A stretch of DNA of 64,000 nucleotides from Oikopleura dioica. Its lineage: Eukaryota; Animalia; Chordata. Positions within the stretch are counted from its first letter, which is position 1. Every line of letters starts with the position of its first letter. The position numbers were made by a program, and so were the translations under genes. Shown one piece after another: positions 1-64,000 of this stretch. The notes beneath the pieces were generated by a model, which worked only from the letters and a program-made list of their open reading frames with translations, was not told where the DNA came from and did no database searches. The stretch lies in NCBI GenBank assembly GCA_907165135.1, contig OU015568.1:15263208-15327207 (forward strand). The letters are read 5' to 3'.

Positions 1-180
1 AGCCGCATGCGGCTTTGAGCGACAAACGAAGAAAATCGCGCTTCTCGATAATTATCATTTTCTAGCGCGCTAAAAATTCCCTTTTTCCCTCTTTCTACTT
101 TCCCTCTTCTCCATTTCTTCAGATTCTCATCATCTGACTATTCCCTTTTCAGATTTTAATTTCTGTCCGTTTCACATTGA

Positions 181-1433
181 ATGACAAACGCGATCACATC
201 TGGACGAGTTAACTTCAAATCGAGAGAAGGTACTTTTGGAATGATGAATTCGACACAGTACACGCCCATCCAGCCCAGAATACCGACATTTGTCGCAGAG
301 GCTGTTACAGAGACCCAAGAATCAGAAGGTAATCTCGATCTTGGCCTCAATCAGGATTTTGTCAATGAAAACCTGGACGACCTTTTTGGTTTCCAAGGCC
401 ACACGATGGGCGAGCAATACGTCCAAGACACAGCGACAGAAATCGCCGCCCACCCGCTAGTGGAAACTCCGCCTCCTGAACAACTTCAGAGCACGCTCGA
501 TTTTGTAAGTCTCTAACCCTCTTTTCTTCTTTCAAATACTCTTTTCAGAGCGGCGTTGCCAAGACAGAGCAAGGAATAGACGCCAACAAGATCGAGCTCA
601 CATTTCCCCAGCATCCGCTCAAAGCGAATGGGATCTCGTACTTCAACGACAAGGGAGTTCTCTACGCCACGCATCGACTGAAAGATCAGAAACAGGTGCC
701 GTTTGGAATCAGCGGGATCTCCGAACGAACCCATCCGGCTTTTATCGCCTTCATGTACGCCTCCATCCCTGGCAATCACCGAGAAATCACTGTCTGCCAG
801 AAACACGCCACTGAATACATGTTGCAGAACGACTTCTTCATGAATATCAACTTCCAAGGCCAACAACTTACGGTCGATGAAAACGTCATCGTCGACGGTA
901 AATACGTCCGTGCCCGTCGCCTCCCAATCGTCCACGAAATCGGCCGAGACAACGATAGGACTTATCATGTCATGTTCAACTGCACCAACTCCTGCTTGTC
1001 AAATCGCGAAGAGCGAAAGAAGCTGACCCTGAATGTCGTCATTTTGAACAAATACGACCGAAGCATCTTCAAGCATCTAACTCAGCGCGTGATCATCTCC
1101 GCCAATGCTGGCCGAGATGCCGGTGTCTTCAAAGGGGCAACTAAAAGGAAGAGTGAAATCGCCTCGACCTTCGACCCAAGCTACAAGAAAGAGCGACTCG
1201 AGGCAATTCCTTCGACACAGATCAAAGTAAAGACTCCCGATGGGGATTACCGCCCAGCAAACATCGGAGAGCGAATATCTGCCAGAGTCGGTGCTTACAG
1301 GAACTCCCTACCGGACTCAATGTCCGAGCCGATGAAGGACCTGAAACAGAAGGAAATGGAGAAGAGGATAGATGCAATGGTCCGCTGCCAGATCGAGACG
1401 CAGCAGCAAATAGACCAGGCATTGGAGACATAA
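181..1433 (+). CDS. Divergent p53-family transcription factor (2 exons: 181-504, 549-1433; ~402 aa)
   Basis: A 44-bp GT-AG intron (505-548) joins the ORFs in frame. DBD landmarks: VCQKH (cf. RCPHH), FNCTNSC (cf. YMCNSSC), ISANAGRD (cf. VCACPGRD). All four Zn ligands are kept, and the acidic N-terminus has NLDDLF. Confidence 0.7.
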
Positions 1434-2890
1434 AAGCAGCAGACAAACTTCGAACCCGATTGGTTATATGAAAAAGTATTGACTCTATTCACTGTATCTT
1501 CCTTATTTTTATTCAAGTTGGAACCCGGCCGGCTTGCCGTCAAACAACAATGGACATAAACGAATGGAACGATAAACGATTGCTGCAAAAACGAACGATA
1601 TCTGATACAACCGATGGCCCTGGTAGGAACGAAACTGAAAAAAACATGCAATTATATATGTATTATCTTAATTACTGGGCCCTTTTTACACCGCATTTTT
1701 TACGATACAAAAACACAGAAAACACTATCACATAAAAAAGACAAAACTCTTTAGAAAAAAAAACCAGCTAAAAATTTCAAAACTAGAAAAATTCAAAAAC
1801 TAGCCTATGAAAAAATTGCTTTACTTTTGTATAAGTTTGTCGCTTACTAATTTATTCGATTGAGTTGTGCCTTTTTTGCGACCTCGGGTCTCCTCTACTC
1901 AAGCAGGTCCGAGGTCAAACGAATATATCCTGTGTATATTACTATCTTGCGCCCGTGTATTTTATTTACTACAGTTTCACCGACCTTACTTTGACTCAAA
2001 ATGAGCACGAGGGCAGAGATCCTCTGCTCTTTCTTCTCACCCTGCTTTGCGAAAAGAACTGTGACTCGACTATTTCGTATTTTGAATACTCCTAGCATTT
2101 TATTAATTGATTACTTACTCCATCCCTTTCTCAACAAATGTGCTTCCCCGATTCTGCTGCAAGCTTGAAGTCCTAATGCCAAAGTGACTCTCATTACTCC
2201 CTCATTTACAGCCCTCCCAAACTGCTGTGACGCTATTCGTAGTGGAAAAAATCCGCCAATATTTTTTTAAACTTTAAACTCGCGCTCCCTGGCGGTCCTC
2301 ATATTTGTTTCCAAGTGGAGAGGAGCGCGTCGCGTTTAGCATTTCAGTCCAAGCTAAAAAAGATATTCATGTTTTTTCAATCTTTCAAAGATACTTACAA
2401 CTTCAATTACTATTTCTTACTTCCGTTTAACTTGTTTTCGAAGTAACTTTGTCTTTAGAATTTTTCAATTTTCAGTCAGTTGACGGGTAGCATACTTCAT
2501 TGTGAATGTATTCCTCTATCTCCATCTCTCTATTTCTTTCTCCCAATATGTTTTCTTTCACTTCGGCAACCCCAGTAGTCGAATATGATTTTATCTGCAT
2601 ATTACTATTTAATTTGATGATTTCCCTCTTCAGTGAATAAATCTCTCGATAATTTGTTAATGAAAAAATTGTCTTATCTTTGCGCGAAAAACAGTCAATT
2701 TGAATGAGAGCATTTTGAGAGCAGGGCAGGCTTTATATTGACGGTGTCGAATGAACGATCTTGATGGAGCGCGGCGCAGCATGTCTTGTTTTCGGAAGGT
2801 CTTAGTCCGCTAGACGAATTCTGAAGCTCATTCATTCAATCGAAAATGAATCGTTGTTTACTCGTGAACTCATGTCTATCTTTTTTAGAA

Positions 2891-4650
2891 ATGAAGCTTT
2901 TACTGCCGGTTTTATCGGCAGTACTTGCCGATGATCGCATTCGCGGAGTATCGATTACTCGTCAGTCATTGTATCCACCTGGAACACACTTTACTTGTCT
3001 TGATGGCTCCAAGAAAATTCCTTACTCTTATCTCAACGATGACTTCTGCGACTGTGATGACGGATCTGATGAGCCCGGTACTTCAGCCTGTCCTACTGGG
3101 CGATTTCATTGTCCCAATGCTGGGTTCGCTCCTCAGAATATCATCAGGTAGTTAATATGAGCGATAAAAATAAACGCGCTTGTTTAGTTCCCGAGTAAAC
3201 GACATGATCTGTGACTGTTGTGATGGGTCCGATGAGTGGGGCGGCTTTGTCGAGTGCCCGAACACCTGCAAAGAGGAATATCTCAAAGCTCATGCGGCAA
3301 AGATCCAGGCTAGAATTGAGCAAGCTCAAGGTTTCGAAAAGCGAAAGAGTCTCGTCGACCTTGCCCTCGTCCAAAAATTAGATGATGAAGAAGAACTTGC
3401 CGCTGCCGAACCTGGAATCAACGAACTCAAAAAGGCCAAAGATGATGCCGAAGCGCTTAAAATCGAGGCCGAAGAGCTTGAAACAAAGGTCAACGAGGAG
3501 CTGGAAGCAATCAAGAACCAGAAGATCCTAGACAGGGCAGCGACGTACTCGGAAGAAGACATCAGCGAAATCGCTTTCAATCATCTTGATGCAAACAAGA
3601 ACGGCGAAATCGTGGTCTACGAAATAACGACTCAAAAATATCTCGATCCTAAGCCCGAGACATCTTCATTTACCACCAAGGAGGCGAAAGAAGTCATGAA
3701 GCAAAAAGATAAAATTTACCTTGAAGACTTCCGCACAGAAATTTGGCCGGAAATACGGGAAAAGATCTTGCCGAAGCTCGAGCGAGCAATGAACGATTGG
3801 GATCGAGCTATCGAGGAAGCCAATAAAGTAGATGAGCCCGAAGAGCCAGGAGAGCCATCTGAAGAACAAGTCGCTGAGTCAGAAGAAGCACTTGATGCCA
3901 TGGAAGATGAGCTTGACAATGAAGAGTACGATGATGATGATCATGACTTGCTTGACGACGAGTATGACTTTGACGACGACGATTACGACTACCGAGACTA
4001 CAGAGATACTCCAGAGCCAATCAAAGACGATGAGAACGTTTCTGAAGAGCATCAAAAGATATTCGACGCTGCTAAAGATGCAAGAAGAATTTTTGACGAT
4101 GCTGATCGAGCATTGAGAGATGCCGAAAGCAAAGTTAGCGAGATTCGTGAGCGATCAGAGCGAGACTTTGGCCCAGACGATGTTTTCAGAAGCATGCACA
4201 AAGTCTGCTTTGAGTTCAAAACCACTGAATACATCTACACGGTATAAAGATGTTTTGAGCTCAGAGATCAACCCCTTTTAGCTTTGTCCATATGATAAGT
4301 GTGAGCAAAAGCCGGCTAATGGCGGCAGTGGTACAAAATTAGGCAATTGGGAAGGCTTTGAAGACGATTTCAAGTAATTATTGTTTGTTTTGACAGTGAA
4401 TCATCGTAAATTTAGAGTGATGAAGTTTACCAATGGTGTCAAATGCTGGAACGGGCCAAATCGTAGCGCGATTATCAAACTATCATGTGGAGTTGAAAAC
4501 AAAATTCTCTCAGTTACTGAGCCTAACCGGTAATTTCTGCAGAACAGCTGCTCTTTCAATTCATATTTTAGCTGCGAATACGAGTACAAGTTTGAAACGC
4601 CCGCGGTCTGCAGCGAGCCAGAGCCTATCCCGGACCATGACGAGCTATAA
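2891..4650 (+). CDS. PRKCSH: Glucosidase II beta subunit (multi-exon)
   Basis: Signal peptide, LDLa-like [20 protein letters not shown] and [10 protein letters not shown] motifs, acidic stretch, MRH domain (CWNGPNRS), C-terminal HDEL-stop at 4636-4650. Confidence 0.95.
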
Positions 4651-4824
4651 AAACCTTTCTGTCGGATTCGATTAGATTTTGATTAATCAAGTTAAAGTAC
4701 TTAGATTTTGTCCATCGGGAAATTTCGCAATCAAAACCCTTTTAGTTCAATAATTTCTGTCCAAACCATGATCACTCTTTCGCCTCTATAAATATAGAGA
4801 CTTTCTTCTAGCATTTCAGAAAAA

Positions 4825-5282
4825 ATGACTTCCCGAGTTGTCTTCGATAACAACATCGATGCCTTCGATGAGGCGCAGAACGACGATAAGTGCCCACAGA
4901 AGGAGATGGTCCACATTCGAATTCAGCAACGTAACGGTCGTAAGACTCTTACCACCGTCCAGGAAAGGGTTGAATAATTCTTCGCTTGATCGCAAAAAAA
5001 AGTTACTTCAACCCAAAGCGAAGGGTCTCTCAGACGAGTACGACTTGAAGAAGATCATCAAGGTCTGCAAGCGGCATTTCGCCTGTAACGGAACCGTCGT
5101 CGACCACGCTGAGTGGGGTGAAGTCATTCAGTTCCAGGATCGTGTTTTATGCAAAATCAATGATAAGTTAATTACGCAAATTTCGAAACACGTGACAGGG
5201 AGATCAGCGAGCAAACATCCAGCGTTTCTTGTTAGGCGTCAAGCTCGCCCGAGCTGAGCAGATCAAGGTCCACGGTTTCTAA
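4825..5282 (+). CDS. EIF1: Translation initiation factor eIF1/SUI1; two 61-bp GA-AG introns (4963-5023, 5138-5198)
   Basis: HIRIQQRNGRKTLTTVQ|GLSDEYDLKK...FACNGTV...GEVIQFQ|GDQR...KVHGF-stop. The frame is restored only by GA-AG introns. Confidence 0.95.
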
Positions 5283-5477
5283 CTGCACCGTGTAGGTTTC
5301 AACAAAATTAGGGACGGACGCCAAAAGAAAAGAATATCAGAAATTATATCTTACCATTTGTTCGTTAACATTTGTTCTGAAATACATCCTGTAACAGTGA
5401 AAATGAATGCCCCGCTCAGAAAAGAAACATGATTTTTTGACACGTTATTTCTAGAACGTGTTTTTGTTGGATGGCGA

Positions 5478-8400
5478 ATGGGAGCAAATGCGGAGAGCGA
5501 GGCATATCTGAATGAGATGAGGAACGGGACGGAGGAAGAATGCAGACTCTCGTCCCTGATCGTGATACTCGACTCCAGCGCTGGCTCCACTGCGCGGATC
5601 GAGCATCGAATCAAGATTGCTGAGCAGCTACTCTACACGATCAATAAGAAAGAGGCATACAAGCGTGAATTTTTATCGTAAGTACTCTTTCCTTTTTCAC
5701 GGGTTTCAATATGGCTCTCTAGTTCCAAAGGAGTGGAAGCATGCTTGAATGTGATCGAAGATCTTGATAGCAAGCAACTGGCGCTGTCCTGCGTCAAGAT
5801 CCTCATTTCGCTGCTTGAGTTTGGCTTCGCTCGCCGCTTCATTCAAAATAATGGAACTGGGACGCTCTTTCAACTCGTCGCCCGTTGCCATTCTGAGGAT
5901 AGAGCGATGCAGAATCACTCCGAAATCGTCAAGAACTCGCTAAACTTACTGATCCTGGCGAAGGCGAAAGACAAAGGTACAGTTCTTTATTCATTTTCAT
6001 TCATACTCACGAACTACCGGTAGGATTCGGGCTGAAATGCGTAAATGCTGACGGAATAACGACGCTTCTGCGTCTCATTCGTGAGCCGACCAAGGTCCGA
6101 CCGACTGCGCTCAATCTTCTGAAGATCGTTGCAGGAAGTCCTAGTTGCTCGCGCGAGATCATCCCGTCTCTTCAGATGTTATTTACATTGTGCCAGGTTA
6201 ACCAAGGAAAGAAAAACACTGGCCATGTTCGCATTATACTACAGCTTATTCACAAGGTAAGAGCACATCTGTCGGAAATGCTTGAGCTCATCTGTTTGTA
6301 GGCGATAAAAGTGCAGAAGAAAAACGTTACGAAGTCCTTGCCAATGCTGCCAGTCGTCGTTGACCTGGTGGAATCCTGGCATAAATACGATCACCGCCAC
6401 GGCGGTCGACTTATTCATCTAAGGAAAGGATTCATCATTCTGCTCAAGAGCATGACCTCAGAGAAAGAGGGCCGTACAAAGCTCTCTGAACCGACGATAT
6501 TAAAGAAGTTGTGCGCCGTCGCAGAGGGCATGATGCAGAAAAATGAGCCGGAACAAGTCGTTCGTCTACTGATAACAACGATGCAAAAGGCGATTCCTTC
6601 AATATCCCCCGCGATACGATCTGCAAATACCGATACGCACTTTGAGCAGACGCAGCAAGATATAAACGAGATGCCTACCTCGCATGTGATCGAAGAACAA
6701 TACAGAACCTTTAGCTATTTTGAAAGATACTTTATCGAAGAAACTCATTCAAAATGTAATGATGACGAATGGGAAGATGATTATTCTGGGGAAGCTCTCA
6801 CGAGACAGGTCAGTTTGCCGAAGATATCAGCCGTGAGAAGGTCGACATCGTTGGGCTCGACGCTTATTCCAAAAAGTCATCTGGATCTTTACAAGATTTG
6901 ACGCAGTCAGCAAGCGAGCTTCTTCCAAGAGACACGCTCAAGGAATACGCCGAGTCGACAACCTACAAAGATCTCTGCAACGTAATCGACCACGGCTGGG
7001 ATCAAGAAGCAAGAGCTCACAGTAATCAAGAAAAAGCTGAAATATCTAGATGCGAAAGAATCACGAAAAACATCAATCGCTTTAGCGATGGACCAACACT
7101 CGATGATATCAACAACGTTCTTCCTAGCTGCGAATTATTTGGCCAAGTTCCTCAACCCCCTTCTCCAATGGTCAGAACGAAATCGATGGCAAGACACAAC
7201 CGCGCTCTCCAGGAAATAGAAAAATACGTCCATCCGGAGCGTTTTGAGCGAAAGCTCGTCTACGCTGCAAGAGAGACCGAACGGATAGGAGAAAATACGG
7301 AAGGCTTGTTAGCATTCGATTCTAAATTTGAAAGTGGAAACTTGGCCGAAGCGTACTGGACACGTGACGAGCAATACGAGCTGTGGATTGAGCCTGACAT
7401 GTACCAAGACTCTCACCGACAGTGGTTTTTCTTCAAGATCGGCAATATAGACGCGAATAATCGGTATCAATTCAGCATCATGAACTTTGAAAAGAAGGAA
7501 TCGCAATTTGGCAAAGGAATGCAGCCTTTAATGTTTTCAGTAGACGAAGCTCGAGCTGGGAATCCGCATTGGCGCAGAATTGGCTCCAACATTATGTACT
7601 TCAGCAATAATATAAGAAACAAAGGCAACAAGAACTACTACACAATGAGCTTTGACGTGACATTTCCGCGAGATACGACCCTCGTTTACATGGCCTACCA
7701 CTATCCTTACACGTATACGCGATTAAAAGCACATCTAAACATGATCCGGCCGCCTGAAAATGTGATCTTCCAAAGGCAAACACTGTGCCAAACGTTGCTC
7801 CACAATAAGATTGATCTTGTGACAATTACAGCAGCTGAAAACTACAGCAAACCTATATCAAATCGAGAATACGTCGTTATTTCTGCACGAGTGCATCCTG
7901 GGGAGACGAATTCAAGTTGGATAATGAAGGGCATCATGGATTTCTTGGTCTCAGATCATAAAGTAGCCGAGGCAGCGCGAAACGAGTTCGTCTTCAAACT
8001 TGTGCCAATGCTCAATCCTGACGGATGCATCATTGGAAATCACAGGACAAATATGGCCAAATTTGATCTCAATCGCCAGTGGGAAATGCCCAATCCAAAC
8101 ATGTCTCCTTCGATCTACTACCTAAAGGGATTCATAGCCAGTCTAAATGCAAAAGGAAAATCACCCATGTGCTACATTGATCTTCATGGACACTCGTTAA
8201 AGAAAAACGCTTTTATTTTCGGCTGTGATGGAACTGGCGATGTGCTTGCTTTACCAAGGATCGTTTTTTCAATAATTTTGGAAATTAAAATCTTGAATAT
8301 CGAAATTTCTAAAAACGCCTCATAGATTACTCAATCGTCTGCCAATGTTCTCTCTTATGAATTGCCGCTTCCAGCTTACCCGTGAAACATGTGCTCGTAC

Positions 8401-8692
8401 CGTTGTCTATCGTCGTCTTGGCATTCCCCGCTCTTACACTCTAGAAAGTACTTACAATGGCTGCAATCAAGGAAAACATAATGGTTTGCAAATTACGGAG
8501 AATGACCTCTGTCAGCTTGGCGTTGGACTCGTGGCTACAATTAAACTACTCAAAGACTACATCGCGATTGGAAAAGGTGCCTTCGGCGGACTGGGTCCTT
8601 ATCAAACACTCTCCGAGCAGAAGCAAGAACGAGGTGATGATAGTGACAACTCCGTTTCCGAAGAAGAATCCGAAGCTAGCTTTGAGATTTGA
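5478..8692 (+). CDS. AGTPBP1: Cytosolic carboxypeptidase 1 (Nna1/CCP1, M14 family), multi-exon
   Basis: FDSKFESGNL, ARVHPGETNSSW, PMLNPDG, GNHR, DLNRQW, IDLHGHS, SYTLES motifs after a helical N-terminal region. One apparent 1-nt frameshift in an A-run near 6870, probably an assembly error. Confidence 0.9.
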
Positions 8693-8737
8693 CCCAACGT
8701 TTTATTCTGCTGCTGCTTTATTTTTGTATTCTAATAA

Positions 8738-11341
<2,604 letters not shown>

Positions 11342-11559
11342 AAGGTAGCATAATGCTAAATATTTTTCACTAACTTTCACTTAAGGTAAATGTTAAGCAT
11401 TTGCACCAGAAGACACCCTTAGAAAAAATTGATCAATTGAATTCTTTCCTGCGAGATCTACTGCCCTCAAACTTACAATAAAATGTCTTGTGCACTTGTT
11501 ATCAGCGTATTTTTATTTCAATTACTGAATGAAAATACTCTAGAAAAAGCAGCTAAATC

Positions 11560-12136
11560 ATGTCGGTTACTCTGCATACGGATCTTGGTGATTTGAAATT
11601 GGAGCTCTTCTGTAAGCTCTGCCCAAAAACTTGTGAAAACTTTCTTGCTCTTGTCGCGTCGGGAAAATATGATGGCACAGTGTTCCACAGAAACATTCCT
11701 GGGTTCATCGTCCAAGGAGGCGACCCAACGGGGACTGGAAAAGGCGGTGAGTCTATTTGGGTAAGGCAGCGTGTCAGTTTCTGTCTTCTAATTATGAATA
11801 AGGGCGGACCATTTGAGGATGAGATTGACGACAATTTGAGACATTCTGGACGGGGTATTTTGTCGATGGCAAACTCTGGAGCAAATACAAATAGAGTAAG
11901 GGCGAATTGTTTGTTTTCCGATAAAATGAGTTCAGTCGCAATTCATGATAACTTACGCCAAACATCCCACTCTCGATTTGAAGCATACCGTCTTTGGGAA
12001 AGTCATCGATGGCGACGAGACACTTGACGCCATGGAGAAAGTCCTGATCGATCCGAAAACGTACCGACCGACTACAGATATCAGACTCAAACAGTGCACG
12101 ATTCATGCTAACCCCATCGCTGATGAAAGCTCATAA
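11560..12136 (+). CDS. PPIL3: Cyclophilin-like peptidyl-prolyl isomerase 3
   Basis: [18 protein letters not shown]...[26 protein letters not shown]...[10 protein letters not shown]...HANP; two short introns. Confidence 0.93.
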
Positions 12137-12179
12137 ACTGCCAATTAGATCAAATTCTCACTTTTTATCCAATTTCAGA

Positions 12180-13064
12180 ATGATGGATTGCCATGCTCAT
12201 TTAGGCGAATTTCATGATAGAATTGAGCAAGTTATTGCTGATGCGAAAGCAGAAGGTGTCGCTGGTGTCATTGTCGTTCCAGAATACGGAAATAGTAAGC
12301 GATAATGAATCATTTTCTTATGCCTACAGATTTTGAAAGGAACATGAAGATGTGCGATGAACACCCAGACTTTCTCTTCCCTGCTCTTGGTCTGCATCCT
12401 ATTCAAGGATCATATGCCGTCCCGGAAGAGTCTTCTGCTTGCAGCTTATCAGAATATGATCAATACAAGGCAAGTTCATTTTACAAGATTCAATAAAAAT
12501 GTGACAATTTAGGCGACAATTGAAAAGTACATCGATCGAGTTGTTTGTATTGGTGAATGTGGACTTGATTTTACTCCGAAATTTATCAGAACACCAGATG
12601 ATAAAGAGCTGCAACTAGCGGCGTTTCGAGCTCATATCGAACTCGCTAAAAAGTACTCGCTGCCGCTGAACGTTCATTCTCGATCAGCTGCTCCACAGAT
12701 ATTCACACTTCTTGATGAATACGAGTACTACGATGTTCTCATGCATGCTTACGGCGGAAAAGCCAAAAGAGCCGCTCTTTATGCTAAGAAAGGCGTTTAC
12801 TTCAGTGTTCCCAACACAGCTGCTAAAGAAGACAGTCAAATGAGAAATCTCATCAAACTTGTTCCGATTGAAAATCTCATTCTTGAAACAGATTCACCCG
12901 CGTTATCACTTATTCCTGGGACTGAAAACCAACCCAAGAACCTCATCATTAGTGCGAAAGTTATTTCTGAAGTAAAAAAGTTACCTATTGAAGACGTAAT
13001 CAACATCACTAGAAACAATACCCTTCGCCTTTTCAGTCGTATTTCAAAGTTAATAAAGCTATAG
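12180..13064 (+). CDS. TATDN3: TatD-family nuclease (TATDN3-like)
   Basis: DCHAHL, LGLHPIQG, IGECGLDF, LNVHSRS, ILETDSPAL motifs. Confidence 0.88.
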
Positions 13065-13116
13065 AAAAATGTGATTTAAAAAGAATGAATCTATTAGATT
13101 GATCGAGTCGGACCAA

Positions 13117-14889
13117 ATGGCAATCCTCGAAGATAAGAAATGGAACCTTGCCCACATTCAAAATTCTTTCATCGTTGATCAATTTTGTGAAAATGTTATT
13201 CACAAGCGAGATCAAATGACCGTTGATGAACTGGCTGATCGATGGGATGATCCAGATTTTGATCACAGTCCTGAAATTCGTGCATTTCAAAACTTCGACT
13301 CTGAAAAACCATCCGAGAAAGAAGCAACACTGACAGATTGCTCAAATCATACCAAGATAACTACAGAAAGAAGTCACGGGTTATAAAAAGCGACCTGGAT
13401 GATCCTCCTCAAATCCGATATGTTGCCGATCCGGAAAACAACTCGCCTGGCAAAATTCCTACAGTAGAAGAAATCAAGCAAAGAATAGAAAAACGAAAGC
13501 AAGAAGCTCTCGGAGTTGCGGATAAAATTGTCGAAGAGCTACCAAAAGATGTCCGCCCCTTTGCGGAATATGACAAGCTTACGACAGTTAGTCTTGATGT
13601 TCCGTCTTTATCATACAGGGAGAGTTCTTTAATATATAAATCAAGGAAGAATACCCTTATTTTCGGCATCTAATCGAACTCTTATCAGTGTTTCCCTTTA
13701 TAAAATGGTCGGAAATGAAAAGATCCCGCTTCGGTTCCCAAACGAAAAAGGTGAATTCGTGCATGGCATTACCATCAATATTCGACAGAATCAAAAATAT
13801 CGCGATCTCGTTGGTCTGACATGCTTCCAATACATAAAAAGCTACGATCATCCTAGCTTCAGTGGTCCGAAGCTTGAACACTCCGAGGTCACAGACCGAT
13901 CGCACTCAATCTATTTCGTCGAGAACGGAAATATTGAGCCGGACGTGACGATTCACATTGCGCAGGATCTTAAGTCGGCTGCGTTTGATTTAAAATCATT
14001 GGCGGAGGATAAAATTAATGGGAGAATGACTCTTGCCAATATGGGCTTAGCGATTGTAGAAAACTGTATTGCGGAGAGAGCGAAAGGTGGTTGTATTTGA
14101 AAGTCTTACTGATATTAATAAACATATTTAGTCGGAAAAGCACGAGTTATTTTGAGTGAGATACAAATGTCTCGCTCTACTTGCCAAGATGTCGTCGTTC
14201 CCATCGATACAGAATCAACCGCTGACGATGTTCTCCAAGCAGCAAAAAGGACCTTCGACGAGCACGGCCTTCAAAAGCTTCGCACGAATCAATCCTTCGT
14301 GCTCAAGAAAGACAACGTGATTCTAGCGCCGACGATCGCTATTCTTGAATTCCTGCAGCACAACTGTAGAAACCCACAAATCCCTGACCCAGTGTACACT
14401 ATCAATCTCTGCGTACAAACCGTTGAGCCTCCTCCCAAGCCGCCGACGTTTACAGAAGAGCAGTGTTCCTTCACTGTCAAAATCATTCCAAGCGTGATGC
14501 AAAGCTTCAAGCTCGGAAAGAAATTCCAGATCGCTCAAGACTTCACGATTACTTTCGGTAACGATTGTATCACGATTGCCACTGGTAAGCCGAAAGCGAG
14601 CTTCAAAAATAAAATGACGCCGACGAAACTGTTCGCTGGCATTCCCTCAGTGATTCCCTACAGTAAGATGTCCGACTTTACGATCACGCCACAGAAGAAC
14701 GAAAGAAGTCAACTGACCGTAGCGTACAAATCTGATGCAGCATTCGAGAAACTCGTGATCAGAGCTCCCACCGACATCGGTCGACGGATGCAGTACTTTT
14801 TCGAGAAAAACGACATTCAACTTCAGTCAGCGTCGCCGAGTCTCGCCTCTTCGCGACAAAAGGGGCGCAGAAAATCCGTCTTCTTTTGA
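13117..14889 (+). CDS. Uncharacterised multi-exon gene (possibly RA/FERM-like C-terminal region); may be more than one gene
   Basis: Chain of + strand ORFs (13099, 13338, 13705, 14152) with coding-like composition separated by short intron-sized gaps; no family firmly recognised. Confidence 0.5.
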
Positions 14890-15031
14890 TTCAACCCGTT
14901 ATTTATTATTTCTAACTGTTTCTTTCACTGCTGATTCAATGTTTTCGAAAATTCATAAACTCACAATTCATGTCATTTCTAGCGTCTCACTCACTTCTAG
15001 ATTTTTCTAGTTTTTGAAAAGTACCGTAGGT

Positions 15032-15542
15032 ATGGGCTGGTTCGGAAGCTCCGCTCCTGAGAAGAAGAAAAACTATGACGAGGATATGAGTACGGATTTT
15101 GGATTTGACTTTGTTTAACAGAGATATTGAAGATGACGGCGCTGGCGGTGGATATGATAAGTACGATACAGGCTCTTCCGCTGGTTCTTCGGCGCCACCA
15201 CCACTTGGAGGAGGACTCGGAAATGCAAGCGCGATGCCATCAATGAGCGAGGACTTGGGAGCTGCTTCTATGCCAGGAAATGTTTCTCAGGTAAATGAGT
15301 GATCCCAAGATTGTTTCCTTATTGTAGATAAGGCTCTTGGTATGGTCAAGCAACAATTGAAACAGCAGCTCGCTCAGGCTCACCAACAAGCTCTCATGGA
15401 AGCGATCAACAAAAACTGCCTCGAAGCTTGCGACCCAGATGGCTCCAGCAGACTCCAGACAAAATGCGTCGAAACATGCGCCGCTAGATACATTGACGCG
15501 TGGAACCACGTGTCCAAGAGTGTGCGAAATGCGCAGTCCTAG
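15032..15542 (+). CDS. TIMM13: Mitochondrial small Tim chaperone Tim13
   Basis: Twin CX3C (CLEAC...CVETC) followed by RYIDAWNHVS; Gly/Ser-rich N-terminus over 3 exons. Confidence 0.85.
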
Positions 15543-15716
15543 TTCTATTGTATTTCCAATTATGTATTTATTAATGCTCACTGCGTGTAACTGAAATGGC
15601 GCTGATTAGAATGATTCAAGCTGCGCGCGCTGCGCTTTGATTGGCTCCTTGTCGGTGCTAATGCGCAGCGCCCCGCTCCGTACATTATCGATTCGACATT
15701 ATTTATCACTCCTTAA

Positions 15717-16460
15717 GGGTAGAACATGAAATCGGCGCGCGGCGCCTCGCTCGCCAAGCGCCCCGCCGTGCCCTACTTTTCAGAATGCCCTAAAATCGGA
15801 ACGGATAAAGCTTTTCAAAAATTTCTTCGGATTTCAGATTATCAAAGCCTTTACTTTTCACAGATCAAAAATGAGCAGAATCGTCAAACAGTAAGTCGGA
15901 GAAAATGACATGAGTTGGTTAAACTCTATCTCCTCTCGCAATTTTTATCCGATTTTTTCAAATTTAGATAGGTCGAAAGTGCTCCGTTAGACCTAAAATT
16001 TCGTAGTCTCAGAATTAATTTTGAAGCTTTATGGAATTTTATATGAGCTTTTGAAATGAGAGCTGCACTGTCGTGAGGCGCGCAGCGCGAGAGAAGAAGC
16101 GGCGCGGCGTGAGAGCACTTGTTTTGAGAAGCCGTGTGGATTTTTAGGGAGGTTCAAAATTAATTCTGAGACTACGAAATTTTAGGTCTAACGGAGCACT
16201 TTCGACCTATCTAAATTTGAAAAATCGGATAAGAATTGCGAGAGGAGATAGAGTTTGACCAACTCATGTCATTTTCTCCGACTTATTCTTTGACGATTCT
16301 GCTCATTTTTGATCTGTGTAAAGTAAAGGCTTTGATAATCTGAAATCCGAAGAAATTTTTGAAAAGCTTTATCCGTTCCGATTTTAGGGCATTCTGAAAA
16401 GTAGGGCACGGCGGGGCGCTGGGCGAGCGAGGCGCCGCGCGCCGATTTCATGTTCTACCC
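15717..16460. mobile_element. Non-autonomous hairpin DNA transposon (MITE) with TTAA TSD and GG..CC ends, Kolobok-like
   Basis: ~310-bp near-perfect inverted arms (15717-~16026 and ~16153-16460) around a ~125-bp spacer; TTAA at 15713-16 and 16461-64; purine-purine 5' terminus. Confidence 0.85.
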
Positions 16461-16490
16461 TTAAGTTCAGAAAATAATGGAATGAACCGT

Positions 16491-16797
16491 TGTTATGATA
16501 TAACTTATGTTTATGCAGCTGAGTGCCCAGGTTAGCCTGAGCATCTCGTTCCATCCTGACGATATGCCTCGTGCATAATTGATCAACCAATAAGAACCTG
16601 GATGGCTCGGGATGCAGCGTAGGATAGCCTGGGGGCTCAGCGATCAGTATATAAGGAAGACACCTTCCTTCAGATCAGTAACGTTCTCATTTCATACCAT
16701 GTGCAAGACATGAAATAAAACACAAAATACGTTATACCAAAATATGCGTTAGTTTTTATTGCAAGATTGATACACCATTGCAAGGCAGCGCATAACA
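16491..16797 (+). repeat. 5' LTR (307 bp)
   Basis: TGTTATG...CATAACA 7-bp terminal inverted repeat; direct repeat of 53546-53852 with no mismatch seen by eye. Confidence 0.97.
16587..16719 (+). promoter_or_regulatory. LTR promoter and polyadenylation signal
   Basis: CCAAT 16587-91, TATATAA 16648-54, Inr-like TCAGT 16675-79, AATAAA 16714-19; the same layout recurs in the 3' LTR. Confidence 0.7.
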
Positions 16798-16798
16798 T

Positions 16799-16811
16799 TG
16801 GTGTCAGAAGT
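16799..16811 (+). other. Primer binding site complementary to tRNA-Leu 3' end
   Basis: TGGTGTCAGAAGT 1 nt after the LTR; reverse complement of ACTTCTGACACCA, the 3' end of metazoan tRNA-Leu(CAA). Confidence 0.85.
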
Positions 16812-16899
16812 ATAAACAAACCCAGCGCCAGGTATGAATTTTAGGAAAATATTAAGAAAGGTAAAAATATTTATGAATCTTCACGCTGGTAGCTTAGAA

Positions 16900-17700
16900 G
16901 AAACATAACAATTCATCAAAACGCGGTAAGTCTTTGAAAAACCATCAAAATTTTATGATTTTCTAAAGTGAACCTGCGTGTAGGATTTCTTTATAATTCA
17001 TAAAAGCGGAAAAGAGACTCTAAAAATAATGAAAGCTAAATGAAAAATTTATAAACCCCCACACGTGTAAGCTCAGAATAAACATTTAAATTTATAAAAG
17101 CACTAGAAGTCTTTGAAACACCATCAAAATTTTATGATTTTCGAAAGCGAGCATGCCTGGGGGATTATTTATTATTCATCTAGATGCAAGCTAGAAACTC
17201 TGAAATAGGAATTAAAATTCATAGACTTGCAAGGCTTTTGAAATAATGAAACATGAGAAGGAATACGCGCTGCGAAAGTTCAAAAGAGACGTTAACTCAG
17301 TCTCTTCTCGAGCGGATACGCGCTAAGTCGTATTCATAATTCATCAAAAACTGAGCAAAACGTCTGAAGAAACAATTAGAATTCATTAACGGGCAGACTC
17401 AAAGAAGTTATGAAACTTTCAAAGGAATAAATAATTTGATACTTCAGAAGAAACTTATAATTCAGTCTCTTTGAGAACAACGATACCTGAAGGTTTATTC
17501 ATTATTCATAAAAACGCAGAGAAGAGACTCTGAAATGGATAATTCATATGAATAGACTGTTGATGTTCAAAGAAATAATGAAAATTCCAAAGGAAGAAAG
17601 AATCTCAAACTACAAAAGAATCTCTAATTTCGTCTCTTTCAGATCCAGCATGATGAGAATATTCTATTAAAGAAAAACCCGCGAAGCGCGGCGCGCCAAA
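16900..17700 (+). repeat. Degenerate ~150-190 bp direct repeats in the element 5' leader
   Basis: gtctttgaaa(a/c)accatcaaaattttatgatttt near 16930 and 17110; recurring (g)agactct(g/a)aa motifs. Confidence 0.55.
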
Positions 17701-18993
17701 AGCGCTCAGTAATTTATGATCTTCAAAGAGATCAAGCTTTTCGGAAAATTAAAAATTCAGGAGAAGCGCGAGACGGTGCGCTTAGATTTTACGAATAATT
17801 TCTGGAGCAACCAGGCTGTCAGAATATGAATAGTTAATAGAAAACACGTGGAAAAATGCTCTCAAAAATATCAATTATTAAAAGGATTCCTCAGAAGTTG
17901 AGCCTGAAGATACCGTTTAATATTCATGATTCCGCGAAAACGGAAAACGGAAATCCACTTTCGTCATTTCACAAAAACCCAGCTTGGGGAAGGCAGAAGA
18001 AAAAAGAAGAAGTGGAAGTGAAGAAACCAATGCTGGCGGAGAAATTGATGAATCTTTGCTTACCGATCGCCCCGTTTCTTTTTGTTACACATTTTGTAGC
18101 CTAGACTTAATAAGCCAGAGAAGTAAGAATCAATGTTTTTTAAAATCCTAAGAGAAAAAGGTTGGGAAAAAATCATTTTAGGAAAAGCCCGCAGAATAAC
18201 ACAAAACCGATTATCAAAAAGAATCAAGATCTTTATAGAAGAAAAATACGGTAGGAGAAAGGTGAAACCTTATTCAAATTTTCTGAGGCTCCCTTAATCA
18301 AAAAATTTTTTTGATCGTCTCTTTTGAAAAGGAAAACTCAAAAATATGCCTTATTTAAAAATAACTCAAGGGAAAGAAACGTTTTTCTACGTTCCCTTTA
18401 AACAGAAGGCTATTATTAGCGAAAAAGAGTCAATTTACGATGAACCCAATTAATTTCACCCATGCTTTAAAAAATTTTTAACCTTCCCCTCTTCGCCCGT
18501 CTTAATGAAAGTCTACACTTTATTGACAAGGAAAGAATTTTCACGCGAAAATACGTTTACCCCGTTTTAAGAGTTACAACACCGATTTTTTCATTTTTTC
18601 TGCGAAAGTTAAGGTACCTTCCGCTCATAATAAAGATCTGATTATTCGCCCAGTTTAAGATGAAATCTTAAATAATTTATGGCTAAAGATCACCTTTATT
18701 ATTTTTTCGACACAATTTTTCGCTCAGCCCACCAAAAATAATTGTTCTTGATCAAAGACACATTATTCCGAGACGTCTTTCAACGTTTCCGACACGATGG
18801 TGGAAGAAGCGAAAATGATTGACAGCGGAAGAACAAAAGGCACCGGAAAATCACAACGAATTTTTATTATTCTGAGCGGTGTGAGCCGCTTCGGAAAAAT
18901 TAAAAATTCAAAGAGGCCGGTGGCCAAGTTTTCATAATTAATGAAGTAACCAAGTTGCGTGACAATGTATTCTGAAGCCAATTAAAGTGTACA

Positions 18994-19326
18994 CTATAAA
19001 TACAGCACTGGGAGGTGGAAAAGGATAACGAAGAGCAAGATCATAAGTGTAGCTCTGAAAAAAAGTCGAAAAATAAACGGCAATTCTATCGTCAATTTAC
19101 AATCAAGGATGAAGAAGCAAGCAACGACCAAGCAAATAAACACGATAAACTCCTCTGCTAACAAAAATCGCATCAAAGCTACGCTGGTCCTAGATTCAGC
19201 GCTAGGCCCGAAGCAACTAGCGTGCCCCTTCCACCAATTGAATGGGTCAAAGTTAAGGTAGAGTAAAAATTTTATTTCGGGATGAAAAAGCGCATATGTC
19301 ATGGTCCAAAATATTTTTCTTCTCAC
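18994..19326 (-). CDS. Possible antisense hydrophobic (membrane) ORF inside the element
   Basis: 110-aa ORF with two hydrophobic segments; no homology recognised. Confidence 0.3.
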   Translation of the reverse strand: MRRKIFWTMTYALFHPEIKFLLYLNFDPFNWWKGHASCFGPSAESRTSVALMRFLLAEEFIVFICLVVACFFILDCKLTIELPFIFRLFFRATLMILLFVILFHLPVLYL

Positions 19327-20774
19327 TAATCATACAAATATTTTTGCGGATGACAGGTCAGGCTGGCCCACTTTTCCGACATTTTTCGGCACACCCGATT
19401 TCTTGCGCTTATCTGAAAGAAAAATTTGGCTGAGTATCTTAGGCTTTCAACCGACCCTTTGAGATTTTCGGAAAGTATTTTTATCTGCCCTTGAAATTAT
19501 AAAAAAGGGGCCTAAATTTTTCGGAAATTTCGATGTTCTGGCGGGGAAAAATCTTGAGTTAACTGACCATTATTTTTGTCACATTTCTTTCCTAGAAAAA
19601 GGCCGCTTCCGCTTTTTCTTATAATAGCGCGCCGCGTCAAAAGCGTAATTATGTATCGGCCCTATTATGATAATTCGATATTCTCGTAAAAAGAAACAAT
19701 TTCGAGTTAATTTCCCCTTCCCTATGTGCCCAAAGAACGGAAAATTATACGTTAATTTTGGTAACACCGACTCTTCGGAGGGAAAAATCATCGGTAAATA
19801 GAAGTCAATGTGGTCTTAAGCTTGCCCGATCCTTGTAGCAAATTTTGTTATAAGCAGCAAAATTGTTATAAGCGACCCCAAAAAGCAAGCTTAAAATTTT
19901 CGAAGGAAAGTCATGATTTTGATTCAGATTGTTTTTCTTGAAAATAAATAGAGGCTTACTAACAGACCCATCGGAAGTGACGAATTTTCTCCTCCCCTTC
20001 GTTATAAAACGTCTCTTTTAGAAATCTCAGAGGATTGATAATTCTCATATAAACCTAGGTTGACTTCATTAAAGCCAATTTTTCAATTTTTCACTAAGTG
20101 AAGCGTCTCTTTCGATGCCGAAATAGGGTTATTTAGGTCGTTAGAATATAGTTTGAGTTTAATTCTTTGAAGAAAATTTTTTTCTTAACAAAAATAAACG
20201 AATGTTTGCATGACAAACAACCTAGAATAATGAAAATAAAAAAAAAAGCCCCTCTTAATTGGAAATTCAAGCTACAGTATTAATTCAAGAGAAACATCAT
20301 GTTCGCCGGCTTTGATTTTTTGTCGATCAAACCCCTTCATTTTCTCATTGAGAATCATTAAATGACACTCTACCGACCGTCGTAAATCAATTTGTTCACA
20401 ACTGTTTATAATTAAAAGAACACGTGCGGAAATCTGCTTGGTAGCTTATAACAACGGCAAAGGCCAAGTAAAAGCTTAATTATTTTTTGAATTTTTAATT
20501 TTTATTACAACAAAAATGATTAAGACAGTAGAATTACGGTTGAAAGAAGGATAAGCGAAAGGAAAATAATTGCGTACAAGATCATCGAGGCGGAAAATTT
20601 TATGCACCAAATTCTACAAAATAATTTCAAAACGGGCGGTAAATTAGAAAAAGATAAAGTTTATTTTTTGGTTGATAAACATTTTAAGAAAAATAGAAGG
20701 AAACAAATTCTGGCGTCTAGAAAAAATTGTGCATCAGTCGAGAGCGGGAAATTCTGAAAAAAGGGGCGCAAAAA

Positions 20775-21517
20775 TTACGCAGACTCGAAACCGGAGTCAT
20801 AGGACTCTAAGAAAAACGCTGGTTCAAAGATAATTTGATGCAAGTTGTCGAAGACAAAATCCACAAACGGATTCGGGTGCGGGTCAACTTCCATCAGGTC
20901 GTCTTCTTCGGGCTGATTTGCTGCAGCAGATTCATCGTCTGTCTGCTCGTCTTCTTCTGAAGAATCGGGAGGGAGCGGAATAGAAGCAGCAGGCTTAATT
21001 TAAAAGTTATTTTACAAAATAACTAATAATATTTAATGATTAATCATAACAAACGAAAAAAAGAAAACACCGAAGTAAAACTTACAATTAGAGTCACTGG
21101 AACGTCGGCGAAGAAGTGAGCGGGAATACCATTAAAATCAAAAGTCGCGTAGCGGTTGAGGTATTTGTCAACTTCTGGCTTCATGGCAAGGGGAAGAGAC
21201 GAAAGGCGAAGCCAAATGGAACCGCGCCGTCTTTCGTAGACGTTTGCAAGAGTCCGTCCGAAATCGGGCTTGCTATTCTGGGAAGGAATTGCGAGCTGAA
21301 ACAGGCCGAAGAGCTGAAGATTCATCCCCAAGATGTGCTCGCTTCTCGAAATCTGTTTCACGTAGTGTCGATAAGTCGGGCAGTCTCTTTCAGATGAATC
21401 CAACTCGTTATAGCCACGGGAATCAAAAATGCAGGGCCGCTTGCGAGGCAGATCATCTCGGGAACCATACGAAATCGTAGGTCCGTCGTCTCTTTTACGT
21501 TTTAAAAAGCGGCGCAT
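20775..21517 (-). CDS. Antisense 2-exon element gene (216 aa): basic NLS, acidic tail, C-terminal DSGFES motif
   Basis: Exon 1 21517-21086; 92-bp intron GTAAGT...TTAAG (21085-20994); exon 2 20993-20775 stays in frame to TAA and ends YDSGFESA. Confidence 0.65.
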
Positions 21518-23039
21518 TTTTTTTTTGGGTTGCGAAAGAAACTTTTTATTTGATAAGAATCGTTTGTAATCTGTGGTAAAACGAACATCCCGTCGAGTTT
21601 TTACAGAAAGTTATTAAAAATGAATGCATTTAAAACAATAAAAGTTCCAAGAAAACGAACGAGGAATGATCAAAAGCGGCGCGCGCTTCAGAATTTTTTG
21701 GAACGCTAGAATAATCGCATCCCCCAGCCAGCGAACCTTCACATGATCAAACCATGATTCGATAATTGACACGTAAAATAGGGCGGCCAAAGCCTTTTAT
21801 TTGTTTGAATGATAAGGAAGAAGTATCGTAAAATTTAACGCACTCAGAATTTTTGAATTTTTAAAATCAAACTAAGGATAAAGTAGTCCTAAAGACAAAT
21901 TAAAGATATAAAAGAAACATCATTCAAAGTATAAATGCCTCTTTTGATAAGGTAAATGGAATACAATCTGTCTGGGAAAAAATTTTTTATTAACAATACC
22001 CTCCTTTAGACGAAGTTACCCCAAACTCACGTGAAAACTAAAAATCTATTGGATCATTTTAATTTCATTTTTAACCGAAATGAGCGTATTTAAAGAACCC
22101 AACAAAATTGTTTCTTTTGATGCAAGAAAGCGATAAGCGCGGAATTTCAAAAAGCCCAAAAGAATAACTTAATATCTTCCGAATAAGCAAATAATTAATG
22201 GATGCCCGTTATTGCCAGTTCTTAAAAACGTAACTGCGACTGCCAAGCGATTACGAGGATTTGCAGCGGCAAGTTGCCGTCGCCGCTGTTTTACCAGAAA
22301 GTTTCGAACTCCCGCCGCTAGAATTAATGCTTTTGTTAATAAGAAGAAGCGCCAAGAAGAGACTATATTTTTAGCAAGAATTACAAATGTCTGACAATTT
22401 TTATTGGAAACGGTGCTTATTTAAAGAAAGAAAATACTCTTCCAAAAATCCGCGCGCTTCGACCGAAAACTTCCTTGCCCACCATTTTGTCTTTCATCAG
22501 AAATTCTTCCTGATTATTTTCAAATAGAAGATTTAGAGTTTATAAAATTAAGCGCATTAGTAAATTGCCGGAAGAGACGGAATTTCCTAAATAACCAGTT
22601 ACAATTGATGGTACGGAAGGCGCAGGTGCAACCCGGGGATCGGCTGCAATCGAAGGTTTACTGTTATCATTTATTCAACAATCGCGGTCACGTGGCGAAC
22701 GCCAAACAGGTGTCAGATAAGGACAATAAATGAAAAGGGCAAGCGATTTATTGGACCCTCAGCAAACTGCTTTACCGAACAATTATCTCCCCTCTTACAA
22801 AATATCAAAGAAACCTCCGGGACTTCAACAAAAGAAGGTGCAATTTTTGTCGGGACATTCAACTTTGATCGGATTAAATCAAAACTGCCTACGATAGGGA
22901 TGTTCGAATAGCTCGCTTTACCTAGCGTAGCCTCATATAACTTAGAACGAGGACTTAAAAGGAACAATTATTAAAAATCATCGGCCTCGGACTTCGCTTT
23001 ATTGGAGAAGCGTCTAATATTAAAGTAGAAAAAGTCAGA

Positions 23040-24000
23040 ACTCATACCGAGTTTTTAAGATAAATTTTTGAAGTCAAACTAAGGTCAATAGAACTTATTA
23101 AAGGAGTTTATTTTATAAAAGAAACATTTATCTAGGTTTAAAGGTTTTTTCAAGATATAGACTTCAAACAAAGGCAAGGAAAACTTTAATTTTAATTTTG
23201 AGTTTTGTCATCCTTGACGGGAAAGCGACTATTTTTAAAGGCAAATCAAGTCTAAAAGGCTTGATTGACACGTTCAACACATAAAGTGAACGTTTCGATA
23301 ATCCAAAATGGTTCTTTCAAGAATTCGAACCCCGAAGAAAAAGCAGAGTAGAATTTTAAAATAAATTCTAGTTTTGTCGTTTTAGACGAGAAAGCCATTA
23401 TTTTTAAAATCAAACTACGCACCAGATAGCTCGTCTAACAAATTCAACAGGAGAAAGAAACGTTACCAGAAGGAAAAATGCTTCTTTCGAAAGAACAAAC
23501 TCTGAAGTAAAACAAGAAGGAATTTTTAAAATAAATTTAAATTTTTCAAAAACTCGATAGGGAAAATGTGATTTTTAAAGTCAAACTAAATTACATCGGT
23601 TTTGTTTAACAAGTTTATCATACAAAAGGAATGATATTATGACGATAAATGCTTCTTTTGAGATATTTACTCCGAAGAAGAAGCAGGGGAAATTTTAAAA
23701 TTCATTAAAGGTTTGTTCCCTTAAAATAGGAAATTTCTGATTTTTTGAACTCAAACTTAAGTCGAAACAATCTTGTTGACATATTTGAATCTTTAAAGAA
23801 ACAAGATCTGAATCATTGATGTCTATTTTCAGAAAATCGACATGGATAAGGCCAGGAGAGAATCATTAAATTCTGGTCTCTATTTAGTCTCTTCTTCGAT
23901 AATGCCTCTTCTGCGGCATATAAGGAAAGAAACAACAATTATTTTCAAAAAGGAACTCAAACTCGGATATACGGACAAATCAATTTTTATTCTCACAATG
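23040..24000 (+). repeat. Degenerate ~170-bp tandem repeat (5-6 units)
   Basis: Core tttt(a/g)aa(g/a/c)tcaaact recurs near 23073, 23240, 23409, 23580, 23750, 23956, each with an aattttaaaat(a/t) co-motif. Confidence 0.6.
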
Positions 24001-24116
24001 ATCGAATGGTTCTAAAAAGAAATATCTACAGTGATATTTTCAATTACAAGAGACAATTGACGAATGAATTACCAGAAATCAACGTTTCTTTACAGTAAAG
24101 AAAACCGCGAAAATTA

Positions 24117-24446
24117 CTAATAATAATGAAAATCGTCCTTTTTCGTTGATTTACGGACGCGGGTGGACCGGCGAAGCGGGGGCTGCACAGGATTTCGCGC
24201 AGCTGGTTGTGAGGCTGTTTCGGAAGCAGCTGGTTGCGTGGCCGGGCGTGCAATCGCCGACGTGGTAGTAGTAGTTGTCGTTGTCGAAGCCGAAATTCCC
24301 AATCGTCTTTCCCAAGGAAATGGCGGTAGAGTTTGGAATTTTCTCCAGCGACGCTCTGAGCGACGATCTAGCTTCTTGCAGAGCTTTTTCAGATCCAAGA
24401 TACGACGCATTCTCTTCGAAACTTTCTGATCAGGGCTAGTGACCAT
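24117..24446 (-). CDS. Antisense 109-aa basic protein ending RRSTRVRKSTKKDDFHYY
   Basis: GC-richer island in an AT-rich region; C-terminal motif shared with 25672-26175. Confidence 0.6.
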   Translation of the reverse strand: MVTSPDQKVSKRMRRILDLKKLCKKLDRRSERRWRKFQTLPPFPWERRLGISASTTTTTTTTSAIARPATQPAASETASQPAARNPVQPPLRRSTRVRKSTKKDDFHYY

Positions 24447-25042
24447 TTTTCGTAGGTGCTTCGAGACCTTTTGTCTCCTTTTCGAGCAAAAGCCTTCATT
24501 ATCAAAATGCAGTAAAAATCACGAAACTTAAATTGAACCAAATAAGTTCGAAGGATAATTTTTTCGAATCGTTGTCGATTATAAGTAGCGATAATCTTGC
24601 CCCACCACTCGTTACTGCCAGTATAAACGGCAACTAAAAACAGACTCGGGAAAAGGGCCAGCTGGCCAGGTAGCACGAACATGAAAGAAGTAGGAGCCTT
24701 CCGATTCATGTTAAAACCGCGGTAAATAAGAATACTCGCTGCGGGTTCGTGAAATTAGTGTTTAAAATTATAAGATCAAAAGAATCGTATTTCTAACATT
24801 TGGGAATTACACATTTTCCTCTAATGCTAGGTAAGCTTTATTCTAGCTTCCTCAAAGTAAATTCCTCTTCATAACCTTAAAAACACCCTCTAGAAAGAAA
24901 AAATTTTTATAATAATCAAACACTAAATCTTTTGATGAAAGAAAAGAGGCGAAAAAGACCAATAAAATTTGCTCATTTTCAAAGGAAACTTCCATTAAAT
25001 GAGAGGGTAAGGTTTTTTCTGTCAAAAAAAAATGAATATTTC

Positions 25043-25230
25043 CAAAGAAGATCTTTTCAGTTCACAAAAACGGCACTTTTTACAAAAGGAGAACTTCTCC
25101 CCTTCACAAAATCGGCATTTTTTGTAAAGGAGAACTTCTCCCCTTCACAAAATCGGCATTTTTTACAAAAGGAGAACTTCTCCCCTACACAAAATCAGCA
25201 TCTTTACCAAAGGAGAATTTCTCCCGTTCA
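25043..25230. repeat. 41-42 bp tandem array carrying palindrome GGAGAA(C/T)TTCTCC
   Basis: Palindrome starts at 25088, 25129, 25171, 25212, plus one degenerate unit upstream. Confidence 0.85.
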
Positions 25231-25671
25231 TTTATGATTGCTTTCGGAAAATTGCGGCTCGCAATTACGAGGTTTTTGGCAAAAATCCCGAAAAAGAAAA
25301 ACCGCGTATTTGCAAGACCTGACTGTCATCTCTGCCCGGGATTAAACCCAGAATTTGAGCAAGATGAGACGAAAAAAACCAAGCTTTGAGGTTGACAATT
25401 TAAAGTATTTATTTTATAATAAGCAGCATTATATAAGGAGAAGAAATTTATAAATTTCATTTTATTGAAAGAAAGTAAAGTTGGTAATAAGAAATAGAGT
25501 CTGGGAAAATAAGGGAAAAAACGTGTTGAGTAATCCAAGTAATCATTTTATGGGAAAATATAAGAAAGTGCTACCTGACAGTTAGGTACAATAAAAATCA
25601 TTTTTTTCAGAATATCAAGGAAAGAATAAAGATATTTAAAGAAAAAAAAGAAAATTAACCGGTTAAGTGAT

Positions 25672-26175
25672 TCAATAATAAGCAAAATCGGGTTTTCTGG
25701 TGGATTTTCGGACGCGTTGAGATCGACGAATTGCAGGAACTTCAGGGAGCGTGTTGATAAAGCTGGCATTTGGCAGAGTAAAGACGTCATTCGTGTTGGT
25801 GTCCGGATCGATTTGACAAAAAAGGTCGGGGTCAGAAGAGGCGATAAGAGCGTCAAGGGCTGCATTAGTCGGAGATGAAGCGGCGGCGGGACGATTAGTG
25901 TCGACGTTTGTGGCAGAAGAGTGTGCAGCAACATGAGGGCCGCCGTAGTCATCCTCGAGGAAGAATTTATCAACGCCATCTTTCGTAATACAGCTCGCTA
26001 GTCCACGAGTGTAATCGTCGGTTGTGGCGGTTGCGAGCTCAAGAAACACGAGGCCGTCTTCATCGAAAACATCTCTTTCAATCTGGAGCTGTTCTCCTTC
26101 GCGTAGCGAAAGATTTCGCAGCATCTTCGTCAGTTTAACTGGCTTCAAGGCAGTTGTCTTACGAGCGATACCCAT
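25672..26175 (-). CDS. Antisense 167-aa acidic protein ending RRSQRVRKSTRKPDFAYY
   Basis: GC-richer island; C-terminal motif shared with 24117-24446. Confidence 0.65.
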   Translation of the reverse strand: MGIARKTTALKPVKLTKMLRNLSLREGEQLQIERDVFDEDGLVFLELATATTDDYTRGLASCITKDGVDKFFLEDDYGGPHVAAHSSATNVDTNRPAAASSPTNAALDALIASSDPDLFCQIDPDTNTNDVFTLPNASFINTLPEVPAIRRSQRVRKSTRKPDFAYY

Positions 26176-28099
26176 CTCGCAAAATTGTGGATGAAAAACA
26201 CACCAACCGGGGATTATAACTAGCTAGAAAATAGCGCCCGCGTTCCCCAGAAAAAGTCTACCGCCAAAACCAATAAAGAGTTTATTAGCCCAAAGATCAT
26301 CGGACCTAATAACAGTAATAAAAGAAAAGAGAGAAGAACACCTGGCATGATTATAACAATCAAGACAAATCATCTTTAGACCAGAATAAACGTCAGAAGA
26401 AACGATTTTTGTGGCAGATTGATCTGCATAAAATTAACAATGAAAACCTTCCTTCTAGCAGAAAAGGAACGATACCCCTAGAACCAAGGCGAATCTCTTT
26501 AAAATAGAAAAAGCATCCTTTGAAAAAAATAAAGCGCGGATAAACTTTCTTTACGCCAGTCTTCGCATCAATTTAAGCCCATATATAAATGAAAAGGGAC
26601 GTTTGCCCGCGAGTTACAGCCTCTTTACGACAATTAAAATATTTTTAAAAGACTCTTTAAAAGGAAAAAACGGACAGTCAAAGTGTTCCGCTGATAAGAA
26701 TGCTCCTCCCCCTTTAACAAGAAGACAGTCTTTTGTCGTTTAGTAATTAAGAATTCACCTAGTTACTTCTCTCAACAAGTTTAATTTCAATGATAGAAAT
26801 TAAATTTTCCTTAGCGCTAAGGAGTTATTAAAGAGTCAGAATGATCTGCTTGTTATTTATTAAGCTTATGAAGATTCCAAAAATCTCCCGGATCTGAATA
26901 TATTTCATCTTGACCACAAGATACGCATCTTTTATGGACGCGCGTATGCACTAGCGCTAGTTGAATTACTCAGCTAGAAAGAACATTTCGCAATTTCAGA
27001 GTTTATCTACCAAATTACATGTTTTCTGAAAGCTGGGAAAATTCTCTATTCAGTGACACCCATATCGATAGATCAAACCAACATTCTCAAATGCGAACTC
27101 CGCGCCGGAAGTCAAGAACACCTGCGCCTGAAAGGGGGAGTAAAGGATTAATCAGTGAAAAATCGGAGCGCAGTGGGACATCGTCGAAGAATCAATTCTA
27201 TTATCCCTGGGAAAAAGTAAGGGTGTCAACAACGATTGTCAGCAAATTTCTGACTCCGGTCGAGGTACCTAAAGGGAGCTGTTCAGAATTCTTTATATGT
27301 CAATGATTAGTTTGAATCCCTTCTGTGACGCCTCTCAAAGCCAAATCTTGGACTGGTAGTCTCTTTTTACCCCTCACCGAGTTCAAAAGAAGCCCATTTT
27401 TCACAAAAGACAAAAGAAATTTTTGACCCTTGTTGCAAGAACACTCGATGGAACGTAAACCTGTTATTTTAGTAGAAGAACCTTTAGACGAAACAACGTG
27501 AACGTGAATTGAACGTGAAATCTTCGAAATTATAATCCCCAAAAATTTATTGCTAAACATATTAACAGAAGAAATTAAATCGAAAGCATGCAGTAGAGAC
27601 GTTCATCACAGCGTTTATCAATGTTCGGATTAATAAAATCGCAAAAAATCGAACTGCATAGTAAAATGGAAAGAGTGACATAAAAGCCCCCCCTCCGCAT
27701 TAATTTTCCGGCAGGAGCGAGTTTGGGAATAACTTCTGTCTGAAGATCTTCTCCGGGGAAAAAAAACTCGAGGGAAATCAACAAGGAAAAACGATCTAAC
27801 CGAATATCCAAAAGAAAAAGGGTCCAGAATTCTGGGTCGCCACTTGCCAGATTTTCACGTTATAGGCCTATAGAATCTAATCCAGCAACAGTGACGCTCG
27901 GAAAACCGGTAAACACGAACATCGGTTCATTAGAAGAATTTTTATGGGACTCTTTTCATTGATGTTTGAATTGCTTGAAGAACCTAAACGGCCTCCCAAA
28001 GCGCCCAAAAATAGCCTCTTCCGTTACGAGTTCTATTTGAATATTAACCAATAGTTAATTCTCAACTTTCGAACAAAATAGGACCAGCTAAAGGAAACA

Positions 28100-29400
28100 A
28101 TTTTTGGAATTTTCTTAACTCAAACTAAGCGTGTTTGAATCTAGTAAAGACTTTTTGCTTAGGAAAGAAACTTATTTATCACGACAAAATGTTTCTTGCG
28201 TCTCTTCTTGGGAAAAATAGTCATCGAAATTAAGCCAAAAAGGGAGATGTCGCATTCACAATTTCATCGTAACCCGTGGAAAATCTCGGCGGAGAAACTT
28301 AATATGCCCAGGATCCTGGAAAAATGACAGATGTCGGGAAGCATTATAGAATTTTAAAATATTAAAAACCTATTATTTAAGATTATTGAAGTCAAACTAA
28401 TATTGTTTAACTCGTATTAATGTTATTAATTTTAGAAAAGAGACCTCTGACATAAGGAAAATTCGGTTAACGTTTCTTTAGAGTAATAGGATATTTTGTC
28501 ACCAAAAAAAGACCGAGAACTTGAAAACTTTATCCTTCAGTCTGCGATTATCCTGGGATTTTTCAATGGGAAATTTAACACGTCCGAGACCGTTCGAGAA
28601 TGACAGATATCGAGAAGCATTGTTAAATTTTTAATAATAAGAACCAAATATATAAATTTCTTGGAGTCAAACTAACACAAGTAGATCCGTGGTGTGATTA
28701 TTAATCGAAGAAAAGAGAGATCTAGCATAAAGGGATTTCGGCGAACGTCTCTTCTTGAAGACAATAAAGAAAAAAGCGGTCAAATATGATCGATAAATAA
28801 AATTTGACGAGCTGAAGGAGCAATCAAAATTTTTAAAGTCAAACTAGGCACATTTTAGTCAAGTTAACCCTTTGATATTAGAAAACAGACATAGATAACG
28901 AGGATAGAATTTTTAACAGTTCTTCTCTCTCTTTGAATAAAGAGTCATCGGAGATAACAAATAAAGGGGGAAGATCTATTTACCATGTCCTCACAGCTCC
29001 TTAACATCTCGACGAAAAAAACTAAACACGCCCGAGATCGTTCGAGAATGACAGATATCGAGAAGCATTGTAAAATTTCGGCAGCACATATTAAATACAT
29101 TCCATTTTGATTTTGGTATTTATTTGCAGAAGCATAATGACTTAACGTTTTCGGAAGAGAGTGTTTATCATCAGAGCCTCGTCTTTTCGTGTAAACTACA
29201 GTTCTATCGTTTAAAGGAGGAATTTAAGAAAAGCAATAAAATGCTGCGATGTTCTACATGTGCGTTATACTCGAGAAGAGCCAAAGCCACATGGTCTACG
29301 TGTTACAAAAAATTTATCCGGGTTTTTCATTATATTTCAACGTAAGGACATCTTTTTAGAATTCTTAAACTCAAACTAGATAAAAGTTGAGCTCAAATAT
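28100..29400 (+). repeat. Degenerate direct repeats related to the 23-kb array
   Basis: aatgacagat(a/g)tcg(a/g)gaagcatt near 28323, 28599, 29047; (g/c)tcaaacta near 28120, 28391, 28666, 28838, 29370. Confidence 0.6.
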
Positions 29401-29665
29401 GATCTCTTTGTTCCAGACGAGACGATAAATCATTAAAATCGTCTCTTTTCATCTAATTGCATTATTTTTTAAACATAATAACTTATAGGACGCCAAATGA
29501 TTGGGAAAACTTGCGCTTGAAGAGAATATCTATAAGACAAACAGATTCCGAAAAAATGAGAGATGGCAACCCTCTCTTAGAAGGCGCGGAAGAGATGATT
29601 TCCTGCTTTCGCAAACGCCTCTTTCGATGGAAAAGAGACATTTTACAAATAGTTAAGACTGTTAA

Positions 29666-29911
29666 ATGAACCCTAGATACAACCACGTATTGAGGATACT
29701 CATGAACGAAAACTTCAGCGAATATGGATCAAGACTGTTAATCCGATTTGCCGACGGAACGTTTTCTGAATGTTTCACCTCAACACTCGGGACCGACTTC
29801 AAAATTAAAAGTTATGAGCTTAGTGGGAAAATATTTAAACTTCTGATAACAGACTCTAAAGTCGGGAGTAACGATCAGTTCCTTGAAAAAAATCTCGACT
29901 TGGGACAATAA
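29666..29911 (+). CDS. Truncated Rab1-like protein (81 aa) with degenerate P-loop
   Basis: MNPRY...LLIRFADGTFSECFTSTLGTDFKIKSYELSGKIFKLLI aligns with Rab1 MNPEY...[38 protein letters not shown]. GxxxxGKS and DTAGQ are lost. Confidence 0.8.
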   Translation: MNPRYNHVLRILMNENFSEYGSRLLIRFADGTFSECFTSTLGTDFKIKSYELSGKIFKLLITDSKVGSNDQFLEKNLDLGQ

Positions 29912-29976
29912 AAGAGACGATTGGAATGCCTCCAAAGCAATCACCATCATAACTTACCATAAACTTAAGGACGAAA

Positions 29977-30405
29977 ATGAAACAAGAGACCCTTCAAAGC
30001 TTGAGAAATCGATACTTGGACCTCATTCCAGAAATACTCTACAGAAATAAACAGTACCACGTCATCTCAAAATTCGAAGGAAATATCGACTCAATAGCAT
30101 TGCTTACAACAAGAGTAATAAACAGCACGACGCTACAACAAATGAGCGCGCAAAAGGGATTGAATAAACTGAAGAAGTTTTTGCAAAACGAAGCAAGTCC
30201 AAAAACACTCGAAGAGCTACTACACTGGCATTTTCATGTAGCTTTAAGAATCAGATCAACCCAAACTGCAGAAGCATACAATCAACAAGCACAACGCGAG
30301 GCTGCGAAATTTTTCCGAGCACACATAGACAACGAAAAAAACATGGGACATATTAAGCAAGGCGAAGTTGGACGACTGCGAAGTAGCAAGAATTGTCGAT
30401 TTTAA
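29977..30405 (+). CDS. Element cargo, hypothetical 142 aa
   Basis: ATG preceded by the acceptor-like cttaag; A-rich coding bias as in neighbours. Confidence 0.55.
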   Translation: MKQETLQSLRNRYLDLIPEILYRNKQYHVISKFEGNIDSIALLTTRVINSTTLQQMSAQKGLNKLKKFLQNEASPKTLEELLHWHFHVALRIRSTQTAEAYNQQAQREAAKFFRAHIDNEKNMGHIKQGEVGRLRSSKNCRF

Positions 30406-30645
30406 CCTGCGAAGCCTAGCATCTCGCATAGAACGAAGGCTATTGCGTGAAGCGGTTGCTCGGGCCGGATTTAGAAGAAATCGGCATCAAATTGAAATTG
30501 AAGGACAAAACATACGCCCACTACTGTTCACGGGAAAGCTACCGGAAGGCTTTAGCCGACGACGGGGCTGACCCAAGCACCTTCCTAATCAAGTCAAAGT
30601 AGAGTCATCAGTCTTAGTATCATTCTTTCAGAATCGAAATCCAAC

Positions 30646-30837
30646 ATGGGGAATATTATTCGCATCATTCATACAATCATTGAAGCCCTCACGATAGTCG
30701 TTAGACCAATAAGAAGTGGAAACGAGGAGCACGAAAAAATCGCTGAAGCAACAATAAAAGATGAAACTGACACGAAGGCAAAACCAAAGTCTGACAAAAA
30801 GCCATCAACCCAAGCCAAGCCCTATAAAAAGGGATAA
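30646..30837 (+). CDS. Small cargo ORF (63 aa) starting MGN, amphipathic N-terminus; overlaps capsid paralog
   Basis: Acceptor ttctttcag 14 nt upstream; Gly2. Confidence 0.45.
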   Translation: MGNIIRIIHTIIEALTIVVRPIRSGNEEHEKIAEATIKDETDTKAKPKSDKKPSTQAKPYKKG

Positions 30838-31519
30838 CGAACCAGACTTGGGGGAAATCAGCAACGGAAGGAGAAAACACTGGCAAAAAGAGGACAAATT
30901 CACAAAAATAATAAATAAAGAAAAGGAAAATAGACGAAACGACATCCAAAGAATAATTGATAAACACCTCGGCGAAAATCAGTTCAGAGCATGGAAATCG
31001 GACGAAAAAATATCATTCTGCGAGCACTTGTGCCGAAACGCAAACGCAATTTGCTTTGCCCGAAACTGTGGCCTCTCAGACAAACAATTGGTTACTTTAT
31101 TTATGCTGACCCTACGCAAAGAGGATATGTACATCGAACAACTGCTTGAAGCGGAGGATTTGCACGACTTCGGTCGTTGCCTGAAAAAGATAGGAAAGTA
31201 TCTGGGGGAAAGGGATGTCATGACAGATGAAATCTTCAACGTAAGAAGAAAGCCAGAAGAGTCGCTCCTGACATTCTTTAAACGCCTCACCCTGGTATAC
31301 GAAGCCTCTTCTAGGCATAGCTTGAAGTCCGATCAAACAGCAGCGTTTCTTTACCCATTAGTAAAAAACAATGCTACAAGAACTCAAAAGATTGAGCTTA
31401 GCAGAGTGCTAGAGGTCAACGGAAAGTACAAAAATGCGATTACCTACGCACGCTTGGAATCCGCGATAAAAGTAGCCCAAATAATGGACGACTCAGTCTT
31501 CAATCCGGACCAAGCTTAA
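30761..31519 (+). CDS. Stand-alone capsid (Gag CA) paralog 1, 252 aa
   Basis: Colinear with Gag CA: GLSDKQLVTLFMLTLR vs GLTDSQMVSLFMLTLR; RRKPEESLLTFFKRL vs KRRPQESLLAFFIRL; PLVKNNAT vs PVIKNNAT; AQIMDDS in both. Confidence 0.9.
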   Translation: MKLTRRQNQSLTKSHQPKPSPIKRDNEPDLGEISNGRRKHWQKEDKFTKIINKEKENRRNDIQRIIDKHLGENQFRAWKSDEKISFCEHLCRNANAICFARNCGLSDKQLVTLFMLTLRKEDMYIEQLLEAEDLHDFGRCLKKIGKYLGERDVMTDEIFNVRRKPEESLLTFFKRLTLVYEASSRHSLKSDQTAAFLYPLVKNNATRTQKIELSRVLEVNGKYKNAITYARLESAIKVAQIMDDSVFNPDQA

Positions 31520-31742
31520 TCACCAGCCACCAAAGAAAGGAGATAGTTAAATAGGAATTAAACGCTGAAAAGAGACGCCACATGAGGATTAACCTGCTCA
31601 GGCTTAAAATAACAGATATCGAACTATTACAAGAAACCAAAAGAAGCTATTTTACTGAAAATATCATAACAAAAAAATGAAGGAAAGAACCTTCAAAACC
31701 CATTGGGCTCACACCAAAGAAATAATAATAACATCATTCAGG

Positions 31743-31985
31743 ATGATTCGTTATAGTGAAAGATATCAGGACAATACGTACGAGTATGTCCACGTCACGG
31801 TCCCAAAGTCTTGGGTCCCGAAAATACCGATTGAGCGCCTTATGACAGTACAAGAGTGGCGGGAACTTGGAATAAACCTCCTAACAAATTGGGAACACTA
31901 TTTGAGACATCTTCCCGAACCACACATCCTCTTGTTTCGCCGCAAACGACAAAAGGAGGAGTCTTTTTCAACCCCGACCAAGTAA
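31743..31985 (+). CDS. Cks1/Suc1 CDK regulatory subunit homolog (80 aa)
   Basis: YSERYQDNTYEYVHVTVPK...LMTVQEWRELG...WEHY...HLPEPHILLFRR matches the Cks signature. Confidence 0.92.
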   Translation: MIRYSERYQDNTYEYVHVTVPKSWVPKIPIERLMTVQEWRELGINLLTNWEHYLRHLPEPHILLFRRKRQKEESFSTPTK

Positions 31986-32127
31986 ATAAAGCAACGCGGA
32001 GCGAAGCTAAACCATATTTAAGCATCGATGAAGAAAGAACACAAAACTAAAATTCGAAAATCGCCAATTATTTGCTGCAAAAGCTCTCCGACCAAGAAAT
32101 AGTGTTCAATAAATAGTAAGTTTAGAC

Positions 32128-32601
32128 ATGAATGAAGCAACTACTGTTAGTGGCCTCATTATCGGGTTAATAATCGCAATATTGACCTGCGCCCTAATCT
32201 CCTTGATCCTTGTCGTCGTAACAGCCCGGTTCCTTGAAACCAAATACTACTCGCCAGCCCAGAAGGAAGTCGCCAACAGAATAGCGGCCCAACTAGACGA
32301 ATGCCGAACGTTGGTCCGCCGAATCGACGACAGACTGACAAGACAAGCACAACAACAATCAGCCAGACGAGCGCTACGCAATCAACAAAACAAGTTGGCC
32401 GACCAAGTGAACCTGACACTCCCGCGACGTAAACGATGTCGAAGTGAGGATTTGGATGCAGTGTTCCCGAAGCTGAATCTTGGAGGCGATAACGAAACGG
32501 ACAAAGAAAGCCCGGCTATGCCACCGCCAATGCGCCTTCTTGATCGACGCGAATCAAAAATTATGAAAAGATCCTGCTCCCTTGACAATAATCTCTGCTA
32601 A
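32128..32601 (+). CDS. Single-pass membrane protein with cytosolic coiled coil (157 aa)
   Basis: N-terminal TM GLIIGLIIAILTCALISLILVVV; acceptor tttag 2 nt before ATG. Confidence 0.7.
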   Translation: MNEATTVSGLIIGLIIAILTCALISLILVVVTARFLETKYYSPAQKEVANRIAAQLDECRTLVRRIDDRLTRQAQQQSARRALRNQQNKLADQVNLTLPRRKRCRSEDLDAVFPKLNLGGDNETDKESPAMPPPMRLLDRRESKIMKRSCSLDNNLC

Positions 32602-32672
32602 AAGAATCAGTTAATTGTGAATAGCGAATATCGTAGAACTATAATAACCCTACCAGAAAACCCCACTTCAGC

Positions 32673-33232
32673 ATGACTTTTAATGAAAGCATCGGCCGAA
32701 TTCCAACAAAAGATACGCAAAGCGAATACCTCAGGACTATTCCATCTATCCTGCGAGGAGACGAAGTTGCCAACGTGTTCCAAGCAAGAAAAACAAAGTC
32801 AGCCATTGGCGTTTTGAAAATCATACTTGCCGAATTAATGCGGTCGGAAAAAGCAGTAATGACGCCCGCAGAAGCCTTAGATCATCTAAGAAGCTACCTT
32901 AATACCCACCCAAAAGCAGAATCAGCATCAAGCATCCTCGATTTCCATTGGAGAATTACATTCACCCTGGCAAGCACAAAAGGAAAGAAAAAACTCACGA
33001 AAAGGCCTTGGGCCTAGTCGCAAACTTCATCGACAATCATCTTCTCTCCAAAAGCTTCTTTGAAGAGCTGAAATATGCAAATTTTCACCTCCAAAGCTGT
33101 AGGGAAATATCAAAGAAAAGATGCATTGTCGCCAGGGAGGAGCTGCAAGCAATTCGCGCAGGAGCCGCTGCAAAGAATAGACGTACAATAAAAAATGGCC
33201 TAAGAAGACGAGTCATCATCACAAAAAAGTAA
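32673..33232 (+). CDS. Element cargo, hypothetical (two overlapping ORFs, probably one gene with a 1-nt frameshift near 32942)
   Basis: ORFs 32673-33017 and 32948-33232 overlap; one extra T in gatttc joins them. Confidence 0.5.
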
Positions 33233-33336
33233 AGAAACATGCTCCCTTTTCCAATGACTAAAACCTTCTAGTGCAAGCCAGCCGAGGATAATCAACAACG
33301 AAGAAAGCAAAAAGACAATTTAAAATTAAGGATTAC

Positions 33337-34116
33337 ATGGACTGTACAAAACATCTCAAAAAAATGTCACCCGAAATAGAACAAAGAAATTATAAAGTCC
33401 AAGTAGCAATAATAAGCAATTTCAGTATGAACTCAATCGAAAGAAAACACTTCTTCGTGTGGAACGTCTTACCAGTGTGCTTCGGTGACCAAATCGCTCC
33501 AAATAGGCTGCCATTTCCGGAATTGTGTGAACTCAGTGGCTTCAAGGCCCTCTTGGACCAACTCATCAACGATCTGTCCGACTTGCAGATCATTACCGAC
33601 GGACTCATAAACGAACTCAAGACGAGACCGGAACGAATCAGACCATTGCTAAAGCGATACGCGCAGGACGCAAATAGAACCCCCACGTGCGTCGCATGGA
33701 CTTTCTTCTATGCAACTCTCGGAACCTATCTCTGTCTTCGAGAAGAATCACACGACCCCCGGATCTATCAGAGATGGAGAAACTGCCTTCTCGAAATCGC
33801 AAACACAAGGCTTGACGACAGCGCCTTCAACTTCGAACTCGCCCCAACCCTATACCTTCTTAGCCGCTCACGAGCTACAGCAATCGGGTCAATCATTGAT
33901 GCTTCCAGACAAGCCGACCAGGAAAGGGAACAAGACAGCGGAAACGAAGGCACTGAAAGTGGATCGGACATCGCCGAAGAGGATTTTCTGCCAGCCAACA
34001 GTGAAATCAATGGGAATGAAGAGCAAGAGCAAGTACTCGAACAACCAAACTCAATGGAGTCCTCACCAGCAAACAAAGCAGCGCCTGAACGTCCCGAAGA
34101 GGAGACATCTCTATAA
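33337..34116 (+). CDS. Element cargo, hypothetical 259 aa with acidic tail containing DSGNEGTES
   Basis: Long ORF with acceptor-like aattaag upstream. Confidence 0.7.
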   Translation: MDCTKHLKKMSPEIEQRNYKVQVAIISNFSMNSIERKHFFVWNVLPVCFGDQIAPNRLPFPELCELSGFKALLDQLINDLSDLQIITDGLINELKTRPERIRPLLKRYAQDANRTPTCVAWTFFYATLGTYLCLREESHDPRIYQRWRNCLLEIANTRLDDSAFNFELAPTLYLLSRSRATAIGSIIDASRQADQEREQDSGNEGTESGSDIAEEDFLPANSEINGNEEQEQVLEQPNSMESSPANKAAPERPEEETSL

Positions 34117-34336
34117 GAAGGTAAACACCAGGCACTAGGAAACGACTAACACTAATTCAAGGGCAAAATTCAATCATACATGAAGAAAGAAGCAGTGAAA
34201 AGAGAAAGTCATAAGTACTATTTTCTGACCAAACATAAATCCAATTTTCGACGTGAACTGTAACTAAAAACTAGAAAAATCGTTAACTTAGCATTGAATT
34301 CAACAAGGAAAATTTAGACTGAAAATCAATAAAACC

Positions 34337-34912
34337 ATGTCTCAAAAGGAAAGTCGGCTCGCAAGCGTAGAAGACCTCCTTAACGGAACAGTAAGAAGCC
34401 CAATCCAGTTGTCGCTTTTCAAGGAAACACTGGCCCGGGCAATACTCAAAAAGCCGCAACAGCGATGCAATGACGTGAACGAAGAATGGCTCAGCCCCTT
34501 CTGTGAAGCAGTGAACACTGTAATACGAGCCTCCGAATATTGGCTTGCGGCGCAAACAACGGCAACAAGAATGCGAATTGCAGGAATGCACCATCATCAG
34601 TTAGCCCGCAGAAACTTAGGGTCAACCGAAGACTTAGTATACTTCATTGCCTTTCGAAACATCCAACGATGGCTACAGATTGCGGACCAAGGGTAGGAGC
34701 AAAGAACGGATAATATTCAACCCATAAGAATTTTAAGCTATGACTACTGGTTGATTCTCGAAATCTGGGGATTCTCTTTCAACGAACCCGAAGTGGCGCG
34801 ATGCTTCTACCTGGATGTTCAGGGCTGGACACCGACTCTTCCATCAATCATTCAATATGGCTACCAATGCGCGGCAAAAACGTCACCAATGGGAGACTTC
34901 CGGTTTTTCTAG
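34337..34912 (+). CDS. Element cargo family X, copy 1 (2 exons; intron 34693-34737; 176 aa)
   Basis: Splicing the 45-bp GT-AG intron gives GYDYWLILEIWGFSFNEPEVARCFYLDV, which aligns with intronless paralog 45547 (GFDRAIIKEIGSINVQEPAVAKEFARDV). Confidence 0.8.
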
Positions 34913-35206
34913 GCAATGCTCAAAAGAAGAAATGCGGAACAGCATCAAGCAACGTACTAATTACGTTAACTTAAACAACAGCTGTATGCCACTTATTAAC
35001 AAAATTGATAGTAGTAGAATTGATCTGTGTTATACTTACCCTTCGTACTTATCGATCATCAATTCGAACCAAACTCTGTATCCTACTGTCCGCCATTGTT
35101 ATAACAGTATTTTTTTAAATCCGTAAAAGACTTAATTATGGTCATCGAAGGAAAATTTCAAGAAAGTGAGTAACTATTTTGGTTCAGACAAACGCATAAA
35201 ACAACC

Positions 35207-37057
35207 ATGACAAAACTTATCAAATCAACCAAACAACAAGCTGACTTGTGCAAAGGAGGAACTATCCTCCTGGTCACCAGCACCGATCTCAGCGGGGCAC
35301 TCGCTGCGGCGGTAAAAACCGCAAAGATCGAAGGCAGCTTCCTACTGGCAACATACGAGGAGTCAATCTTTGCCCAGAAATTCGCTAACAGCGCATTACA
35401 ATGGGCAAAGATGAAACAAGCTGCAGAGGAGATATTGGGAGAAAGCCCAAACACTCTGATCTATTTGGACGACTCCCTGGCCCAGCGGCACGGAACCCAA
35501 ATCCCAAGTTCTTCAAAAACTGAACCTGTGCAACAAGTAAAAAGAGAGCCGGGAAAAGGCGAGAGTATCACAGAAGGAGGTCTGGAGGCGAAACCAGACG
35601 TACCGAACGAGCAAGAGACTGAACAAGTCAAAGAGCTCAGGCGACAGATTGAGCGGCTTCGCTTAGAAAATAGCTTGAAGACCGAGAATCTATCAAAAGC
35701 GCTAAGTAAGGTGGGGGCCATAGAAGAGGAACGGAAGGCAAACTGCGAAATGCTTAACCGATACGACGAGATACACAAAGAAATGATCGCAAAAATGGAT
35801 AACGCATCGGAAATCCTCGACAAGGCCAACCATCTTTTTGGTAATCGTAAGCGAGATCACGACAGTAACACCTCAGAAACAGACTCCGAGGAAGAAGATT
35901 GGGACGAACAAAGAGAGAAAGAAGCAGAGGAGCGAAATGCAAGGAAAAGAACGAGCGAACAACGTCAAAAGAAGAGAGGCCGAGAAGAGAATCCCAGTCC
36001 CTCTCGGAGGGAAAGCTCAACAGAGACAACAAGAAAAGAAAAACTGAGCGAGAAAAAGAAGCCAAAGAAGGATGGAGTGGTCCGATTCGTTGGAAACCCA
36101 CAGAAATTCCAATTGAAAAATTGGAAGACGGAAGAGAATATCACCTATTGGGAGCACCTTACAAGGAATAAAATTGCTCTCAACAACGCAAAGCAGAGCG
36201 GGTTAACAGACAGTCAGATGGTGTCACTCTTTATGTTAACCCTCCGCCCCGAAGACGCCTTCATTGAAGAATTGCTGGAAGAATCCTGGAAGAATAATTT
36301 TGAGCTATTTCTGGAAAAAATTGGGAAATTTCTGGCAGGAAGTCAGAGTAGCATGATGAACGATGTATTGACCGCCAAGCGACGGCCTCAGGAATCTCTT
36401 CTTGCATTCTTTATACGGCTTTGCACCATGTTTAAAACATCCTCGGGAAAAGACCCTAAGTCCCAAGAGGCAGCAATGGTGCTTCACCCAGTCATCAAAA
36501 ACAACGCCACTAAAATCCAAAAAACGGAACTAATCCGAGAACTGGAAGCCGGGAAGGCGGCTGACACACCAATAACGTTTGATAAGCTTCAAGCGGCGAT
36601 CAAACAAGCACAAATCATGGATGATTCAAACTTCCATGACGCTCCCGCAGAGCTTGTCTACAACATGGAAGGGGACAAAAGAACGAACACCCAAGAAAAC
36701 CAAGCATGGTCCAACAAGGGGAAAGGGATATCCGAAGCACCCAAGGTTAGCTGGAAGGAGAAAACAAGTGATGAATGGAACAGGGGACCCGCCACCCGGC
36801 CGAACGCAAATCGACCCCCATGGAACCGACAAGAGCGCTTCAGTCGGGGACGAGAACCTTATCCCCGAAGAACTGGACCACGTGAACCCTTATGTTTCAA
36901 CTGCAATGGGCGAGGCCATATGTGGCGCCAATGCAGCAAACCACTCAAAGACCGATTCGTGCGGGCACAAGCACAAGACAAAGCACGAGAGACGCGGGCG
37001 CGAGAGACAAAGACTCCGCCCGGGACAACAACTGCTAAGCCAAAAACCTCGGGCTAA
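35207..37057 (+). CDS. gag: Gag (616 aa): N-terminal extension, coiled coil, capsid, CCHC nucleocapsid
   Basis: Zinc knuckle CFNCNGRGHMWRQC; lies immediately upstream of pol. Confidence 0.92.
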   Translation: MTKLIKSTKQQADLCKGGTILLVTSTDLSGALAAAVKTAKIEGSFLLATYEESIFAQKFANSALQWAKMKQAAEEILGESPNTLIYLDDSLAQRHGTQIPSSSKTEPVQQVKREPGKGESITEGGLEAKPDVPNEQETEQVKELRRQIERLRLENSLKTENLSKALSKVGAIEEERKANCEMLNRYDEIHKEMIAKMDNASEILDKANHLFGNRKRDHDSNTSETDSEEEDWDEQREKEAEERNARKRTSEQRQKKRGREENPSPSRRESSTETTRKEKLSEKKKPKKDGVVRFVGNPQKFQLKNWKTEENITYWEHLTRNKIALNNAKQSGLTDSQMVSLFMLTLRPEDAFIEELLEESWKNNFELFLEKIGKFLAGSQSSMMNDVLTAKRRPQESLLAFFIRLCTMFKTSSGKDPKSQEAAMVLHPVIKNNATKIQKTELIRELEAGKAADTPITFDKLQAAIKQAQIMDDSNFHDAPAELVYNMEGDKRTNTQENQAWSNKGKGISEAPKVSWKEKTSDEWNRGPATRPNANRPPWNRQERFSRGREPYPRRTGPREPLCFNCNGRGHMWRQCSKPLKDRFVRAQAQDKARETRARETKTPPGTTTAKPKTSG

Positions 37058-37067
37058 GGCCCAGGTT

Positions 37068-40000
37068 ATGAACGTCAGACGAGGACGGCCGGATCACTGT
37101 ACAACTCTCCTCGTACGAACTGACGTAAAATTACGATCCGAGCGACGGTATCCAGTAGTGGTCAAAAACATTCTCACTCTCTTGGATACCGGCGCGAGCC
37201 TCAGCTGTGCCAGCCTTGATTTCGCGAAAAATCTGGAGGCACAGGGGTTCCCACTCAATAAGGAGAAGCCTATCCGTAGCAACCCGATGGCAGCGAAAGG
37301 GGCGCGAATGGAAATAGCATTCGACCTTGTATTGGATATAATCTTGCGAGGAGATCCTGATATCAGATTCCCTGGAACTCGCATAAGCATCATCCCGGGT
37401 CTAAGAGCTGAGCTCATTCTCGGAGTGGACAGTTTGCTTAACAAGACCATCCAATTGCAGAGAAGGACCGTTAAAATAAATGGGCAGACTTTCCCGCTTG
37501 CCTGCCCGGAAAACACCGTCCTACTGCGCGTTATCGAAGCCGGAAAGGGACAGGGAATGAATTTCCTGCGGGTTGATACAGGCCCACGAAAAGTGCACAA
37601 GGCATCAAAGCGACTTCTCCTTACATTGGATCCTGAATTTTCGCCCGGAGTCCCAGGAGTGGCTATGATTATCAACTCAAGCGAGTTGGAAACTGAGTTG
37701 ATGATCACGTACCCGGGTCCTGCGACTCCCGTCCCTAAGATATTCCTGGCCAGAATTGACGAGGTACAGGATGACCCTAATGAAGACTCACCGAAGAAAC
37801 TCACTCTCCAAGACATCGAGAAAATGACATCGAAAACAGAGCTTAGCGAAGATGGAATCGAGCGATTGAAGGAAATTCTAAAACAACATTCTGAAGCATT
37901 CTCGAAAGAAAAGACAGACGTTGGACTATATCAAGGACCGGAAGTCAAGCTCCAGCTTCTCGACCCCAGGCTCCCTGGAGCATGGGTTCGGCCAAGAAGA
38001 ATACCTTTCAGCCAAGTGGAATGGTTGAAAGCTGAGCTAAAGAAGATGGAAGAGGCGGGGATCATCGAAAGATCTACCGGAAGTAGCTTCAACGCGCCAC
38101 TCCAACTGGTAAAGAAGGCGAGCGGGGGCTATCGCATCTGCGTTGACATGAGAGCTCTTAACAACAGGCTCGCTGAAAGCAAATGGCCCCTTCCGTCCCT
38201 TGCCGAGACGTTGGAAAGCTTGTCGGGGTCTGCCTTCTTCTCCTGCGTGGATATAAGACAAGCCTTTTTCCATATGGCGCTGGAAGAAGAAAGCAAGCCG
38301 CTTACTGCGTTCTCAGCTCTCAATTCGCAATACCAGTTCAGACGGTTACCCATGGGTCTCAAGATCTCGCCGAGCGTCTACCAAATGGCAATGAAAGCCA
38401 CTCTGGGAGACGATCTGGGTAACCGTGTGGTCGCCTATCTTGACGACGTCCTCGTGTGTGGGAAAAACGAAGAAGAGCACCTCCAGACACTCGACCTCGT
38501 CCTTGCGAGACTTAAGAAAGCGGGGTTCCTGTTGAATCCAGACAAGTGCATCCTTGGAGCAAAGAAGATAACGTTTTTGGGGCACGAAGTAACACCAAGC
38601 GGCTATTTTCCAAAGACAGACAATCTTGCGGCCATACGAGAGTTTCCAGTACCGACCAACAAGAAGGCGCTTCGAAGGTTTATCGGGATGTGTTCGTTTT
38701 ACAGCACACTCGTTCCTAATCTTCAACGAAAACTAGCCCCGCTTCATGAAATCAGCGGGCCAAAAGCAACCTTCAATTGGACAAGCTCGCAAGAAGACGC
38801 GTTTCACCTCATCAAAAGGCTTATGGTGGCTCAAACTGGGCTAGCCTTTCCATCGAATGACCCAAAAGCTGTCTTGTTAGTCACATCAGACGCCAGTGAA
38901 ACGGGTTTCGGCGGAATGATAAGTCAGAAAATAGGAGATGAGGAAGAACAGCCCTTGGGCTACACTAGCGGATTCTTTCGAGGTCCTCAAGTGCGGTGGG
39001 CCATAAACGAAAAGGAACTTTATGCTTTCATTAAAACTCTTGAAACATTCCATCACTTCGTTTATGGGAGATCATTCCGATGGCGGACGGACAGTAAATG
39101 CCTGTCTTTCATTTGCGCGGAAACAAATGGCAAGCAAACCAGAAGACCATCTGCCAAGAAACTCCGCTGGCTGGAAAAATTAACAGAATACGATTTTAGC
39201 ATCACTCACTGCGAAGGGACAAGCCTCGAAATGAGTGTCGCTGACTGTCTTTCCCGGATTGATCCCCCAAACTTGGTAATGCACATCGACTCGGAAATTC
39301 AGAAGAAGTATAGGATGCTGAACCGACCAATCCCGACCTGGATAAAACTTAAAGGAATCACGAAGTCTGAGCTTCGCTTGGCCCAGGACAACGATGGAGA
39401 CTTGGTCAATTTTCGTAATGGATGGAAACCGCTGAAAGCCAAATATAGACTCAAGGAGCGAAGCGATGGAATACTTGTTTATGATCACAAGGATAAACCC
39501 CGGATTCCAATCCCGCAAGAACTCCAAGACAGGATTATATTAAGCTTTCACCTCCCACACCACGGAAGAACAACCAACCTGGTCCACGCGATGAGGGACG
39601 CGGATATCATCTTCCCAAAAATGGCAAAGAAGATAAAAACCAAGGTACAAACGTGCCCAGCGTGCCTCGCAACCGGAACGACCGAGAACCCAAAGCATCG
39701 ACAAGTGACGGCGCCAAAAGAGATGCATCCGAACATGACCGTAACCATCGACCTTTTGGGTCCTTTACCGACAAGTCCAACTAGAAAGAAGTATATCCTC
39801 GCGGCCGTAGACAATCTCACTCGTTGGATTGAGTTGAGGTGCATAGTCGACAAGACAGCCGAGCACGTTGCAAAAGCCCTTCTCGATATATTTTTTCTAA
39901 GAGGCCCCCCAAGGGCCGTATCTTGTGATTTCGGTCGAGAATTTAACAACGTGCTCTTAACAGAACTATTAACATCGTTCGGCACAGCAGTCAACCATGG

Positions 40001-40607
40001 CACCCCTTACCGACCACAAGGACAAGGACTCATTGAACGAGCAAATCGCGAGATTCTTAAACACCTAAAATCGCTCGACATCGACGAACACCGATGGGAC
40101 ACTTACATTCCATCTATACAGTTATCGATGAATTTAACTTACCACTCGGCACTCGGAACGAGTCCCTTCCAAGCAATGCACGGATGGCTGCTCGCCGAGC
40201 CACTTTTCTCAAGACAAATCAACGGAGAAGAGCTCCCTCGGAACGTCAGACTCTGGGTCAAAGAGTCAAGTTCCCGAATGTGCGCAGCCTTATCACTGTT
40301 AACAGCGAGACAAGCTGTGCCTCTCATGGAACTACCGGACGAAAATCAACCCGATGGACTTGAAAAGGGGACCCCCGTCCTTCTGAAAAAAATGAAGCCT
40401 CCAGGAGTGAGCTCCAAATTATTTAACGCCTGGAAGGATGGCTTCGTCGTGAGAAAACGACTTGATCATAATACTTATTTAGTTACTCCCGTCGAATCTC
40501 CTAGGCGGCGCTTCCTAGTCCATCGCTCCCGTATACGGCGATTGGGCAGGCCTCTTGAGGAAGCACCACCGGAAAAACACGTATATACGGTAATCAGTCG
40601 AGAATAA
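37068..40607 (+). CDS. pol: Pol polyprotein PR-RT-RNaseH-IN (Ty3/gypsy order); possibly extended to 40818 by a 43-bp intron
   Basis: LLDTGAS (protease), VDMRALN and YLDD (RT), TSDAS/EKEL/TDS/ADCLSR (RNase H), H-x-x-H-H...CPAC, D-D-E (IDLLGP, SCDFG, LIERAN) and GPY/F-like WKDGFVV. The ORF is uninterrupted. Confidence 0.97.
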   Translation: MNVRRGRPDHCTTLLVRTDVKLRSERRYPVVVKNILTLLDTGASLSCASLDFAKNLEAQGFPLNKEKPIRSNPMAAKGARMEIAFDLVLDIILRGDPDIRFPGTRISIIPGLRAELILGVDSLLNKTIQLQRRTVKINGQTFPLACPENTVLLRVIEAGKGQGMNFLRVDTGPRKVHKASKRLLLTLDPEFSPGVPGVAMIINSSELETELMITYPGPATPVPKIFLARIDEVQDDPNEDSPKKLTLQDIEKMTSKTELSEDGIERLKEILKQHSEAFSKEKTDVGLYQGPEVKLQLLDPRLPGAWVRPRRIPFSQVEWLKAELKKMEEAGIIERSTGSSFNAPLQLVKKASGGYRICVDMRALNNRLAESKWPLPSLAETLESLSGSAFFSCVDIRQAFFHMALEEESKPLTAFSALNSQYQFRRLPMGLKISPSVYQMAMKATLGDDLGNRVVAYLDDVLVCGKNEEEHLQTLDLVLARLKKAGFLLNPDKCILGAKKITFLGHEVTPSGYFPKTDNLAAIREFPVPTNKKALRRFIGMCSFYSTLVPNLQRKLAPLHEISGPKATFNWTSSQEDAFHLIKRLMVAQTGLAFPSNDPKAVLLVTSDASETGFGGMISQKIGDEEEQPLGYTSGFFRGPQVRWAINEKELYAFIKTLETFHHFVYGRSFRWRTDSKCLSFICAETNGKQTRRPSAKKLRWLEKLTEYDFSITHCEGTSLEMSVADCLSRIDPPNLVMHIDSEIQKKYRMLNRPIPTWIKLKGITKSELRLAQDNDGDLVNFRNGWKPLKAKYRLKERSDGILVYDHKDKPRIPIPQELQDRIILSFHLPHHGRTTNLVHAMRDADIIFPKMAKKIKTKVQTCPACLATGTTENPKHRQVTAPKEMHPNMTVTIDLLGPLPTSPTRKKYILAAVDNLTRWIELRCIVDKTAEHVAKALLDIFFLRGPPRAVSCDFGREFNNVLLTELLTSFGTAVNHGTPYRPQGQGLIERANREILKHLKSLDIDEHRWDTYIPSIQLSMNLTYHSALGTSPFQAMHGWLLAEPLFSRQINGEELPRNVRLWVKESSSRMCAALSLLTARQAVPLMELPDENQPDGLEKGTPVLLKKMKPPGVSSKLFNAWKDGFVVRKRLDHNTYLVTPVESPRRRFLVHRSRIRRLGRPLEEAPPEKHVYTVISRE

Positions 40608-41013
40608 ATATCCAATCATGATTGTTGCCTAGGAGGAGAATAAGTCAAGCAAAACAAGGAGCGTGCAACCAGTAGAAGAGCTTCCCAATAGCAGCAAAAC
40701 CGAGAACACGGCGACAAACCCGCTTGGAAACGAAAACGGAAAATATGACACGACTGAGCAAGCGAGGCCGCGGAGAACAAAGGGACGCGATAAAAACTTC
40801 TACAAGAAATTCTTCTGAGGGTACCGGCCAACAGGGAGACAAGAGCCTCCTCAAAAATAAGAAGGTACCACAATTCGAAGCAGACGAATCCTCAGAAGTC
40901 GACGGGAAAGAGATTTTTCTTGCGAAATCTGTCAGTTCTAAATTTTTTCACTGGAAATCTGCGATTAAACCCTTAGTCATAAGGTGATATAATCAGGAAT
41001 TATATTTAGACTG

Positions 41014-41385
41014 ATGACATCAACTAATAACGAAATAATGAAAATCTGCCCATCAATAACGATACCCAAATGCCCCGATCCACCAGAAATCGGAGTAAAA
41101 ATGAACTGCGTGAGCAAAGCGAACGCGGGACTCAACAGTACAACTAAGGAGAAATCCTCCACTAGCTTCGAGGTAGGAGGTAGCTCACTTATAGGAAATT
41201 TTATTTCATTCCTATTTTCTTTCGTCGCGGGACTTATAACCAGTCGCATCTTCAGCAGACTCCGCGGCCGGAAGAAACGAAGAGAAAACCTTTTTGCAAA
41301 GCGGAACTTCTGCTTAAACCCAAGCAACCAACGACAGGAAGACGTGCAGGTATCCCAAGAATGCCAGCAAATAGAATTCATCTAG
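41014..41385 (+). CDS. Small single-pass membrane protein (123 aa): Cys/Pro ectodomain, TM, polybasic RLRGRKKRR
   Basis: TM LIGNFISFLFSFVAGLITSRIF; acceptor atttag 4 nt upstream. Confidence 0.7.
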   Translation: MTSTNNEIMKICPSITIPKCPDPPEIGVKMNCVSKANAGLNSTTKEKSSTSFEVGGSSLIGNFISFLFSFVAGLITSRIFSRLRGRKKRRENLFAKRNFCLNPSNQRQEDVQVSQECQQIEFI

Positions 41386-41546
41386 ACATATGCCCAATAT
41401 GTCTCGACAATAAAATTGTGCCAAAAATTCTCTGTTGCACGCATAGCTACTGTCAGGGCTGTATCGATTACTGGTTCCTGACCCAAATGGAAAACTGCCC
41501 CTTGTGTAGACGTTCTATAACATGGGCGGAAATGATGGCGAAATAA
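41361..41546 (+). CDS. Minimal C3HC4 RING protein (61 aa)
   Basis: CPIC-x11-CTHSYCQGC...CPLC. Confidence 0.75.
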   Translation: MPANRIHLDICPICLDNKIVPKILCCTHSYCQGCIDYWFLTQMENCPLCRRSITWAEMMAK

Positions 41547-41649
41547 TGAACTCACTTTAGGAAGATCCCTTCTTGAGCAAACAAGGCTTAATGATCCAGA
41601 AATTGGATTTCTTCGTGCAAGCAGAAAAACAGTCACAGAAACCGACCGG

Positions 41650-42321
41650 ATGATTCGGGAAATCGTTAACCGAATAATCCAAAAATCACCACCATCGGAA
41701 GCGACTAAAAGGAAAATCTACGACGCTCTATGGAAAAAGCTCCAGACAGCAAAAGAGGCAAAGGAACAAACCATTGTCAAAAGGATTCGACAAATGACTG
41801 CAACAACCGCTGCGCACAAAAAAGGAAGGATCCTACATTTGGATATCCTTGAGTACCTTGAAGGAAGCGACCTAGTACCACACTGGCACAAAAACATCGA
41901 CAGATGGGCAACCGCGATGAGATACATCGACGAACTGGAAAATCATTATAAGAGCAGCACGCCATTATATCAGCGTGACCAACGAAATATCAAAAGTTTA
42001 CGCAAACAGACAAGCCGAGTCATCAGCGACCAAATACGGCGTGGCTTCCGACAGCCTCCTCAGATATCTTGGGAAAAGCTCTTTGAAAAAACTGAAAGCA
42101 CTACAAAGATCGAGAGGAAGCCACTTCTCGAAAGTATCGAACAAGCGACCGGCAAAATAGGAAAGAAGACAAGCGTAGTCTTGGAGATTGCTTTTCACTC
42201 TGTGCTACTGTACAATTTCATAAAAGCCTGCCTTCAAACAGTAGCAGTAGGATGGCAGGTTGTTTACGTGCCCATACGAGAAATCACAAGATATATTGTA
42301 TCACAACATCAGATGGACTGA
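41650..42321 (+). CDS. Element cargo, hypothetical 223 aa, hydrophobic C-terminus
   Basis: Long basic helical ORF in the sense cluster. Confidence 0.65.
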   Translation: MIREIVNRIIQKSPPSEATKRKIYDALWKKLQTAKEAKEQTIVKRIRQMTATTAAHKKGRILHLDILEYLEGSDLVPHWHKNIDRWATAMRYIDELENHYKSSTPLYQRDQRNIKSLRKQTSRVISDQIRRGFRQPPQISWEKLFEKTESTTKIERKPLLESIEQATGKIGKKTSVVLEIAFHSVLLYNFIKACLQTVAVGWQVVYVPIREITRYIVSQHQMD

Positions 42322-42362
42322 CAGACAAATCGTGAAAGATGATAAACAAATAGTTTAGACCA

Positions 42363-42509
42363 ATGACATCCATGGAAGAGATTCGGGAATACGTCTACGG
42401 GGCCTATGAGTACTCAAGGGATCTAAATACTATCGTGGTTATTATCTTATTTGCCCTGTACGCTATCGACTTTGGACTTAAATCTCTGTCCAAGGAAAAA
42501 CAAAACTGA
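42363..42509 (+). CDS. 48-aa micropeptide, copy 1
   Basis: MTSMEEIREYVYGAYEYSRDLNTIVVIILFALYAIDFGLKSLSKEKQN; acceptor gtttag 4 nt upstream; paralog at 42589. Confidence 0.7.
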   Translation: MTSMEEIREYVYGAYEYSRDLNTIVVIILFALYAIDFGLKSLSKEKQN

Positions 42510-42588
42510 AACCTCATCCAAACCAACCCCCAGGGGGAGGGGGGAAATCAACTACCCATCGACGCTCACGGAAACCTACTTCAGAAAA

Positions 42589-42735
42589 ATGACCTCGATG
42601 AGCCTTGCCAAGAGATACCTTGAACGGGCGTCGGAATACCTGAAGATGGCGAGAGAAACAACATTTCACATCCTTATCGTTCTGCATGCCATCAAATTCG
42701 GATTGAGACTGCTAACTAAACCCAAACAAAACTAA
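42589..42735 (+). CDS. 48-aa micropeptide, copy 2
   Basis: MTSMSLAKRYLERASEYLKMARETTFHILIVLHAIKFGLRLLTKPKQN; acceptor cttcag 4 nt upstream; same length and same MTSM/AIxFGL/KQN frame as copy 1. Confidence 0.7.
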   Translation: MTSMSLAKRYLERASEYLKMARETTFHILIVLHAIKFGLRLLTKPKQN

Positions 42736-42821
42736 CCCGTCTGGAAACTAGCCTAGCTAGTCACAGAAAAAAAAAATATTATATCGCACTCAGCCCATAG
42801 CCAATCGATTCCTTAAGACCT

Positions 42822-43187
42822 ATGGGCGGAAAAAATTCGGCGTGCAAAACCCCCTGTCCCGAACCGATCTGCCCCGTCAAACACACCATAAGATGGGATA
42901 TGGCTTGGGAAATGACGCGGAACAAAATCAAAGAAACAAGTGCATGGCCGTATCTTACATCTATTATGATAGGAACAATCATCACACTTGTAGTCAAAGT
43001 ATACACGAACCGACGAGAAGAAAAGTATCAGCCTTCCGAAACGGCATCGAGAATTATCCTCGACACCCAAAATATTGCTGATTGGACACAAACGGCAGCA
43101 ACGACAGGCTCTAAACACAATTCTGCTATAAGAAACGATAAAACTTGTACTGTTAGGAATAATCTCGAAAGAGTAACCCATCTCTAA
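42822..43187 (+). CDS. Small single-pass membrane protein (121 aa), N-myristoylation consensus MGGKNS, Cys/Pro ectodomain
   Basis: CKTPCPEPICP, TM WPYLTSIMIGTIITLVVKVY. Confidence 0.7.
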   Translation: MGGKNSACKTPCPEPICPVKHTIRWDMAWEMTRNKIKETSAWPYLTSIMIGTIITLVVKVYTNRREEKYQPSETASRIILDTQNIADWTQTAATTGSKHNSAIRNDKTCTVRNNLERVTHL

Positions 43188-43247
43188 GGTAGATCCGAAC
43201 CCAAGAAATAACCAGTTGTGCTTAAGACAAGCCACTATTTCAACAAA

Positions 43248-43757
43248 ATGTCGGCAAGATCTACACAAACAGTAAGCAACAATGCTTGCGACGAATTCGA
43301 AGAGATGATCGTTTGGACCATCATGGACAATGACACAAGCCATTTTGACGAAAAGGAACTCGTTGAGAAAATCGGATGGACTGGATTCCGGGAAGCCATA
43401 AAAGAAGCAACCGAGGACGCAAAAACTTACCAACAATGGTTAAAAACCACCGTTGCAACGTGGACCCGAGTTCCTCAGGAAATAAAAAGCACACTTAAGG
43501 ACTTTGCTCATGATAATTCTAGGCAAGGACTTTTCGACTGGACTTACGAGCTTATACTCTATGGATCCGCACTGCACTCCACGACTACTGACAGAGGGGT
43601 GTTAAACGAATGGCAAAACGCAGTATACGGAGATTTTGTTGAAAAATTCGGAAATCCTCCTTACATAGCATTTACCGAGCGCCAACGACTTCCGGAAAAA
43701 GAAGAGATAAATATTGCACGTAAAACGTGCTTGCTGCGCTTAACCTCAGAAATATGA
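43248..43757 (+). CDS. Element cargo, hypothetical 169 aa
   Basis: ATG after acceptor tgcttaag; Trp-rich globular-looking ORF. Confidence 0.65.
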   Translation: MSARSTQTVSNNACDEFEEMIVWTIMDNDTSHFDEKELVEKIGWTGFREAIKEATEDAKTYQQWLKTTVATWTRVPQEIKSTLKDFAHDNSRQGLFDWTYELILYGSALHSTTTDRGVLNEWQNAVYGDFVEKFGNPPYIAFTERQRLPEKEEINIARKTCLLRLTSEI

Positions 43758-43831
43758 ATCATAAAAACCCCAAGTAGAGTTAACCTCAAGTCTTTATTTG
43801 AGTAGATTGATAGCACTAACTTCCGTTTAGA

Positions 43832-44047
43832 ATGGCCCCAAATACTTGCAAACCAACGAATTGTCCCTCAACCGAATGTTCCGAAGCCGTAGAAAAACTT
43901 GATTTACCGGGGACCGTCTATCTAGCGGACACGATAAGCAAAATCCTATTTTCAATCATATACATTTTGCTTGGAATCGTCGGCTGGATGTGCGTGCATG
44001 CTCTCTTCAAGTACTTTAAAAATAGTCAAGAAAAAAAGACAGAATGA
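43832..44047 (+). CDS. Small single-pass membrane protein (71 aa), Cys/Pro N-terminus
   Basis: CKPTNCPSTEC, TM ILFSIIYILLGIVGWMCVHALF; upstream cactaac branch point + ttccgtttag. Confidence 0.7.
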   Translation: MAPNTCKPTNCPSTECSEAVEKLDLPGTVYLADTISKILFSIIYILLGIVGWMCVHALFKYFKNSQEKKTE

Positions 44048-44136
44048 GTTTATTAAATCCTGTTTACCCTTATGGAACTGCTCGGACAACGAAAAAAACC
44101 AATGAATGTGTAAGAAAATAAACGAACTTCCTTTAG

Positions 44137-44919
44137 ATGGAAGAAGGAAACACCACTCAGCAAGCAAGTCGGGAAAACGAAAAGCAAAACCGGCACTATC
44201 CGCGGCTACACATTGAGTATCCATGTGGCAACAGGAAGATATGTCCCGCAACGAGTGACGATCCGATGGAAAATCTGAGGAATGCGATTTTTGAAGCATG
44301 CCCCGCTAAGCCCGGAGAAGAGTTGCGAAATAAAATCAAGATTTTTCACAAAGGGTCCGAAGTCAAACGAAAGGAAGAATTAAAAGGTCTGAAACCTGGA
44401 GAAACAATCCACGCCACTTGGCCTGGGGAACTCGGCCCAAATACTACTCCCGCGCAACAAACTAGGCAGATCCCAAAAATCATCGATGCCGCCTCCATCC
44501 AAAGACAAAATTTCGAATCATCCCTTAGAAACACGTTGAGAAACCAGCCACCTCAAAAACGAAAACTCGAGGAAGAAAGCGAGGTTCAAGCAGAGCAAGC
44601 AACACATCGACAGATCGGCTGTCTGCTAACAAAACTTGGAAGCGATCTTATCCAGTGGTCAAGCCCCTTACATGACCTAAGTAACCTGTTACAAGCAGAT
44701 GAAATCTTACGACACGACCCCGAAAAAGCAGACAAAACAAACAAAGCCATTCTTAACAATTACACGAACATGACGTACCTGAGTCAGCTCCTAGTAAACC
44801 TTCAACGAATCCTGTCCCCGACGACACTCAAGTCACCAGAGACCTTATCCGAAGCACCGTATCTGAACACAATGCACCCAGCCTTTGAACTGTCTCCTAG
44901 CTTCAACAATTTCCTTTAA
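44137..44919 (+). CDS. Ubiquitin-like-domain protein, BAG6/Scythe-like (260 aa)
   Basis: UBL pattern LHIEY..G.RK...DDPMENLRNAI...IKIFHKG...L..GETIH, followed by a helical block (IGCLLTKLG...PLHDLSNLLQ) resembling the BAG6 conserved region. Confidence 0.5.
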   Translation: MEEGNTTQQASRENEKQNRHYPRLHIEYPCGNRKICPATSDDPMENLRNAIFEACPAKPGEELRNKIKIFHKGSEVKRKEELKGLKPGETIHATWPGELGPNTTPAQQTRQIPKIIDAASIQRQNFESSLRNTLRNQPPQKRKLEEESEVQAEQATHRQIGCLLTKLGSDLIQWSSPLHDLSNLLQADEILRHDPEKADKTNKAILNNYTNMTYLSQLLVNLQRILSPTTLKSPETLSEAPYLNTMHPAFELSPSFNNFL

Positions 44920-44953
44920 TAAAAGACGTGAATAGGTAACAGGCTCCCTTCAG

Positions 44954-45487
44954 ATGCGGTACAGATGCGCTTATTGCAACACTCAATGGGCGTCCATAAA
45001 TTTCGAAGACGGCTGTAGAAATTGCAATAGCGATTTCATCGAAATAATCAATGATCGAGCCAGCACACGAGATTCAAATACAAACTGGACCACCCTGGGA
45101 CAAATCAAGTGGACTCTGACGATAGAGAAAAGGCACTGGGAGAAGCTTAAGTCCTTAAACACCGACCTGGTAAAGAGCAAACAGAAAAAATAGAGCGGCT
45201 TAATGAATCACGTATTTAAGATGATGCGATTCCGCATTCCGACGCCCTCCTCGCCCAAAGAGAAGCTAAGAACCGAAAAGGAAGGCGGTAAGGACTTTCC
45301 CGTGGACAAGCAACGCCAAAAGGAAGTGGACATCTGCGCAATATGCCAGGAAGGACTCTTCAACAACCTTGCTTGCCTACGTTGTAATCATGTTTTTCAT
45401 CAAGGTTGTATTCGCAAGTGGTTAAACCAACCACGCTGCTCGCGCTGTCCGTACTGCAACCAAACAGTCCCACTGCGTTTCTTCTAA
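44954..45487 (+). CDS. RNF126/RNF115-like E3 ligase A: Zn ribbon + RING-H2 (intron 45170-45220; 160 aa)
   Basis: YRCAYC...CRNCNSDFIEII (cf. CPRCESGFIEEL); CAIC...CNHVFHQGC..W...CPYC. A 51-bp GT-AG intron joins them in frame. Confidence 0.75.
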
Positions 45488-45546
45488 CCACGAATTATAA
45501 GAAGCTAAAGAGCAAATTGAGTAATTGTTCCTTCTTTTAAGAACAA

Positions 45547-46104
45547 ATGGAACAGGCAAAAATTGACAATATTATCATTGGAACAGCGGAAGACGCGATC
45601 AAGCTTTCCTCCTTCCAAGAAATTATCGTACGAGAAATCCTGGGGAAACCGAAGTTGATTGGTTTCAATGCTGAAGAAGAATGGCAGCGTCCCCTGAGAG
45701 ACGCCGTTCATTTGGTAAACCAGAAAGCCGAACTATGGCTAAGATCCCAAACTTGGCAGGAACAAGCAACAATAGCGAAACTGCCGAGACAACGACTAGC
45801 GACAACAACTTTGTCTTCCACCAAGGACCTCGCACTGCTGATCGCATTCCGAACTATGCAAAGAAAGTTGAAAAGCCCTTGGCAAAAAGAAGGTTTTGAT
45901 CGCGCGATCATCAAAGAAATTGGGAGCATCAATGTTCAAGAACCAGCGGTCGCCAAGGAATTCGCTCGCGACGTAAACACGGGAATAGAATCGATTCCGG
46001 CAATCATCGAAGAGGCGTACACAAAAATAAAAAATGAAGAATCACTGGAAGATACCCGAAAAAAACCTGTTAAACCTGCATGTCTGACACTTTCCCAGCG
46101 ATAA
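45547..46104 (+). CDS. Element cargo family X, copy 2 (185 aa, intronless)
   Basis: IKLSSFQEIIVREILGKP / EEWQRPLRDAV / STKDLALLIAFRTMQR align with copy 1 (34337). Confidence 0.8.
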   Translation: MEQAKIDNIIIGTAEDAIKLSSFQEIIVREILGKPKLIGFNAEEEWQRPLRDAVHLVNQKAELWLRSQTWQEQATIAKLPRQRLATTTLSSTKDLALLIAFRTMQRKLKSPWQKEGFDRAIIKEIGSINVQEPAVAKEFARDVNTGIESIPAIIEEAYTKIKNEESLEDTRKKPVKPACLTLSQR

Positions 46105-46202
46105 GAGAAAAGCTGGATAATACTTCCCCGAACTCATTTCCTTCCGTCTTAAACAAGTCAACGTCTTTTAGAAAGCATTTGCTGACAAAAAGTAATTTAA
46201 GA

Positions 46203-46694
46203 ATGAAGCAAACCGGAGGAAATTACATCCTCTCCCTTGTCATGAATCAACCAACTGCAATGCCCAAAGAGGAGCTCGCCGCGAAGGGACTTGACCGTGG
46301 TAGAGCATTCGGGGAAGGATGCGGAGGAACTCAAGACAAATTCCTCGGTAGCAAAATTGGGATCGACGCTATGATAGAGGCAGTGAAGCAAACCCTCGAA
46401 GAATTGTCCGAGGGTCGAGACCTGCCTGCAGAACAAGGAGGACTTCTAATGGGAACCGCGATAGGCTTTATGAAAAGCCACGGTCACTCACCTCTTCACG
46501 AGGAAGGCTATCGAAAAATAGTGCAAGTCGTGTTTCCTCGATTGGCAAACGTACAAACACCGGCTTACTGGAGCCCTAAAACAATATTCGCACACCTGTA
46601 CTTCAATCTCATGATGAGACGACAGAAACTACCCAGACAGGGCGTAGGCGCGGAGCCACCGAAGGTAAGCTTGCAAGATGTGTCCCGAAATTAA
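46203..46694 (+). CDS. Element cargo, hypothetical 163 aa
   Basis: ATG after acceptor aatttaag. Confidence 0.6.
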   Translation: MKQTGGNYILSLVMNQPTAMPKEELAAKGLDRGRAFGEGCGGTQDKFLGSKIGIDAMIEAVKQTLEELSEGRDLPAEQGGLLMGTAIGFMKSHGHSPLHEEGYRKIVQVVFPRLANVQTPAYWSPKTIFAHLYFNLMMRRQKLPRQGVGAEPPKVSLQDVSRN

Positions 46695-46715
46695 ACAATC
46701 TAGAAAATCGCCCGA

Positions 46716-46901
46716 ATGGATCCGTCTGTAGCAATTCCGGGACCAACAACTCAGACAACACAAATTTTCCCCGGGCAACACACCACTCAAATCCAGCCGA
46801 CAACAAGGGAACAACCAATCCAGATGCCAACGGAGAATCTCATCGGAGACGGAAACGTAGACAAATTCTTCGAAACAGTCTTCCCACCTGCCTTTCAATA
46901 A
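46716..46901 (+). CDS. Small Pro/Thr/Gln-rich ORF (61 aa)
   Basis: Sense ORF filling the gap between cargo genes. Confidence 0.4.
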   Translation: MDPSVAIPGPTTQTTQIFPGQHTTQIQPTTREQPIQMPTENLIGDGNVDKFFETVFPPAFQ

Positions 46902-47038
46902 CCCTGAACCATATGTATTTCCGGGCTAACCATCCCCCTCCTACAACCATACCCAACAACCACATCTGAAAACACCAATCGATTATAAGGAATTATCACT
47001 GAAAACCGGAATTAATAAGATTTCTTTCAAGATTGAAA

Positions 47039-47700
47039 ATGAGCTCCCCAAGAGATTCGAACCTAGCTCCAAAAACCGAGCCGGAAATAAAGGTAAATAA
47101 ACAAAATGATAAGAGCTAATCTTCCCTAAGGAGGAATCCGTTCATCTCGAGCTACTCAAATCCTACAAGCACCTCCTTCCGAACCAAATCTACAATTATG
47201 CCAAACTTGTCGTTAAACGAGTAATGACAACTGACCCAAAGCTTTCCCCAAAAGGCATCGTGACCAGCGCAGTTTATTTGGCGTACAAATTTTCGCCAGA
47301 GCCAAAAACAACAACAGCCATCGGAGAAATGCTGAAATGCCCAAATTGGATGATTTACAAAACCGCACCGTTAGTACGGACACGATTCAACAAGGAGACC
47401 AAAAACGAGCTAGAGATTGCAAGAAAATACATCGATCAACAAGCTCATCTCGCTGATTCGGATTGGATCACTCGGGCAAGACAAATAGCCGACCATGCCT
47501 GGCACCCCAACATCAAAGCGAGCCCGAAAAGAATTGCTGCATCATCCGCGTACTTAGCATACAAATTTTCGCCAACACCAATGTCGGCGAGGAAAGTAGC
47601 ACAGCAATGGAACTTCTCCACAGCGCAAATTCTGGCAACAGCCCAAACCATTCAGAAGCATCTCAAAATAGTCTGTTTTATTACCGCCCGGCGGGAGTAG
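47039..47700 (+). CDS. TFIIB-core-like (two cyclin-fold repeats, no Zn ribbon); intron 47093-47130; 207 aa
   Basis: Repeats GIVTSAVYLAYKF and RIAASSAYLAYKF. A 38-bp intron (GTAAAT...gctaat...ccctaag) supplies an in-frame ATG exon. Confidence 0.7.
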
Positions 47701-47749
47701 ACTGCTTGAACAATCAGAGTTACCGATCTTAACCTGAACCCGATTTCAG

Positions 47750-48524
47750 ATGGCTAGCTTTCGCTGCTTAGGTTGTAACCTGAATTGCGAGGAGATTCGA
47801 AAACCCTGGAATTGCCCGAATTGCAACAGTAAGTTCATCGATCTAATAGGAAAATGGAAAAAAGAAGACGTGGTAGACAAGACCGGTTACAACAATGGAG
47901 AGATTCTCTTCAAAATCGTTGCAAACCACGAGAGGGCAATCAGCCAAATCAAACACTTGATGGAACTTAGTAACTGTCGAACCTCTGCACATGTAAGTGC
48001 CCTAGATGGTTGGGAAAAAGTAAAAAATTAATCAGGGTGAAACAAATGAAAACGCCCAAACACCGGGGCCTACTCCATCAACGGAACCACCGAAAGACCC
48101 AACAGGCAGAAAGACGTCCGGGCTTTTAGAAGAAAAGAACAGTTTCAAAAAGGCACCGACTTCTGTTAACCTTGAAGGACGGAATCAATTGAAAATGAGA
48201 CCACAGCCAAGGGTAGGAGAAATAGAAGGTATTCGGGGACAGTGCCAAGGAAGATACCTCATACCAAATGGGAAGCGTAGACATAAACAAAAAACAATTG
48301 AAGAAATTGGGACTCGCGAATATGAAAGACGCGAGGACACACTTCGACATTCCACCATGCATGAGACTCTTGAATACCCTTGCGGCATCTGCATGGAAGA
48401 ATTCGCGGCCAAGTGCTGTTCATTCCTCCCCTCGTGCGGGCACACTTTCCACACTCACTGCATCCTAAAATGGCTTCTCCACAAAAATACCTGTCCAATT
48501 TGCCAGGAAATCATAGCAAAATAA
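47750..48524 (+). CDS. RNF126/RNF115-like E3 ligase B: Zn ribbon + RING-H2 (intron 47993-48035; 243 aa)
   Basis: FRCLGC...CPNCNSKFIDLI; CGIC...CGHTFHTHC..W...CPIC. A 43-bp GTAAGT...CAG intron joins them in frame. Confidence 0.8.
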
Positions 48525-48576
48525 AATAATAATAAGAAAAAGATAACTCTGACACTCTTAACTTACCCTGTTAAGT

Positions 48577-49421
48577 ATGGACGAGAACCAAGAGGAAGCA
48601 GCACAAACTGAAAACGAAGAATCACCGCATAATTCAAGGCAGAAGGAACAAACACTGCCATGTTTCTTGGAAGAAATAATGACACCACCGAAGAAAATAG
48701 GGCGCCTAGAAGTAATCAACCCAGATGGAACAAGAACTTTGCAACAATTCGTTGAAGGAGGAGCCACGTGCGAGGAACTGCAAGCACTCTTAGACTCACT
48801 TTCACGCATTGAATTGACAGAATGGGAAAAAGAGGTAGGCGACCCCTGCCGCATTTGCCTGGAAGAATTTGACAAAACAGCAAACCTTATACCCACCTGT
48901 GGACACTTCTTTCACCAACATTGTCTACGAAACTGGCTCATATGGAAGGATTCTTGCCCACTATGCATCTTACCGGTAAACGAGAACAGATTGAACATGA
49001 CCCGAAAATACTTTAGGTTAAGCCGAAAGGAACCATCCCAATAACAATTAAGGATTGGCTGGAAAAGAAACATAAAGTTAAGTACGAATCGTTGCTCGAT
49101 GCGGTAAATATACTTGAAAAGAAGGAAGAATATGACAACATCAACTCACATTTCCGCCTCGAACCGGACGGATCGCTCATTGAAATAAAAATCATCTTCA
49201 GGAAAGTCGAAGGCGAAGAATTGGAGGAAAGGCTCATGCTGACAAAGAAAATCAAGATAAGCGCAGTAGAAAAGTACGAAAGTGATTGCGGGCTCTGCCA
49301 GGAAGACCTGCCTGAAGACATATCGGTCATGACATGCTGTTACGCCTACTACCATAATGCGTGCCTGCGAAAATGGCTAGCAAACAGACCTTACTGCAAG
49401 TACTGCAACACCCCCCTATAA
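48577..49421 (+). CDS. Tandem double-RING protein (intron 48976-49016; 267 aa)
   Basis: RING-H2 CRIC...CGHFFHQHC..W...CPLC and a second RING CGLC...CCYAYYHNAC..W...CKYC. A 41-bp GT-AG intron joins the ORFs in frame. Confidence 0.75.
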
Positions 49422-49481
49422 GATTGAAGTTGCAACAGATTCAGAAACCACCTAAATTAAAATATACCAAAGGATAGCACT

Positions 49482-50351
49482 ATGATGTTTAGAATGCTCT
49501 CCACAAACACATTTCAGCTCTACGTATGGCTTCCTACCGAAAACATTTTTTTCGAGAACCATGTCTCGAGGAACCAACAAGGATTCCGGGACGCACGGAA
49601 AGCAGGGCTCTCCGACGAACAATTGACAAGTCTCTTTCTCATAACACTGACACCAGAACAAAGGAGTTACGAGACTCTCCTCGACGAAATTGAGAAAACA
49701 AATTTTGATCTATGCGTAGATCGGATGAGGAAGATTCTTACCACGAACCTGGTATACGATCGAGACTTGCCATACCTCGACGCCAAGGAAAAATTCCGGC
49801 TCTATGTATGGGGACCAAACGAAAAAATCAGCTTCGCACAACATGTGGCAAGAAACAGACAAGGGTTCAACAGCGCAAGAAAATGTGGGCTTCTAGATGT
49901 TGATCTCACTCGTCTTTTGTTTATGACTCTCAGACCAGAGTTTGCACACCTCGAGAAAGGCCTAAATAGGAATGAAAAAACCAAACTCGAGCTTTGCATC
50001 GAGAGAATGAAGAAATGTATTTCAGCGAAACATCAAAACCATAATAAGGGGAATGAAGTAAACGGAAAACGCAAAGAAGGCGAAGCCCTGATCATTTTCT
50101 TCGGACGACTCTGCGCAGATCTGCAAAAGTCACCTGGCGAAGAACCACTATCAGACGCCGCGGCCCTCAGAATAATTTACCCTATTCTCCTACAGAACTG
50201 TGGCCCTGCCGAGTTCCATACCCTTGTCAAATATAAGAGCAGCGACGGAACCCAAGATTTAACCTTCAGAGCGCTTGCAGCTAAACTAGGGAACCTGCAC
50301 GTACCCTACGGTGGCATACAAACAAGACCAAGACGCGCTATTAATCGCTAG
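49482..50351 (+). CDS. Capsid paralog 2 with tandem-duplicated CA N-terminal module (289 aa)
   Basis: FQLYVW..ENI.F..HV.RN.QGF..ARK.GL.D..LT.L...TL.PE occurs twice and matches Gag FQLKNWKTEENITYWEHLTRN...GLTDSQMVSLFMLTLRPE; then RKEGEALIIFFGRL. Confidence 0.85.
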   Translation: MMFRMLSTNTFQLYVWLPTENIFFENHVSRNQQGFRDARKAGLSDEQLTSLFLITLTPEQRSYETLLDEIEKTNFDLCVDRMRKILTTNLVYDRDLPYLDAKEKFRLYVWGPNEKISFAQHVARNRQGFNSARKCGLLDVDLTRLLFMTLRPEFAHLEKGLNRNEKTKLELCIERMKKCISAKHQNHNKGNEVNGKRKEGEALIIFFGRLCADLQKSPGEEPLSDAAALRIIYPILLQNCGPAEFHTLVKYKSSDGTQDLTFRALAAKLGNLHVPYGGIQTRPRRAINR

Positions 50352-50444
50352 AATCCCTTAGCTTTAATTATAATTAAGCCCGCATTAACCGCAAGTAAAT
50401 CGGAACTGAGAGTCCAATACCGAACATTCAGATTGAAAAAGACT

Positions 50445-50657
50445 ATGCATCTCGCTCCGCAATTCTGGCATAAATGGCTCTCGTGCCTTTGCCTAGCAAC
50501 ACCAGCTGACCCGACGATTGAGGGAAGGGAGCAGGTGACCCGGAGAGTTCCTCTCCGCGACAAGATCAAACGAAAACTAGGGATAAGTAAAACCCAGAAT
50601 CGGGAGGCCCCCGAAGAAGAAATCTTGATCCCATCTGCACCTACCCGAACTCCATAA
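50445..50657 (+). CDS. Small cargo ORF (70 aa) with PSAP motif near C-terminus
   Basis: ATG after acceptor acattcag; ends LIPSAPTRTP. Confidence 0.45.
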   Translation: MHLAPQFWHKWLSCLCLATPADPTIEGREQVTRRVPLRDKIKRKLGISKTQNREAPEEEILIPSAPTRTP

Positions 50658-50703
50658 ACTCTCGAACTAAAGCCCCTCCAATCTTAAACTGTTCAGAGTC
50701 AGA

Positions 50704-51675
50704 ATGGATAAACATAAAATTATCGGAGAAAAGGCAAGTGGGCTGCTTTCTGGGCTCAATGATTTGCTCCCACACCTCGGTCCCCTCGGTAAAGTCTGGT
50801 ACGCAACTTTGCTGGTAAGAAGTATTGTCCTATTAACAGTTGGTACGGAAATTTATTCAAACGATTCAGGCGGATTCAGATGTAGCACCAAACAGCAACT
50901 GTGTAGCTCAGTTTGCTATAACCAATTTTTACCAGTCAACCTGACTAGATTTTGGACTTGGCACCTCGTCATTATTGGGATCGTCACTCTGGGGCTCGGA
51001 CATCTTATCCTGAAACCCGCAGAAGACGTACAGCTTATGCGATTACTCGAACACGACATAAACCCAAAACCGACAGAATTAATCGTCTGGCCAAATCGCC
51101 AGGACCGGCCAAGCTGGACATTTCAACTGAAGAGGCTTAATGAACTCCGCTCAAAATATGGGCATATGCAAGGCTTCAAAGAAAAATACAAAGGTAATCG
51201 CCTGGTCATCACGACACCATCAACGAACTGGAAACGAATCTTGTTCCTAACCAGTCTGTGCGTCATTGACCTTATTTTTCTAATTATGAATTTTGTGCTC
51301 CTCAAACACCAATACAACCACGAAACACCTTGGACGACCCTCCTTAAGGCAGGACAACTGTTGAAGACCCCAGCTTCATTTATCTGCAAAATTGATAAAT
51401 ACGCGATACTATCAGAAAAAGAGACGAGGAATTTCGCGGAAACTGGATATGATCCTGCTGACCCGCGTTACTTCTTCTGGAAAGCACAGCACGCATGTGC
51501 CCAATCCGAGTCCGTCTGTACTGTCGACAAATTCACGGAAAAAACGTTTATCTCCTGTACCATGATCGGTGCAACCCTAGCGGGCACTCTATTGCTAGCA
51601 ACAGGCGGACTGTTTTACCTGATTAAAATAATTCATAGAATTCTGTCAAGACAATGGAAAATCAGGCGGACGTAA
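50704..51675 (+). CDS. Connexin (gap-junction/hemichannel protein), intronless, 323 aa
   Basis: GKVW TM1; EL1 FRCST.Q..CSSVCYN...P....RFW; EL2 C...C...C with FTEKT; four TM segments; very short C-tail. Confidence 0.92.
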   Translation: MDKHKIIGEKASGLLSGLNDLLPHLGPLGKVWYATLLVRSIVLLTVGTEIYSNDSGGFRCSTKQQLCSSVCYNQFLPVNLTRFWTWHLVIIGIVTLGLGHLILKPAEDVQLMRLLEHDINPKPTELIVWPNRQDRPSWTFQLKRLNELRSKYGHMQGFKEKYKGNRLVITTPSTNWKRILFLTSLCVIDLIFLIMNFVLLKHQYNHETPWTTLLKAGQLLKTPASFICKIDKYAILSEKETRNFAETGYDPADPRYFFWKAQHACAQSESVCTVDKFTEKTFISCTMIGATLAGTLLLATGGLFYLIKIIHRILSRQWKIRRT

Positions 51676-51712
51676 AATTCGACTACCAAATTGTAACGAA
51701 ACACGCTTTAGA

Positions 51713-52622
51713 ATGTCTGCTCCAGGCTGCTCTCTTCCCGCCTTTACCTGCTCATATCATGGCCCAAAGCACATAGCCGACGAAAGGCTTGTGACAGGAG
51801 ACCTTATCTGCAAAATATGCGGACTTGTCGTAGGAGAAAGATGCCCACCACTCAACCCAGAAAAATCAATGCGAGTGACGGCCATCAAACCAAACGAAAA
51901 CTTGCCAAAAACTTTCACCCGGAATAACGAAGAAACAGGGGACGAATGCATCATATCAAACGAGGCCCAACTATCCAACCGCGAGAAAAATAGGTTACAA
52001 ACTGTCCTTCGGGAATGTGAAGACCTCATCGAAGAAGCAGGAGCCCGATTGATATACTCAGGACTCACTAATACAAAACTACGAGCTTACGAACTCATCA
52101 AAAAGCTATACCTCAAAGAAAAACAGGGAACAACTTGGTACTTCCACCGCCAAAATCGCGCAGAACCCGTGGCAATAGCGGCGTGCCTCTACCTGGCCAG
52201 TAAGCAAGAGAACTGCGACCTGAGCTTGGAAGAAATCTGCCAGGCAACTGGCACCTCTCCCCCTAATCACCCAGAGAATGATTCGCAAATTCGATACCTT
52301 CCTCAGAACAGCAAAAATCGACGCACACATTAAAAACAGAATCAAACCTTACATCCAAAGAATAGCAGCTGCGCTTCGATTAACTAATCACCAAGCGAAA
52401 GAAATCGAAGCGCATGCCATCCTGATAAGCAAAGAAACCCCATCAGCCACAACCTCAGCAAAAACGCTCGCCGCCGCCAGCACCTACGTATATATCGACC
52501 GAATAAACCGACCAAAGTCAGTCAAGGAAATAGCAAGACTTGTGAACGCGGGAACCCGGCGGCTTCAAATCTACATCGCAGAACTCCCTCGAACACTCGG
52601 AGGAAGAAGAGAAAGGGAATAG
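51713..52622 (+). CDS. TFIIB homolog (Zn ribbon + core), split by a 1-nt frameshift in a C-run near 52258
   Basis: CSYH...GDLICKICGLVVGER Zn ribbon; AIAACLYLAS...SLEEI and TLAAASTYV...KSVKEIA cyclin repeats. Deleting one C joins the two ORFs. Confidence 0.88.
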
Positions 52623-52858
52623 AAGGAAAAGGTGATTACTATATAAACGCGATGGCGCTACAAAACCAACACTAACCAATTACGTAGTTAATCCCGCTCG
52701 ATCCTGACAAACAACAACTTAAACACCCAGAATATAGTAGCTGCCACCCATTTATGTCTGTACCCATTATTTCGAACTTCAAACAAAATCTTTATGCCTT
52801 ATGAATAGCGCTCACTCCTTTAAAATAGGCCACTTTCATCCAACATCCGATTTTTAGT

Positions 52859-53479
52859 ATGTCAATCCTTAAAGAAATCCAAACGATCCAAGCCGCGTCA
52901 AACCGACGAATTGTAAAAACGCTGCTCCTCCCAAGAATGGTCGGAATCGAAATACCCATTGGAACCATGACCCTTCGTGATGAGCAGCCCGTCCAAGCCA
53001 TGTACGATTTTATCGATAAAGTCACCGCTTCCGCCATCACCTACCGGTCCATCCCGAACTTAAACTCTGACGCTTTCCTGGACGCCTTTCTGAATCAAAT
53101 CCCAAGACAAGAAACCGAGCAATGCGTTCTACTTTGGATCGCAAAAACCATCATCGTCGCCCATATGACCTTCCATGAAACCAGAGACCGACTGATCGCA
53201 TACCTCACGGATGCTTTCCAAACCAAGTATGGTCGACGTCAGATCCCATTTCGACCAATAGCATTGCCAAGAAACGAACTCCAAGACAAACTCCAAGCGA
53301 TCGAAATCCGCGTTAAAGCGGTCGCTTCTACTATCATCCTCGCCAAACGCGTGGTCAAACCCGGCTTGCCAAAAATGGAGCCAACTCCGGCTAGAAAAGG
53401 GACCAGACAACGAATGCGAAAAATCCAACGTAACAGACGAAAGTGGTCGGCATCGAGCACCAAATCCAATGAGGCTTAA
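52859..53479 (+). CDS. Last cargo gene (206 aa): candidate Rev/Rex-like RNA export adaptor (NES + Arg-rich motif)
   Basis: ELQDKLQAIEI fits the CRM1 NES spacing phi-x3-phi-x2-phi-x-phi; RKGTRQRMRKIQRNRRKW resembles the lentiviral Rev ARM. The function is inferred. Confidence 0.55.
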   Translation: MSILKEIQTIQAASNRRIVKTLLLPRMVGIEIPIGTMTLRDEQPVQAMYDFIDKVTASAITYRSIPNLNSDAFLDAFLNQIPRQETEQCVLLWIAKTIIVAHMTFHETRDRLIAYLTDAFQTKYGRRQIPFRPIALPRNELQDKLQAIEIRVKAVASTIILAKRVVKPGLPKMEPTPARKGTRQRMRKIQRNRRKWSASSTKSNEA

Positions 53480-53532
53480 CCAGTTAAAAATTTACTGTAC
53501 TTCTTTTCCTGTCTCTCTCTTCCAGATTCCCT

Positions 53533-53545
53533 AAGGAGGGTAAAG
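53533..53545 (+). other. Polypurine tract
   Basis: AAGGAGGGTAAAG directly abutting the 3' LTR. Confidence 0.8.
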
Positions 53546-53852
53546 TGTTATGATATAACTTATGTTTATGCAGCTGAGTGCCCAGGTTAGCCTGAGCATC
53601 TCGTTCCATCCTGACGATATGCCTCGTGCATAATTGATCAACCAATAAGAACCTGGATGGCTCGGGATGCAGCGTAGGATAGCCTGGGGGCTCAGCGATC
53701 AGTATATAAGGAAGACACCTTCCTTCAGATCAGTAACGTTCTCATTTCATACCATGTGCAAGACATGAAATAAAACACAAAATACGTTATACCAAAATAT
53801 GCGTTAGTTTTTATTGCAAGATTGATACACCATTGCAAGGCAGCGCATAACA
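53546..53852 (+). repeat. 3' LTR (307 bp)
   Basis: Direct repeat of 16491-16797; followed by TSD CCGT. Confidence 0.97.
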
Positions 53853-53856
53853 CCGT

Positions 53857-54735
53857 GCGTTGCGAACTGCCGGCCACCAACAGGACATTCTGCTCGAGCT
53901 TGGTATTGAACTTGGCAGTCGACCAACGCTAGCACAGCGCGCGGGCCTCATAAAATCAAAACCGAAAAAATGGACAGAGAGCGATTGGAAATCCCTCGAA
54001 ACATCCCTCTTGCAGAAACGCGCCTTTAGAGACATTTGTTCTATCTGCCTCAACCGACATGGGAAGCATCCGATTGCTATGACCACCTGTGCGCATGTTT
54101 TTCACCAAAGTTGCTTGAAAGCGACGAGGCAATCGAAAACTTTTCACAAATGTCCGCTTTGTCGGTAATGCCAAATTATACTTTCCAATAATTTATGCAA
54201 CTTTAGTGAAGAATATAAAGAAAAAGTCACGAAACGCGGTCTCCGAGCGAGCCAGAACTACGCGGCAGCTCAAATCCAAGCTTGTGTTCGATCGTTTATG
54301 ACGAGGCGACGTCTGGTCAAGAATTTTTCCTCCCGTCCGAACGTCAAAGCTCTCAAGTCCGAGTACGAGTCGTTTATTCTACGGAATTGGTCGAAAGAGG
54401 CCATTTCTTCTACTTCGACGATGATTTCCGAAACGGACAAGCTACTTGAAGCGTCTGAAGATGCACTCGCCGCCTCGAGGAGGATCTTTTCGCAGATCAA
54501 GCTAGCGCCAGAAAAGGAGAGCGAAGAATTCCAAGCGGCGGCAGAACGCTGTGTTCAAGATCGCTCCTGCTCAGTTTGTCTTTGTCCGTTCAAGGGAAAA
54601 ACAGTTGCACTTCTTTCTTGCTCGCACGTGATTCACGACACTTGTAGAATTCAGCTCGAGTCTTTTTCGGGCAAAACGTTGTGTCCAGTTTGCAGACAAT
54701 CGTATTCTTTCAAAGCTTCTGATCTTATGTCCTGA
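53857..54735 (+). CDS. RNF32: RING-IQ-RING protein RNF32, disrupted: first codons ATG AAC CGT lie at 16482-16490
   Basis: PTLAQRAGLI...W, RING, IQ motif AAAQIQACVRSFMTRRRL, second RING. The empty-site join gives MNRALRTAGH in frame. Confidence 0.85.
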
Positions 54736-54802
54736 TTTTTTTATTCTGATAAAGTTTTATTTTCACAAAATAACTATTTATCATTCATGCTTTCAGAAAA
54801 GA

Positions 54803-56387
54803 ATGGAAGCTCGGCGCTTGAATCCTCGAAATCGTTTGGAAGGGGATCTTGTCAGCAAAGGCATCGGCGGAATCGCAAAGCAGAGAACTGCTTTGGGAAA
54901 TGTACATGGGAACAGCAGACAGGTCGTTTTCTCTCTCTATTCTATCATTACCTGAATTTTAGATCAAAGACGATGCTTCCAAGCCCCATGTTAGAACCAC
55001 CAGAGCACAGATGCTCCGGTCGAAGATGGTGGTCGACAATCAACGAACGAAGCCATCCCTCAAGTCGCAAAACCAGCCCATCAAAAGAAAGGCTGAGGTG
55101 AAAAAGGCGAAAATTGAGGTTCAAGAGAAGATCGAAGAAACAAAGCCACAAGTCCAGGATATGTCTTTCGACTCACCGATGGACGTGTCCATGCAAAGTC
55201 TCACGTCGGATGACAGCGTTGACGACAAAGTAATAAAGAAAACAGTTGATTTCTTCTCATTTCGCTTTTAGTTGCAAGCAGCAATTAAAAAGGTAAAAGA
55301 ACACGACCTTCTCGACGATGCTAATGGTGGTCCGTATGTCGATACGATCTACAGCTACACGAAATTCCTCGAACATGCGTACCCTGTCAAGCCCCGCTTC
55401 CTCACTGGACAGAAAGAAATCAGCCACAAAATGCGAACGATCCTTGTCGACTGGATCGTCCAAGTCCACCAGCGATTCAAGCTTCAAAATGAGACCCTTC
55501 ACTTAACTGTTGCCATTATGGATCGTTACTTGTCAAAGGTTCACGATTTGCCCAGAAAAGAAATGCAGTTGATCGGTCTCACTGCCATGCTTTTAGCGTC
55601 AAAATACGAAGGTTAGGACCTCAGTTGACAAACAATTTAAAACTTGTTGTAGAAATCTACATGCCCGATCTTGGAGACTTTGAATTTATCTGCGATAATG
55701 CGTACACCAAAGGTTAGCTAACTGTCAGTGTCTTCAGAAGAAATCTTTGATTTTATTCTATTTTCTAGACGATTTCAAAGCTACGGAAATTGAAATGCTC
55801 GACGTTCTCCAGTGCAATCTCGCCTTTGGCCTCTCAATTGAGCATCTTAGAAGATATTCGACGGTCCTTACGGATGAGATTGATGGAATTCATGTAAGGG
55901 AAGAAATGTTTGTCATTCCATGAAAAATATTCTAGCACTCTCTCGGAAAGTATTTTACCGAGCTTTCTTTGATGGACTACGACTTGTGCACATTCAAGCC
56001 CTCGATCATTGGCGCTGGATCGATGAAACTCGCTCTGGAAATTCATGGGAACAAAGAGTGGGATTGCAGGCTCGTTCACTTCAGGTAAGACTTTGCGGAT
56101 ATAAAAGGTCAAATTCAATGAATTTTCTAAAGTGGCTACAAGGCAGAGGACCTTGAATTTTTCATAAACATGCTCTGCAAAACGATCTACATGGTTCACT
56201 TCACAAAGTCAAAGTACCAAGCCAGCAGGAAGAAATACTCCAGCGAAAAGGTAACCTTAACTTTTCTCCCTCTATCTCAAATTCCTTCTAGCTCTACGCC
56301 GCGGCAACATATCACAAGTTCGAGGAAATGAAAGAAGAAATCTACCGACGCGCAAAACTAGCGAAGGAGCAAATGGACAAGCGCTGA
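54803..56387 (+). CDS. B-type cyclin (multi-exon)
   Basis: D-box RTALGNV; cyclin box MRTILVDWIVQVH..FKLQNETLHL...IMDRYL...QLIGLTAMLLASKYEE. Confidence 0.93.
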
Positions 56388-57274
56388 TTCCAAATCCCGA
56401 CACTCTTTTTTTTTTCTTTTCTGTGTTTCAATTTTTTATACCCACGCCACTTTTTACTTTTCTCATTCCCATAAAATAAACAAGTACTAAAAATACAAAT
56501 TTGATGATCGCAGTATGCTTCCTATATACTGTCAGCATTCCTTTTTGACCGTCTTACCCAACTAGAAGTTTTGAATGAAGTAAAAAAAAGACCGTGCTCG
56601 TCAAAGTTCTGTTTATCTTGTGCAGTTAAGTTCCAAAAAAGAGCCTCACAAGAGCCTGAAAATATTGAATTTCCCCTGTTTTTTCCTTTTCTTTATAACT
56701 CACGTGATCCATCCTTGCTTCTTACGTTCCAATTAGTTAAACCCGACTAACTGCCCTATCTATTCTTCTCTCCCTCATCTTTCTCTTCCCCGAAACGGAG
56801 GCGCATATTGAAACTATATGTTATAATGTATCGGCATATAGTATTACGGGAATCGATTTTGACGAATCGATAGTTAGTTCCTGCCTCCGCTGTCTGAGGT
56901 GTCTATAGTTCGACCTTGATTCTAATACTCAAATCGTTTTATTTTTTAACCTGCGAGAAACAAAAAACTGGGAAATCCGAAAATAAACTTTCATCCGAAC
57001 GAAAAACCAAAGCACCGGCTAGCACCAGCCGCCCACAAGGTGGCGCACTTATGGTGGAATGTTATTTCCAGCACGGAAACAGCACGAAACCAACGAAAAA
57101 GCAATGCGCCACCGACGAGGCTTGTCACTTGACTTATATTATTCACATTAATAACGTAGATGCCAATAATTCATATAAAATTAAAGCCAGGGTGGCAAAT
57201 TGGACAATTTTGCGTTATCCAAAATCATTTTCTTCCAGTACCATTTTAATCATTTTTTCACCCTCGAGACTTAG

Positions 57275-60200
57275 ATGAAAACGAACTCAATCCCTTCCAA
57301 GGAAAGCTTAAAATTTTTGCAAGTTGTACTTGATTTTGAATTTGGTAAAGCAGGTTTTGAAAAGCTCCCTAAAGCGGATTGTATTTCGCTAGAAAACCGC
57401 CAAGAGTGTACGCAGTATCAGGAGGAGTGTGGTCATTATTATACGCATCGTCGAAACGGCAGCGGCCACGGCTACGACTGGGGATATTATACGATCTACT
57501 GCTGCTGCACTTCGCCTCTCTGCAACCACTATACAAATGCGACACTTCGATCATGCTCTGCGGACGAATGCACTTCCACGAATCACACGAAACTCTCCGA
57601 AAGTTGCTTTTGCAACGACCCGACGGATAAAATACGATTCGATGATCTTCCACTCCCGTCAGAGCAGATATCACTCGATGCGCTTATCATTCATTATCTT
57701 TCTATCCTCATCTTTGTCGTTTTGGTTTGTTGTCTTTCAGCTATCATTATCAAAAAAGGTATATAAGAGGATTGAAGTTGACCTAGATAAAGTAGTTTTT
57801 CACTTCGCTTTCTGAGATTTCTGACATCTATCGTTCAGTTTATCGCAAGTGGCGTCATAAACGAACGTCTACCGCATCGAATGAAAGTCTTGAGATCGAT
57901 GAAAGTAGGCTACAAGCTAATCGCTTCGATATGATGCTCAGACCTTCACACTACGACGCACCGATAACTGGCTCGGCTACTCATTTTAAGACGCAATTTA
58001 AAACAAAATTACTGAATAGATTGACGTAAATCAGCTTTATAACCTCCCCTTGATAAAGTTTAAACACAGATGGAATTCTTCGCGTCTCGAGATTAATATT
58101 GCCAGATAAGCTGATTAAGATGCTCCAAAAAGGGATAGCCGAGGGCAGAGGAAAAGTTCAAAGACTACAAATATGCTTACGGAGGGCCGAATAGCAAGTC
58201 TATGCTTGGAAATGGAAGATATGGAACCGTCCATTTAGGTATGAATACATTAATCGCCGCCATTTGAATCTGAAAGTTTGAACTTCAATCGACCAAACTG
58301 TGACCCAGAAGTGGTAGATTAATGCACTAAATCTACCACCTCTGTGTCTACTTTTTTTTCTACATGGGTTGAACTCGAATCACTCGAAATTCTCGCGGGA
58401 AAAGTTCAACCATAAACCGGAGCTGGAAAGTTTTGCCCGCGGAATAATCAGACATCCGGCTGCGACTATAGATCGTGTCTTCTTGTCCTCGGGAAGGCAA
58501 TTGCAGAGCTCAACCTTTTCGAAACAACCCCTGTAGAAAAAGCAAGCTTGGCAAATGGACACAACTTTTATTGAGTAGAATGTGCCATCGATCACAGATT
58601 TCTCTATTTATGTAAAGGAAAAGTTTTTGAAAACACTAATATCAAAAATATCATAGGATGTTTAGATAAACAATTTTCAATAGTTCGTATCTGAGTGTCT
58701 CTCAATTAATTTTTGTTCTGTTAGAAAATCTCATCCTTCCCAAAAACATTGTTTTCGATTAACTACGTTTCTGCGTCTGGATCTCAGAGAGAGAATGATG
58801 CGGAGTAGCGCGACTAATAGACGCCGACTACTATAGCCCGTGTCCTCTTGTCCCCAGGATATGGCTTCCACAGTTCGCCAATTCTATTGAATTACCCGTA
58901 GAACTTCTACGGTAGAAGTAAAAGGCTGGTCCAATAGAGGACAAGATGAATTTCCCGTTTTTGGAGATGTCAGGAATAATATCCGTGGAACATTCCATCT
59001 CGCACCGTTCGCAGAACTAACTTAAGACGTGGGAATTTTCGCGAGATTGACGACCGCAAAGATTCCACAAGCATAATTAAACAGCCGAAACGACCCATAG
59101 ACCTTGTCTTCTAATCCCTGCGGCACAAAACCTAAGTTGCTACTCGCCAAAACTTCTTCCTGGACTTCAAAGTCTCGCCACTGCGGGATAGCAAATTCGA
59201 TGGCATTAATTTTGTGTCGTTTCCTCTAAGAACAAACGTTTGTAAGGTGCGGTTTTTATTCGAATGGTAGTGATTTTCTAGGAAACCTCAAATGGACAAG
59301 GTTAAATGAGCCTAGGTGATCTGCTCCTCAATCGCTTATTGACAATAAGCGATCGACTTTTTTGTAACCAGATGCACTTTGAGATTTTCCTAAAGGGAAT
59401 ATTATCCGTCGTACTTTTGGCAACACTTAGGGAAACAGGAATCCAGGGTTTGGAAAGTCTGAGCATAGTATGCTCAGCCGTGATTTGAGCTCTCCGTGCT
59501 CAGCCGTGCCCATGCTCGTCCAAAATTTGTGACTTTTCAAACCCTGCAGGAATCTCTTAACCCCTGCCCGCATATCGACCTACGCGTAGGTCGGGCCTTT
59601 TGAGGGTCTTTCAGTCGTGATAAAATTTTCGAAAGGACTTGAATGGAAAGATAAAAGGCTGAGCTATCTTCTGGACATTATCAAATTTCAAATATCCAGT
59701 GTCAAACGTGAACAAATGTCGTTTTTCCATAAGTAAAATTGGGATTAAAAGACCTACGCGTAGGTCAATATGCGGGCAGGGGTTAAGAAAATATTTTGAA
59801 GCTTTCTTGCAGAAGTTTTGAAACCGTGCCGATCCGACCATTACCATTTTATAGACATAAATTGAACGATAACTTATTAACTTCAATAGTTGAAAAGTCA
59901 AGTGGCGAGTTGTATGCGATGAAGATCTTCATGTTCCAGGGTCAACAACGTAATCCTGATGATCCGATGATCCGTGCAATGTGGCAAAAAGAATATCAAC
60001 ATCTGAATAAGTGCACGCATCCCAACATTGTCCGGCGAGAAGGCGCTGGACGGTTTAAATATGGCTTTGGGATCTTAACTTAAAACAAGCAGCTTTTTTA
60101 TGCTCATTTTTTACAGGTTTGATTTTGCTGAAATTGCCTGCGCGTTGTTTTTGAACCGGTAAATAACCAGTGCTTTTTGAACTCTTCTGACTTGAATTCT

Positions 60201-63200
60201 GCGACTTCTAATTCTAGCATAAAATTTGGTTAGGTAAAAGTGACTTAATTCTCAAGTTAAAATCCTTGACAGTGCGTTAAATTGTTTCGCGATCGTCCTC
60301 GAATACTGCAAGCTTGGAAGTCTATCTTCTTGGTTGAACGAGTGTGCTAGAGAGCAGCGCGCCGTTCCCCTTTATTCCGCCGTTAAAATCGCCAAAGATA
60401 TTGCATCAGTTACGGGATATATTCACGATCGGACTCTGAGAGTCCGATAAACCTAGACCAAGTCACGCTTTTTAAGAGAAAATATCAACGCTGCTAAAAA
60501 TGACCAAAGGTGTTCCCTCTGGTGTGAATAATTAGTCCGAACTATGGCTGCCCGAACTTCTAAAAAAGACGCACTATAAATGCCATGGCATTGCAATTTG
60601 CCATTGACACCTTAAAGTTTTAAAGGCTTAAACCGTGTCTTCACTTTCAAATTCAGTCAAAAAGAGAAAGTATATCAATAAAAAGCTCTGGAATTTCTGC
60701 ATGAGCCGAGTCGAGAATCTGGACTTTATGTTCGGATTCCTGTTGCTCACAGCTAGGGTGATCAAAAGTGAGTATATTTATAAAGTCCAATATATAATCT
60801 GAAACTGCTTTGATCCAAATTTACCAACTTTTCGTGTTTCTCGTATAAAATTGCCCACCCGTAATGATCAGAGACGTCAAATCAACTAATATACTTCTAC
60901 GAAGCAATACTCACGCACTCTTGTCAGACTTTGGTCTTGCAATAAGTCTCGGTAATCTATTAACTGCGGTGCAAACATGTTTCATACGGAATTAAGAGTC
61001 GCTTGTGGGCACGGCGGAGAAAGTTGACAAAGAAAATACACAGGTTCGTCCTCCCTCCTTTCTGATAAGAAAGACTATTTTGATTTTAGCCGGACATTGA
61101 CTACTACAGGATCAAGCAATGTGGAACTCCAAGGAATGTGGTTAGAAAGAAGGACAGAATCTGACGGTTTATTTCAAACAAAATTCAAGGGGAATATTAT
61201 TAGTGACAACTTTTTTAAACCTTGGTTTGTGAGCTGACATCAATTTGCGAATGTCATTAAATTCTCGCCATAAATCAGGCGGCAATTATTTTTCGTTAAG
61301 CGACCGTAAAAATTAACAGGCATCAAAATTCACGTCAAATTCAAGTCTGACGATTCGCTTTTTCAAAGTCAAGTTCGTTCACTTTTCTCTCTTAAAAGGT
61401 CTCCCAGTTAAAACATCTTGCGGCATTCTTACAATACCGGTTAATTGGATTTCGCGGGTCAAGTCGATAATTTGAAGAAACGATATAAAACTGTGAAAAG
61501 CGTTAGCATTGGACGGAAAAAATCCAAATTTAAAAATCTTTTTTGGAATTTCATTTTTATTGTTTCCATCAAATTCTCCATATTCGAAAACCTAGAAAAA
61601 AATTATTTGTTTAGACAGGAGGCCTTCTAAATATTTTTAATATTCATCTAAAAGTGCAAAAATGCCCTTCAGGAAAAGCTTCTTTTGAAAGGGTTCCGGT
61701 AATTTTCTTTTGATTTCTTTCCTCGACCATCTAGAGACAGGTCTCGGACAGTTCGGTTAGCAAAAAAATAAATAATACTTATTGTCTTCATGCTCAAAAT
61801 ATGCATTAAATAACGTGTTAATGACCAAAAACACCGAAAACGTGAAAAAACGCTGAACGATCAATGATCGTCATTCTATTTAGCGAAAAAGTCGAATAAG
61901 TCAAAGGCAAGATATTTCAAAATAATTGCCTATCGAAATATATAAATGTATATTATTCATTAAGAGCTATTTTGTCAATTCACAGAGATGCGACTATTTG
62001 GCTATTTTTCAATCAACTTAATAATCTCAGAGGCTACGAAACGCAAAACGACCAATTTTTAACGACATTGTTATTTTTGAATGCTTAAAAATAACCATTC
62101 ATTGTACGGATAGTCGAAATCTTGGGGCCTCAATCTCATTTTCTCAAACTTGTTCAAATACAGTCACTTATCATGTCTGCAAAATTTCATGCGATTTGAA
62201 ACGCAGCGCGACCATTTTTAGTATAATTTATTATAAAGCTTTAAATAGCTCTAGAATCTGAGTTTTCGGGCCTCCAAGCTGATTGCTCTTGACCAAACTT
62301 TGGTATATGTAAACTACATTTATGCAAAATTTCATAAAATTTGAGACGCAGCGCGACCCTTTTTGTCCAAATTATATCGAAATTCTATAAAAATAGCAAT
62401 TTATTAGTTGGTTTTGGCTCTAGAATCCAAGTTTCGAGAGCCTCCAACCTAATTCTTCTCAAGCAGGGTAAGAAGACTATATTCTATCTGACTGCCTAAT
62501 TTCAATCAAATCGAGACGCAGCGCGACCATTTTTTACGAAAAATGATAATAATAACCACTTATTAGTAAGTTTTGGATCAAGAATCCAAGTTCCAATGGC
62601 CTCCAGCCCAATTTTTCTCATGCGAGTTTCAGCGGGTGCTTTTTATCAACCTACCAAAAATCAATCGATTTGAAGCGCAGCGCGGTCATTTTAAGACAAT
62701 TTATTACTAATAAGTGGTTATTATTATCATTTTTCGTAAAAATGGTCGCGCTGCGTCTCGATTTGATTGAAATTAGGCAGTCAGATAGAATATAGTCTTC
62801 TTACCCTGCTTGAGAAGAATTAGGTTGGAGGCTCTCGAAACTTGGATTCTAGAGCCAAAACCAACTAATAAATTGCTATTTTTATAGAATTTCGATATAA
62901 TTTGGACAAAAAGGTCGCGCTGCGTCTCAAATTTTATGAAATTTTGCATAAATGTAGTTTACATATACCAAAGTTTGGTCAAGAGCAATCAGCTTGGAGG
63001 CCCGAAAACTCAGATTCTAGAGCTATTTAAAGCTTTATAATAAATTATACTAAAAATGGTCGCGCTGCGTTTCAAATCGCATGAAATTTTGCAGACATGA
63101 TAAGTGACTGTATTTGAACAAGTTTGAGAAAATGAGATTGAGGCCCCAAGATTTCGACTATCCGTACAATGAATGGTTATTTTTAAGCATTCAAAAATAA

Positions 63201-64000
63201 CAATGTCGTTAAAAAATTGGTCGTTTTGCGTTTCGTAGCCTCTGAGATTATTAAGTTGATTGAAAAATAGCCAAATAGTCGCATCTCTGTGAATTGACAA
63301 AATAGCTCTTAATGAATAATATACATTTATATATTTCGATAGGCAATTATTTTGAAATATCTTGCCTTTGACTTATTCGACTTTTTCGCTAAATAGAATG
63401 ACGATCATTGATCGTTCAGCGTTTTTTCACGTTTTTCGGTGTTTTTGGTCATTAACACGTTATTTAATGCATATTTTGAGCATGAAGACAATAAGTATTA
63501 TTTATTTTTTTTGCTAACCGAACTGTCCGAGACCTGTCTCTAGATGGTCGAGGAAAGAAATCAAAAGAAAAATTACCGGAACCCTTTCAAAAGAAGCTTT
63601 TCCTGAAGGGCATTTTTGCACTTTTAGATGAATATTAAAAAATATTTAGAAGGCCTCCTGTCTAAACAAATAATTTTTTTCTAGGTTTTCGAATATGGAG
63701 AATTTGATGGAAACAATAAAAATGAAATTCCAAAAAAGATTTTTAAATTTGGATTTTTCCGTCCATTTCTCTTGCCATTTTATCTCGGGATCTTATGGTC
63801 GGCCGAGCCCGCAAAACCTGGAAACCTAAACGTGAAAAATCTTTGACATATTCATTTTTAAAAAGCTGAGACTCTTTGGCCCCAACCTTTTACCACAGTT
63901 CGGCTGGACCTAAACTTGAACGCGTCTTCTTGTCGCAGATTTTCTAATCGTATCCAAAGATACCTTGCCCCTGAACTTTTAGAAGGACCGATGGATGTTT
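57275..64000 (+). CDS. TGF-beta/activin-family receptor Ser/Thr kinase (type II-like), multi-exon, runs off the window
   Basis: Ectodomain Cys box CCCTSPLCN, TM, GNGRYGTV (~58208), AMKIF and HPNIV (~59916-60032), LEFLHE...PVAH (~60690-60750), RYLAPELLEG (~63958-63987). Exon boundaries are not fully resolved. Confidence 0.72.
59561..59782. mobile_element. piggyBac-like MITE (222 bp) in a kinase intron
   Basis: TTAA|CCCCTGCCCGCATAT...ATATGCGGGCAGGGG|TTAA; ~32-bp TIRs, each including the 16-bp palindrome GACCTACGCGTAGGTC. Confidence 0.85.
61510..63765. mobile_element. Foldback-like long inverted repeat (~1.06-kb arms, ~135-bp spacer)
   Basis: Arms 61510-~62570 and ~62705-63765 are reverse complements except for homopolymer lengths; internal sub-repeats (g)acgcagcgcgacc. 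No clear TSD. Confidence 0.75.

What the first reader, a model, noticed from the sequence alone, without database searches (positions are those of the whole stretch)
16491..53852. A 37.4-kb, apparently intact and recent LTR retroelement with a virus-like accessory genome
All cis features of one retroelement are present: matching LTRs, CCGT TSD, tRNA-Leu PBS, PPT and uninterrupted gag and pol. Yet it is several times longer than typical gypsy elements and the known Oikopleura Tor elements, and comparable to the largest known LTR elements such as planarian Burro (>30 kb). gag-pol sits mid-element with ~30 cargo ORFs on both sides, including captured host regulators (connexin, TFIIB x2, Cks1, Rab1, UBL, RING E3s). 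Capsid paralogs lie on both sides of gag-pol, which argues that the cargo evolved with the element and is not a nested insertion. I do not know of a described retroelement with this gene set.
Basis: partly seen in the sequence, partly recalled or inferred. Interest (0 to 1): 0.97.

Follow-up and report, generated by a model that had tools for sequence, protein, structure and literature searches.

The report
Giant 37-kb gene-rich LTR retroelement
The tiny genome of the plankton animal Oikopleura dioica holds two nearly identical copies of a 37.4-kb retrovirus-like mobile element that carries, besides the usual gag and pol genes, about 32 extra genes, which makes it far larger and more gene-rich than any LTR retroelement I could find described.

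Summary
Window 16491-53852 is bounded by 307-bp LTRs (TG..CA) that are 100% identical, with a 4-bp duplication (CCGT), a primer-binding-like site, a purine tract, and open gag and pol with intact catalytic motifs.

The decisive new result is a second full-length copy on another chromosome of the same assembly (O. dioica OKI2018_I69). It differs by 24 substitutions in 37.4 kb. It stops exactly at the LTR ends and has a different 4-bp duplication (AGAG). So the whole 37.4 kb, cargo included, moved as one LTR/integrase-type unit.

The right 24 kb holds about 34 same-strand ORFs, far above shuffle expectation. They include:
- a CKS protein
- a connexin
- five RING proteins
- a TFIIB-like gene
- a Rab-like fragment
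- two gag-derived paralogs, one on each side of gag-pol

The cargo shares gag-pol's A-rich strand bias, and two post-pol genes recur in a 68%-identical relative. No close host donor was found for CKS or connexin.

The left 12.6 kb is non-coding, with an unexplained repeat module. No UBL or env gene was found. The tRNA-Leu assignment could not be tested.

Relatives with 31-42% pol identity are ordinary in size (7-11 kb). I found no published description of such an element.

The parts
16487..16490 (+). Left target-site duplication, CCGT
   Evidence: the same 4 bases occur at 53853-53856. Copy 2 has AGAG on both sides instead.
16491..16797 (+). 5' LTR, 307 bp, TG..CA. It has a CCAAT box at 16587-16591, a TATA-like TATATAAGG at 16648-16656 and AATAAA at 16714-16719.
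   Evidence: 100% identity to the 3' LTR; sequence; AATAAA position. The promoter and poly(A) roles are inferred from position.
16799..16810 (+). Primer-binding-like site TGGTGTCAGAAG, one base after the LTR
   Evidence: Its first 8 bases are shared with the post-LTR site of the 7.4-kb relative L011. The tRNA identity was not testable.
16830..16837 (+). Splice-donor-like AG|GTATGA in the leader (candidate major donor; inferred only)
   Evidence: Read. No RNA evidence.
16798..29400 (+). ORF-poor 12.6-kb region. GC is 0.37. It holds at least 11 copies of a three-box repeat module (TTTTAAAGTCAAACTA ... AAAAGAAAC ... AAATGNTTCTTT) at 21859-29363, plus local degenerate tandem duplications.
   Evidence: ORFs at chance level. 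The core TCAAACTA occurs 13 times against 2.8 expected. Alignments; no consensus RNA fold. No Rfam, tRNA or Pfam hits. The region is present in copy 2.
29666..29911 (+). Rab/Ras-like fragment, 81 aa, without a P-loop
   Evidence: Pfam Ras, E 1.3e-5, covering only profile positions 13-55. Translation.
29977..30405 (+). Orphan ORF, 142 aa
   Evidence: no family.
30761..31519 (+). gag-derived paralog, 252 aa (the putative capsid part of gag)
   Evidence: 47% identity to gag residues 302-477; alignment A3.
31677..31985 (+). CKS (cyclin-dependent kinase regulatory subunit) homolog, 102 aa
   Evidence: Pfam CKS, E 1.9e-26. The best true relatives are 46-58% identical and come from diverse eukaryotes.
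32128..32601 (+). Small membrane protein, 157 aa, with two N-terminal hydrophobic segments
   Evidence: An acceptor-like motif lies just before its ATG.
32673..33017 (+). Orphan ORF, 114 aa
33337..34116 (+). Orphan acidic ORF, 259 aa. A 229-aa version is annotated in both copies.
   Evidence: The AF2 model was unusable.
34337..34696 (+). Orphan ORF, 119 aa; paralog of ORF 45547-46104
   Evidence: 39% identity over 106 aa.
34815..35126 (+). Orphan ORF, 103 aa
35207..37057 (+). gag, 616 aa, with one CCHC zinc knuckle
   Evidence: 38% identical to the gag of relative L003.
36579..40607 (+). pol open frame, 1342 codons, in the order PR-RT-RNase H-IN. It overlaps gag by 479 nt in the +1 frame.
   Evidence: Pfam RVT_1 1.5e-29, RNase H 2.4e-20, rve 2.1e-11. 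Weak aspartyl-protease hits. Motifs DTG, YLDD, HHCC and DD35E.
40745..40987 (+). Orphan ORF, 80 aa
41014..41385 (+). Small single-pass membrane protein, 123 aa, conserved in relatives L003/L005
   Evidence: 28% identity to the syntenic ORF of L003/L005.
41361..41546 (+). RING finger ORF, 61 aa, conserved in L003/L005
   Evidence: Pfam zf-C3HC4, E 1.2e-8. tblastx gives 53% identity over 32 aa.
41650..42321 (+). Orphan ORF, 223 aa; its N-terminus matches the syntenic ORF of L003/L005
42822..44047 (+). Three orphan ORFs: 121 aa; 169 aa (acidic, identical in both copies); and 71 aa (one hydrophobic segment)
44137..44919 (+). Orphan ORF, 260 aa (annotated in the source assembly as protein P0003)
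   Evidence: The AF2 model was unusable.
44954..45193 (+). Small Cys-rich ORF, 79 aa. Its N-terminus resembles that of ORF 47750-48031 (zinc-ribbon-like, weak).
45203..45487 (+). RING finger ORF, 94 aa
   Evidence: Pfam zf-RING_2, E 6.5e-8.
45547..46901 (+). Three orphan ORFs of 185, 204 and 61 aa. The first is the paralog of ORF 34337-34696.
47224..48031 (+). A 158-aa ORF with a weak TFIIB-repeat match, followed by a 93-aa Cys-rich ORF
   Evidence: Pfam TFIIB, E 0.0047, below the cut-off. No support from PDB..
48189..49421 (+). Three RING-H2 finger ORFs: 48189-48524, 48577-49044 and 49092-49421
   Evidence: Pfam zf-RING_2, E 8.3e-12, 2.7e-12 and 6.9e-7. They are related to one another.
49482..50351 (+). 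gag-derived paralog, 289 aa, with two tandem copies of the putative capsid segment
   Evidence: 30% and 42% identity to gag residues 294-470; alignment A3.
50445..50657 (+). Orphan ORF, 70 aa
50704..51675 (+). Connexin homolog, 323 aa
   Evidence: Pfam Connexin, E 2.6e-18. Cx43 and Cx32 structures, E about 1e-13, over the N-terminal helix, TM1, E1 and TM2. Hydrophobic segments.
51713..52622 (+). TFIIB-like gene: zinc ribbon plus cyclin repeats. In the window copy it is read in two frames (one frame change).
   Evidence: Human TFIIB structures, E 7.5e-7, covering the ribbon and part of repeat 1. The downstream frame gives a weak TFIIB-repeat hit. It cannot be told here whether this is an intron, a long-read error or a real break.
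52859..53479 (+). Orphan basic ORF, 206 aa; the last gene before the purine tract
   Evidence: The source annotation fuses it with the host cyclin gene across the LTR.
53533..53545 (+). Purine tract AAGGAGGGTAAAG abutting the 3' LTR
53546..53852 (+). 3' LTR
53853..53856 (+). Right target-site duplication, CCGT

Best explanation
This is one giant, recently mobile Ty3/gypsy-type (Tor-like) LTR retroelement, or endogenous retrovirus-like element, of Oikopleura dioica.

Shown:
- The complete 37.4-kb unit, from LTR to LTR, has inserted at two or more chromosomal sites.
- Each insertion has its own 4-bp target duplication.
- This is the signature of integrase-mediated insertion of a reverse-transcribed copy.

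Inferred life cycle:
- Transcription starts at the TATA-bearing 5' LTR and ends at the AATAAA of the 3' LTR, giving an RNA of about 37 kb.
- A tRNA primes minus-strand synthesis at the site just after the LTR.
- The purine tract primes the plus strand.
- The element's own PR, RT, RNase H and IN, together with gag, do the rest.

The cargo, about 32 extra ORFs, is resident rather than freshly captured.
- It has the same A-rich coding strand as gag-pol.
- It includes duplicated gag pieces on both sides of gag-pol.
- It is partly conserved in a divergent relative.

Inferred expression. The many short same-strand genes would be expressed the way the host expresses its own operons or a complex retrovirus expresses accessory genes: by 3'-end formation at intergenic AATAAA signals, and by splicing (from a leader donor, or spliced-leader trans-splicing) onto acceptor-like sites placed directly before the start codons.

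Inferred cargo function. The cargo would reprogramme the host cell in the element's favour:
- the cell cycle, through CKS;
- RNA polymerase II initiation, through the TFIIB-like protein;
- ubiquitin-dependent turnover, through five RING proteins;
- cell-cell coupling, through the connexin.

The role of the 12.6-kb non-coding left region is unknown.
For: Boundaries: LTRs, TSD, PBS-like site and purine tract.

Second full-length copy:
- It has exact LTR-to-LTR limits, a different TSD (AGAG) and different flanks on another chromosome.
- It differs by only 24 substitutions in 37.4 kb.
- There is no internal LTR pair.

Core genes:
- pol domains and catalytic motifs are intact.
- gag has a CCHC knuckle.

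Cargo is coding and resident:
- ORF counts of 9 and 15 against 0.4 and 1.2 in shuffles.
- gag paralogs on both sides, and an ORF pair 34337/45547 straddling gag-pol.
- A>T skew of +0.25 to +0.26 in both cargo blocks, +0.24 in gag-pol and +0.02 to +0.06 in host flanks.
- The membrane-protein and RING ORFs after pol are conserved in L003/L005, whose pol is 68-72% identical.
- CKS has no relative above about 58% identity among 1.8 billion representatives.
- Connexin has no word-level homolog at all.

Expression signals:
- AATAAA is 5-fold enriched in the spacers (p = 4e-5).
- YTYAG lies within 4 nt of the ATG at 9 of 34 ORF starts, against 2.6% of other ATGs.
- The host resolves operons with a single spliced leader (PMC7986045).
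- Tor elements use splicing or internal promoters for env (PMC4402516).
Against: - There is no RNA, protein or particle evidence of any kind.
- The acceptor-motif test was designed after looking at the data, and it covers only about a quarter of the ORFs.
- About 20 ORFs are orphans with no homolog or usable structure model.
- The Rab-like ORF is a fragment, and the TFIIB-like gene is read in two frames, so some cargo may be decaying.
- No env-like gene was found.
- Internal poly(A) signals would work against production of a full-length 37-kb RNA.
- Only two copies are known.
- In copy 2, 16 of the 34 ORFs lose their frame. These are mostly 1-nt homopolymer differences that may be Nanopore consensus errors (PMC8008620).
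- Membership in the Tor clade was not tested phylogenetically.
Confidence: 0.85

Rival explanations
1. The cargo is passive. On this reading the element is a chimera in which an ordinary gag-pol element picked up host or foreign sequence by read-through or template switching. It carries that sequence as non-functional ballast, and the ORFs are decaying.
For: - Most ORFs are orphans.
- The Rab-like ORF is a fragment without a P-loop.
- The TFIIB-like gene is in two frames.
- A third of the element is non-coding.
- Relatives at 31-42% pol identity are ordinary in size, 7-11 kb.
Against: - ORF density is 10-20 times the shuffle expectation, and all the ORFs lie on one strand.
- gag paralogs and other paralog pairs straddle gag-pol.
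- Strand composition is shared with gag-pol.
- Genes after pol are conserved in a relative whose gag is only 38% identical.
- Signals are non-randomly placed around the ORFs.
- CKS, connexin and the RING ORFs keep full domain matches.
Confidence: 0.1
2. The second copy arose by DNA-level duplication or translocation of a composite locus, or by an assembly artefact, and not by retrotransposition of a 37-kb RNA.
For: - Only two copies are known.
- The assembly is Nanopore-based and scaffolded with Hi-C (PMC8008620).
- A 37-kb RNA intermediate is longer than that of any described LTR element (PMC6431247).
Against: - Similarity ends exactly at the first and last base of the LTRs in both copies.
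- Each copy has its own perfect 4-bp duplication (CCGT, AGAG).
- The flanks are unrelated.
- A segmental duplication or a misassembly would not produce any of these features.
Confidence: 0.03

Closest known systems
Tor elements of Oikopleura dioica (Ty3/gypsy-related, some with env; Volff 2004; Henriet 2015, PMC4402516)
   Same: - Same host.
- LTR element with gag and pol in the order RT-RNase H-IN.
- TSD of 4 bases (Tor: 4 or 5).
- Near-identical LTRs and copies, pointing to recent activity.
- Extra genes downstream of pol, expressed in Tor by splicing or from internal promoters.
   Different: - Tor elements are described as gag-pol with at most one further ORF (env).
- This element has about 32 extra ORFs on both sides of gag-pol, no recognisable env, and a 12.6-kb non-coding region.
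- It is 37.4 kb long.
- Whether its RT falls inside the Tor clade was not tested, because no Tor reference sequence could be brought in.
Burro (GYPSM1) giant gypsy-like elements of planarians (PMC6431247)
   Same: A giant LTR element of the gypsy type, with extra domains that touch ubiquitination and cell fate (RING-related, BIR, BCL2-like, MATH).
   Different: - Burro packs its extras into one polyprotein of about 4,900 aa and has an env-like region.
- Its internal region reaches 25 kb.
- It is present in thousands of copies.
- Here the internal region is 36.7 kb, the extras are about 32 separate small genes, the LTRs are only 307 bp, and two copies are known.
Complex retroviruses and fish foamy-like endogenous retroviruses with accessory ORFs (up to 17 kb; PMC6431247)
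   Same: Accessory genes beside gag-pol, an A-rich coding strand, and a leader with a donor-like site and acceptor-like sites before the downstream ORFs.
   Different: - Those have a handful of accessory genes, an env, and genomes of 17 kb or less.
- This element has no env candidate and twice that length.
- Its pol is gypsy-like rather than retroviral by its best hits.
Terminons (giant Penelope-like retroelements of bdelloid rotifers, up to 40 kb; PMC6431247)
   Same: A retroelement of comparable length with many accessory ORFs.
   Different: Terminons belong to a different RT class, have no LTRs or integrase, attach to telomeres, and carry a different gene set.
Polydnavirus vinnexins (virus-borne gap-junction genes; PMC8402728)
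   Same: A mobile or viral genome that carries a homolog of the host's gap-junction protein family.
   Different: Vinnexins are innexins in dsDNA viruses of wasps. Here the gene is a chordate-type connexin in a retroelement, and its function is untested.

Membership tests
LTR retrotransposon, Ty3/gypsy type (Metaviridae-like) | Direct LTRs with TG..CA termini flanked by a short target-site duplication | tested here: met
   307-bp LTRs, 100% identical. TSD is CCGT in the window copy and AGAG in copy 2.
LTR retrotransposon, Ty3/gypsy type (Metaviridae-like) | PBS next to the 5' LTR and a polypurine tract next to the 3' LTR | tested here: met
   TGG-initiated 12-mer one base after the LTR, and a 13-nt purine tract abutting the 3' LTR. 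The matching tRNA was not identified.
LTR retrotransposon, Ty3/gypsy type (Metaviridae-like) | pol domain order PR-RT-RNase H-IN with catalytic motifs | tested here: met
   Pfam domains in that order. Motifs DTG, YLDD, HHCC and DD35E. The PR match is weak (E about 0.1).
LTR retrotransposon, Ty3/gypsy type (Metaviridae-like) | gag with a capsid domain and a CCHC knuckle | tested here: inconclusive
   A CCHC knuckle is present. The presumed capsid segment matches no Pfam family or solved structure, so 'capsid' rests on its position within gag.
Tor elements (Oikopleura) | RT/IN clusters within the Tor clade in a phylogeny | not testable with these tools
   No Tor reference sequences could be fetched. 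The nearest hits are unnamed marine-metagenome contigs at 35-76% identity, and generic gypsy elements at 31% or less.
Tor elements (Oikopleura) | Host O. dioica; TSD of 4-5 bp; near-identical LTRs | tested here: met
   Source assembly GCA_907165135.1. 4-bp TSD. Criteria taken from PMC4402516.
Tor elements (Oikopleura) | Gene content of gag, pol and at most a third ORF (env) | tested here: not met
   About 32 further ORFs and no env-like ORF.
Retroviridae-like endogenous retrovirus | An env gene encoding a large membrane fusion glycoprotein | tested here: not met
   The largest non-gag/pol ORF is the 323-aa connexin. The only other membrane ORFs are 71-157 aa. There are no env family hits.
Connexin family | Match to the connexin domain, including TM1, extracellular loop 1 and TM2 | tested here: met
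   Pfam, 67 bits against a cut-off of 31.3. Cx43 structures, E 1.8e-13. The second half, including extracellular loop 2, is not matched.
CKS family | Full-length match to the CKS domain | tested here: met
   Profile positions 1-67 of 68, 92 bits against a cut-off of 27.
TFIIB family | Zinc ribbon followed by two cyclin-fold repeats in one protein | tested here: inconclusive
   The ribbon and part of repeat 1 match human TFIIB (E 7.5e-7). The second repeat is seen only weakly, and in a different overlapping frame. All Pfam scores are below the cut-offs.

The most novel reading that the evidence does not exclude
The element is the provirus of a genuinely complex reverse-transcribing virus with a genome of about 37 kb. 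That would be three times larger than any retrovirus and close to the size ceiling of RNA genomes.

On this reading it has adopted its host's operon logic (intergenic poly(A) signals plus splice or trans-splice acceptors) to express some 30 genes from one provirus. Its own CKS, TFIIB-like factor, RING ligases, extra capsid-like proteins and a connexin would then take over the cell cycle, transcription, protein turnover and cell-to-cell coupling, possibly helping it reach the germline without a classical env.
Probability: 0.25. Interest if true: 0.95.

Novelty: new variant of a known kind. Interest (0 to 1): 0.88.

Why it matters
The working size limit for LTR retroelements and retroviruses is set by three things: transcription of a full-length RNA, RT processivity, and packaging (review PMC6431247). 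The record internal region is about 25 kb, in Burro.

A unit with a 36.7-kb internal region that demonstrably inserted twice as a whole pushes that limit by half. It does so in the smallest, most streamlined free-living animal genome known.

Three further points would interest specialists.
- It would be the most gene-rich retroelement described, with a gene set reminiscent of large DNA viruses: cell-cycle, transcription, ubiquitin and junction proteins.
- As far as I could find, it would include the first connexin carried by a mobile or virus-like element.
- It offers a natural test of whether a retroelement can exploit operon-type RNA processing to become polygenic.

It also shows that the source annotation misreads the region. 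pol and the connexin are unannotated, and the last cargo gene is fused to a host cyclin gene.

Tried and rejected
**Searches that found nothing**
- Nested insertion: no second LTR pair or other long direct repeat lies inside the element. Copy 2 carries everything.
- Known RNAs in the left region: no Rfam or tRNA hit.
- Structured RNA in the repeat module: RNAalifold found no consensus pairs.
- Coding potential in the left region:
  - ORF statistics are at chance level.
  - A codon-usage scan did not discriminate even on the training region.
  - The ATG in box 3 of the module opens only 6-19 codons.
- TTTAGAC as a shared motif: not enriched.
- Relatives in IMG/VR for pol, gag, connexin and ORF 44137: none.
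- Connexin homologs by word search: none.
- The presumed capsid profile against PDB: nothing.
- Literature on giant Oikopleura retroelements or retroelement connexins: nothing found.

**Attempts that gave weak or unusable results**
- AF2 single-sequence models of ORFs 33337 and 44137 had pLDDT of about 40. They were unusable, so no fold search was run.
- PDB sequence searches of five orphans and of the second TFIIB-like candidate gave nothing significant.
- UBL: no ubiquitin-family hit in any ORF scanned.
- Link between the host RING gene next to the 3' LTR and the cargo RINGs: only generic RING-level similarity.

**Not testable**
- tRNA identity of the PBS: no tRNA gene occurs in the window or in any fetched locus.

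Full report
**1. Observation**

The window comes from Oikopleura dioica assembly OKI2018_I69 (GCA_907165135.1). The record is OU015568.1, and window position 1 corresponds to about 15,263,208.

Two 307-bp direct repeats lie at 16491-16797 and 53546-53852.
- They are 100% identical and have TG..CA termini.
- CCGT flanks both sides.
- TGGTGTCAGAAG follows the 5' LTR after one base.
- A 13-nt purine tract abuts the 3' LTR.
- The LTR holds CCAAT, TATATAAGG and AATAAA in the expected order.

The element is 37,362 bp long, with an internal region of 36,748 bp.

**2. Core genes**

- gag (35207-37057, 616 aa) has one CCHC knuckle.
- The pol frame (36579-40607) is open for 1342 codons.
- pol overlaps gag by 479 nt in the +1 frame.
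- pol carries RVT_1, two RNase H models, an integrase zinc domain and rve.
- It gives weak aspartyl-protease hits where PR is expected.
- The motifs DTG, YLDD, HHCC and DD35E are present.

**3. The decisive test: a second copy**

Two annotated cargo proteins led to a locus on OU015566.1. I walked along it with proteins that are identical in both copies. Four overlapping pieces (L010, L008, L006, L001) were kept apart and each compared with the window.
- Together they match window 16491-53852 at 99.6-99.8% identity.
- The match stops exactly at the outer LTR bases.
- The flanks are unrelated, and AGAG is duplicated on both sides.

Copy 2 lies at about 3,697,268-3,734,644 on the minus strand and is 37,377 bp long.

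Differences between the two copies:
- 24 substitutions.
- 97 gap columns, of which 81 lie in homopolymer runs of 3 or more.

The assembly is Nanopore/Canu, polished with Racon and Pilon (PMC8008620). Most of the indels may therefore be consensus errors in a repeat that short reads cannot polish. This is inference.

Taken at face value, 16 of the 34 ORFs in copy 2 lose their frame through differences of 1-2 nt. pol has 7 gap columns. One further ORF keeps its length but has 2 premature stops. Seventeen ORFs are intact, 16 of them with unchanged protein.

The result excludes a nested insertion, local host genes and misassembly. The whole unit inserted at least twice, by an integrase-type event.

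**4. Anatomy of the cargo**

The region from 29.7 to 53.5 kb is 83% covered by about 34 plus-strand ORFs.
- The upstream block has 9 ORFs of at least 100 aa, against 0.4 in dinucleotide shuffles.
- The downstream block has 15, against 1.2.

| Gene | Window coordinates | Evidence |
|---|---|---|
| CKS | 31677-31985 | Pfam E 1.9e-26 |
| Connexin | 50704-51675 | Pfam E 2.6e-18; Cx43 structures E 1.8e-13 |
| RING fingers (five) | 41361-41546, 45203-45487, 48189-48524, 48577-49044, 49092-49421 | |
| TFIIB-like | 51713-52622 | (human TFIIB, E 7.5e-7); |
| Weak TFIIB-repeat candidate | 47224-47700 |; not supported |
| Rab-like fragment (81 aa, no P-loop) | 29666-29911 | |

For the TFIIB-like gene:
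- The zinc ribbon and first cyclin repeat match human TFIIB.
- The second repeat is seen weakly in an overlapping frame.
- That makes one frame change in this copy.

Three small membrane proteins are present. No env-like ORF and no UBL were found.

Paralogy:
- ORF 30761-31519 is 47% identical to gag residues 302-477.
- ORF 49482-50351 holds two tandem copies of the same gag segment.
- ORFs 34337-34696 and 45547-46104 are paralogs that lie on either side of gag-pol.

That gag segment matches no known capsid family or structure. 'Capsid' is therefore an inference from its position within gag.

About 20 ORFs are orphans. Single-sequence AF2 models were unusable.

**5. Is the cargo resident?**

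A>T skew:

| Region | A>T skew |
|---|---|
| Upstream cargo | +0.26 |
| gag-pol | +0.24 |
| Downstream cargo | +0.25 |
| Host flanks | +0.06 and +0.02 |

Other results point the same way.
- The closest relative is L003/L005, one element seen in two marine metagenomes. Its pol is 68-72% identical and its gag 38% identical.
- After pol, that relative has syntenic homologs of the membrane ORF 41014-41385, the RING ORF 41361-41546 and the start of ORF 41650-42321.
- CKS has no relative above about 58% identity among 1.84 billion representatives. Its best hits come from nematodes, plants and unnamed contigs.
- The connexin shares too few words with any protein for the word-indexed search to score a hit.

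So the cellular-type genes are old residents or fast-evolving, and not recent captures.

**6. Relatives are ordinary in size**

Searching with the RT-IN region gave three tiers of relatives:
- two close relatives at 75-76% identity;
- a tier at 35-42% identity on marine contigs;
- generic gypsy elements at 31% or less.

Among the more distant relatives examined (31-36% identity over pol by blastp):
- L011 is a complete 7.4-kb element with 245-bp LTRs. The site after its LTR starts TGGTGTCA, like the one here.
- L012-L014 are about 10-11 kb, with gag, pol and three or four further ORFs.

The giant form is therefore derived within a lineage of normal-sized elements.

**7. The left 12.6 kb (16798-29400)**

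- GC is 0.37 and the A>T skew is +0.12.
- ORFs are at chance level.
- There are no Pfam, Rfam or tRNA hits.
- The region is present in copy 2.
- It carries at least 11 plus-strand copies of a module with three conserved boxes.
- RNAalifold finds no shared fold for the module.
- The ATG in the third box opens only 6-19 codons.
- There are also three local degenerate tandem duplications.

I cannot explain this region. It may hold cis-regulatory repeats, decayed gene starts, or simply a very long intron or leader. A donor-like AG|GTATGA sits 35 nt after the LTR.

**8. Expression model (inferred)**

- AATAAA is five-fold denser in the spacers than inside the ORFs (p = 4e-5), and 12 of the 30 spacers have one.
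- YTYAG ends within 4 nt of the ATG at 9 of 34 ORF starts, against 2.6% of other ATGs. This test was post hoc.
- Eleven of the 30 spacers are 60 nt or shorter. That is the distance used to call host operons, and the host resolves those with one spliced leader (PMC7986045).
- Tor elements express env by splicing from the LTR transcript or from internal promoters (PMC4402516).

The arrangement fits operon-like or complex-retrovirus-like processing. Only RNA data can tell.

**9. Comparison and novelty**

- Burro reaches 25 kb internally and more than 30 kb in total, with its extras in one polyprotein.
- Ogre owes its size to long LTRs.
- Fish foamy-like ERVs reach 17 kb.
- Terminons reach 40 kb but are Penelope-like (all from PMC6431247).
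- Polydnavirus vinnexins are the nearest precedent for a virus-borne gap-junction gene (PMC8402728).

Six literature searches found no description of a giant Oikopleura retroelement or of a retroelement connexin. The assembly paper reports Tor elements only in bulk (PMC8008620).

I rate the element as a new variant of a known kind, at the extreme of size and gene content.

Later I did the same with a stretch of a cellular Rab protein. None of these is viral. The tRNA-Leu assignment is reported as untested for that reason.

The copy-2 pieces were kept and compared apart. Only counts of differences are given.

Noticed in passing
window 52859-55600 (L002 18801-20783): The source annotation has a 775-aa gene model that starts inside the last cargo ORF. 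It runs across the 3' LTR and continues into the host RING and cyclin exons. pol and the connexin have no gene model at all. The element misleads automatic annotation.
   Followed up: partly
window 54013-54216 and 54298-54735: Directly after the 3' LTR the host sequence encodes two RING-like segments, followed by a cyclin (Cyclin_N, E 2.7e-30, at 55272-55616). Similarity to the cargo RINGs is only generic (28-35% identity), so no link could be shown.
   Followed up: partly
window 37094-37816, minus strand: A 240-aa ATG ORF lies antisense to pol, and there are several other antisense ORFs of 100-200 aa. They are probably a by-product of the T-poor plus strand, which gives few stop codons on the opposite strand. 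Not examined further.
   Followed up: no
window 21044-21517 and 25672-26175, minus strand: Two antisense ORFs (157 and 167 aa) lie in the otherwise non-coding left region. They are annotated as genes in both copies but have no family hit, and it is unclear whether they are real.
   Followed up: partly
window 16410-16445: A short, very GC-rich stretch (GGCGGGGCGCTGGGCGAGCGAGGCGCCGCGCGCCG) lies about 45 nt upstream of the insertion site. This is unusual for the surrounding host sequence.
   Followed up: no
window 1-16400: The host genes upstream of the element are ordinary: a p53-like DNA-binding domain, glucosidase II beta, a cytosolic carboxypeptidase and a cyclophilin.
   Followed up: yes
L012 1-42 and 11187-11228: The 11.2-kb metagenome contig of a 36%-identical relative has identical ends. 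That fits either a circular or tandem assembly, or an LTR collapse.
   Followed up: no
window 62721-63097: Three copies of a repeat of about 63 nt containing GGTCGCGCTGCGTCTC lie in the host flank far from the element. They are unrelated to the finding.
   Followed up: no

Follow-up and report, generated by a model that had tools for sequence, protein, structure and literature searches.

A 37-kb Ty3/gypsy-type LTR element in Oikopleura dioica with about 30 extra genes, most of them preceded by splice-acceptor-like sites

Anatomy of the element

The window, a 64,000-nucleotide stretch of the O. dioica genome (contig OU015568.1, positions 15,263,208 to 15,327,207), contains one Ty3/gypsy-type LTR element of 37.4 kb (16491-53852) that encloses a whole cassette of additional genes. 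An earlier sequence-only reading had covered 29666-52861 as a retroelement cassette; that span does lie inside an LTR retroelement, but is only part of it, the full extent being 16491-53852. Outside the genes, the element has the following features:

16487-16490 (left) and 53853-53856 (right), no strand: 4-bp target-site duplication, the same four bases flanking both LTRs
16491-16797, +: 5' LTR, 307 bp, TG...CA, an exact repeat of 53546-53852
16799-16810, +: primer-binding-site-like 12-mer starting with TGG, one base past the 5' LTR (read directly)
16830-16931, +: leader with three 5'-splice-donor-like sites (pattern scan)
16932-29599, +: long 5' part with no recognised gene, a lower GC fraction (0.30-0.46) and degenerate repeats (ORF and composition scans)
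21857-29464, +: degenerate repeat of ~100 nt, at least 10 copies, with the invariant core TCAAACT (17 matches vs 4.8 expected)
53533-53545, +: polypurine tract adjoining the 3' LTR (read directly)
53546-53852, +: 3' LTR, same sequence as the 5' LTR (exact 307-bp repeat)

The LTRs are identical at 307 of 307 nucleotides, the similarity stopping at their ends, and the 5' LTR contains a TATA-like box at 16648 and an AATAAA at 16714. A search of the window found no tRNA gene with which the primer-binding site could be compared. The donor-like sites of the leader, at about 16830-16832, 16859-16861 and 16925-16926, all lie within 130 nt past the primer-binding site and are similar to host donors; in the pattern scan, two AGGTA motifs stand no more than 30 nt apart in the leader, against a background of 0.78 per kb (0.6-0.8 per kb elsewhere). 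A Pfam search of 20 ORFs from both strands of the long 5' part (16932-29599) returned no match, and no supported RNA fold was found for the ~100-nt TCAAACT repeat.

Gag, pol and the cargo genes

The coding part of the element is as follows, acceptor-like motifs being given by their distance to the ATG:

29666-29911, +: Ras-family fragment, 81 aa, TTAAG 8 nt before ATG (Pfam Ras E = 1.3e-5, profile positions 13-55 only)
29977-30405, +: ORF of 142 aa, no assigned family, TTAAG 7 nt before ATG (ORF scan)
30646-31519, +: gag-capsid paralogue with one internal frame change, TTCAG 14 nt before first ATG (47% identity to gag residues 302-477)
31677-31985, +: gene for a cyclin-dependent kinase subunit, CKS (Pfam E = 1.9e-26 over residues 24-90 of a longer ORF)
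32128-32601, +: ORF of 157 aa with N-terminal hydrophobic segment, AATAAA then TTTAG 2 nt before ATG
32673-33017, +: ORF of 114 aa, no assigned family, TTCAG 1 nt before ATG
33337-34116, +: ORF of 259 aa, no assigned family, TTAAG 6 nt before ATG
34337-34696, +: ORF of 119 aa, paralogue of the unit at 45547, TTTAG 19 nt before ATG
34815-35126, +: ORF of 103 aa, no assigned family, no acceptor within 30 nt, frame test negative
35207-37057, +: gag, 616 aa, uninterrupted, TTCAG 19 nt before ATG (CCHC knuckle E = 0.0035, below the Pfam cut-off)
36579-40607, +: pol, uninterrupted open frame of 1342 codons in +1 frame overlap with gag (Pfam RT, RNase H, integrase)
41014-41546, +: membrane-segment and RING unit with one frame change, TTTAG 4 nt before ATG (RING E = 4e-8 in second frame; hydrophobic segment)
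41650-42321, +: ORF of 223 aa, no assigned family, acceptor absent within 30 nt
42363-42509, +: small hydrophobic ORF of 48 aa, TTTAG 4 nt before ATG
42589-42735, +: small ORF of 48 aa, TTCAG 4 nt before ATG
42822-43187, +: ORF of 121 aa, TTAAG 4 nt before ATG
43248-43757, +: ORF of 169 aa, TTAAG 21 nt before ATG
43832-44047, +: small membrane-type ORF of 71 aa, branch-like CTAAC then TTTAG 1 nt before ATG
44137-44919, +: ORF of 260 aa, no assigned family, AATAAA then TTTAG touching ATG
44954-45193, +: ORF of 79 aa, TTCAG touching ATG
45203-45487, +: RING gene, 94 aa, 9 nt past the previous stop, no acceptor before first ATG (Pfam RING E = 6.5e-8)
45547-46694, +: two overlapping frames with one frame change, TTAAG 5 nt before ATG (first part paralogous to 34337)
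47224-47700, +: ORF of 158 aa that faintly resembles TFIIB repeats (Pfam E = 0.002-0.005, short of the cut-off), acceptor absent
47750-48031, +: ORF of 93 aa, TTCAG touching ATG, branch-like TTAAC upstream
48195-48524, +: RING gene of 109 aa with its closest TTTAG some 65 nt upstream (Pfam RING E = 8e-12)
48577-49044, +: RING gene, 155 aa, TTAAG 1 nt before ATG, branch-like TTAAC upstream (Pfam RING E = 2.7e-12)
49092-49421, +: RING open frame with no ATG near its 5' end (Pfam RING E = 7e-7)
49482-50351, +: second gag-capsid paralogue, 289 aa, TTCAG 41 nt upstream (30% identity to gag 294-470)
50704-51675, +: connexin gene, 323 aa, TTCAG 7 nt before ATG (Pfam Connexin E = 2.6e-18)
51713-52622, +: TFIIB-like gene with one frame change, TTTAG 1 nt before ATG (zinc ribbon vs human TFIIB E = 7.5e-7; Pfam TFIIB weak)
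52859-53479, +: last cargo ORF, 206 aa, no assigned family, TTTAG 1 nt before ATG

Pol contains RT (E = 1.5e-29), RNase H (2.4e-20) and integrase (2.1e-11) in that order, and an AATAAA at 40603 overlaps its stop. Its nearest relatives are marine metagenome proteins; the named ones are gypsy-type pol proteins, and no Tor sequence is among them. The assignment to Ty3/gypsy (Metaviridae) follows from direct TG...CA LTRs with a short target duplication, the primer-binding site and polypurine tract, and the domain order of pol, in which the aspartic protease match upstream of RT is weak (E about 0.1) although in the expected place; the gag CCHC match reaches 17.8 bits against a cut-off of 20.8, and gag is not the first ORF. 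Between the 5' LTR and the gag ATG stand 18.4 kb and nine ORFs, and this ATG has a TTCAG of its own, so that a subgenomic mRNA is needed for gag.

Beside gag and pol, about 30 extra ORFs, intronless and all on the + strand, lie on both sides of gag-pol, and include a connexin, a CKS, a TFIIB-like gene, six RING genes, two gag paralogues and the Ras-family fragment. They are genuinely coding and match gag and pol in their make-up: the annotated frame is the best fit to the gag/pol codon-position composition in 28 of 31 cargo ORFs. The gag paralogues and the gene families of the cargo have diverged inside the element. The CKS gene likely starts at ATG 31743, where the CKS domain begins, 1 nt past a TTCAG. 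The connexin ORF matches Cx43, Cx32, Cx46 and Cx26 in the PDB (E down to 1.8e-13), and its best library match is an O. dioica protein (47% identity). Structure models of the ORFs of 259 aa (33337-34116) and 260 aa (44137-44919) were too poor in quality for use.

Acceptor-like sites are coupled to start codons

All 16 acceptor-like sites listed in the sequence-only reading are present where it placed them, and the cassette is T-poor as described (T = 20.5% on the + strand, 29666-53545). The enrichment of YAG near ATG codons that this reading proposed to test was not borne out for the bare trinucleotide, either in the comparison of 29 ORF starts with 315 other ATGs (YAG within 15-30 nt, p = 0.02-0.09) or against 1000 dinucleotide shuffles (YAG then ATG within 10 nt, 96 vs 91±9). 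The coupling appears with the T-rich motifs: TTYAG occurs within 10 nt upstream of 9/29 ORF starts vs 8/315 other ATGs (p = 9e-7), and TTHAG within 30 nt upstream of 19/29 vs 26/315 (p = 3e-12, an optimistic value because the motif was picked after inspection). Followed by ATG within 10 nt, TTYAG is found 22 times (5.9±2.4 in shuffles) and TTHAG 33 times (9.5±3.1), counts that none of the 1000 dinucleotide shuffles attained. The overall number of TTYAG in the cargo is ordinary (43 vs 38.5), so that what stands out is its coupling to ATG. T content differs little between spacers (21.8%) and coding sequence (20.2%), and the coupling is absent from the cargo minus strand and from the 5' third of the element.

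When gag is counted and pol left out, 23 of the 30 gene units have a TTHAG 0-21 nt (median 4) before the first ATG, so that the earlier description of a site before nearly every cargo ATG was overstated. Sixteen of these sites are YAG and seven are AAG, which are not YAG acceptors; seven further units have no signal. The ATG of the ORF is the first one past the acceptor in 23/23. A branch-like TAAC motif lies 5-38 nt upstream of 11/23 sites, compared with 7/42 other TTHAG. An adenine directly follows the AG at 17/23 sites (p = 1.3e-4 vs composition), compared with 3 of 18 cis introns of the host (Fisher p = 3e-4), a feature that could partly reflect A-rich sequence ahead of start codons. Spacers have a median of 72 nt (15/34 are at most 60 nt) and show no enrichment of splice donors, and 9/30 ORF ends have an A[AT]TAAA between -6 and +60 nt, vs 2.65 at random positions.

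The short host introns of the window end mostly in TTTAG, TTCAG or TCTAG, with an AAG ending in 2 of the 18 inferred. The cargo motif matches these 3' splice sites and, judged by sequence, the sites look like real host acceptors. The proposed resemblance to the host layout was confirmed in the flanks, where the gene starts at ATG 2891, 4825 and 16482 (n=3) have the same acceptor-then-ATG arrangement; on the host gene strand the coupling amounts to 14 vs 7.3. One host protein in the window is 73% identical to its published O. dioica counterpart. No SL RNA family match was found in the window.

Proposed expression by spliced-leader trans-splicing

Oikopleurid tunicates are known for operons and for spliced-leader (SL) trans-splicing. 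O. dioica resolves its operons (1,765 with 5,005 genes, on average fewer than three genes each; PMC7986045) by SL trans-splicing (PMC7986045, PMC6389100). The trans-splice site is an unpaired AG acceptor, usually followed by adenine, and an unpaired acceptor receives the SL by default (PMC6389100). The short spacers of these operons are close to the cargo median (PMC7986045), and the element likewise consists of same-strand genes with short spacers and, in most units, an unpaired AG.

A long transcript of the element is probably split into separate messages by splicing. If the T-rich AG sites function as 3' splice acceptors, the 5' LTR would drive one very long precursor of the whole element, the unspliced form of which would be the genome RNA. 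The host spliceosome would join the host SL to the unpaired acceptor 0-21 nt before the ATG of gag and most cargo genes, in the same way as at host operon genes, and each spliced product would carry the wanted ORF first. A poly(A) signal comes after roughly one ORF in three, so that internal ends are probable for some messages; the remaining ones may share the 3' LTR end.

We take SL trans-splicing at the cargo acceptors to be the best reading, and hold both the use of the sites and the SL as partner tentatively. It is favoured by a coupling far above shuffles, confined to the sense strand and independent of T-richer spacers, and the AG-A at 17/23 sites fits the published trans-splice rule (PMC6389100), which favours the SL as the partner. 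Against it stand the AAG sites, which would be weak acceptors, the seven units with no signal, and the donor-like sites of the leader. Moreover, a 37-kb genome RNA would stay full length only if about 23 acceptors and several poly(A) signals were bypassed, and SL trans-splicing in the present host is taken from the O. dioica literature. A literature search returned no precedent for a retroelement with an SL-resolved transcript, an absence of matches that does not prove novelty.

Alternative explanations

The same acceptors might be used in cis, a leader donor being joined alternatively to each to yield nested leader-bearing mRNAs, perhaps alongside the SL. We consider this a serious, though less likely, alternative. 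The three host-like donor sites close behind the primer-binding site, in a sequence where AGGTA is otherwise sparse, favour a leader exon as the partner, as does the case of Tor3a in O. dioica: no other relatives have been studied in the host group, and these elements make env mRNA by splicing of the LTR transcript (PMC4402516). The introns would, however, span 13-36 kb; host introns in the window are about 40-48 nt, which places such cis-splicing far beyond their usual range. The acceptors also bear the AG-A signature of trans-splicing, unlike host cis introns, and unpaired acceptors default to the SL in this species (PMC6389100).

It is less probable still that the acceptors are baggage from captured host gene 5' ends, or unused relics, with the cargo run from internal promoters. 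Internal promoters are documented for the env gene of Tor3b/4b (PMC4402516) and number 693 in O. dioica operons (PMC6389100), and the connexin, CKS, RING and TFIIB cargo have cellular homologues. Yet gag, the element's own gene, also bears the signal, which is kept in paralogues that have diverged to 30-47% identity inside the element; TATAAA and TCTAGA occur three times each in 24 kb, never at ORF starts, and spacers of 0-90 nt leave little space for promoters. A by-product of composition or of ORF definition, in which a stop such as TAG or TAA falls just ahead of the first ATG, would agree with the stop triplets in TTTAG and TTAAG, with two cases in which the TAG is an in-frame stop before the ATG, and with the lack of bare YAG enrichment. 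This explanation is highly improbable and was rejected: the enrichment persists against ATGs with an in-frame stop within 45 nt (TTYAG p = 5e-5, TTHAG p = 1e-8), the stop-free TTCAG makes up 8/23 sites, and neither the dinucleotide shuffles nor the opposite strand and other regions reproduce the coupling.

Comparison with known systems

Complex retroviruses of the lentivirus and spumavirus types have a leader donor past the primer-binding site and an acceptor before each accessory gene, and balance splicing so that part of the RNA stays full length. The element may resemble them in its leader donor-like sites and in the acceptor-like sites before most of its genes. Those viruses have few accessory genes, in genomes of about 10-13 kb, with gag as the first ORF of the genome RNA, whereas gag of the element itself needs a subgenomic RNA.

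In size, the element joins Burro (planarian, gypsy-like, >30 kb), Ogre (plants) and the Terminons (bdelloid rotifers, Penelope-like, with many ORFs), all far beyond the usual 10 kb of retroelements (PMC6431247). Extra domains or ORFs, some of them ubiquitin-related, are present in Burro and the Terminons; in Burro, however, these domains lie inside large gag-pol frames (env in frame between gag and pol) and not in separate ORFs, the size of Ogre comes mainly from LTRs and non-coding DNA, the Terminons are not LTR elements, and none is described there as about 30 separate cistrons with their own acceptors (PMC6431247).

SL-resolved O. dioica operons share with the element same-strand genes, short spacers and an AG-A just before the ATG (PMC7986045, PMC6389100). 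Unlike these operons, with their low average gene number (PMC7986045), the element is mobile, holds about 30 intronless genes between LTRs and must also survive unspliced as genome RNA. The Tor elements are Ty3/gypsy-type LTR retroelements with gag and pol from the same host group, and express the gene past pol from a subgenomic RNA, which Tor3a makes by joining the LTR transcript to an acceptor shortly before that gene and Tor3b/4b from an internal promoter (PMC4402516). In the present element, by contrast, 18 kb separate gag from the 5' LTR, and no env-like large glycoprotein ORF was found. Tor carries one extra gene (env), whereas this element carries about 30 extra ORFs on both flanks of gag-pol.

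Architecture of the retroelement

Two direct repeats of 307 bp each (16491-16797 and 53546-53852), 100% identical and with similarity that ends sharply at their edges, are the LTRs of one single LTR retroelement of 37,362 bp, which carries around its gag-pol a cargo of ~30 further ORFs on the same strand. The LTRs start with TG, finish with CA and are flanked by a duplication of four bases (16487-16490 and 53853-53856). A TGG-initiated, primer-binding-site-like stretch (16799-16810) is found 1 base past the 5' LTR, a purine run (53533-53545) adjoins the 3' LTR, and each LTR displays a TATA-like box with AATAAA 66 nt downstream. The sequence-only reading had taken 29666-52861 as the cargo of a retroelement; this holds, but that span is only the inner part of the whole. 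No further long direct repeats occur in the 64-kb window, and gag-pol is thus not a smaller element nested in something else. The structural features tested are those of a gypsy-type LTR retrotransposon, save that gag does not come first among the ORFs and that its CCHC match falls below cut-off.

The insertion interrupts a host RING-finger gene after its third codon (16466-16490 and 53853-54735). With the frame of each flank computed separately, the host ATG at 16482, 11 nt past a TTCAG, shares its frame across the insertion with an open stretch of 104 codons that begins at the 3' LTR edge and includes a RING domain. A second host RING ORF is located downstream (54298-54735), and the host RING ORFs share 32-34% identity with the cargo RING genes over 50-67 aa. 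Together with the identity of the LTRs, this position so near the start of a host gene indicates that the element was active very recently.

Gag and pol are both free of breaks, and the pol protease signal is faint and upstream of RT:

35207-37057, + strand: gag, 616 aa, uninterrupted
36579-40607, + strand: pol, uninterrupted; RT (E = 1.5e-29), RNase H (2.4e-20) and integrase (2.1e-11)

Two marine metagenome proteins, 76-77% identical, are nearest to pol, ahead of a group at 36-43%; the named matches are gypsy-type pol proteins. Gag and pol overlap by ~480 nt (36579-37057), with pol in the +1 frame, which is long for a gypsy-type element.

The cargo genes

All noteworthy ORFs are on the + strand, where the cargo region (29.6-53.5 kb) contains 34.4% A and 20.5% T, with an AT skew of 0.2-0.34 from which the flanks differ; its description as T-poor is thereby borne out. 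For 28 of 31 cargo ORFs, the codon-position composition of gag/pol is matched better by the annotated frame than by either of the other two (~10 expected by chance). Judged from these sequence properties, the cargo is real coding sequence belonging to the element.

Recognizable genes comprise a CKS gene (E = 1.9e-26), whose domain begins exactly at an internal ATG 1 base past a TTCAG, a TFIIB-like gene (zinc ribbon versus human TFIIB, E = 7.5e-7), six small RING genes, a Ras-family fragment called from Pfam alone, and a connexin:

50704-51675, + strand: connexin, Pfam E = 2.6e-18, PDB connexins down to 1.8e-13

When the connexin ORF was searched against proteins by words, nothing matched; its relatives emerged from an exhaustive search of 1.84 billion representatives, the best being an annotated protein of O. 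dioica (Okinawa) chromosome 2 with 47% identity. The capsid part of gag has two cargo paralogues, one on each side of gag-pol (30646-31519, 47%; 49482-50351, 30%), and one further paralogous pair exists among the unassigned cargo ORFs, which indicates that cargo genes duplicated and diverged inside the lineage. For four unassigned ORFs, PDB sequence searches returned nothing usable, and AlphaFold2 models of two, built without alignments, reached a pLDDT of ~40. No large glycoprotein-like ORF was seen in the element. The cargo takes in cell-cycle and transcription genes, ubiquitin ligases and a gap-junction protein, a range which suggests host-cell manipulation by the element as seen in large viruses.

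The cargo genes have no introns, versus four in 1.7 kb in the host gene examined. One reading-frame change is present in each of four cargo units (a gag paralogue, a membrane-plus-RING unit, an unassigned pair and the TFIIB-like gene), for which the coordinates are outer bounds only; the frames were searched apart, and these changes may represent either frameshift breaks or overlapping genes. One cargo RING frame is without an ATG near its 5' end.

Coupling of T-rich acceptors to start codons

A splice acceptor had been proposed before nearly every cargo ATG. The 16 sites quoted in support are all present at their positions. As a general signal, YAG is barely commoner within windows of 15-30 nt before ORF starts than before other ATGs (p = 0.02-0.09), and YAG followed by ATG occurs 96 times versus 91±9 in shuffles, so the enrichment test suggested with the proposal fails. 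After this failure, T-rich acceptor definitions (TTYAG and TTHAG) were substituted. Of the ORF starts, 9/29 have a TTYAG no more than 10 nt upstream, as have 8/315 other ATGs (p = 9e-7); for TTHAG, a motif picked after looking, and a limit of 30 nt, the figures are 19/29 and 26/315, respectively (p = 3e-12). On the cargo + strand, an ATG follows 22 of 43 TTYAG motifs within 10 nt, as compared with 5.9±2.4 in 1000 dinucleotide shuffles (none above 15); for TTHAG followed by ATG, the count is 33 versus 9.5±3.1 in dinucleotide shuffles. The total number of TTYAG motifs is ordinary, and it is the coupling of a T-rich acceptor to the start codon that is unusual. T-richer spacers are rejected as its cause, the spacers being no T-richer than coding sequence. 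Chance and an artefact of ORF definition are likewise ruled out by the shuffles, by the persistence of the enrichment relative to ATGs with an in-frame stop just upstream, and by the lack of acceptor-ATG coupling on the minus strand, in the 5' third of the element and in the 3' flank.

When gag is counted and pol is not, the first ATG is preceded by a TTHAG at a distance of 0-21 nt (median 4) in 23 of 30 refined gene units and by none in seven, so that 'nearly every' shrinks to about three quarters. The first ATG after the acceptor is the ORF's own in 23/23 cases, and the acceptors are YAG in sixteen units and AAG in seven. A TAAC branch-like motif lies 5-38 nt upstream of 11/23 sites versus 7/42 other TTHAG (p = 0.009), a moderate enrichment; YTRAC, tried as an alternative branch motif, is not enriched.

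Host acceptors of two kinds

The flanks hold dense same-strand genes with introns of ~40-48 nt. One host exon (3180-4247, glucosidase II beta subunit), searched alone, shares 73% identity with the O. dioica protein and 99% with one encoded on a Tara Oceans metagenome scaffold, which points to an oikopleurid larvacean other than the reference O. dioica as host. Three host genes start as cargo genes do, with ATGs at 2891 (2 nt after a T-rich TAG), 4825 (5 nt after TTCAG) and 16482 (11 nt after TTCAG), and the gene-bearing strand of the 5' flank displays the same coupling (14 versus 7.3, reached by 6/300 shuffles); the cargo layout does mirror that of host gene starts, as had been noticed from the sequence. 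The 18 inferred short host introns end in TTTAG (8), TCTAG (3), TTCAG (2), AAG (2) or other sequences (3).

The base after AG distinguishes the two kinds of host acceptor. It is A in 3/3 host gene starts and in 3/18 host cis introns; in the cargo, it is A at 17/23 sites (p = 1.3e-4 versus composition; Fisher p = 3e-4 versus the cis introns). Trans-splicing in O. dioica takes place at an unpaired AG, 'usually followed by an adenine' (PMC6389100), and the cargo sites match this trans-splice kind.

How the cargo messages could be made

Gag starts 18.4 kb 3' of the 5' LTR with nine ORFs in between, out of reach of ribosomes scanning full-length RNA, and a subgenomic message is thus needed even for the element's own proteins; a TTCAG stands 19 nt ahead of the gag ATG. 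In the simplest model, an LTR-driven precursor, whose unspliced form would serve as genome RNA, would be processed at the acceptors into messages with the wanted ORF first, the host machinery freeing each message by adding the spliced leader (SL) to unpaired acceptors. In O. dioica, one SL alone serves all unpaired acceptors to which it is joined, and 1,765 operons are predicted, their spacers being <=60 nt (PMC7986045, PMC6389100). In the cargo, the median spacer is 72 nt, and 15/34 measure <=60 nt. A poly(A) signal, A[AT]TAAA, occurs between -6 and +60 nt of 9/30 ORF ends versus 2.65 at random positions (9 being reached by 6/2000 draws), and one such signal overlaps the pol stop; some internal 3' ends in the element's transcript are therefore likely, though not at every gene. 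In the spacers, the enrichment of AATAAA is marginal after allowing for A-richness, the ORF-end-anchored test being clearer.

That SL trans-splicing produces the cargo messages, the use of the sites being read from their sequence, strikes us as close to an even chance. The acceptors could instead be used in cis, spliced to a leader donor: three donor-like sites lie within 130 nt past the primer-binding site, the classical place of the retroviral major donor, and Tor3a, a Ty3/gypsy-type LTR element of O. dioica, splices its env mRNA from the LTR transcript (PMC4402516). Such splicing would have to bridge 13-36 kb where host introns measure about 40 nt, and the A after AG at the cargo acceptors also speaks against it; we rate this route as a live rival of lower probability. 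Less probable still is that the acceptors are unused baggage and the cargo is driven by internal promoters, despite the precedents of Tor3b/4b and of cryptic operon promoters (PMC4402516, PMC6389100), given that the signal has been kept by gag and by diverged paralogues, that the spacers are tiny and that promoter motifs are rare.

Comparison with known elements

Retroelements are thought to be limited to roughly 10 kb and few genes, one cause being that each added gene needs its own translation route from a single transcript. A host with an SL lifts this obstacle, because an unpaired acceptor in front makes any gene expressible. We tentatively propose, at somewhat less than even confidence, that a chordate LTR element has passed the usual coding limit as a mobile operon-like string of ~30 genes, each message freed by host SL trans-splicing. 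Among these genes would be gag-pol, extra copies of the capsid gene, and connexin, CKS, TFIIB-like and RING genes derived from the host. If true, a retroelement would have a gene content comparable to that of a large DNA virus and would express it in a way described for no retroelement. The layout of the element resembles that of a host SL operon and its logic that of a complex retrovirus; it is larger, has more genes and is built differently from each of the giant retroelements Burro, Ogre and Terminons (PMC6431247). In the literature searched, neither a giant LTR element with many genes in larvaceans nor a retroelement that uses the SL was found described. Use of the SL here would explain how a gypsy-type element gathered and kept ~30 genes, would provide a natural case of a mobile element exploiting operon processing, and would open to testing the long-standing view that genes are captured and operons grow more easily where there is trans-splicing.

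The 5' part of the element and other repeats

A stretch of ~12.8 kb (16798-29599) of lower GC and weak A-over-T skew separates the leader from the first cargo ORF; no acceptor-ATG coupling was detected in it, and 20 ORFs from both strands (5' 13 kb of the element) had no Pfam match. Scans of the window for tRNA and Rfam families were blank. A ~100-nt unit whose TCAAACT core is invariant recurs in at least ten degenerate copies, 170-530 nt apart (21857-29464, + strand, and 20056-20159, - strand); no RNA family, fold or ORF accounts for them, and a hairpin was unsupported by RNAalifold and by single folds versus shuffles. Two minus-strand ORFs in GC-richer islands (24117-24446 and 25672-26175) have in common a C-terminal stretch of 24 residues, 67% identical; they may represent antisense genes, whose introns could survive retrotransposition, or no more than repeated DNA. 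The same 5' part contains a tandem array (25061-25230; 41-nt unit, 4.1 copies, 86% matches) and, just past the leader, a 97-nt unit present twice (16891-16987 and 17070-17166, 79% identical), the first copy of which includes a donor-like site. Outside the element, in the AT-rich 3' end of the window, a ~63-nt repeat occurs in three copies at 62721-63097, 67-76% identical and 145-169 nt apart.

Follow-up and report, generated by a model that had tools for sequence, protein, structure and literature searches.

The window analyzed herein, a stretch of 64,000 nucleotides of Oikopleura dioica (GCA_907165135.1, contig OU015568.1, positions 15,263,208 to 15,327,207 of the forward strand), contains an LTR retroelement with three genes that encode capsid (CA) modules. 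Retroviruses and LTR retrotransposons are generally assumed to assemble their shells from one capsid protein and not to grow beyond roughly 10 kb, with an internal region of 25 kb in the largest known cases. The locus raises the question of whether the two capsid genes outside gag, designated A and B, are real and maintained genes of one element, and if so, what role they play beside Gag.

Boundaries and composition of the element

A single element of ~37 kb containing all three capsid genes was originally predicted. We located this element, which measures 37,362 bp between the outer ends of two identical LTRs; the LTRs and a CCGT duplication enclose the three genes.

16491..53852, + strand: whole LTR retroelement, Ty3/gypsy type, 37,362 bp, Oikopleura dioica
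16487..16490: left copy of the target-site duplication CCGT, in the flank sequence
16491..16797, + strand: 5' LTR, 307 bp, exact 307-nt repeat
One base after the 5' LTR end: TGG-initiated primer-binding-like stretch
Upstream of the 3' LTR: purine-rich tract
53546..53852, + strand: 3' LTR, 307 bp, 100% identical to the 5' LTR
53853-53856: right copy of CCGT, in the flank sequence

The ends of the element, with TG..CA termini, direct LTRs of 307 bp, and a 4-bp duplication, are those of a Ty3/gypsy LTR element. The internal region of 36.7 kb between these short LTRs includes a 5' part of 13 kb (16798-29949), with a GC content of 37% and 8% of its length in + strand ORFs, and a dense coding block of 23.6 kb, with a GC content of 45%, 84% in + strand ORFs, and about 30 ORFs on the same strand. 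About 25 further ORFs are located on the same strand; a connexin-like gene was recognized by Pfam, no env was recognizable in the element, and Rfam and tRNA scans of the window gave no matches. The element is very young and apparently intact, with intact gag and pol, and is flanked by host genes.

The different composition of the 5' 13 kb and the tendency of identical repeats to mislead assemblers may suggest that this is not one element, i.e., that the LTRs belong to different insertions or reflect an assembly artefact and that the capsid genes were brought together from several neighbors. We consider this highly improbable because the two copies of the 4-bp duplication match across the whole unit, the 5' LTR is accompanied by a primer-binding-like stretch and the 3' LTR by a purine tract, and a host RING ORF is interrupted by the unit, with its ATG and two more codons in the left flank and its in-frame continuation in the right flank. 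Furthermore, there is only one pol and no further LTR copy in the element, and two assemblies contain annotated proteins of the element, on contigs of 17.09 and 14.53 Mb.

Gag, Pol, and the number of capsid lobes

35207..37057, + strand: gag, 616 aa, acidic coiled N-terminal part, CA lobes, CCHC knuckle
36098-36343, + strand: Gag CA N-lobe (six-frame profile scan)
36350-36631, + strand: Gag CA C-lobe (six-frame profile scan)
36893-36934, + strand: Gag CCHC knuckle (regular-expression match)
36579..40607, + strand: pol, 1342-aa ORF with a protease motif, RT, RNase H, and integrase

The open frame of pol, which is in the +1 frame, shares about 480 nt with the end of gag. Its domains were identified by Pfam as RVT_1 (1.5e-29), RT_RNaseH_2 (2.4e-20), and rve (2.1e-11), and the order of RT, RNase H, and integrase, 3' of a knuckle-bearing Gag, is that of Ty3/gypsy elements. 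The Gag protein and O. dioica OKI2018_I69 chr1.g979 have the same sequence (100% identity).

A profile scan of the window in six frames revealed exactly four capsid N-lobes and three C-lobes, with no further capsid lobe above noise. This is the predicted arrangement of three capsid genes with four CA N-terminal modules; all lay where they had been expected and were homologous to each other. The knuckle of Gag, for which the Pfam zf-CCHC score (aa 563-578) was under the curated cut-off, is the only CCHC knuckle found in the window by the regular expression in all six frames. A and B consequently lack a knuckle, in agreement with their earlier description as proteins without nucleocapsid.

Paralog A and the overlapping mini-ORF

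30761..31519, + strand: capsid paralog A, 252 aa, basic arm, N-lobe, and C-lobe, no zinc knuckle
30971-31204, + strand: A N-lobe (six-frame profile scan)
31220-31495, + strand: A C-lobe (six-frame profile scan)
30646..30837, + strand: mini-ORF, 63 aa, Met-Gly start, hydrophobic N-terminus, basic tail

Paralog A is a separate ORF 3.7 kb upstream of gag. The full CA assigned to it was borne out by the presence of both lobe types and by a BLASTP match to Gag aa 302-477 (47% identity over 176 aa, E 8e-52). The N-terminal 73 aa are basic (pI 10.2), and the stop codon is located 5 residues past the C-lobe.

Regarding the mini-ORF, the original prediction of an amphipathic reading frame with Gly2 that overlaps A was correct as to its presence: it covers the start of A over 77 nt, with A in the +1 frame relative to it, and its aa 2-21 are hydrophobic and amphipathic. 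The myristoyl anchor implied by Gly at residue 2 is doubtful because residue 6 is Arg; substrates of N-myristoyltransferase normally have a small, uncharged residue at this position, and the sequence did not conform to the myristoylation preference. The mini-ORF had no Pfam match, and since alternative-frame overlapping ORFs of at least 60 aa are common in the A-rich sequence here, its length is no more than expected by chance. The mini-ORF is preceded, at a distance of 14-23 nt, by a pyrimidine-rich AG acceptor-like motif. The start of A is the second AUG, behind that of the mini-ORF, which is in a good context, and the translation of A would thus be limited. The gag/pol and mini-ORF/A overlaps have two in-frame heptamers in common; both regions are A-rich, and no inference was drawn.

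Paralog B

49482..50351, + strand: capsid paralog B, 289 aa, N-N-C, short basic tail, no zinc knuckle
49506-49748, + strand: B N-lobe 1 (six-frame profile scan)
49788-50027, + strand: B N-lobe 2 (six-frame profile scan)
50043-50303, + strand: B C-lobe (six-frame profile scan)

Paralog B is a separate ORF 12.4 kb downstream of gag in which both lobe types are present. In BLASTP, B aa 98-274 matched Gag aa 294-470 (30% identity, E 2e-24), and B aa 11-86 matched Gag aa 301-376 (42% identity, E 8e-17). Since two segments of B align to the N-module of Gag, B carries this module in tandem, and the doubled N-terminal module followed by a C-terminal part, which had been read from the ORF previously, was recovered as N-N-C by BLASTP and the profile scan alike. 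A and B also matched each other in BLASTP. A relative of B, P0008, is a stand-alone protein of 191 aa with a single N-lobe and 43% identity; its alignment with B aa 100-286 runs end to end, and it has a basic tail and a start of its own.

Nature of the shared domain

Comparisons of their sequences indicate that A, B, and Gag are clearly homologous. Pfam searches with the three proteins gave no match to a gag or capsid family, including Retrotrans_gag (PF03732), at E up to 0.1, and a profile search of PDB sequences returned weak knuckle matches only. In AlphaFold models, the CA of Gag was predicted to form two helical lobes (pLDDT 79) and B three (pLDDT 74). The top Foldseek matches were the PNMA2 capsid (prob 0.99), HERV-K Gag, MLV CA-CTD (TM 0.64 on the target), Arc, dArc1, and Ty3, and those in BFVD included a metavirus ORF1 and ERV Gags. 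The best structural matches were almost all retroelement capsids, with every E-value >0.001 and a global TM of 0.2-0.4. Among 60 remote family members, zf-CCHC was present in 23, and Pfam Retrotran_gag_2 was matched by four (best E 3e-5). One Glu in the C-lobe was invariant in all 60 members and two Arg were retained in at least 90%; the same Glu and Arg positions, together with a Phe and a Leu, did not vary when Gag, A, B, and six relatives were compared. These acidic, aromatic, and basic residues are conserved where the C-lobe begins, and we take them to be of the major homology type (MHR). Based on a fold similarity of modest significance and the position in Gag, the shared domain is suggested to be capsid-like.

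The prominence of PNMA2 and Arc capsids among these matches raises the possibility that A and/or B are independent carriers, which may self-assemble into small shells or oligomers and transfer subgenomic RNA or protein cargo between cells, or handle viral RNA in the nucleus. Arc, dArc, and PNMA2 have two helical lobes and can form shells without a zinc knuckle; the basic 73-aa arm of A and the basic tail of B could bind nucleic acid independently of a knuckle, and the connexin-like gene of the element hints at cell-cell transfer. However, the fold matches simply reflect the common CA fold, and we regard a carrier role as rather unlikely. Arc, dArc, and PNMA2 differ from A and B in being host-domesticated single genes with no doubled N-lobe and no full gag alongside in an active element.

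Age, constraint, and relatives

Identity at third codon positions among the paralogs was 29-38%, indicative of saturation, versus 53-68% at positions 1 and 2. Position-wise identities were used because NG86 dN/dS between the paralogs was undefined with saturated synonymous sites. Of the positions without variation among Gag proteins, A retains 75% (N-lobe) and 68% (C-lobe) versus 34-36% of other positions, and B retains 57% (N-lobe) and 41% (C-lobe) versus 18-30%. Gag-invariant positions are thus kept about twice as often as others, and 25-60% of them have been lost. The saturated third positions and retained Gag-invariant positions indicate that A and B are old and under constraint at the protein level.

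In the phylogeny, B and P0008 grouped together (bootstrap 100) outside all Gags, and A branched outside the clade of the Gag of the window and its nearest relatives. The stand-alone architecture of B is, as judged from P0008, conserved in a second lineage. A profile search of 1.84 billion representatives yielded one B-type relative and no A-type relative, and, thus, the trait is rare and its conservation rests on few sequences. Word-index protein searches returned only its own fragment for A and only P0008 for B. A showed 54-56% identity to P0007 (O. dioica YSR.g17040), the Gag of a sister element, and 46-48% to its own Gag. P0007 was rejected as an A-type orthologue because it is 72-76% identical to Gag versus 54-56% to A, and its sequence also continues beyond the point at which A stops. 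No pol, LTR, or knuckle remnants were found beside A or B, and, therefore, their interpretation as remnants of nested elements was also rejected; their composition matches that of gag and of the coding block as a whole.

Considering that recombination is frequent in retroelements, that identical LTRs left no time for this copy to decay, and that very few relatives exist, A and B may be functionless relics of gag genes acquired by recombination, which are open only because the copy is young. We think this improbable: despite the saturation of synonymous sites, Gag-invariant positions were preferentially retained, the ORFs end exactly at domain borders with no adjoining remnants, and the borders of B are reproduced in P0008 at 43% identity.

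Taken together, these results make it very likely that A and B are real, long-maintained capsid-domain genes, present as separate cistrons in a very young, apparently intact 37.4-kb element of the Ty3/gypsy type (Tor-like), in which A consists of a basic arm and a complete two-lobed CA, and B of three lobes (N-N-C) and a short basic tail, neither with the coiled region or zinc knuckle of Gag.

Possible functions of the two paralogs

We tentatively favor the view that A and B function as accessory shell subunits acting through capsid-capsid contacts. Both proteins would be made already free of the Gag polyprotein and could bind the lattice of Gag-derived CA via the conserved N-lobe and the C-lobe with its residues of the major homology type. 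They may form specialized capsomers or lattice positions, and thereby adjust how a particle with an unusually long RNA inside curves and closes, or how large it becomes. With its doubled N-lobe, three chains of B would provide six N-lobes and only three C-lobes. The steps that we infer are the expression of A and B, their contact with Gag, and any effect on particles.

The packing density of Ty3 is 1 base per 5 nm3 (PMC6525542). At this density, two genomes of 37.4 kb would need about 3.7e5 nm3, a volume some 7.5 times that of the Ty3 interior and about 1.9 times that of an HIV-1 core. The original prediction was that ~37 kb of RNA probably needs a larger shell than that of normal gypsy particles; for two such genomes, in comparison with Ty3, this premise is reasonable. 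Ty3 and retroviruses form closed shells of pentamers and hexamers from one CA (PMC6525542), and additional capsid paralogs are thus not demanded by geometry. Quasi-equivalent co-assembly is also uncertain because A and B are only 47 and 30% identical to their own CA, respectively, and have lost Gag-invariant positions. A more far-reaching possibility, which we consider speculative and rather unlikely, is a multi-component shell of a Gag-derived major CA and two minor CA paralogs, with B as pseudo-hexameric trimers similar to the double-jelly-roll proteins of DNA viruses; this would be the first such retrovirus-like element, and may have allowed growth to ~37 kb with some 25 cellular-type genes.

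Nearly as likely as accessory shell subunits are assembly inhibitors, namely, nucleocapsid-less capsid decoys that would disrupt the lattice by binding to Gag or CA, either limiting the copy number of the element itself, as Ty1 p22 does, or excluding rival Tor-type elements from the same cell in a manner analogous to Fv1. Minor shell proteins and dominant-negative factors had both been proposed originally, and the sequence data are compatible with either. A and B lack the RNA-binding knuckle and the N-terminal region of Gag and retain the lobes for CA-CA contacts, and their long branches and many lost Gag-invariant positions, as well as the closer similarity of A to the Gag of the sister element than to its own, fit an antagonist. 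To our knowledge, the stand-alone Gag-derived proteins of known function are all inhibitors or host-domesticated genes, and those stand-alone Gag fragments to which a function has been assigned, namely, Ty1 p22, Fv1, and sheep enJS56A1, are inhibitors. On the other hand, a self-inhibitor is expected to be close to its own Gag, as is p22 by virtue of sharing its ORF, whereas the identities here are 47 and 30%. The maintenance of two genes through saturating synonymous divergence, with the architecture of B in a second lineage, would be a large cost for self-limitation, and in the profile search, none of the rival Gags was closer to the two paralogs than the relatives listed above.

Comparison with known systems

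Similar to A and B, the Ty1 p22/p18 copy-number-control factor is an element-encoded, capsid-containing protein without nucleocapsid function; p22/p18 acts on Gag. Ty1 is a copia-type element, and p22, the translation of which begins at an internal start of its gag ORF, comprises no more than the C-terminal part of CA and has the same sequence as its target. In contrast, A and B each have a gene of their own and complete CA lobes, with 47 and 30% identity to Gag, respectively, and neither starts inside the gag ORF nor consists of the C-terminal half of CA only. Fv1 and other Gag-derived restriction genes of hosts are also stand-alone gag-derived proteins, and Fv1-type proteins have been proposed to bind incoming or assembling capsids. 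Unlike these host genes and those of the Arc-PNMA type, which are located outside any mobile element, A and B are enclosed by the LTRs of an intact element.

Other close systems are the Tor elements, retrovirus-like Ty3/gypsy elements of the same host with the same LTR-gag-pol layout and additional genes 3' of pol, which are expressible apart from gag-pol (PMC4402516, PMC8008620). The Tor elements described carry gag, pol, and often one env (PMC4402516, PMC8008620), whereas the present element has a length of 37.4 kb, about 25 further ORFs, three capsid genes, and no recognizable env. Burro of planarians and Ogre of plants are also gypsy-like LTR elements far larger than 10 kb; Burro has an internal region of up to about 25 kb with one huge polyprotein, a single Gag, and RING- and ubiquitin-related domains, and the size of Ogre is mostly due to its LTRs (PMC6431247). 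The element described herein differs from both in its internal region of 36.7 kb between 307-bp LTRs, its many separate cistrons, and its three capsid genes. In the literature covered, which was incomplete, neither this element nor any other LTR element with more than one capsid gene was described.

If A and B are components of the shell, they would represent a route by which a reverse-transcribing element passes the size limit; if they are inhibitors, this would be the first element with dedicated, separately encoded anti-capsid genes. In either case, the duplication of capsid genes is linked with genome gigantism of an element in a chordate with an exceptionally compact genome.

Capsid genes in the element

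Three capsid genes containing four N-terminal modules of the capsid domain (CA) had been claimed for this element in the original prediction, and the count proved exact. A scan of the full window in six frames with local profile HMMs, one per CA lobe, identified exactly four N-lobes and three C-lobes and no further module above noise; these HMMs were built including the found sequences, and the informative part of the scan is the absence of extra modules.

35207-37057: gag, 616 aa, with a CCHC zinc knuckle; the sole gag with a knuckle between the LTRs
30761-31519: paralog A, 252 aa
49482-50351: paralog B, 289 aa, with two N-lobes followed by a C-lobe

In BLASTP alignments, A matched Gag aa 302-477 with 47% identity (E 8e-52), while B gave two separate matches, from residues 98-274 to Gag aa 294-470 (30%, E 2e-24) and from residues 11-86 to Gag aa 301-376 (42%, E 8e-17). 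The description of both stand-alone paralogs as devoid of nucleocapsid also held because the only CCHC knuckle in the six frames of the window is that of Gag. Paralog A reaches its stop codon five residues past the C-lobe, and B ends in a basic tail of 15 residues. Both are A-rich in composition, like gag and the remaining coding block.

Identity of the shared domain

The domain in Gag, A, and B was unrecognised by Pfam, and a sequence profile search for solved capsid structures found none. The AlphaFold model of Gag aa 290-480, based on a six-sequence alignment (pLDDT 79), consists of two helical lobes (model residues 9-87 and 93-182), and that of B (pLDDT 74) of three (24-90, 118-186, and 203-271). 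When the two models were compared with the PDB using Foldseek, nearly all matches were retroelement capsids, among them PNMA2 (E 0.018, prob 0.99), MLV CA-CTD (TM 0.64 on the target, rmsd 3.0 A), HERV-K Gag, Arc, dArc1, Ty3, and lentiviral and deltaretroviral CA; matches in BFVD were fungal metavirus ORF1 and ERV Gags. No match in either database reached E 0.001, and global TM scores were low, as is expected for two or three flexibly linked lobes.

Among 60 family members retrieved by profile search, zf-CCHC lies downstream of the domain in 23 and Pfam Retrotran_gag_2 is matched by four. One Glu at the start of the C-lobe is invariant in all 60 and two Arg are present in at least 90%; the same positions, together with one Phe and one Leu, show no variation among Gag, A, B, and six relatives, a pattern that we take to be the major homology region. 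On the basis of the capsid-type fold matches, the family features, the C-lobe pattern, and the location of the domain just upstream of the knuckle, we accepted the shared domain as CA and the module duplicated in B as the CA N-lobe.

Age, constraint, and relatives of the paralogs

Third codon positions are only 29-38% identical between the paralogs, which is near random and leaves the NG86 dS undefined, whereas positions 1 and 2 are 53-68% identical (dN 0.40-0.76). With invariant positions defined from five knuckle-bearing Gags, A retains 75% of them in the N-lobe and 68% in the C-lobe, against 34-36% matches to Gag at the remaining positions; the corresponding values for B are 57% and 41%, against 18-30% elsewhere. 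As judged from these substitution patterns, A and B are old genes under protein-level selection, neither fresh copies nor drifting relics; this constraint speaks against the view of the two genes as decaying relics, which we regard as very unlikely. Both have lost a good share of the positions conserved in Gag, which suggests that their function has diverged.

The CA family is narrow, as a profile search of 1.84 billion representatives returned only 79 proteins in total. The single relative of B is P0008, a protein of 191 aa encoded on a 961-nt Logan contig. This protein begins at a start codon of its own, contains a single N-lobe, lacks a knuckle, and ends in a basic tail resembling that of B. 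It can be aligned over its entire length with B aa 100-286 (43% identity) and shares 51% identity with the first N-lobe of B. Neighbour-joining paired B and P0008 with 100% bootstrap outside all Gags and placed A outside the clade of the window Gag, P0007 (the Gag of a Y-region sister element), and the metagenomic Gags P0003-P0005. The alignment and tree together indicate that the stand-alone, knuckle-less architecture of B is conserved in a second lineage; the doubling of the N-lobe is either specific to the present lineage or was lost in that of P0008. Protein searches, including that of the 1.84 billion representatives, found no A-type relative.

Boundaries of the element and host flanks

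The element measures 37,362 bp from LTR to LTR.

16491-16797 and 53546-53852: LTR copies, a direct repeat of 307 nt, 100% identical
36579-40607: pol, shifted by +1 frame from gag; Pfam identifies RT, RNase H, and integrase

Both LTR copies have TG..CA termini, and CCGT is found on either side of the element. A TGG-initiated stretch starts one base past the 5' LTR, and a purine-rich tract directly abuts the 3' LTR on its upstream side. Apart from the gag/pol frame offset, which is usual in such elements, gag and pol are free of stops and frameshifts. Gag matches a protein annotated on chr1 of Oikopleura dioica OKI2018_I69 with 100% identity, and a second NCBI assembly has annotations for other proteins of the element on a contig of 17.09 Mb. 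Neither a second pol nor a further LTR copy was found across the window, and we consider it highly improbable that the element is a composite or an artefact.

The flanks contain host genes of ordinary multi-exon structure, namely two RING genes, a cyclin, and genes for p53-like, glucosidase II beta, cytosolic carboxypeptidase, cyclophilin, and Sin1-like products. The left flank ends in the ATG and two further codons of a host RING ORF, the in-frame continuation of which lies directly past the 3' LTR, the pattern expected if the element inserted there once and recently. The element thus sits three codons into a RING-finger ORF (16484-16490 and 53853-54168), and a host gene was probably disrupted by this young insertion. 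Two inverted duplications in host DNA, one just upstream of the insertion site (15712-16465, arms of ~315 bp, 97-98%) and one near the window end (61510-63765, arms of ~1,060 bp, 99.2%), had no Rfam or tRNA match.

Mini-ORF ahead of paralog A

30646-30837: mini-ORF, 63 aa, Met-Gly start, basic tail

The amphipathic mini-ORF with Gly at position 2 that was proposed to overlap A exists, and its residues 2-21 form a hydrophobic stretch of high helical moment; myristoylation at this Gly is doubtful, since residue 6 is Arg, contrary to the usual N-myristoylation preference. Alternative-frame ORFs of this length are common in the region, and the mini-ORF alone is thus not significant. Its ATG, which lies in a good context for initiation, is the first past a pyrimidine-rich AG acceptor-like motif. 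The next ATG is that of A; it follows after 115 nt and is in the +1 frame, an offset equal to that from gag to pol. From this order and offset, A might be translated via leaky scanning, a frame change, or a separate transcript.

Other genes and regions

50704-51675 (+): intronless ORF of 323 aa that passes the curated cut-off of Pfam Connexin (E 2.6e-18), a retroelement-borne gene of the gap-junction type
31677-31985 (+): ORF of 102 aa, cyclin-dependent kinase regulatory subunit CKS, full profile (E 1.9e-26)
47224-47700, 51713-52333, and 52278-52622 (+): weak matches to the TFIIB repeat or the TFIIB zinc ribbon (E 0.002-0.014, none reaching its curated cut-off)
41361-41546, 45203-45487, 48189-48524, 48577-49044, and 49092-49421 (+): five small RING-finger ORFs
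34298-34909 and 45541-46101 (+): a second paralogous pair, 39% identity over 106 aa
32128-32601, 41014-41385, and 41650-42321 (+): small ORFs, each with a single predicted hydrophobic segment

The 206-aa product of 51713-52333 has an exact copy annotated in two assemblies. Three of the RING-finger ORFs are consecutive directly upstream of B, and the host RING genes beyond the 3' LTR (53860-54168 and 54298-54735) are weakly similar to those of the element. In the second pair, the copy lying just ahead of gag occupies two frames, with one switch between them that reflects either a frame change or an intron that went unrecognised; its downstream counterpart is a single ORF. No large envelope glycoprotein-like ORF was recognised anywhere in the element.

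The first 13 kb past the 5' LTR (16798-29949) are AT-rich (GC 37%), with a plus-strand ORF share of 8% versus 84% in the rest. This region contains short direct and tandem repeats (16891-17166, 25020-25226, and 28295-29078), a fragment of the Ras family (29666-29911, E 1.3e-5), and two related minus-strand ORFs (24117-24446 and 25672-26175).

Pyrimidine-rich AG acceptor-like motifs (30624-30632, 32660-32672, 44127-44136, 47744-47749, 51706-51711, and 52851-52857) sit at most 25 nt upstream of the ATG of several accessory ORFs. As operons in this organism undergo spliced-leader trans-splicing, these motifs suggest a possible expression route for the many cistrons.

Possible function and comparison with known elements

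At the level of their coding sequences, A and B are shown to be constrained CA proteins without the Gag N-terminal region and without a knuckle. The argument that a long RNA calls for a larger shell is quantitatively sound. The T=9 shell of Ty3, with 540 CA copies and an interior of ~5e4 nm3, packs two 5.2-kb RNAs at ~1 base per 5 nm3, and the HIV-1 core is ~2e5 nm3 (PMC6525542). By our own arithmetic, two 37.4-kb RNAs at the density of Ty3 would occupy ~3.7e5 nm3, equivalent to a sphere with an inner radius of ~45 nm and roughly 2,000 CA copies. A single CA is enough for pentamers and hexamers alike (PMC6525542).

We tentatively lean, if slightly, towards A and B as accessory shell subunits that would serve the element, since two separate genes have long been kept and one architecture is conserved elsewhere, which fits an element-serving function. 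A role as assembly inhibitors is nearly as probable; a protein that inhibits the Gag of its own element is, however, expected to remain closer to that Gag in sequence. Independent assemblies resembling those of Arc or PNMA appear unlikely.

Tor-type elements are classed in the literature as endogenous retroviruses of an animal. Those described contain gag and pol and, in many cases, one env (PMC4402516). Tor elements are the main LTR class in the genome paper on the Okinawa strain, which describes nothing resembling the present element (PMC8008620). The largest LTR-retroelement internal region in a review of giant transposons is ~25 kb (Burro) and encodes a single polyprotein that includes one Gag (PMC6431247), whereas several capsid genes are present here. 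Our literature search, the coverage of which was incomplete, found no report of several capsid genes within one LTR element. Capsid-derived accessory genes are already known, and we rate as new that those found here are borne by the element itself, separately encoded, and ancient.

Follow-up and report, generated by a model that had tools for sequence, protein, structure and literature searches.

The closest described relatives of the locus considered here are the Tor elements of Oikopleura dioica, with which it shares its host, an LTR-gag-pol layout, a 4-bp target duplication and polymorphic insertions (PMC4402516). Tor1, Tor2 and Tor4a are tabulated without env and without additional genes (PMC2774666 supplement); other Tor classes express env via cis-splicing or internal promoters, and those that bear it (3a, 3b and 4b) have a large env glycoprotein ORF after pol. 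Cer1 of C. elegans, also a Ty3/gypsy element, produces a multiply spliced, SL1 trans-spliced subgenomic mRNA as well as an unspliced genome RNA in which consensus sites are passed over (PMC3315495). This genome RNA is exported by an element-encoded factor, CERV (PMC10309623). The plant Ogre elements (Ty3/gypsy, Tat lineage) have one intron of ~274 bp between GAG-PROT and RT, together with one or two extra ORFs. The principle that the genome RNA is the unspliced one is already known from the Ogre pol-region intron, from Cer1 and from the env of Tor3a.

Large elements with captured genes have also been described. Ogre reaches 16-25 kb, mostly by virtue of long LTRs, and Burro, a giant gypsy element of planarians, exceeds 30 kb and has captured ubiquitin- and apoptosis-related domains (PMC6431247). 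In O. dioica itself, SL trans-splicing resolves operons of closely spaced genes on the same strand, with acceptors before the ATG; these operons are mostly bicistronic and contain at most 11 genes. An unpaired acceptor has been described as sufficient for trans-splicing (PMC6883708).

The window analysed here, a stretch of 64,000 nucleotides of O. dioica DNA, contains a Ty3/gypsy LTR retrotransposon of 37,362 bp (Table 1), of which the internal region alone makes up 36.7 kb. The match between its LTRs, claimed by a first-pass annotation of the same DNA, extends to identity over all 307 bp, and a 4-bp target duplication surrounds them. A host RING gene is interrupted by the element after its third codon. 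Pfam matches in pol follow the order RVT_1, RT_RNaseH, rve and there is a weak zf-CCHC match in gag, which is the Ty3/gypsy gag-pol layout; the protease is recognised from a visible DTG motif, without a Pfam match. Pol shares 72% identity with P0002, a protein that falls in one 90% cluster with AAT48677.1. It is thus close to a described O. dioica gypsy pol, and the host is O. dioica, since the cargo exons are 99-100% identical to named gene models of this species. By sequence, the element is Tor-type, and AAT48677.1 probably falls in the Tor1 clade, an assignment whose sole basis is an approximate protease motif match to the PMC2774666 supplement table. No relatives were found in the viral contigs searched.

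Table 1. Features of the element and its borders (positions in the window)
Feature	Position	Strand	Remarks
Target-site duplication, left copy	16487..16490	+	4 bp
5' LTR	16491..16797	+	307 bp, TG...CA, identical to 3' LTR
Likely primer-binding site	16798..16815	+	TGG one base past LTR
Strong splice-donor-like site	16832..16837	+	35 nt past LTR; candidate major donor
Leader	16816..29600	+	~13 kb, A-rich, dispersed repeats
Gag capsid-region paralog	30761..31519	+	47% to gag
CKS1-like gene	31677..31985	+	PF01111 E 2e-26
GT-AG segment after stop codon	34121..34161	+	no frame rescue
Two-exon gene	34337..34912	+	paralog of ORF 45547
Likely intron	34693..34737	+	45 nt, phase 2, in-frame stop; paralog colinearity
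gag with CCHC knuckle	35207..37057	+	acceptor ends at 35187
pol ORF (protease motif, RT, RNase H, integrase)	36576..40607	+	overlaps gag, different frame
Likely intron in integrase C-terminus	40590..40632	+	43 nt, phase 0; same codon in L001; tail homology
Integrase tail	40633..40818	+	61 aa, basic end
Membrane-segment ORF and overlapping RING ORF	41014..41546	+	
GT-AG segment between ORFs	43189..43226	+	its AG doubles as acceptor before ORF 43248
Ubiquitin-like, possibly BAG6-like ORF	44137..44919	+	lead only; Atlas score 0.85
Zinc-ribbon + RING gene	44954..45487	+	likely intron 45170-45220 (51 nt)
Intron-less paralog of 34337 gene	45547..46104	+	
Two-exon gene	46202..46901	+	likely intron 46665-46703 (39 nt)
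TFIIB-repeat-like gene	47039..47700	+	likely intron 47093-47130 (38 nt); gene model P0105
Zinc-ribbon + RING-H2 gene	47750..48524	+	likely intron 47993-48035 (43 nt); gene models P0105, P0110, P0111
Double-RING gene	48577..49421	+	likely intron 48976-49016 (41 nt); P0105 shares acceptor, not donor
Gag paralog, two capsid-like repeats	49482..50351	+	
Connexin gene	50704..51675	+	single ORF; PF00029 E 3e-18
TFIIB-like gene (zinc ribbon + repeats)	51713..52622	+	weak matches; broken in window
Last ORF, arginine-rich C-terminus	52859..53479	+	no family found
Polypurine tract	53534..53545	+	purine run ahead of 3' LTR
3' LTR	53546..53852	+	identity with 5' LTR
Target-site duplication, right copy	53853..53856	+	

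The element differs from described Tor elements in its size of 37 kb, its 13-kb leader, its cargo of roughly 25-30 genes besides gag-pol, and the lack of a recognisable env: the ORFs downstream of pol are at most 334 aa long and none matches an envelope family. Pfam gave no significant match for the longer ORFs of the leader, whichever strand they lie on. In Cer1, the unspliced 8-kb RNA doubles as messenger for gag-pol, and splicing yields a single product; here, gag lies at a distance of 18.7 kb from the 5' LTR and has an acceptor to itself, and the predicted introns are tiny and dedicated, one of them within integrase. In contrast to Burro, whose cargo is fused in one polyprotein of ~4,900 aa and whose LTRs are long, the cargo consists of small separate ORFs. 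An element of such size and organisation was not found in a literature search whose scope ended short of the PMC4402516 supplement, where Tor lengths may be listed.

No heptamer slippery site is present in the gag-pol overlap. The break in the TFIIB-like gene is probably an assembly error. A likeness of the zinc-ribbon + RING genes to RNF115/RNF126 found no confirmation in Pfam or PDB. The arginine-rich end of ORF 52859 presumably resembles Rev; PDB and Atlas searches gave no match and the structural model has a pLDDT of 41, so a Rev-like role is unsupported. The search for an element-encoded RNA-export factor, which covered this ORF by PDB, Atlas and model and the remaining family-less ORFs by Pfam, brought up no such factor. 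A candidate alternative intron (41173-41255) is seen in the membrane-segment/RING region, and the relative L001 has a counterpart. The findings also suggest that, among the genes annotated in O. dioica, some belong to retroelement cargo.

How might such an element be expressed and copied? The reading we favour, with a probability of roughly 0.6, is that an unspliced LTR-to-LTR RNA is copied, that gag-pol and the ~25-30 cargo genes are expressed from separate mRNAs released by the SL trans-splicing of the host, and that introns survive. A fuller version, to which we give even odds, is that of a mobile operon, in which the 37-kb unspliced genome RNA would be no messenger and would be copied whole, trans-splicing would yield 25-30 mRNAs, and even pol could gain and keep ordinary introns. 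The single LTR transcript would be treated as a very long operon, and trans-splicing at any acceptor would strip the 5' end and the primer-binding site, leaving processed RNAs uncopyable. Gag-pol would have an mRNA of its own, on which removal of the pol intron would give integrase its tail, and its proteins would package the genome RNA in trans. A fraction of transcripts would have to evade the spliceosome entirely, via a putative factor or signal. Real introns would then likely survive because only the fully unprocessed LTR-to-LTR RNA would be reverse-transcribed. The mRNAs of a mobile operon would encode gag-pol, Gag decoys, CKS1, connexin, a TFIIB-like protein and RING ligases.

The separation of genome and messenger is suggested by the acceptors. 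Just ahead of the ATG, an acceptor is found at 21 of 36 ORFs, gag among them, compared with 24 of 309 other ATGs (p 3e-12) and with 2.7 in shuffles of the same scanned windows; the motif was chosen after looking at the data, and its reverse complement is present in 10 of the 36 scanned windows. Nearly all of these acceptors (20/21) are unpaired, that is, without a consensus donor 30-60 nt upstream. Relatives are alike, with acceptors at four of six ORFs in L001 and at gag in L002. Since unpaired acceptors stand before most ORFs and gag lies so far from the LTR, the genome RNA and the mRNAs should be different molecules. The layout of same-strand genes with acceptors ahead of the ATG resembles that of host operons; the element's operon would be far longer, and mobile. 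Gene gaps have a median of 87.5 nt in a hand-drawn list; 8 of 26 are 60 nt or less, and most exceed the 60-nt cut-off of host operon prediction.

The unpaired acceptors would fit equally well if the cargo mRNAs were cis-spliced in the style of complex retroviruses, from the donor at 16832 to ~20-25 acceptors, the introns being real and the genome RNA unspliced. The donor is strong and lies 35 nt past the LTR, and Tor3a env is indeed cis-spliced from a 5' donor (PMC4402516). However, this would require introns of 13-36 kb in a host whose introns are mostly shorter than 50 nt, with 2.4% above 1 kb, and unpaired acceptors are the substrate of host trans-splicing; we regard the alternative as unlikely, though a serious contender. 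Internal promoters could instead drive cargo and gag-pol, as they are documented to drive env in Tor3b/4b, with real introns and with acceptors that serve monocistronic trans-splicing or nothing. Several gaps of 100-300 nt would accommodate them, but gaps of 34-60 nt leave scant room for a promoter and the acceptor enrichment speaks against them, which makes this improbable.

Are the short GT-AG segments introns? The eight named by the first-pass annotation are all found at the coordinates given, start with GT, end with AG and measure 38-51 nt, having the ends and the host-type length of U2-type O. dioica introns. The intron length peak of the species is 47 nt (PMC4122922), and most introns predicted in host genes of the window measure 40-44 nt and have similar ends. 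Frame restoration, proposed for five segments (34693, 45170, 47093, 47993 and 48976), is borne out, and holds for 40590 as well: without splicing, these six ATG-led frames stop after 1-22 codons, and when joined they gain 57-189 codons. Of the 16 consensus donors that are followed by an acceptor after 35-55 nt, half rescue a frame; when placement was randomised 3000 times, 1.1 did so on average and 6 at most. Consensus and thresholds were picked after looking at the data. One of the eight, 44110, probably does so by chance; 46665-46703 is a further likely intron. Additional candidates from a relaxed GT/GA/GC donor scan lacked homology and were set aside.

The two segments between ORFs, also put forward as intron-like, have the GT-AG ends claimed for them, but under the criteria used they rescue no frame and they have no independent support; a reading of 43189-43226 as the acceptor for the next gene fits no less well. 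A weaker donor at 43173 would join both ORFs around it in frame.

Support for the remaining segments comes from homology (40590, 34693), from paired paralogs (45170, 47993) or from frame only (47093, 48976). The reported colinearity of the 34337 gene with its intron-less paralog at 45547 holds, to within 2 residues, where the exons join (exon 1, 39%, E 5e-23; exon 2, 31%, E 8e-7). The AG of 45170-45220 could be a trans-splice acceptor, because an ATG opens the second exon at 45221. The introns at 46665, 47093 and 47993 also appear in public gene models on two chromosomes, produced by a gene finder trained on RNA, and the 46665-46703 junction is the same in P0111 and P0112; these models are predictions that fuse neighbouring ORFs and take a different donor for the 49016 acceptor.

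The pol intron is the best supported of the predicted introns. Its removal adds the 61-aa basic tail to integrase, as had been proposed, and L001 (73% pol amino acid identity; 405/601 nt identical upstream of the segment) carries, at the same codon, a 47-nt GT..AG segment that leads into the same basic tail. In both, the donor lies 17 residues past the last conserved integrase motif. Each segment contains an in-frame stop, and at 43 and 47 nt they are not of equal length modulo 3; thus, a single frameshift or read-through cannot explain both. In P0003 and P0004 (36-37% identity) pol is uninterrupted and its closing motif is the end of the tails of the window and L001; the spliced integrase tail would have 78 aa, compared with 78 and 69 aa in these two. 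P0001, P0002 and P0113 read into the same donor, and the protein end of AAT48677.1 falls inside the likely intron, which suggests that this deposited Tor pol is truncated. The 61-aa tail had no match among longer proteins in a search of low power.

Alternatively, the segments might never be spliced, their GT and AG being paired by chance at frameshifts, in decayed ORFs or at small-ORF borders. Every intron here is a prediction from DNA, two of the eight segments rescue no frame, sequencing errors probably underlie some of the window's breaks, and the ATG at 45221 would suit a separate ORF. Against this stand the L001 segment with its different length modulo 3 at the same codon, the homologous tail in intron-less relatives, the paralog colinearity, the permutation test and the same sequence in DNA runs X3 and X4, and we consider this alternative very improbable; the short segments are likely real host-type introns.

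If they are, do other copies keep them? This check, suggested by the first-pass annotation, came out in favour of retention. Four DNA runs were compared with the window outside its 19.5-29.5 kb part, and none of the 219 contigs is joined across any segment. In contigs of two independent studies the segments are retained, and the insertion sites differ from that in the window; among the contigs listed, X3 and X4 each bridge seven of the eight and both have other LTR flanks, which abut the LTR ends exactly. The empty site is contiguous in X3 contigs and X8 reads. The element is recently inserted and present at several sites. Run X1 may be the window's source, and rare intron-less copies could exist, because contigs merge copies and lose rare variants. 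RNA runs X11, X12, X13 and X8 gave 17, 19, 20 and 7 aligned reads, nearly all at the window's 3' end and none on the segments; they are ~90% alike to the host flank, X8 reads span the empty site, and the animals sampled appear to be without the insertion.

Because the segments are kept in independent insertions and in a pol lineage that has diverged by 27% in protein, the RNA that is reverse-transcribed must normally contain them. The protected, unspliced genome RNA that had been proposed is supported to this extent, as deduced from persistence; the original model left out the unpaired acceptors and the distance of gag. That the intron-bearing block instead moves as DNA, by segmental duplication or recombination of two smaller elements, is the least credible alternative: 37 kb exceeds reviewed LTR retrotransposon sizes (PMC6431247) and the 19.5-29.5 kb part lies outside the comparison with other runs, but the identical LTRs, the one matching target duplication, the contiguous empty site, the exact abutment of other flanks and the intron inside pol itself all argue against it.

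If the trans-splicing reading is true, the size limit of LTR retrotransposition would be raised beyond reviewed sizes, within one of the smallest animal genomes. Trans-splicing would let a retroelement carry captured host genes as a toolbox like that of a DNA virus, and genome RNA and gag-pol mRNA would be separated. It becomes testable how the spliceosome is evaded by a long RNA that contains dozens of good splice sites, and pol and the paralogs, with and without introns, form a natural record of how introns are gained and of how they are lost through reverse transcription.

Are the GT-AG segments inside the Tor-type Ty3/gypsy retrotransposon real introns? The eight segments listed in the first-pass annotation all run from GT to AG and are 38-51 nt long, and the six coding ones rescue a reading frame, as had been claimed for five of them. 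With a further segment from the donor scan (46665-46703), they have a GC content of 36% vs 45% regionally. The 24 kb of ORFs holds 30 consensus donors, 16 of which have an acceptor 35-55 nt downstream; eight of these 16 rescue a frame vs a mean of 1.1 and a maximum of 6 in 3000 random placements, under criteria fixed only after looking at the data. One of the eight, 44110, is probably a chance hit. Applied to the left host flank, this logic predicts introns that are mostly 40-44 nt long with similar ends, and O. dioica intron lengths are reported to peak at 47 nt (PMC4122922).

Comparison between genes points the same way. The exons around 34693-34737 align within 2 residues with the intron-less paralog at 45547, bearing out the proposed colinearity; left unspliced, the segment would insert 15 extra codons and a stop. 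The introns at 45170 and 47993 lie in two paralogous genes, each of which needs its intron to join a common zinc ribbon to a RING domain; the second exon at 45170 has an ATG of its own. Public gene models on two chromosomes use 46665, 47093 and 47993 and take the 49016 acceptor with a different donor; they come from a gene finder trained on RNA (PMC8008620), are predictions and fuse neighbouring genes.

Four of the 76 pol matches stand out. The related pol proteins P0003 and P0004 (36-37% identity) are single ORFs to the end, with a basic motif matching the end of the post-intron frame of the window. The same motif ends the 65-aa tail of L001, one of 26 relative loci (pol 73% identical), in keeping with the suggested basic integrase tail. 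In L001 a GT-AG segment lies at the same codon as in the window, in phase 0 and 17 residues past the last conserved motif. The segment contains an in-frame stop and measures 47 nt in L001 vs 43 nt in the window; since these lengths differ modulo 3, a single frameshift or read-through rule cannot fit both, whereas splicing would. P0001, P0002 and the deposited AAT48677.1, a member of the nearest pol cluster, all read into this donor, and the first two continue past it in the wrong frame (segment of 44 nt, deduced from protein only). Upstream of the donor, 405 of 601 bases are identical between the window and L001, which suggests that the pol intron has persisted while the two lineages evolved apart for a long time. 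On such sequence comparison the intron claim appears well supported, and the coding introns are very probably real.

Features of the window (positions are those of the window unless a relative locus is named)
Feature	Position	Remarks
Host genes	181-15600	p53-like, glucosidase II beta, SUI1-domain, cytosolic carboxypeptidase, cyclophilin, TatD (clusters with O. dioica protein), Sin1; profile matches
Inverted repeats, host	15712-16465; 61518-63758	long, near-perfect; one stops 25 nt ahead of insertion site
Host RING gene	16481-16490 + 53853-54168	own acceptor just 5'; interrupted after codon 3
Element	16491-53852	37,362 bp, single insertion
Strong donor	16832	
Leader repeat families	21857-29078	dispersed, ~60 nt, 7 + 3 copies; possible packaging or export signals
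Leader tandem repeat	25020-25226	unit 41-42 nt; possible packaging or export signal
Leader antisense ORFs (minus strand)	26175-25672; 24446-24117	ends resemble basic integrase tail motif; no Pfam match
Three extra Gag capsid-like units	30761-31519 + 49482-50351	30-47% identity to gag; possible decoys or copy-number control
Segments between ORFs	34121-34161; 43189-43226	no frame rescued, no independent support; strong donors immediately 3' of stop codons, as at L001 4663
Coding segments	34693-34737; 45170-45220; 47093-47130; 47993-48035; 48976-49016	
gag	starts 35207	
pol		uninterrupted ORF; RT, RNase H, integrase; profile matches
Segment in pol	40590-40632	
Candidate alternative intron	41173-41255 (83 nt); L001 2898-2983 (86 nt)	phase 0 in both; skips membrane segment, enters overlapping RING frame (in L001, no methionine ahead of RING)
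Distant relative	L004 6802-8853	32% pol identity; pol uninterrupted; several ORFs 3' of pol

The two 307-bp LTRs show no difference, and the element is flanked by a target duplication of 4 bp; a TGG primer site and a purine tract are also present. Its interior comprises an A-rich leader of ~13 kb and 24 kb of same-strand ORFs, 36 in all (ATG-led, non-nested, at least 60 codons), a count that takes in second exons and split pieces. The cargo includes CKS1, five RING domains, a connexin and weak TFIIB matches, with exons 99-100% identical to named O. dioica gene models; the remaining ORFs are the extra Gag-like units and many of no assigned family. The unoccupied site is visible in contigs of DNA run X3 and in reads of RNA run X8, where the empty allele is transcribed.

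Have other copies lost the introns? Consistent with the retention first proposed, no joint, and hence no intron-less form, was found among 219 contigs from four DNA runs, contigs being liable to drop rare variants. Run X1 may be the source of the window and is not counted as independent. In X3 and X4, from two other studies, the contigs listed bridge at least seven of the eight segments in each run with very few differences, and LTR ends are joined to other flanks; the family thus appears insertion-polymorphic, with the segments kept. At ~44-52 kb the window shows three small differences, two at apparent ORF breaks, from all of X1, X3 and X4, which suggests assembly errors in the window. RNA reads of X11-X13 at 53531-53560 agree with the window over the polypurine tract and the beginning of the LTR alone and then diverge; they are read as coming from a transcribed relative whose LTR differs.

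How are so many genes expressed? The motif TT(T/C/A)AG occurs within 30 nt 5' of the ATG in 21 of the 36 ORFs vs 24 of 309 other ATGs (p 3e-12), and shuffled sequences give a mean of 2.7 and a maximum of 9 (5000 shuffles). Its reverse complement is found before 10 of the 36 ORFs, and base composition may therefore account for some of the signal. ORFs lacking the motif are mostly second exons, pol or split pieces. It precedes gag here and in locus L002, and four of the six ORFs after pol in L001. The LTR lies 18.7 kb from gag with several ORFs in between, so that, from cap-dependent scanning, gag is probably not translated from the genome RNA. Internal promoters, or cis-splicing of cargo mRNAs to the LTR leader, are the alternatives to a spliced leader (SL); the strong donor at 16832 fits cis-splicing and keeps it alive. 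Twenty of the 21 acceptor-bearing ORFs lack a consensus donor at 30-60 nt upstream, and SL trans-splicing is reported to resolve O. dioica operons (PMC7986045, PMC4122922, PMC6883708). The gaps between element genes have a median of 87.5 nt, somewhat above the host operon cut-off. A spliced leader is the favoured source, with appreciable room for the other two. The donors that follow stop codons could determine whether an acceptor downstream of them is used in cis or in trans.

Most likely, a single LTR transcript would have two fates. Processed, it would yield trans-spliced mRNAs, among them a gag-pol message freed of the integrase intron; without the 5' end and the primer site, none of these could be copied. 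Unprocessed, it would be packaged in trans and copied at full length together with its introns. Given real coding introns, the probability that the reverse-transcription template is unspliced is put at about 0.9. Over long periods introns are occasionally lost or gained, examples being the intron-less paralog and an intron-less distant pol.

The principle of an unspliced genome already has precedent. Cer1 skips splice sites in its genome and uses SL1 trans-splicing (PMC3315495) together with the element-encoded export factor CERV (PMC10309623), Ogre has a pol-region intron and an unspliced genome (PMC6317226), and the env of Tor3a has splice sites that are skipped in the unspliced genome (PMC4402516). 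Giant size is known from Burro, which exceeds 30 kb and carries its cargo within one polyprotein (PMC6431247). The published table for Tor1, Tor2 and Tor4a shows no additional genes (PMC2774666 supplement). A search of the literature, outside subscription journals, Volff 2004 and the supplement to Henriet 2015, brought up no account of a Tor element that is giant, holds many genes or carries an intron in pol, and passages of PMC13524379 and bioRxiv 10.1101/2025.08.15.670264 describe none. The 37-kb, operon-like, intron-tolerant organisation appears to be undescribed so far, and the element is a real feature, a variant of the Ty3/gypsy Tor elements.

Follow-up and report, generated by a model that had tools for sequence, protein, structure and literature searches.

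Positions 44137-45487 of the window, by which we mean the whole 64,000-nt stretch of Oikopleura dioica DNA that was analysed, carry a 260-aa ORF on the plus strand (44137..44919, ATG..TAA), a zinc-ribbon ORF of 79 aa (44954..45193, plus strand; Cys5, 8, 21 and 24), which ends in the stop codon TAG at 45191-45193, and a RING-H2 ORF of 94 aa (45203..45487, plus strand) in the frame of the zinc-ribbon ORF. The last of these matches zf-RING_2 at 6.5e-08 (33.2 bits, against a cut-off of 27.3). For the 260-aa protein a beta-grasp at about residues 20-98 and helices at 114-134, 157-186 and 195-226 are predicted. The original prediction saw here a captured pair, a BAG6-like ubiquitin-like (UBL) protein and an RNF126-like ligase, and as a whole it is partly supported. 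The 260-aa ORF is present and the next ATG (44954) lies 34 nt beyond it, just as proposed, and the second copy expected at 47750 was recovered as a plus-strand unit at 47750..48524, a zinc-ribbon ORF (47750-48031) and then a RING-H2 ORF, split in a similar manner (zf-RING_2 8.3e-12, 45.6 bits).

The surrounding retroelement and its cargo

All of these ORFs are enclosed by an LTR retroelement of 37,362 bp. Its 5' LTR (16491..16797, plus strand, 307 nt, TG...CA) has 100% identity with 53546-53852 and contains, on reading the sequence, TATA-like and AATAAA motifs. The outer flanks of both LTRs are CCGT, which gives a 4-bp target-site duplication. Two nt past the 5' LTR lies a stretch starting with TGG that resembles a primer-binding site (16799..16831, plus strand) and probably functions as one, judging by its sequence, and after it a splice-donor-like CAG/GTATGA can be read, with the exon end at 16831. 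At the other end a polypurine tract (53533-53545, plus strand) precedes the 3' LTR (53546-53852, plus strand). The gag gene (35207..37057, plus strand) has a CCHC knuckle close to its C-terminus (zf-CCHC, E 0.0035), and capsid-like ORFs at 30761-31519 and 49482-50351 are paralogues of it. The pol gene (36579..40607, plus strand) overlaps gag in another frame and encodes reverse transcriptase, RNase H and integrase in that order (RVT_1 1.5e-29, RT_RNaseH_2 2.4e-20, rve 2.1e-11); no protease family was found in a Pfam search of the element at E <= 0.01. The AT skew is 0.16-0.31 across 30-54 kb. By its LTR ends, target-site duplication, primer-binding site, polypurine tract, gag knuckle and pol order, the element is a Ty3/gypsy-type LTR retroelement. 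Because the LTRs are identical, the insertion is very young. With identical LTRs and CCGT flanks around them and gag-pol in the element, the earlier assignment of these genes to a mobile element is borne out, although the original prediction had not remarked that it is an LTR retroelement.

Both flanks of gag-pol carry additional plus-strand ORFs, about 30 in all, so that about 33 intact and tightly packed plus-strand ORFs are present, and this coding content exceeds the gag, pol and env limit usual for Ty3/gypsy-type elements. Upstream of gag is a gene for a cyclin-dependent kinase regulatory subunit, CKS (31677..31985, plus strand; PF01111, E 1.9e-26, 92.4 bits). A degenerate Ras-like exon is found at 29666-29911 (Ras PF00071, 1.3e-05), and the low-GC internal region at 16798..29900 (13 kb, GC 0.34-0.39, AT skew about 0.1) may be cargo or nested DNA; the ORF list of this region holds no recognisable element genes. 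Downstream of pol, 5 of the ~24 gene units bear a RING, four being RING-H2 paralogues and one a C3HC4 type. The C3HC4 RING is a 61-aa ORF (41361..41546, plus strand; zf-C3HC4 1.2e-08), and two plus-strand RING-H2 ORFs paralogous to the other RINGs follow the second zinc-ribbon unit (48577-49044 and 49092-49421; zf-RING_2 2.7e-12 and 6.9e-07). A connexin-family ORF of 323 aa lies at 50704..51675 (plus strand; Pfam Connexin 2.6e-18, 67.1 bits). No env is recognisable in the element.

As described in the accessible parts of the sources, the Tor elements of Oikopleura are Ty3/gypsy-type, with gag, pol and, in several, a third (env) ORF (PMC4402516). The present insertion resembles them in being a gag-pol LTR element with a 4-5-bp target-site duplication and near-identical LTRs, a sign of recent integration, in the same kind of host (PMC4402516, PMC8008620). 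It differs from Tor, compared here by description only, in its 37.4 kb, in its ~30 additional ORFs and in having no recognisable env. A full-text literature search over freely accessible journals listed no paper on an LTR retroelement with a comparable accessory gene array.

The UBL-plus-helices protein and BAG6

The 260-aa protein belongs to a small eukaryotic family of five members, among which it is the most divergent, with 19-29% identity to the other four. A relative of 242 aa aligns to its residues 16-227 at E 2.2e-21, with conserved residues across 212 aa, so that the ORF is a real gene and not a chance frame. No second copy of the gene exists within the window.

Taken alone, the protein has no Pfam match even at E 10; phmmer of the ORF against the PDB returned only two irrelevant matches (E >= 1), and a profile of its A1 alignment returned 0 matches there. 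The profile of the five-member family, in turn, matches ubiquitin-fold chains in the PDB, namely the DSK2 UBL 6jl3_A (2.3e-5), 1c3t_A (1e-4) and polyubiquitin (1e-22), and Pfam ubiquitin (PF00240 clan) matches three of the five members, two of them above cut-off (30.7 and 30.4 vs 25.4 bits). A single-sequence AF2 model of the ORF was discarded at pLDDT 39.8. The AF2 model built on a 5-sequence alignment has pLDDT 61-77 over residues 20-100 and gives the N-terminus the order beta-beta-alpha-beta-beta-3(10)-beta. Foldseek places this model with ubiquitin and SUMO chains (probability 1.00, TM(target) ~0.7, rmsd 2.6-3 A over ~77 residues), none of them at E <= 1e-3. In VIA, residues 17-99 reach Z scores of 7-8.2, rated middling, with nearly every match a beta-grasp UBL; the helical half gives only long-helix matches (BDLP and Rad50, Z 7.2), within the noise for helical models. 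The proposed order of a UBL and then helices thus gains support from the family profile, from Pfam on the relatives and from AF2, Foldseek and VIA, and by sequence and model the N-terminus is a ubiquitin-like beta-grasp with a three-helix tail.

The UBL has no C-terminal di-glycine for conjugation; HATWPGELGP and 160 further residues come after it. Being internal and without the di-glycine end, it is a UBL domain and not a conjugatable modifier. In the five-member alignment, by eye, K68, F70 and H92 provide a basic residue, a hydrophobic residue and a His at the equivalents of ubiquitin R42, I44 and H68.

Kinship to BAG6 in particular is less clear. According to the accessible sections of PMC11734626, the N-terminal part of BAG6 (BAT3/Scythe) comprises a UBL (17-92), a BUILD domain (126-184) for recognition of hydrophobic clients and DUF3538/PF12057 (276-392), and Domain I of BAG6 brings down hydrophobic model substrates in co-precipitation. 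The 44137 protein resembles BAG6 in its N-terminal UBL and the helical region behind it. It differs from BAG6 (~1,100 aa) in its length of 260 aa, in lacking a proline-rich region and a C-terminal BAG-like domain, in being encoded by a retroelement and in having no family-level HMM match. In the DUF3538 comparison suggested with the original prediction, the ORF itself has no PF12057 match at E <= 10; two of the five family members match below threshold (P0005, 14.8 bits, E 0.026; P0003, 12.8 bits, E 0.11), through one common C-terminal helix and tail aligned to PF12057 positions 19-85 and 24-83, and the curated cut-off of 25 bits is never reached in the family. None of the best 60 of the 326 PDB matches of the family profile is the BAG6 UBL, and the BAT3 UBL (4dwf_A) in VIA has Z 7.2, level with dozens of other UBLs. 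No BAG6 turned up at E <= 0.1 in a search of longer proteins, 465-2000 aa in length, an outcome rated as weak evidence. In the language-model atlas, the ten best matches with a Pfam family are all of the ubiquitin family; BAG6 clusters stand at ranks 7, 10, 19 and 20 among 30 matches, with scores of 0.77-0.81 (0.77-0.85 for the language-model leads to BAG6 overall), and these count as leads only. The UBL-plus-helices part of the BAG6 claim therefore stands, but PF12057 does not reach its cut-off and the UBL is not specially close to that of BAG6; the protein is possibly BAG6-like.

Its size of 260 aa and its UBL followed by three long helices would also suit a BAG1-type co-chaperone, in which a UBL is joined to a three-helix, Hsp70-binding BAG domain, and one atlas structure match pairs the protein with a UBL+BAG cluster. 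That match, however, has a TM of 0.37, below 0.5; the BAG family (PF02179) is absent from all five family members at E <= 1, and the plant BAG1 chain 4hwi_B aligns in VIA over the UBL alone (residues 21-98). We consider a BAG1-type protein most improbable.

Expression signals and the zinc-ribbon/RING-H2 units

The motif TT[ACT]AG ends at most 10 nt from the ATG in 17 of 33 ORF starts, compared with 15 of 306 other ATGs (Fisher p 1.6e-11, for a motif picked after viewing the data). In the form TT[CT]AG it abuts the ATG of the UBL ORF (TTTAG at 44137) and those of both zinc-ribbon ORFs (TTCAG at 44954); no acceptor motif stands before the RING ORF at 45203 or before the RING of the second unit. 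Three oligo-dT RNA runs that carry this species label show zero depth over 34000-53500. Reads over the host exons that flank the element mostly show 90-95% likeness (59/67, 6/9, 22/35, 41/61), so the runs come from a diverged lineage. Because this lineage may be without the insertion, the zero depth says nothing on expression or splicing. In reads under the same species label, the 3' end of the spliced leader published for Oikopleura dioica, together with 12 nt resembling 16471-16486, is joined straight to 53853; this is an empty-site-like mRNA of a related lineage and adds to the evidence for the element.

The ribbon and the RING had been described as one gene. Both domains are there and in one frame, but as two ORFs split by the TAG at 45191-45193. 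A candidate intron of 51 nt (45170..45220, plus strand; CTG/GTAAAG ... TATTTAAG/ATG) spans this TAG and, once removed, would leave the frame unchanged. The RING-H2 ORF of the second unit (48189/48195-48524) lies in a different frame from the ribbon at 47750-48031; the RING frame is open from 48022 to 48524, that is, from 58 codons ahead of the first ATG, and a candidate intron of 43 nt (47993-48035, plus strand; CAT/GTAAGT ... TTAATCAG/GGT) may connect the two. Both zinc-ribbon-to-RING junctions contain a frame-joining GTAA[AG]..AG candidate 35-70 nt long, compared with 3 of 31 other adjacent ORF pairs. The length of 51 nt agrees with the host median intron, given as 48-51 nt in the accessible part of PMC8008620. 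A 24-nt intron (45170-45193) was rejected as far under this median, the 51-nt intron being preferred, and an alternative genetic code for TAG was rejected because between 29,000 and 56,000 seven other ORFs end in TAG, six of which belong to the element.

Were the candidate introns not used, ribbon (79 aa) and RING (94 aa) would be separate small proteins, and likewise in the second unit, made from a single transcript on which translation stops and starts again, or each from an mRNA of its own. The in-frame TAG with an ATG 9 nt further on at the 44954/45203 junction, the RING of the second unit with its own ATG (48189/48195) in the other frame and the joining-intron candidates at 3 of 31 other junctions are what this would predict. 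The good GTAAAG and GTAAGT donors with host-typical intron lengths at both junctions argue against it, as do the RING frame of the 47750 unit, open for 58 codons before its ATG, and the absence of the acceptor motif from both RING ORFs. We regard separate proteins as a serious but somewhat less probable alternative. The same in-frame stop could be a disabling mutation in a decaying, non-functional passenger, and the lack of a Pfam match in the 44137 protein, the most divergent of its family (19-29% identity), might be seen in this light. Identical LTRs that mark a very young insertion, the ~33 intact plus-strand ORFs with their dense packing and strong strand skew, a ribbon/RING split common to both paralogous units and the residues conserved over 212 aa in the relative at E 2.2e-21 make decay very unlikely. 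Under the preferred reading the ribbon and the RING would be joined by splicing into one protein.

The zinc-ribbon ORFs at 44954 and 47750 are paralogues (43% identity over 30 aa, E 1.3e-4). The accessible sections of PMC4872217 describe RNF126 and RNF115 as having an N-terminal zinc finger, which binds the UBLs of BAG6 and UBL4A, and a C-terminal RING-H2; in RNF126 the zinc ligands are C13/C16/C29/C32, the residues contacting the BAG6 UBL are His14, Tyr27, Phe36, Glu38 and Glu39, and the H14A mutant has a Kd of >50 uM vs 0.4 uM for the wild type, a >100-fold loss of affinity for BAG6 (PMC4872217). The C-x2-C-x12-C-x2-C spacing of the ligands so described is exactly kept in both ORFs (C5/C8/C21/C24 in ORF 44954 and C6/C9/C22/C25 in ORF 47750). 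As in RNF126, an S-x-F-I-E/D motif lies past the last Cys and an aromatic residue two positions ahead of the first, and S26, F28, I29 and E30 of ORF 44954 equal RNF126 S34, F36, I37 and E38. If 44954-45487 is one gene, it would share with RNF126 a ribbon at the extreme N-terminus and a RING-H2 at the C-terminus; it would differ from RNF126 (~310 aa) in its joined length of ~160 aa and in a ribbon and RING parted by an in-frame stop or candidate intron. At the BAG6 contacts listed in that source, ORF 44954 has A6, D19, F28, E30 and I31, keeping two of five (the equivalents of H14, Y27 and E39 are lost), and ORF 47750 has L7, W20, F29, D31 and L32, one identical and two conservative.

Profile searches do not single out RNF126. 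The ribbon ORFs have no match at E <= 10 to zinc_ribbon_9 (PF14369), the family that the original prediction had pointed to, the domain being short and the search of low sensitivity; likewise for this short domain, the RNF126 zinc finger (PDB 2N9O/2N9P) was found neither by phmmer nor among the 20 matches of a two-sequence profile at E <= 10. The atlas returned only generic rubredoxin-like ribbons for it. The RNF126 RING (2ect_A) is matched by the two RINGs at 3.2e-5 (rank 10 of 69) and 1.5e-6 (rank 11 of 78), behind synoviolin, RNF13, AMFR, EL5 and RNF38. By sequence, then, the RING-H2 is generic, and many other RING-H2 ligases are at least as near to it as RNF126 is. What remains of the RNF126 likeness is the ligand spacing, the F-I-E/D motif and the presence of a RING-H2; against it are the missing HMM match, the Ala or Leu in place of His14 and the generic RING. 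The zinc-ribbon and RING-H2 protein is likely a ubiquitin ligase.

A possible UBL-ligase pairing and its meaning

Because 5 of the ~24 downstream units bear RINGs, the adjacency of the UBL gene and the ligase gene is weak evidence for a functional pair: by our own arithmetic, the chance that the UBL gene adjoins a RING-bearing unit is ~40%, and a zinc-ribbon-RING unit ~17%. A synteny search for relatives of the UBL gene gave 0 loci in viral contigs and one in metagenome contigs (L001, 1,489 nt), where the relative stands alone without informative neighbours; the contigs of the family cluster span only 0.6-9.7 kb. A complex prediction for UBL residues 18-100 with ribbon residues 1-45 and Zn scored 0.03, with the partner fold uncertain and alignments unused, and carries no weight either way. 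That the UBL binds the neighbouring ribbon directly is put forward as a hypothesis.

The genes could also have been gathered as independent cargo: each RING-H2 protein would work alone as an E3 ligase, the UBL protein would do something unrelated, for example as a proteasome shuttle or chaperone cofactor, and the two would be neighbours by accident in a densely packed array. Such a history accords with the RING neighbour expected by chance in ~40% of arrangements, with the second zinc-ribbon-RING unit, which is preceded by a TFIIB-like ORF and not by a UBL, with the single copy of the UBL gene in the window and with the loss of the key RNF126 His14 from the element ribbons. It does not account for a ribbon spacing and S-x-F-I-E motif that are those of the sole zinc finger known, from the accessible sections of PMC4872217, to bind UBLs of the BAG6/UBL4A type, nor for the ubiquitin R42/I44/H68 character kept by eye at UBL K68, F70 and H92. 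We hold independent cargo to be a credible but less probable account. The best explanation, to which we assign a probability of about one half, is that the two loci are accessory genes of the young 37,362-bp Ty3/gypsy-type element and part of a predicted ubiquitin-ligase toolkit that it encodes.

In this toolkit the gene units would be carried on a long plus-strand transcript, each being expressed through the acceptor motif just before its ATG, either by spliced-leader trans-splicing, as in host operons, or in cis, with the donor that follows the primer-binding site. Removal of the 51-nt intron holding the TAG would join zinc ribbon and RING into one E3 ligase of ~160 aa, and loss of the 43-nt intron would do the same for the paralogue at 47750. 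The UBL protein may be a non-conjugatable adaptor, a miniature BAG6 N-terminus, which would present clients, or itself, to the RING-H2 ligase(s) of the element or to the proteasome. Host ubiquitin-dependent degradation could thereby be redirected, for example against restriction factors or against surplus hydrophobic proteins of the element. A bolder reading, which we think unlikely, is that the array of this retrovirus-like element of a planktonic chordate contains its own protein-triage module, with a miniature BAG6 (UBL and client-binding helices) feeding RNF126-like zinc-ribbon RING-H2 ligases beside captured CKS, connexin and TFIIB-like genes, all in an operon-style array resolved by splice acceptors.

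Large DNA viruses encode RING E3 ligases, such as the ICP0-type RING of herpesviruses, and many viral RING proteins act alone as E3 ligases. The RING domain of equine herpesvirus-1 (1chc_A) is among the PDB matches of the element RINGs. The element resembles these viruses as a mobile genome with RING ligases of its own, presumably redirecting host ubiquitination; it differs in being an LTR element that replicates by reverse transcription, in its five-unit RING set and in the UBL protein that goes with that set.

Packaging and reverse transcription are commonly taken to keep the number of genes in LTR retroelements and retroviruses low. A 37-kb copy that is intact, very young and equipped with ~30 accessory ORFs would extend this limit, and the element would show how operons and trans-splicing in the host let a retroelement gather cargo. 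If the triage-module reading is true, the element would have the largest coding repertoire known in reverse-transcribing elements and the first adaptor-ligase pair among them. If the UBL protein and the zinc-ribbon RING cooperate, they would constitute a minimal, portable BAG6-RNF126 triage step, which would help in working out the recruitment of an E3 by a UBL and in understanding the ways in which mobile elements interfere with the proteostasis of their hosts.

The element and its insertion site

The UBL and ribbon/RING genes sit within a 37,362-bp Ty3/gypsy-type LTR retroelement (16491-53852). Its LTRs (16491-16797 and 53546-53852) are direct repeats of 307 nt each, 100% identical, starting with TG and ending with CA, and CCGT is present on the outer side of each. 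After the 5' LTR comes a TGG-type primer-binding stretch, and before the 3' LTR a polypurine tract; between the LTRs lie gag (35207-37057, CCHC) and pol (36579-40607; RVT_1, 1.5e-29; RNase H; rve, 2.1e-11). All of the ~33 ORFs (~29,977-53,479) are on the plus strand, with an AT skew of 0.16-0.31 there. Low GC marks the first 13 kb after the 5' LTR (16798-29900), which contains no recognisable element genes and may be cargo or a nested insertion. Within it lie a degenerate Ras-like exon at 29666-29911, 41-nt tandem repeats at 25020-25226 and, on the minus strand, two ORFs (24117-24446 and 25672-26175) with similar C-terminal tails.

The insertion point is 9 nt past the ATG of a host gene (16482-16490 and 53853-54735; MNR/ALRTAGH...) that encodes two RING-H2 domains. 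Control mapping of RNA reads with the same species label, from a related but diverged lineage, revealed a loose end at 53852, consisting of the 3'-terminal 18 nt from the O. dioica spliced leader (SL), as printed in PMC6883708, followed by 12 nt that resemble, when matched by eye, the left flank just after the TTCAG acceptor at 16466-16470. The mRNA of the related lineage therefore goes directly from the left flank into 53853, and its reads show the host gene SL-trans-spliced and whole. The intervening 37,362 bp behave as a single insertion. Over host exons, the likeness of these runs is mostly just 90-95%, so that the lack of reads over the element is uninformative. At 53531-53560, reads of the related lineage match these 30 nt alone (polypurine tract and LTR start) and diverge to either side, which suggests a related, expressed element family with the same junction. 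A host cyclin gene (cyclin-box exon at 55431-55616) lies downstream of the insertion; the upstream host genes (3180-12027) encode a glucosidase II beta-like protein, a cytosolic carboxypeptidase and cyclophilin.

The ubiquitin-like protein

The original prediction paired a BAG6-like UBL gene with an RNF126-like one. The 260-aa protein of ORF 44137-44919 by itself has no Pfam match, and phmmer against the PDB gave nothing relevant. An exhaustive representative search returned a 242-aa relative (31% identity, E 2.2e-21), a 265-aa relative (E 6.3e-4) and a repeat protein, judged spurious; a profile search added relatives of 264 and 235 aa. Pfam ubiquitin is matched by three of these five family members, two of them above cut-off, and the family profile retrieves ubiquitin-fold chains from the PDB. 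An AF2 model built on the five-sequence alignment (pLDDT 67) has a beta-grasp at 24-94 and three helices (114-134, 157-186 and 195-226), and nearly all Foldseek and VIA matches to residues 17-99 are ubiquitin, SUMO or UBL chains. This agreement establishes the UBL and bears out the predicted UBL-plus-helices architecture.

The likeness to BAG6 fared less well. PF12057 (Pfam 'BAG6') is matched by two of the five members, below cut-off (E 0.026 and 0.11), both matches covering one and the same region, the last helix plus tail. The BAT3/BAG6 UBL occurs among the Foldseek and VIA matches without distinction from other UBLs, and in a protein-language atlas, whose scores are leads only by the tool's own calibration, ubiquitin-domain clusters come on top (best 0.85), with BAG6 clusters at 0.77-0.81. 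BAG6 was not found in a search among longer proteins. Kinship with the BAG6 N-terminus is possible, though somewhat less likely than not. A BAG1-type reading found no support in the Pfam search of the family or in VIA.

The ribbon and RING-H2 units

The ribbon ORF of the first unit (44954-45193, 79 aa) begins 34 nt after the UBL ORF, as predicted, and has four Cys in the arrangement C-x2-C-x12-C-x2-C. The RING-H2 ORF (45203-45487, 94 aa) matches zf-RING_2 (6.5e-08, 33.2 bits, cut-off 27.3). The predicted second copy is built alike, also as two ORFs: a paralogous ribbon (47750-48031, E 1.3e-4) and, in a different frame, a RING-H2 ORF with its end at 48524. Compared within the window, the RINGs form one family. 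In the PDB, the first-unit RING best matches synoviolin, RNF13 and AMFR, and the second-unit RING best matches EL5, RNF38 and RLIM; the RNF126 RING comes at rank 10 of 69 for the one and at rank 11 of 78 for the other. By sequence, the RING-H2 is solid, yet generic.

RNF126, as described in PMC4872217, has zinc ligands C13, C16, C29 and C32 and contacts BAG6 through H14, Y27, F36, E38 and E39. The ribbon of ORF 44954 shares this ligand spacing and retains Y (at -2), S, F, I and E, but has Ala at H14, Asp at Y27 and Ile at E39; in ORF 47750 the five contact positions read Leu, Trp, Phe, Asp and Leu. Neither HMM nor profile links the ribbon with RNF126, and the atlas places it as generic rubredoxin-like. 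What stands of the predicted RNF126-likeness is therefore a resemblance that is real at the level of motifs and falls short of demonstrated family membership.

The prediction also spoke of a single ribbon-RING gene. In the first unit both domains adjoin in one frame, but an in-frame TAG (45191-45193) splits them, as expected of two separate proteins. A candidate intron (45170-45220, 51 nt; CTG/GTAAAG ... TATTTAAG/ATG) includes this TAG and preserves the frame; in the second unit another (47993-48035, 43 nt; CAT/GTAAGT ... TTAATCAG/GGT) connects the ribbon with the RING frame, which is open already from 48022. Introns of the host have a median length of 48-51 nt (PMC8008620, Table 2). By the same rules, 5 of 33 adjacent ORF junctions have frame-joining candidates: the two ribbon-to-RING junctions plus 3 of the remaining 31. 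In the UBL ORF and the two ribbon ORFs, an acceptor motif abuts the ATG; the RING ORFs of these units have none. A spliced ribbon-RING protein seems somewhat the better reading, two separate proteins being less favoured. The three other candidates (GTAA[AG]..AG, 39-47 nt) lie at 46665-46703, 48976-49016/49022 and 51672-51711, where some neighbouring ORFs may be exons of one gene.

The gene array and its expression

At 17 of 33 ORF starts, TT[ACT]AG ends within 10 nt before the ATG; among the other ATGs of this stretch, 15 of 306 have it so placed (p 1.6e-11). A stricter acceptor motif occurs at 11 of 33 versus 22 of 306; p-values here are optimistic because the motifs were picked after looking at the data. 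The host employs operons and SL trans-splicing, as described in PMC6883708 and bioRxiv 10.64898/2025.12.04.692336, which suggests that the array would be transcribed as a polycistron and resolved at acceptors before the ATGs. Another possibility is cis-splicing to these acceptors from a CAG/GTATGA donor behind the primer-binding site.

The UBL gene is single-copy in the element, so its adjacency to a ribbon-RING unit is seen once only. RINGs occur in 5 of ~24 units downstream; by our own arithmetic, a RING neighbour would arise by chance in ~40% of cases and a ribbon-RING neighbour in ~17%. A functional pair is a reasonable hypothesis, with roughly one chance in four, and the original prediction is overall partly supported.

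The element also encodes an intact CKS (Cks1/Suc1-type CDK subunit) upstream of gag (31677-31985; PF01111, 1.9e-26), further RING ORFs (starts 41361, 48577 and 49092) and two gag-derived paralogues (30761-31519 and 49482-50351), one with 47% identity to gag residues 302-477, the other with the same capsid-like segment twice in tandem. Two weakly TFIIB-like ORFs (47224-47700 and 51713-52333), with sub-threshold TFIIB-repeat and TFIIB zinc-ribbon matches (E 0.002-0.005), may be element-encoded transcription factors. Paralogue pairs occur at 34337-34696/45547-46104 and 42363-42509/42589-42735 (39% and 44% identity), the latter encoding 48-aa proteins with a hydrophobic segment at the C-terminus. 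A 323-aa ORF (50704-51675) belongs to the connexin family (Pfam Connexin, 2.6e-18); a mobile element carrying a gap-junction gene is unusual. Full-text literature searches listed no paper on an LTR retroelement that carries an array of genes like this one. Whereas the Oikopleura Tor elements, as described in PMC4402516, comprise gag, pol and sometimes env, this element adds an array of further ORFs, and this context is more surprising than the proposed BAG6/RNF126 pair.
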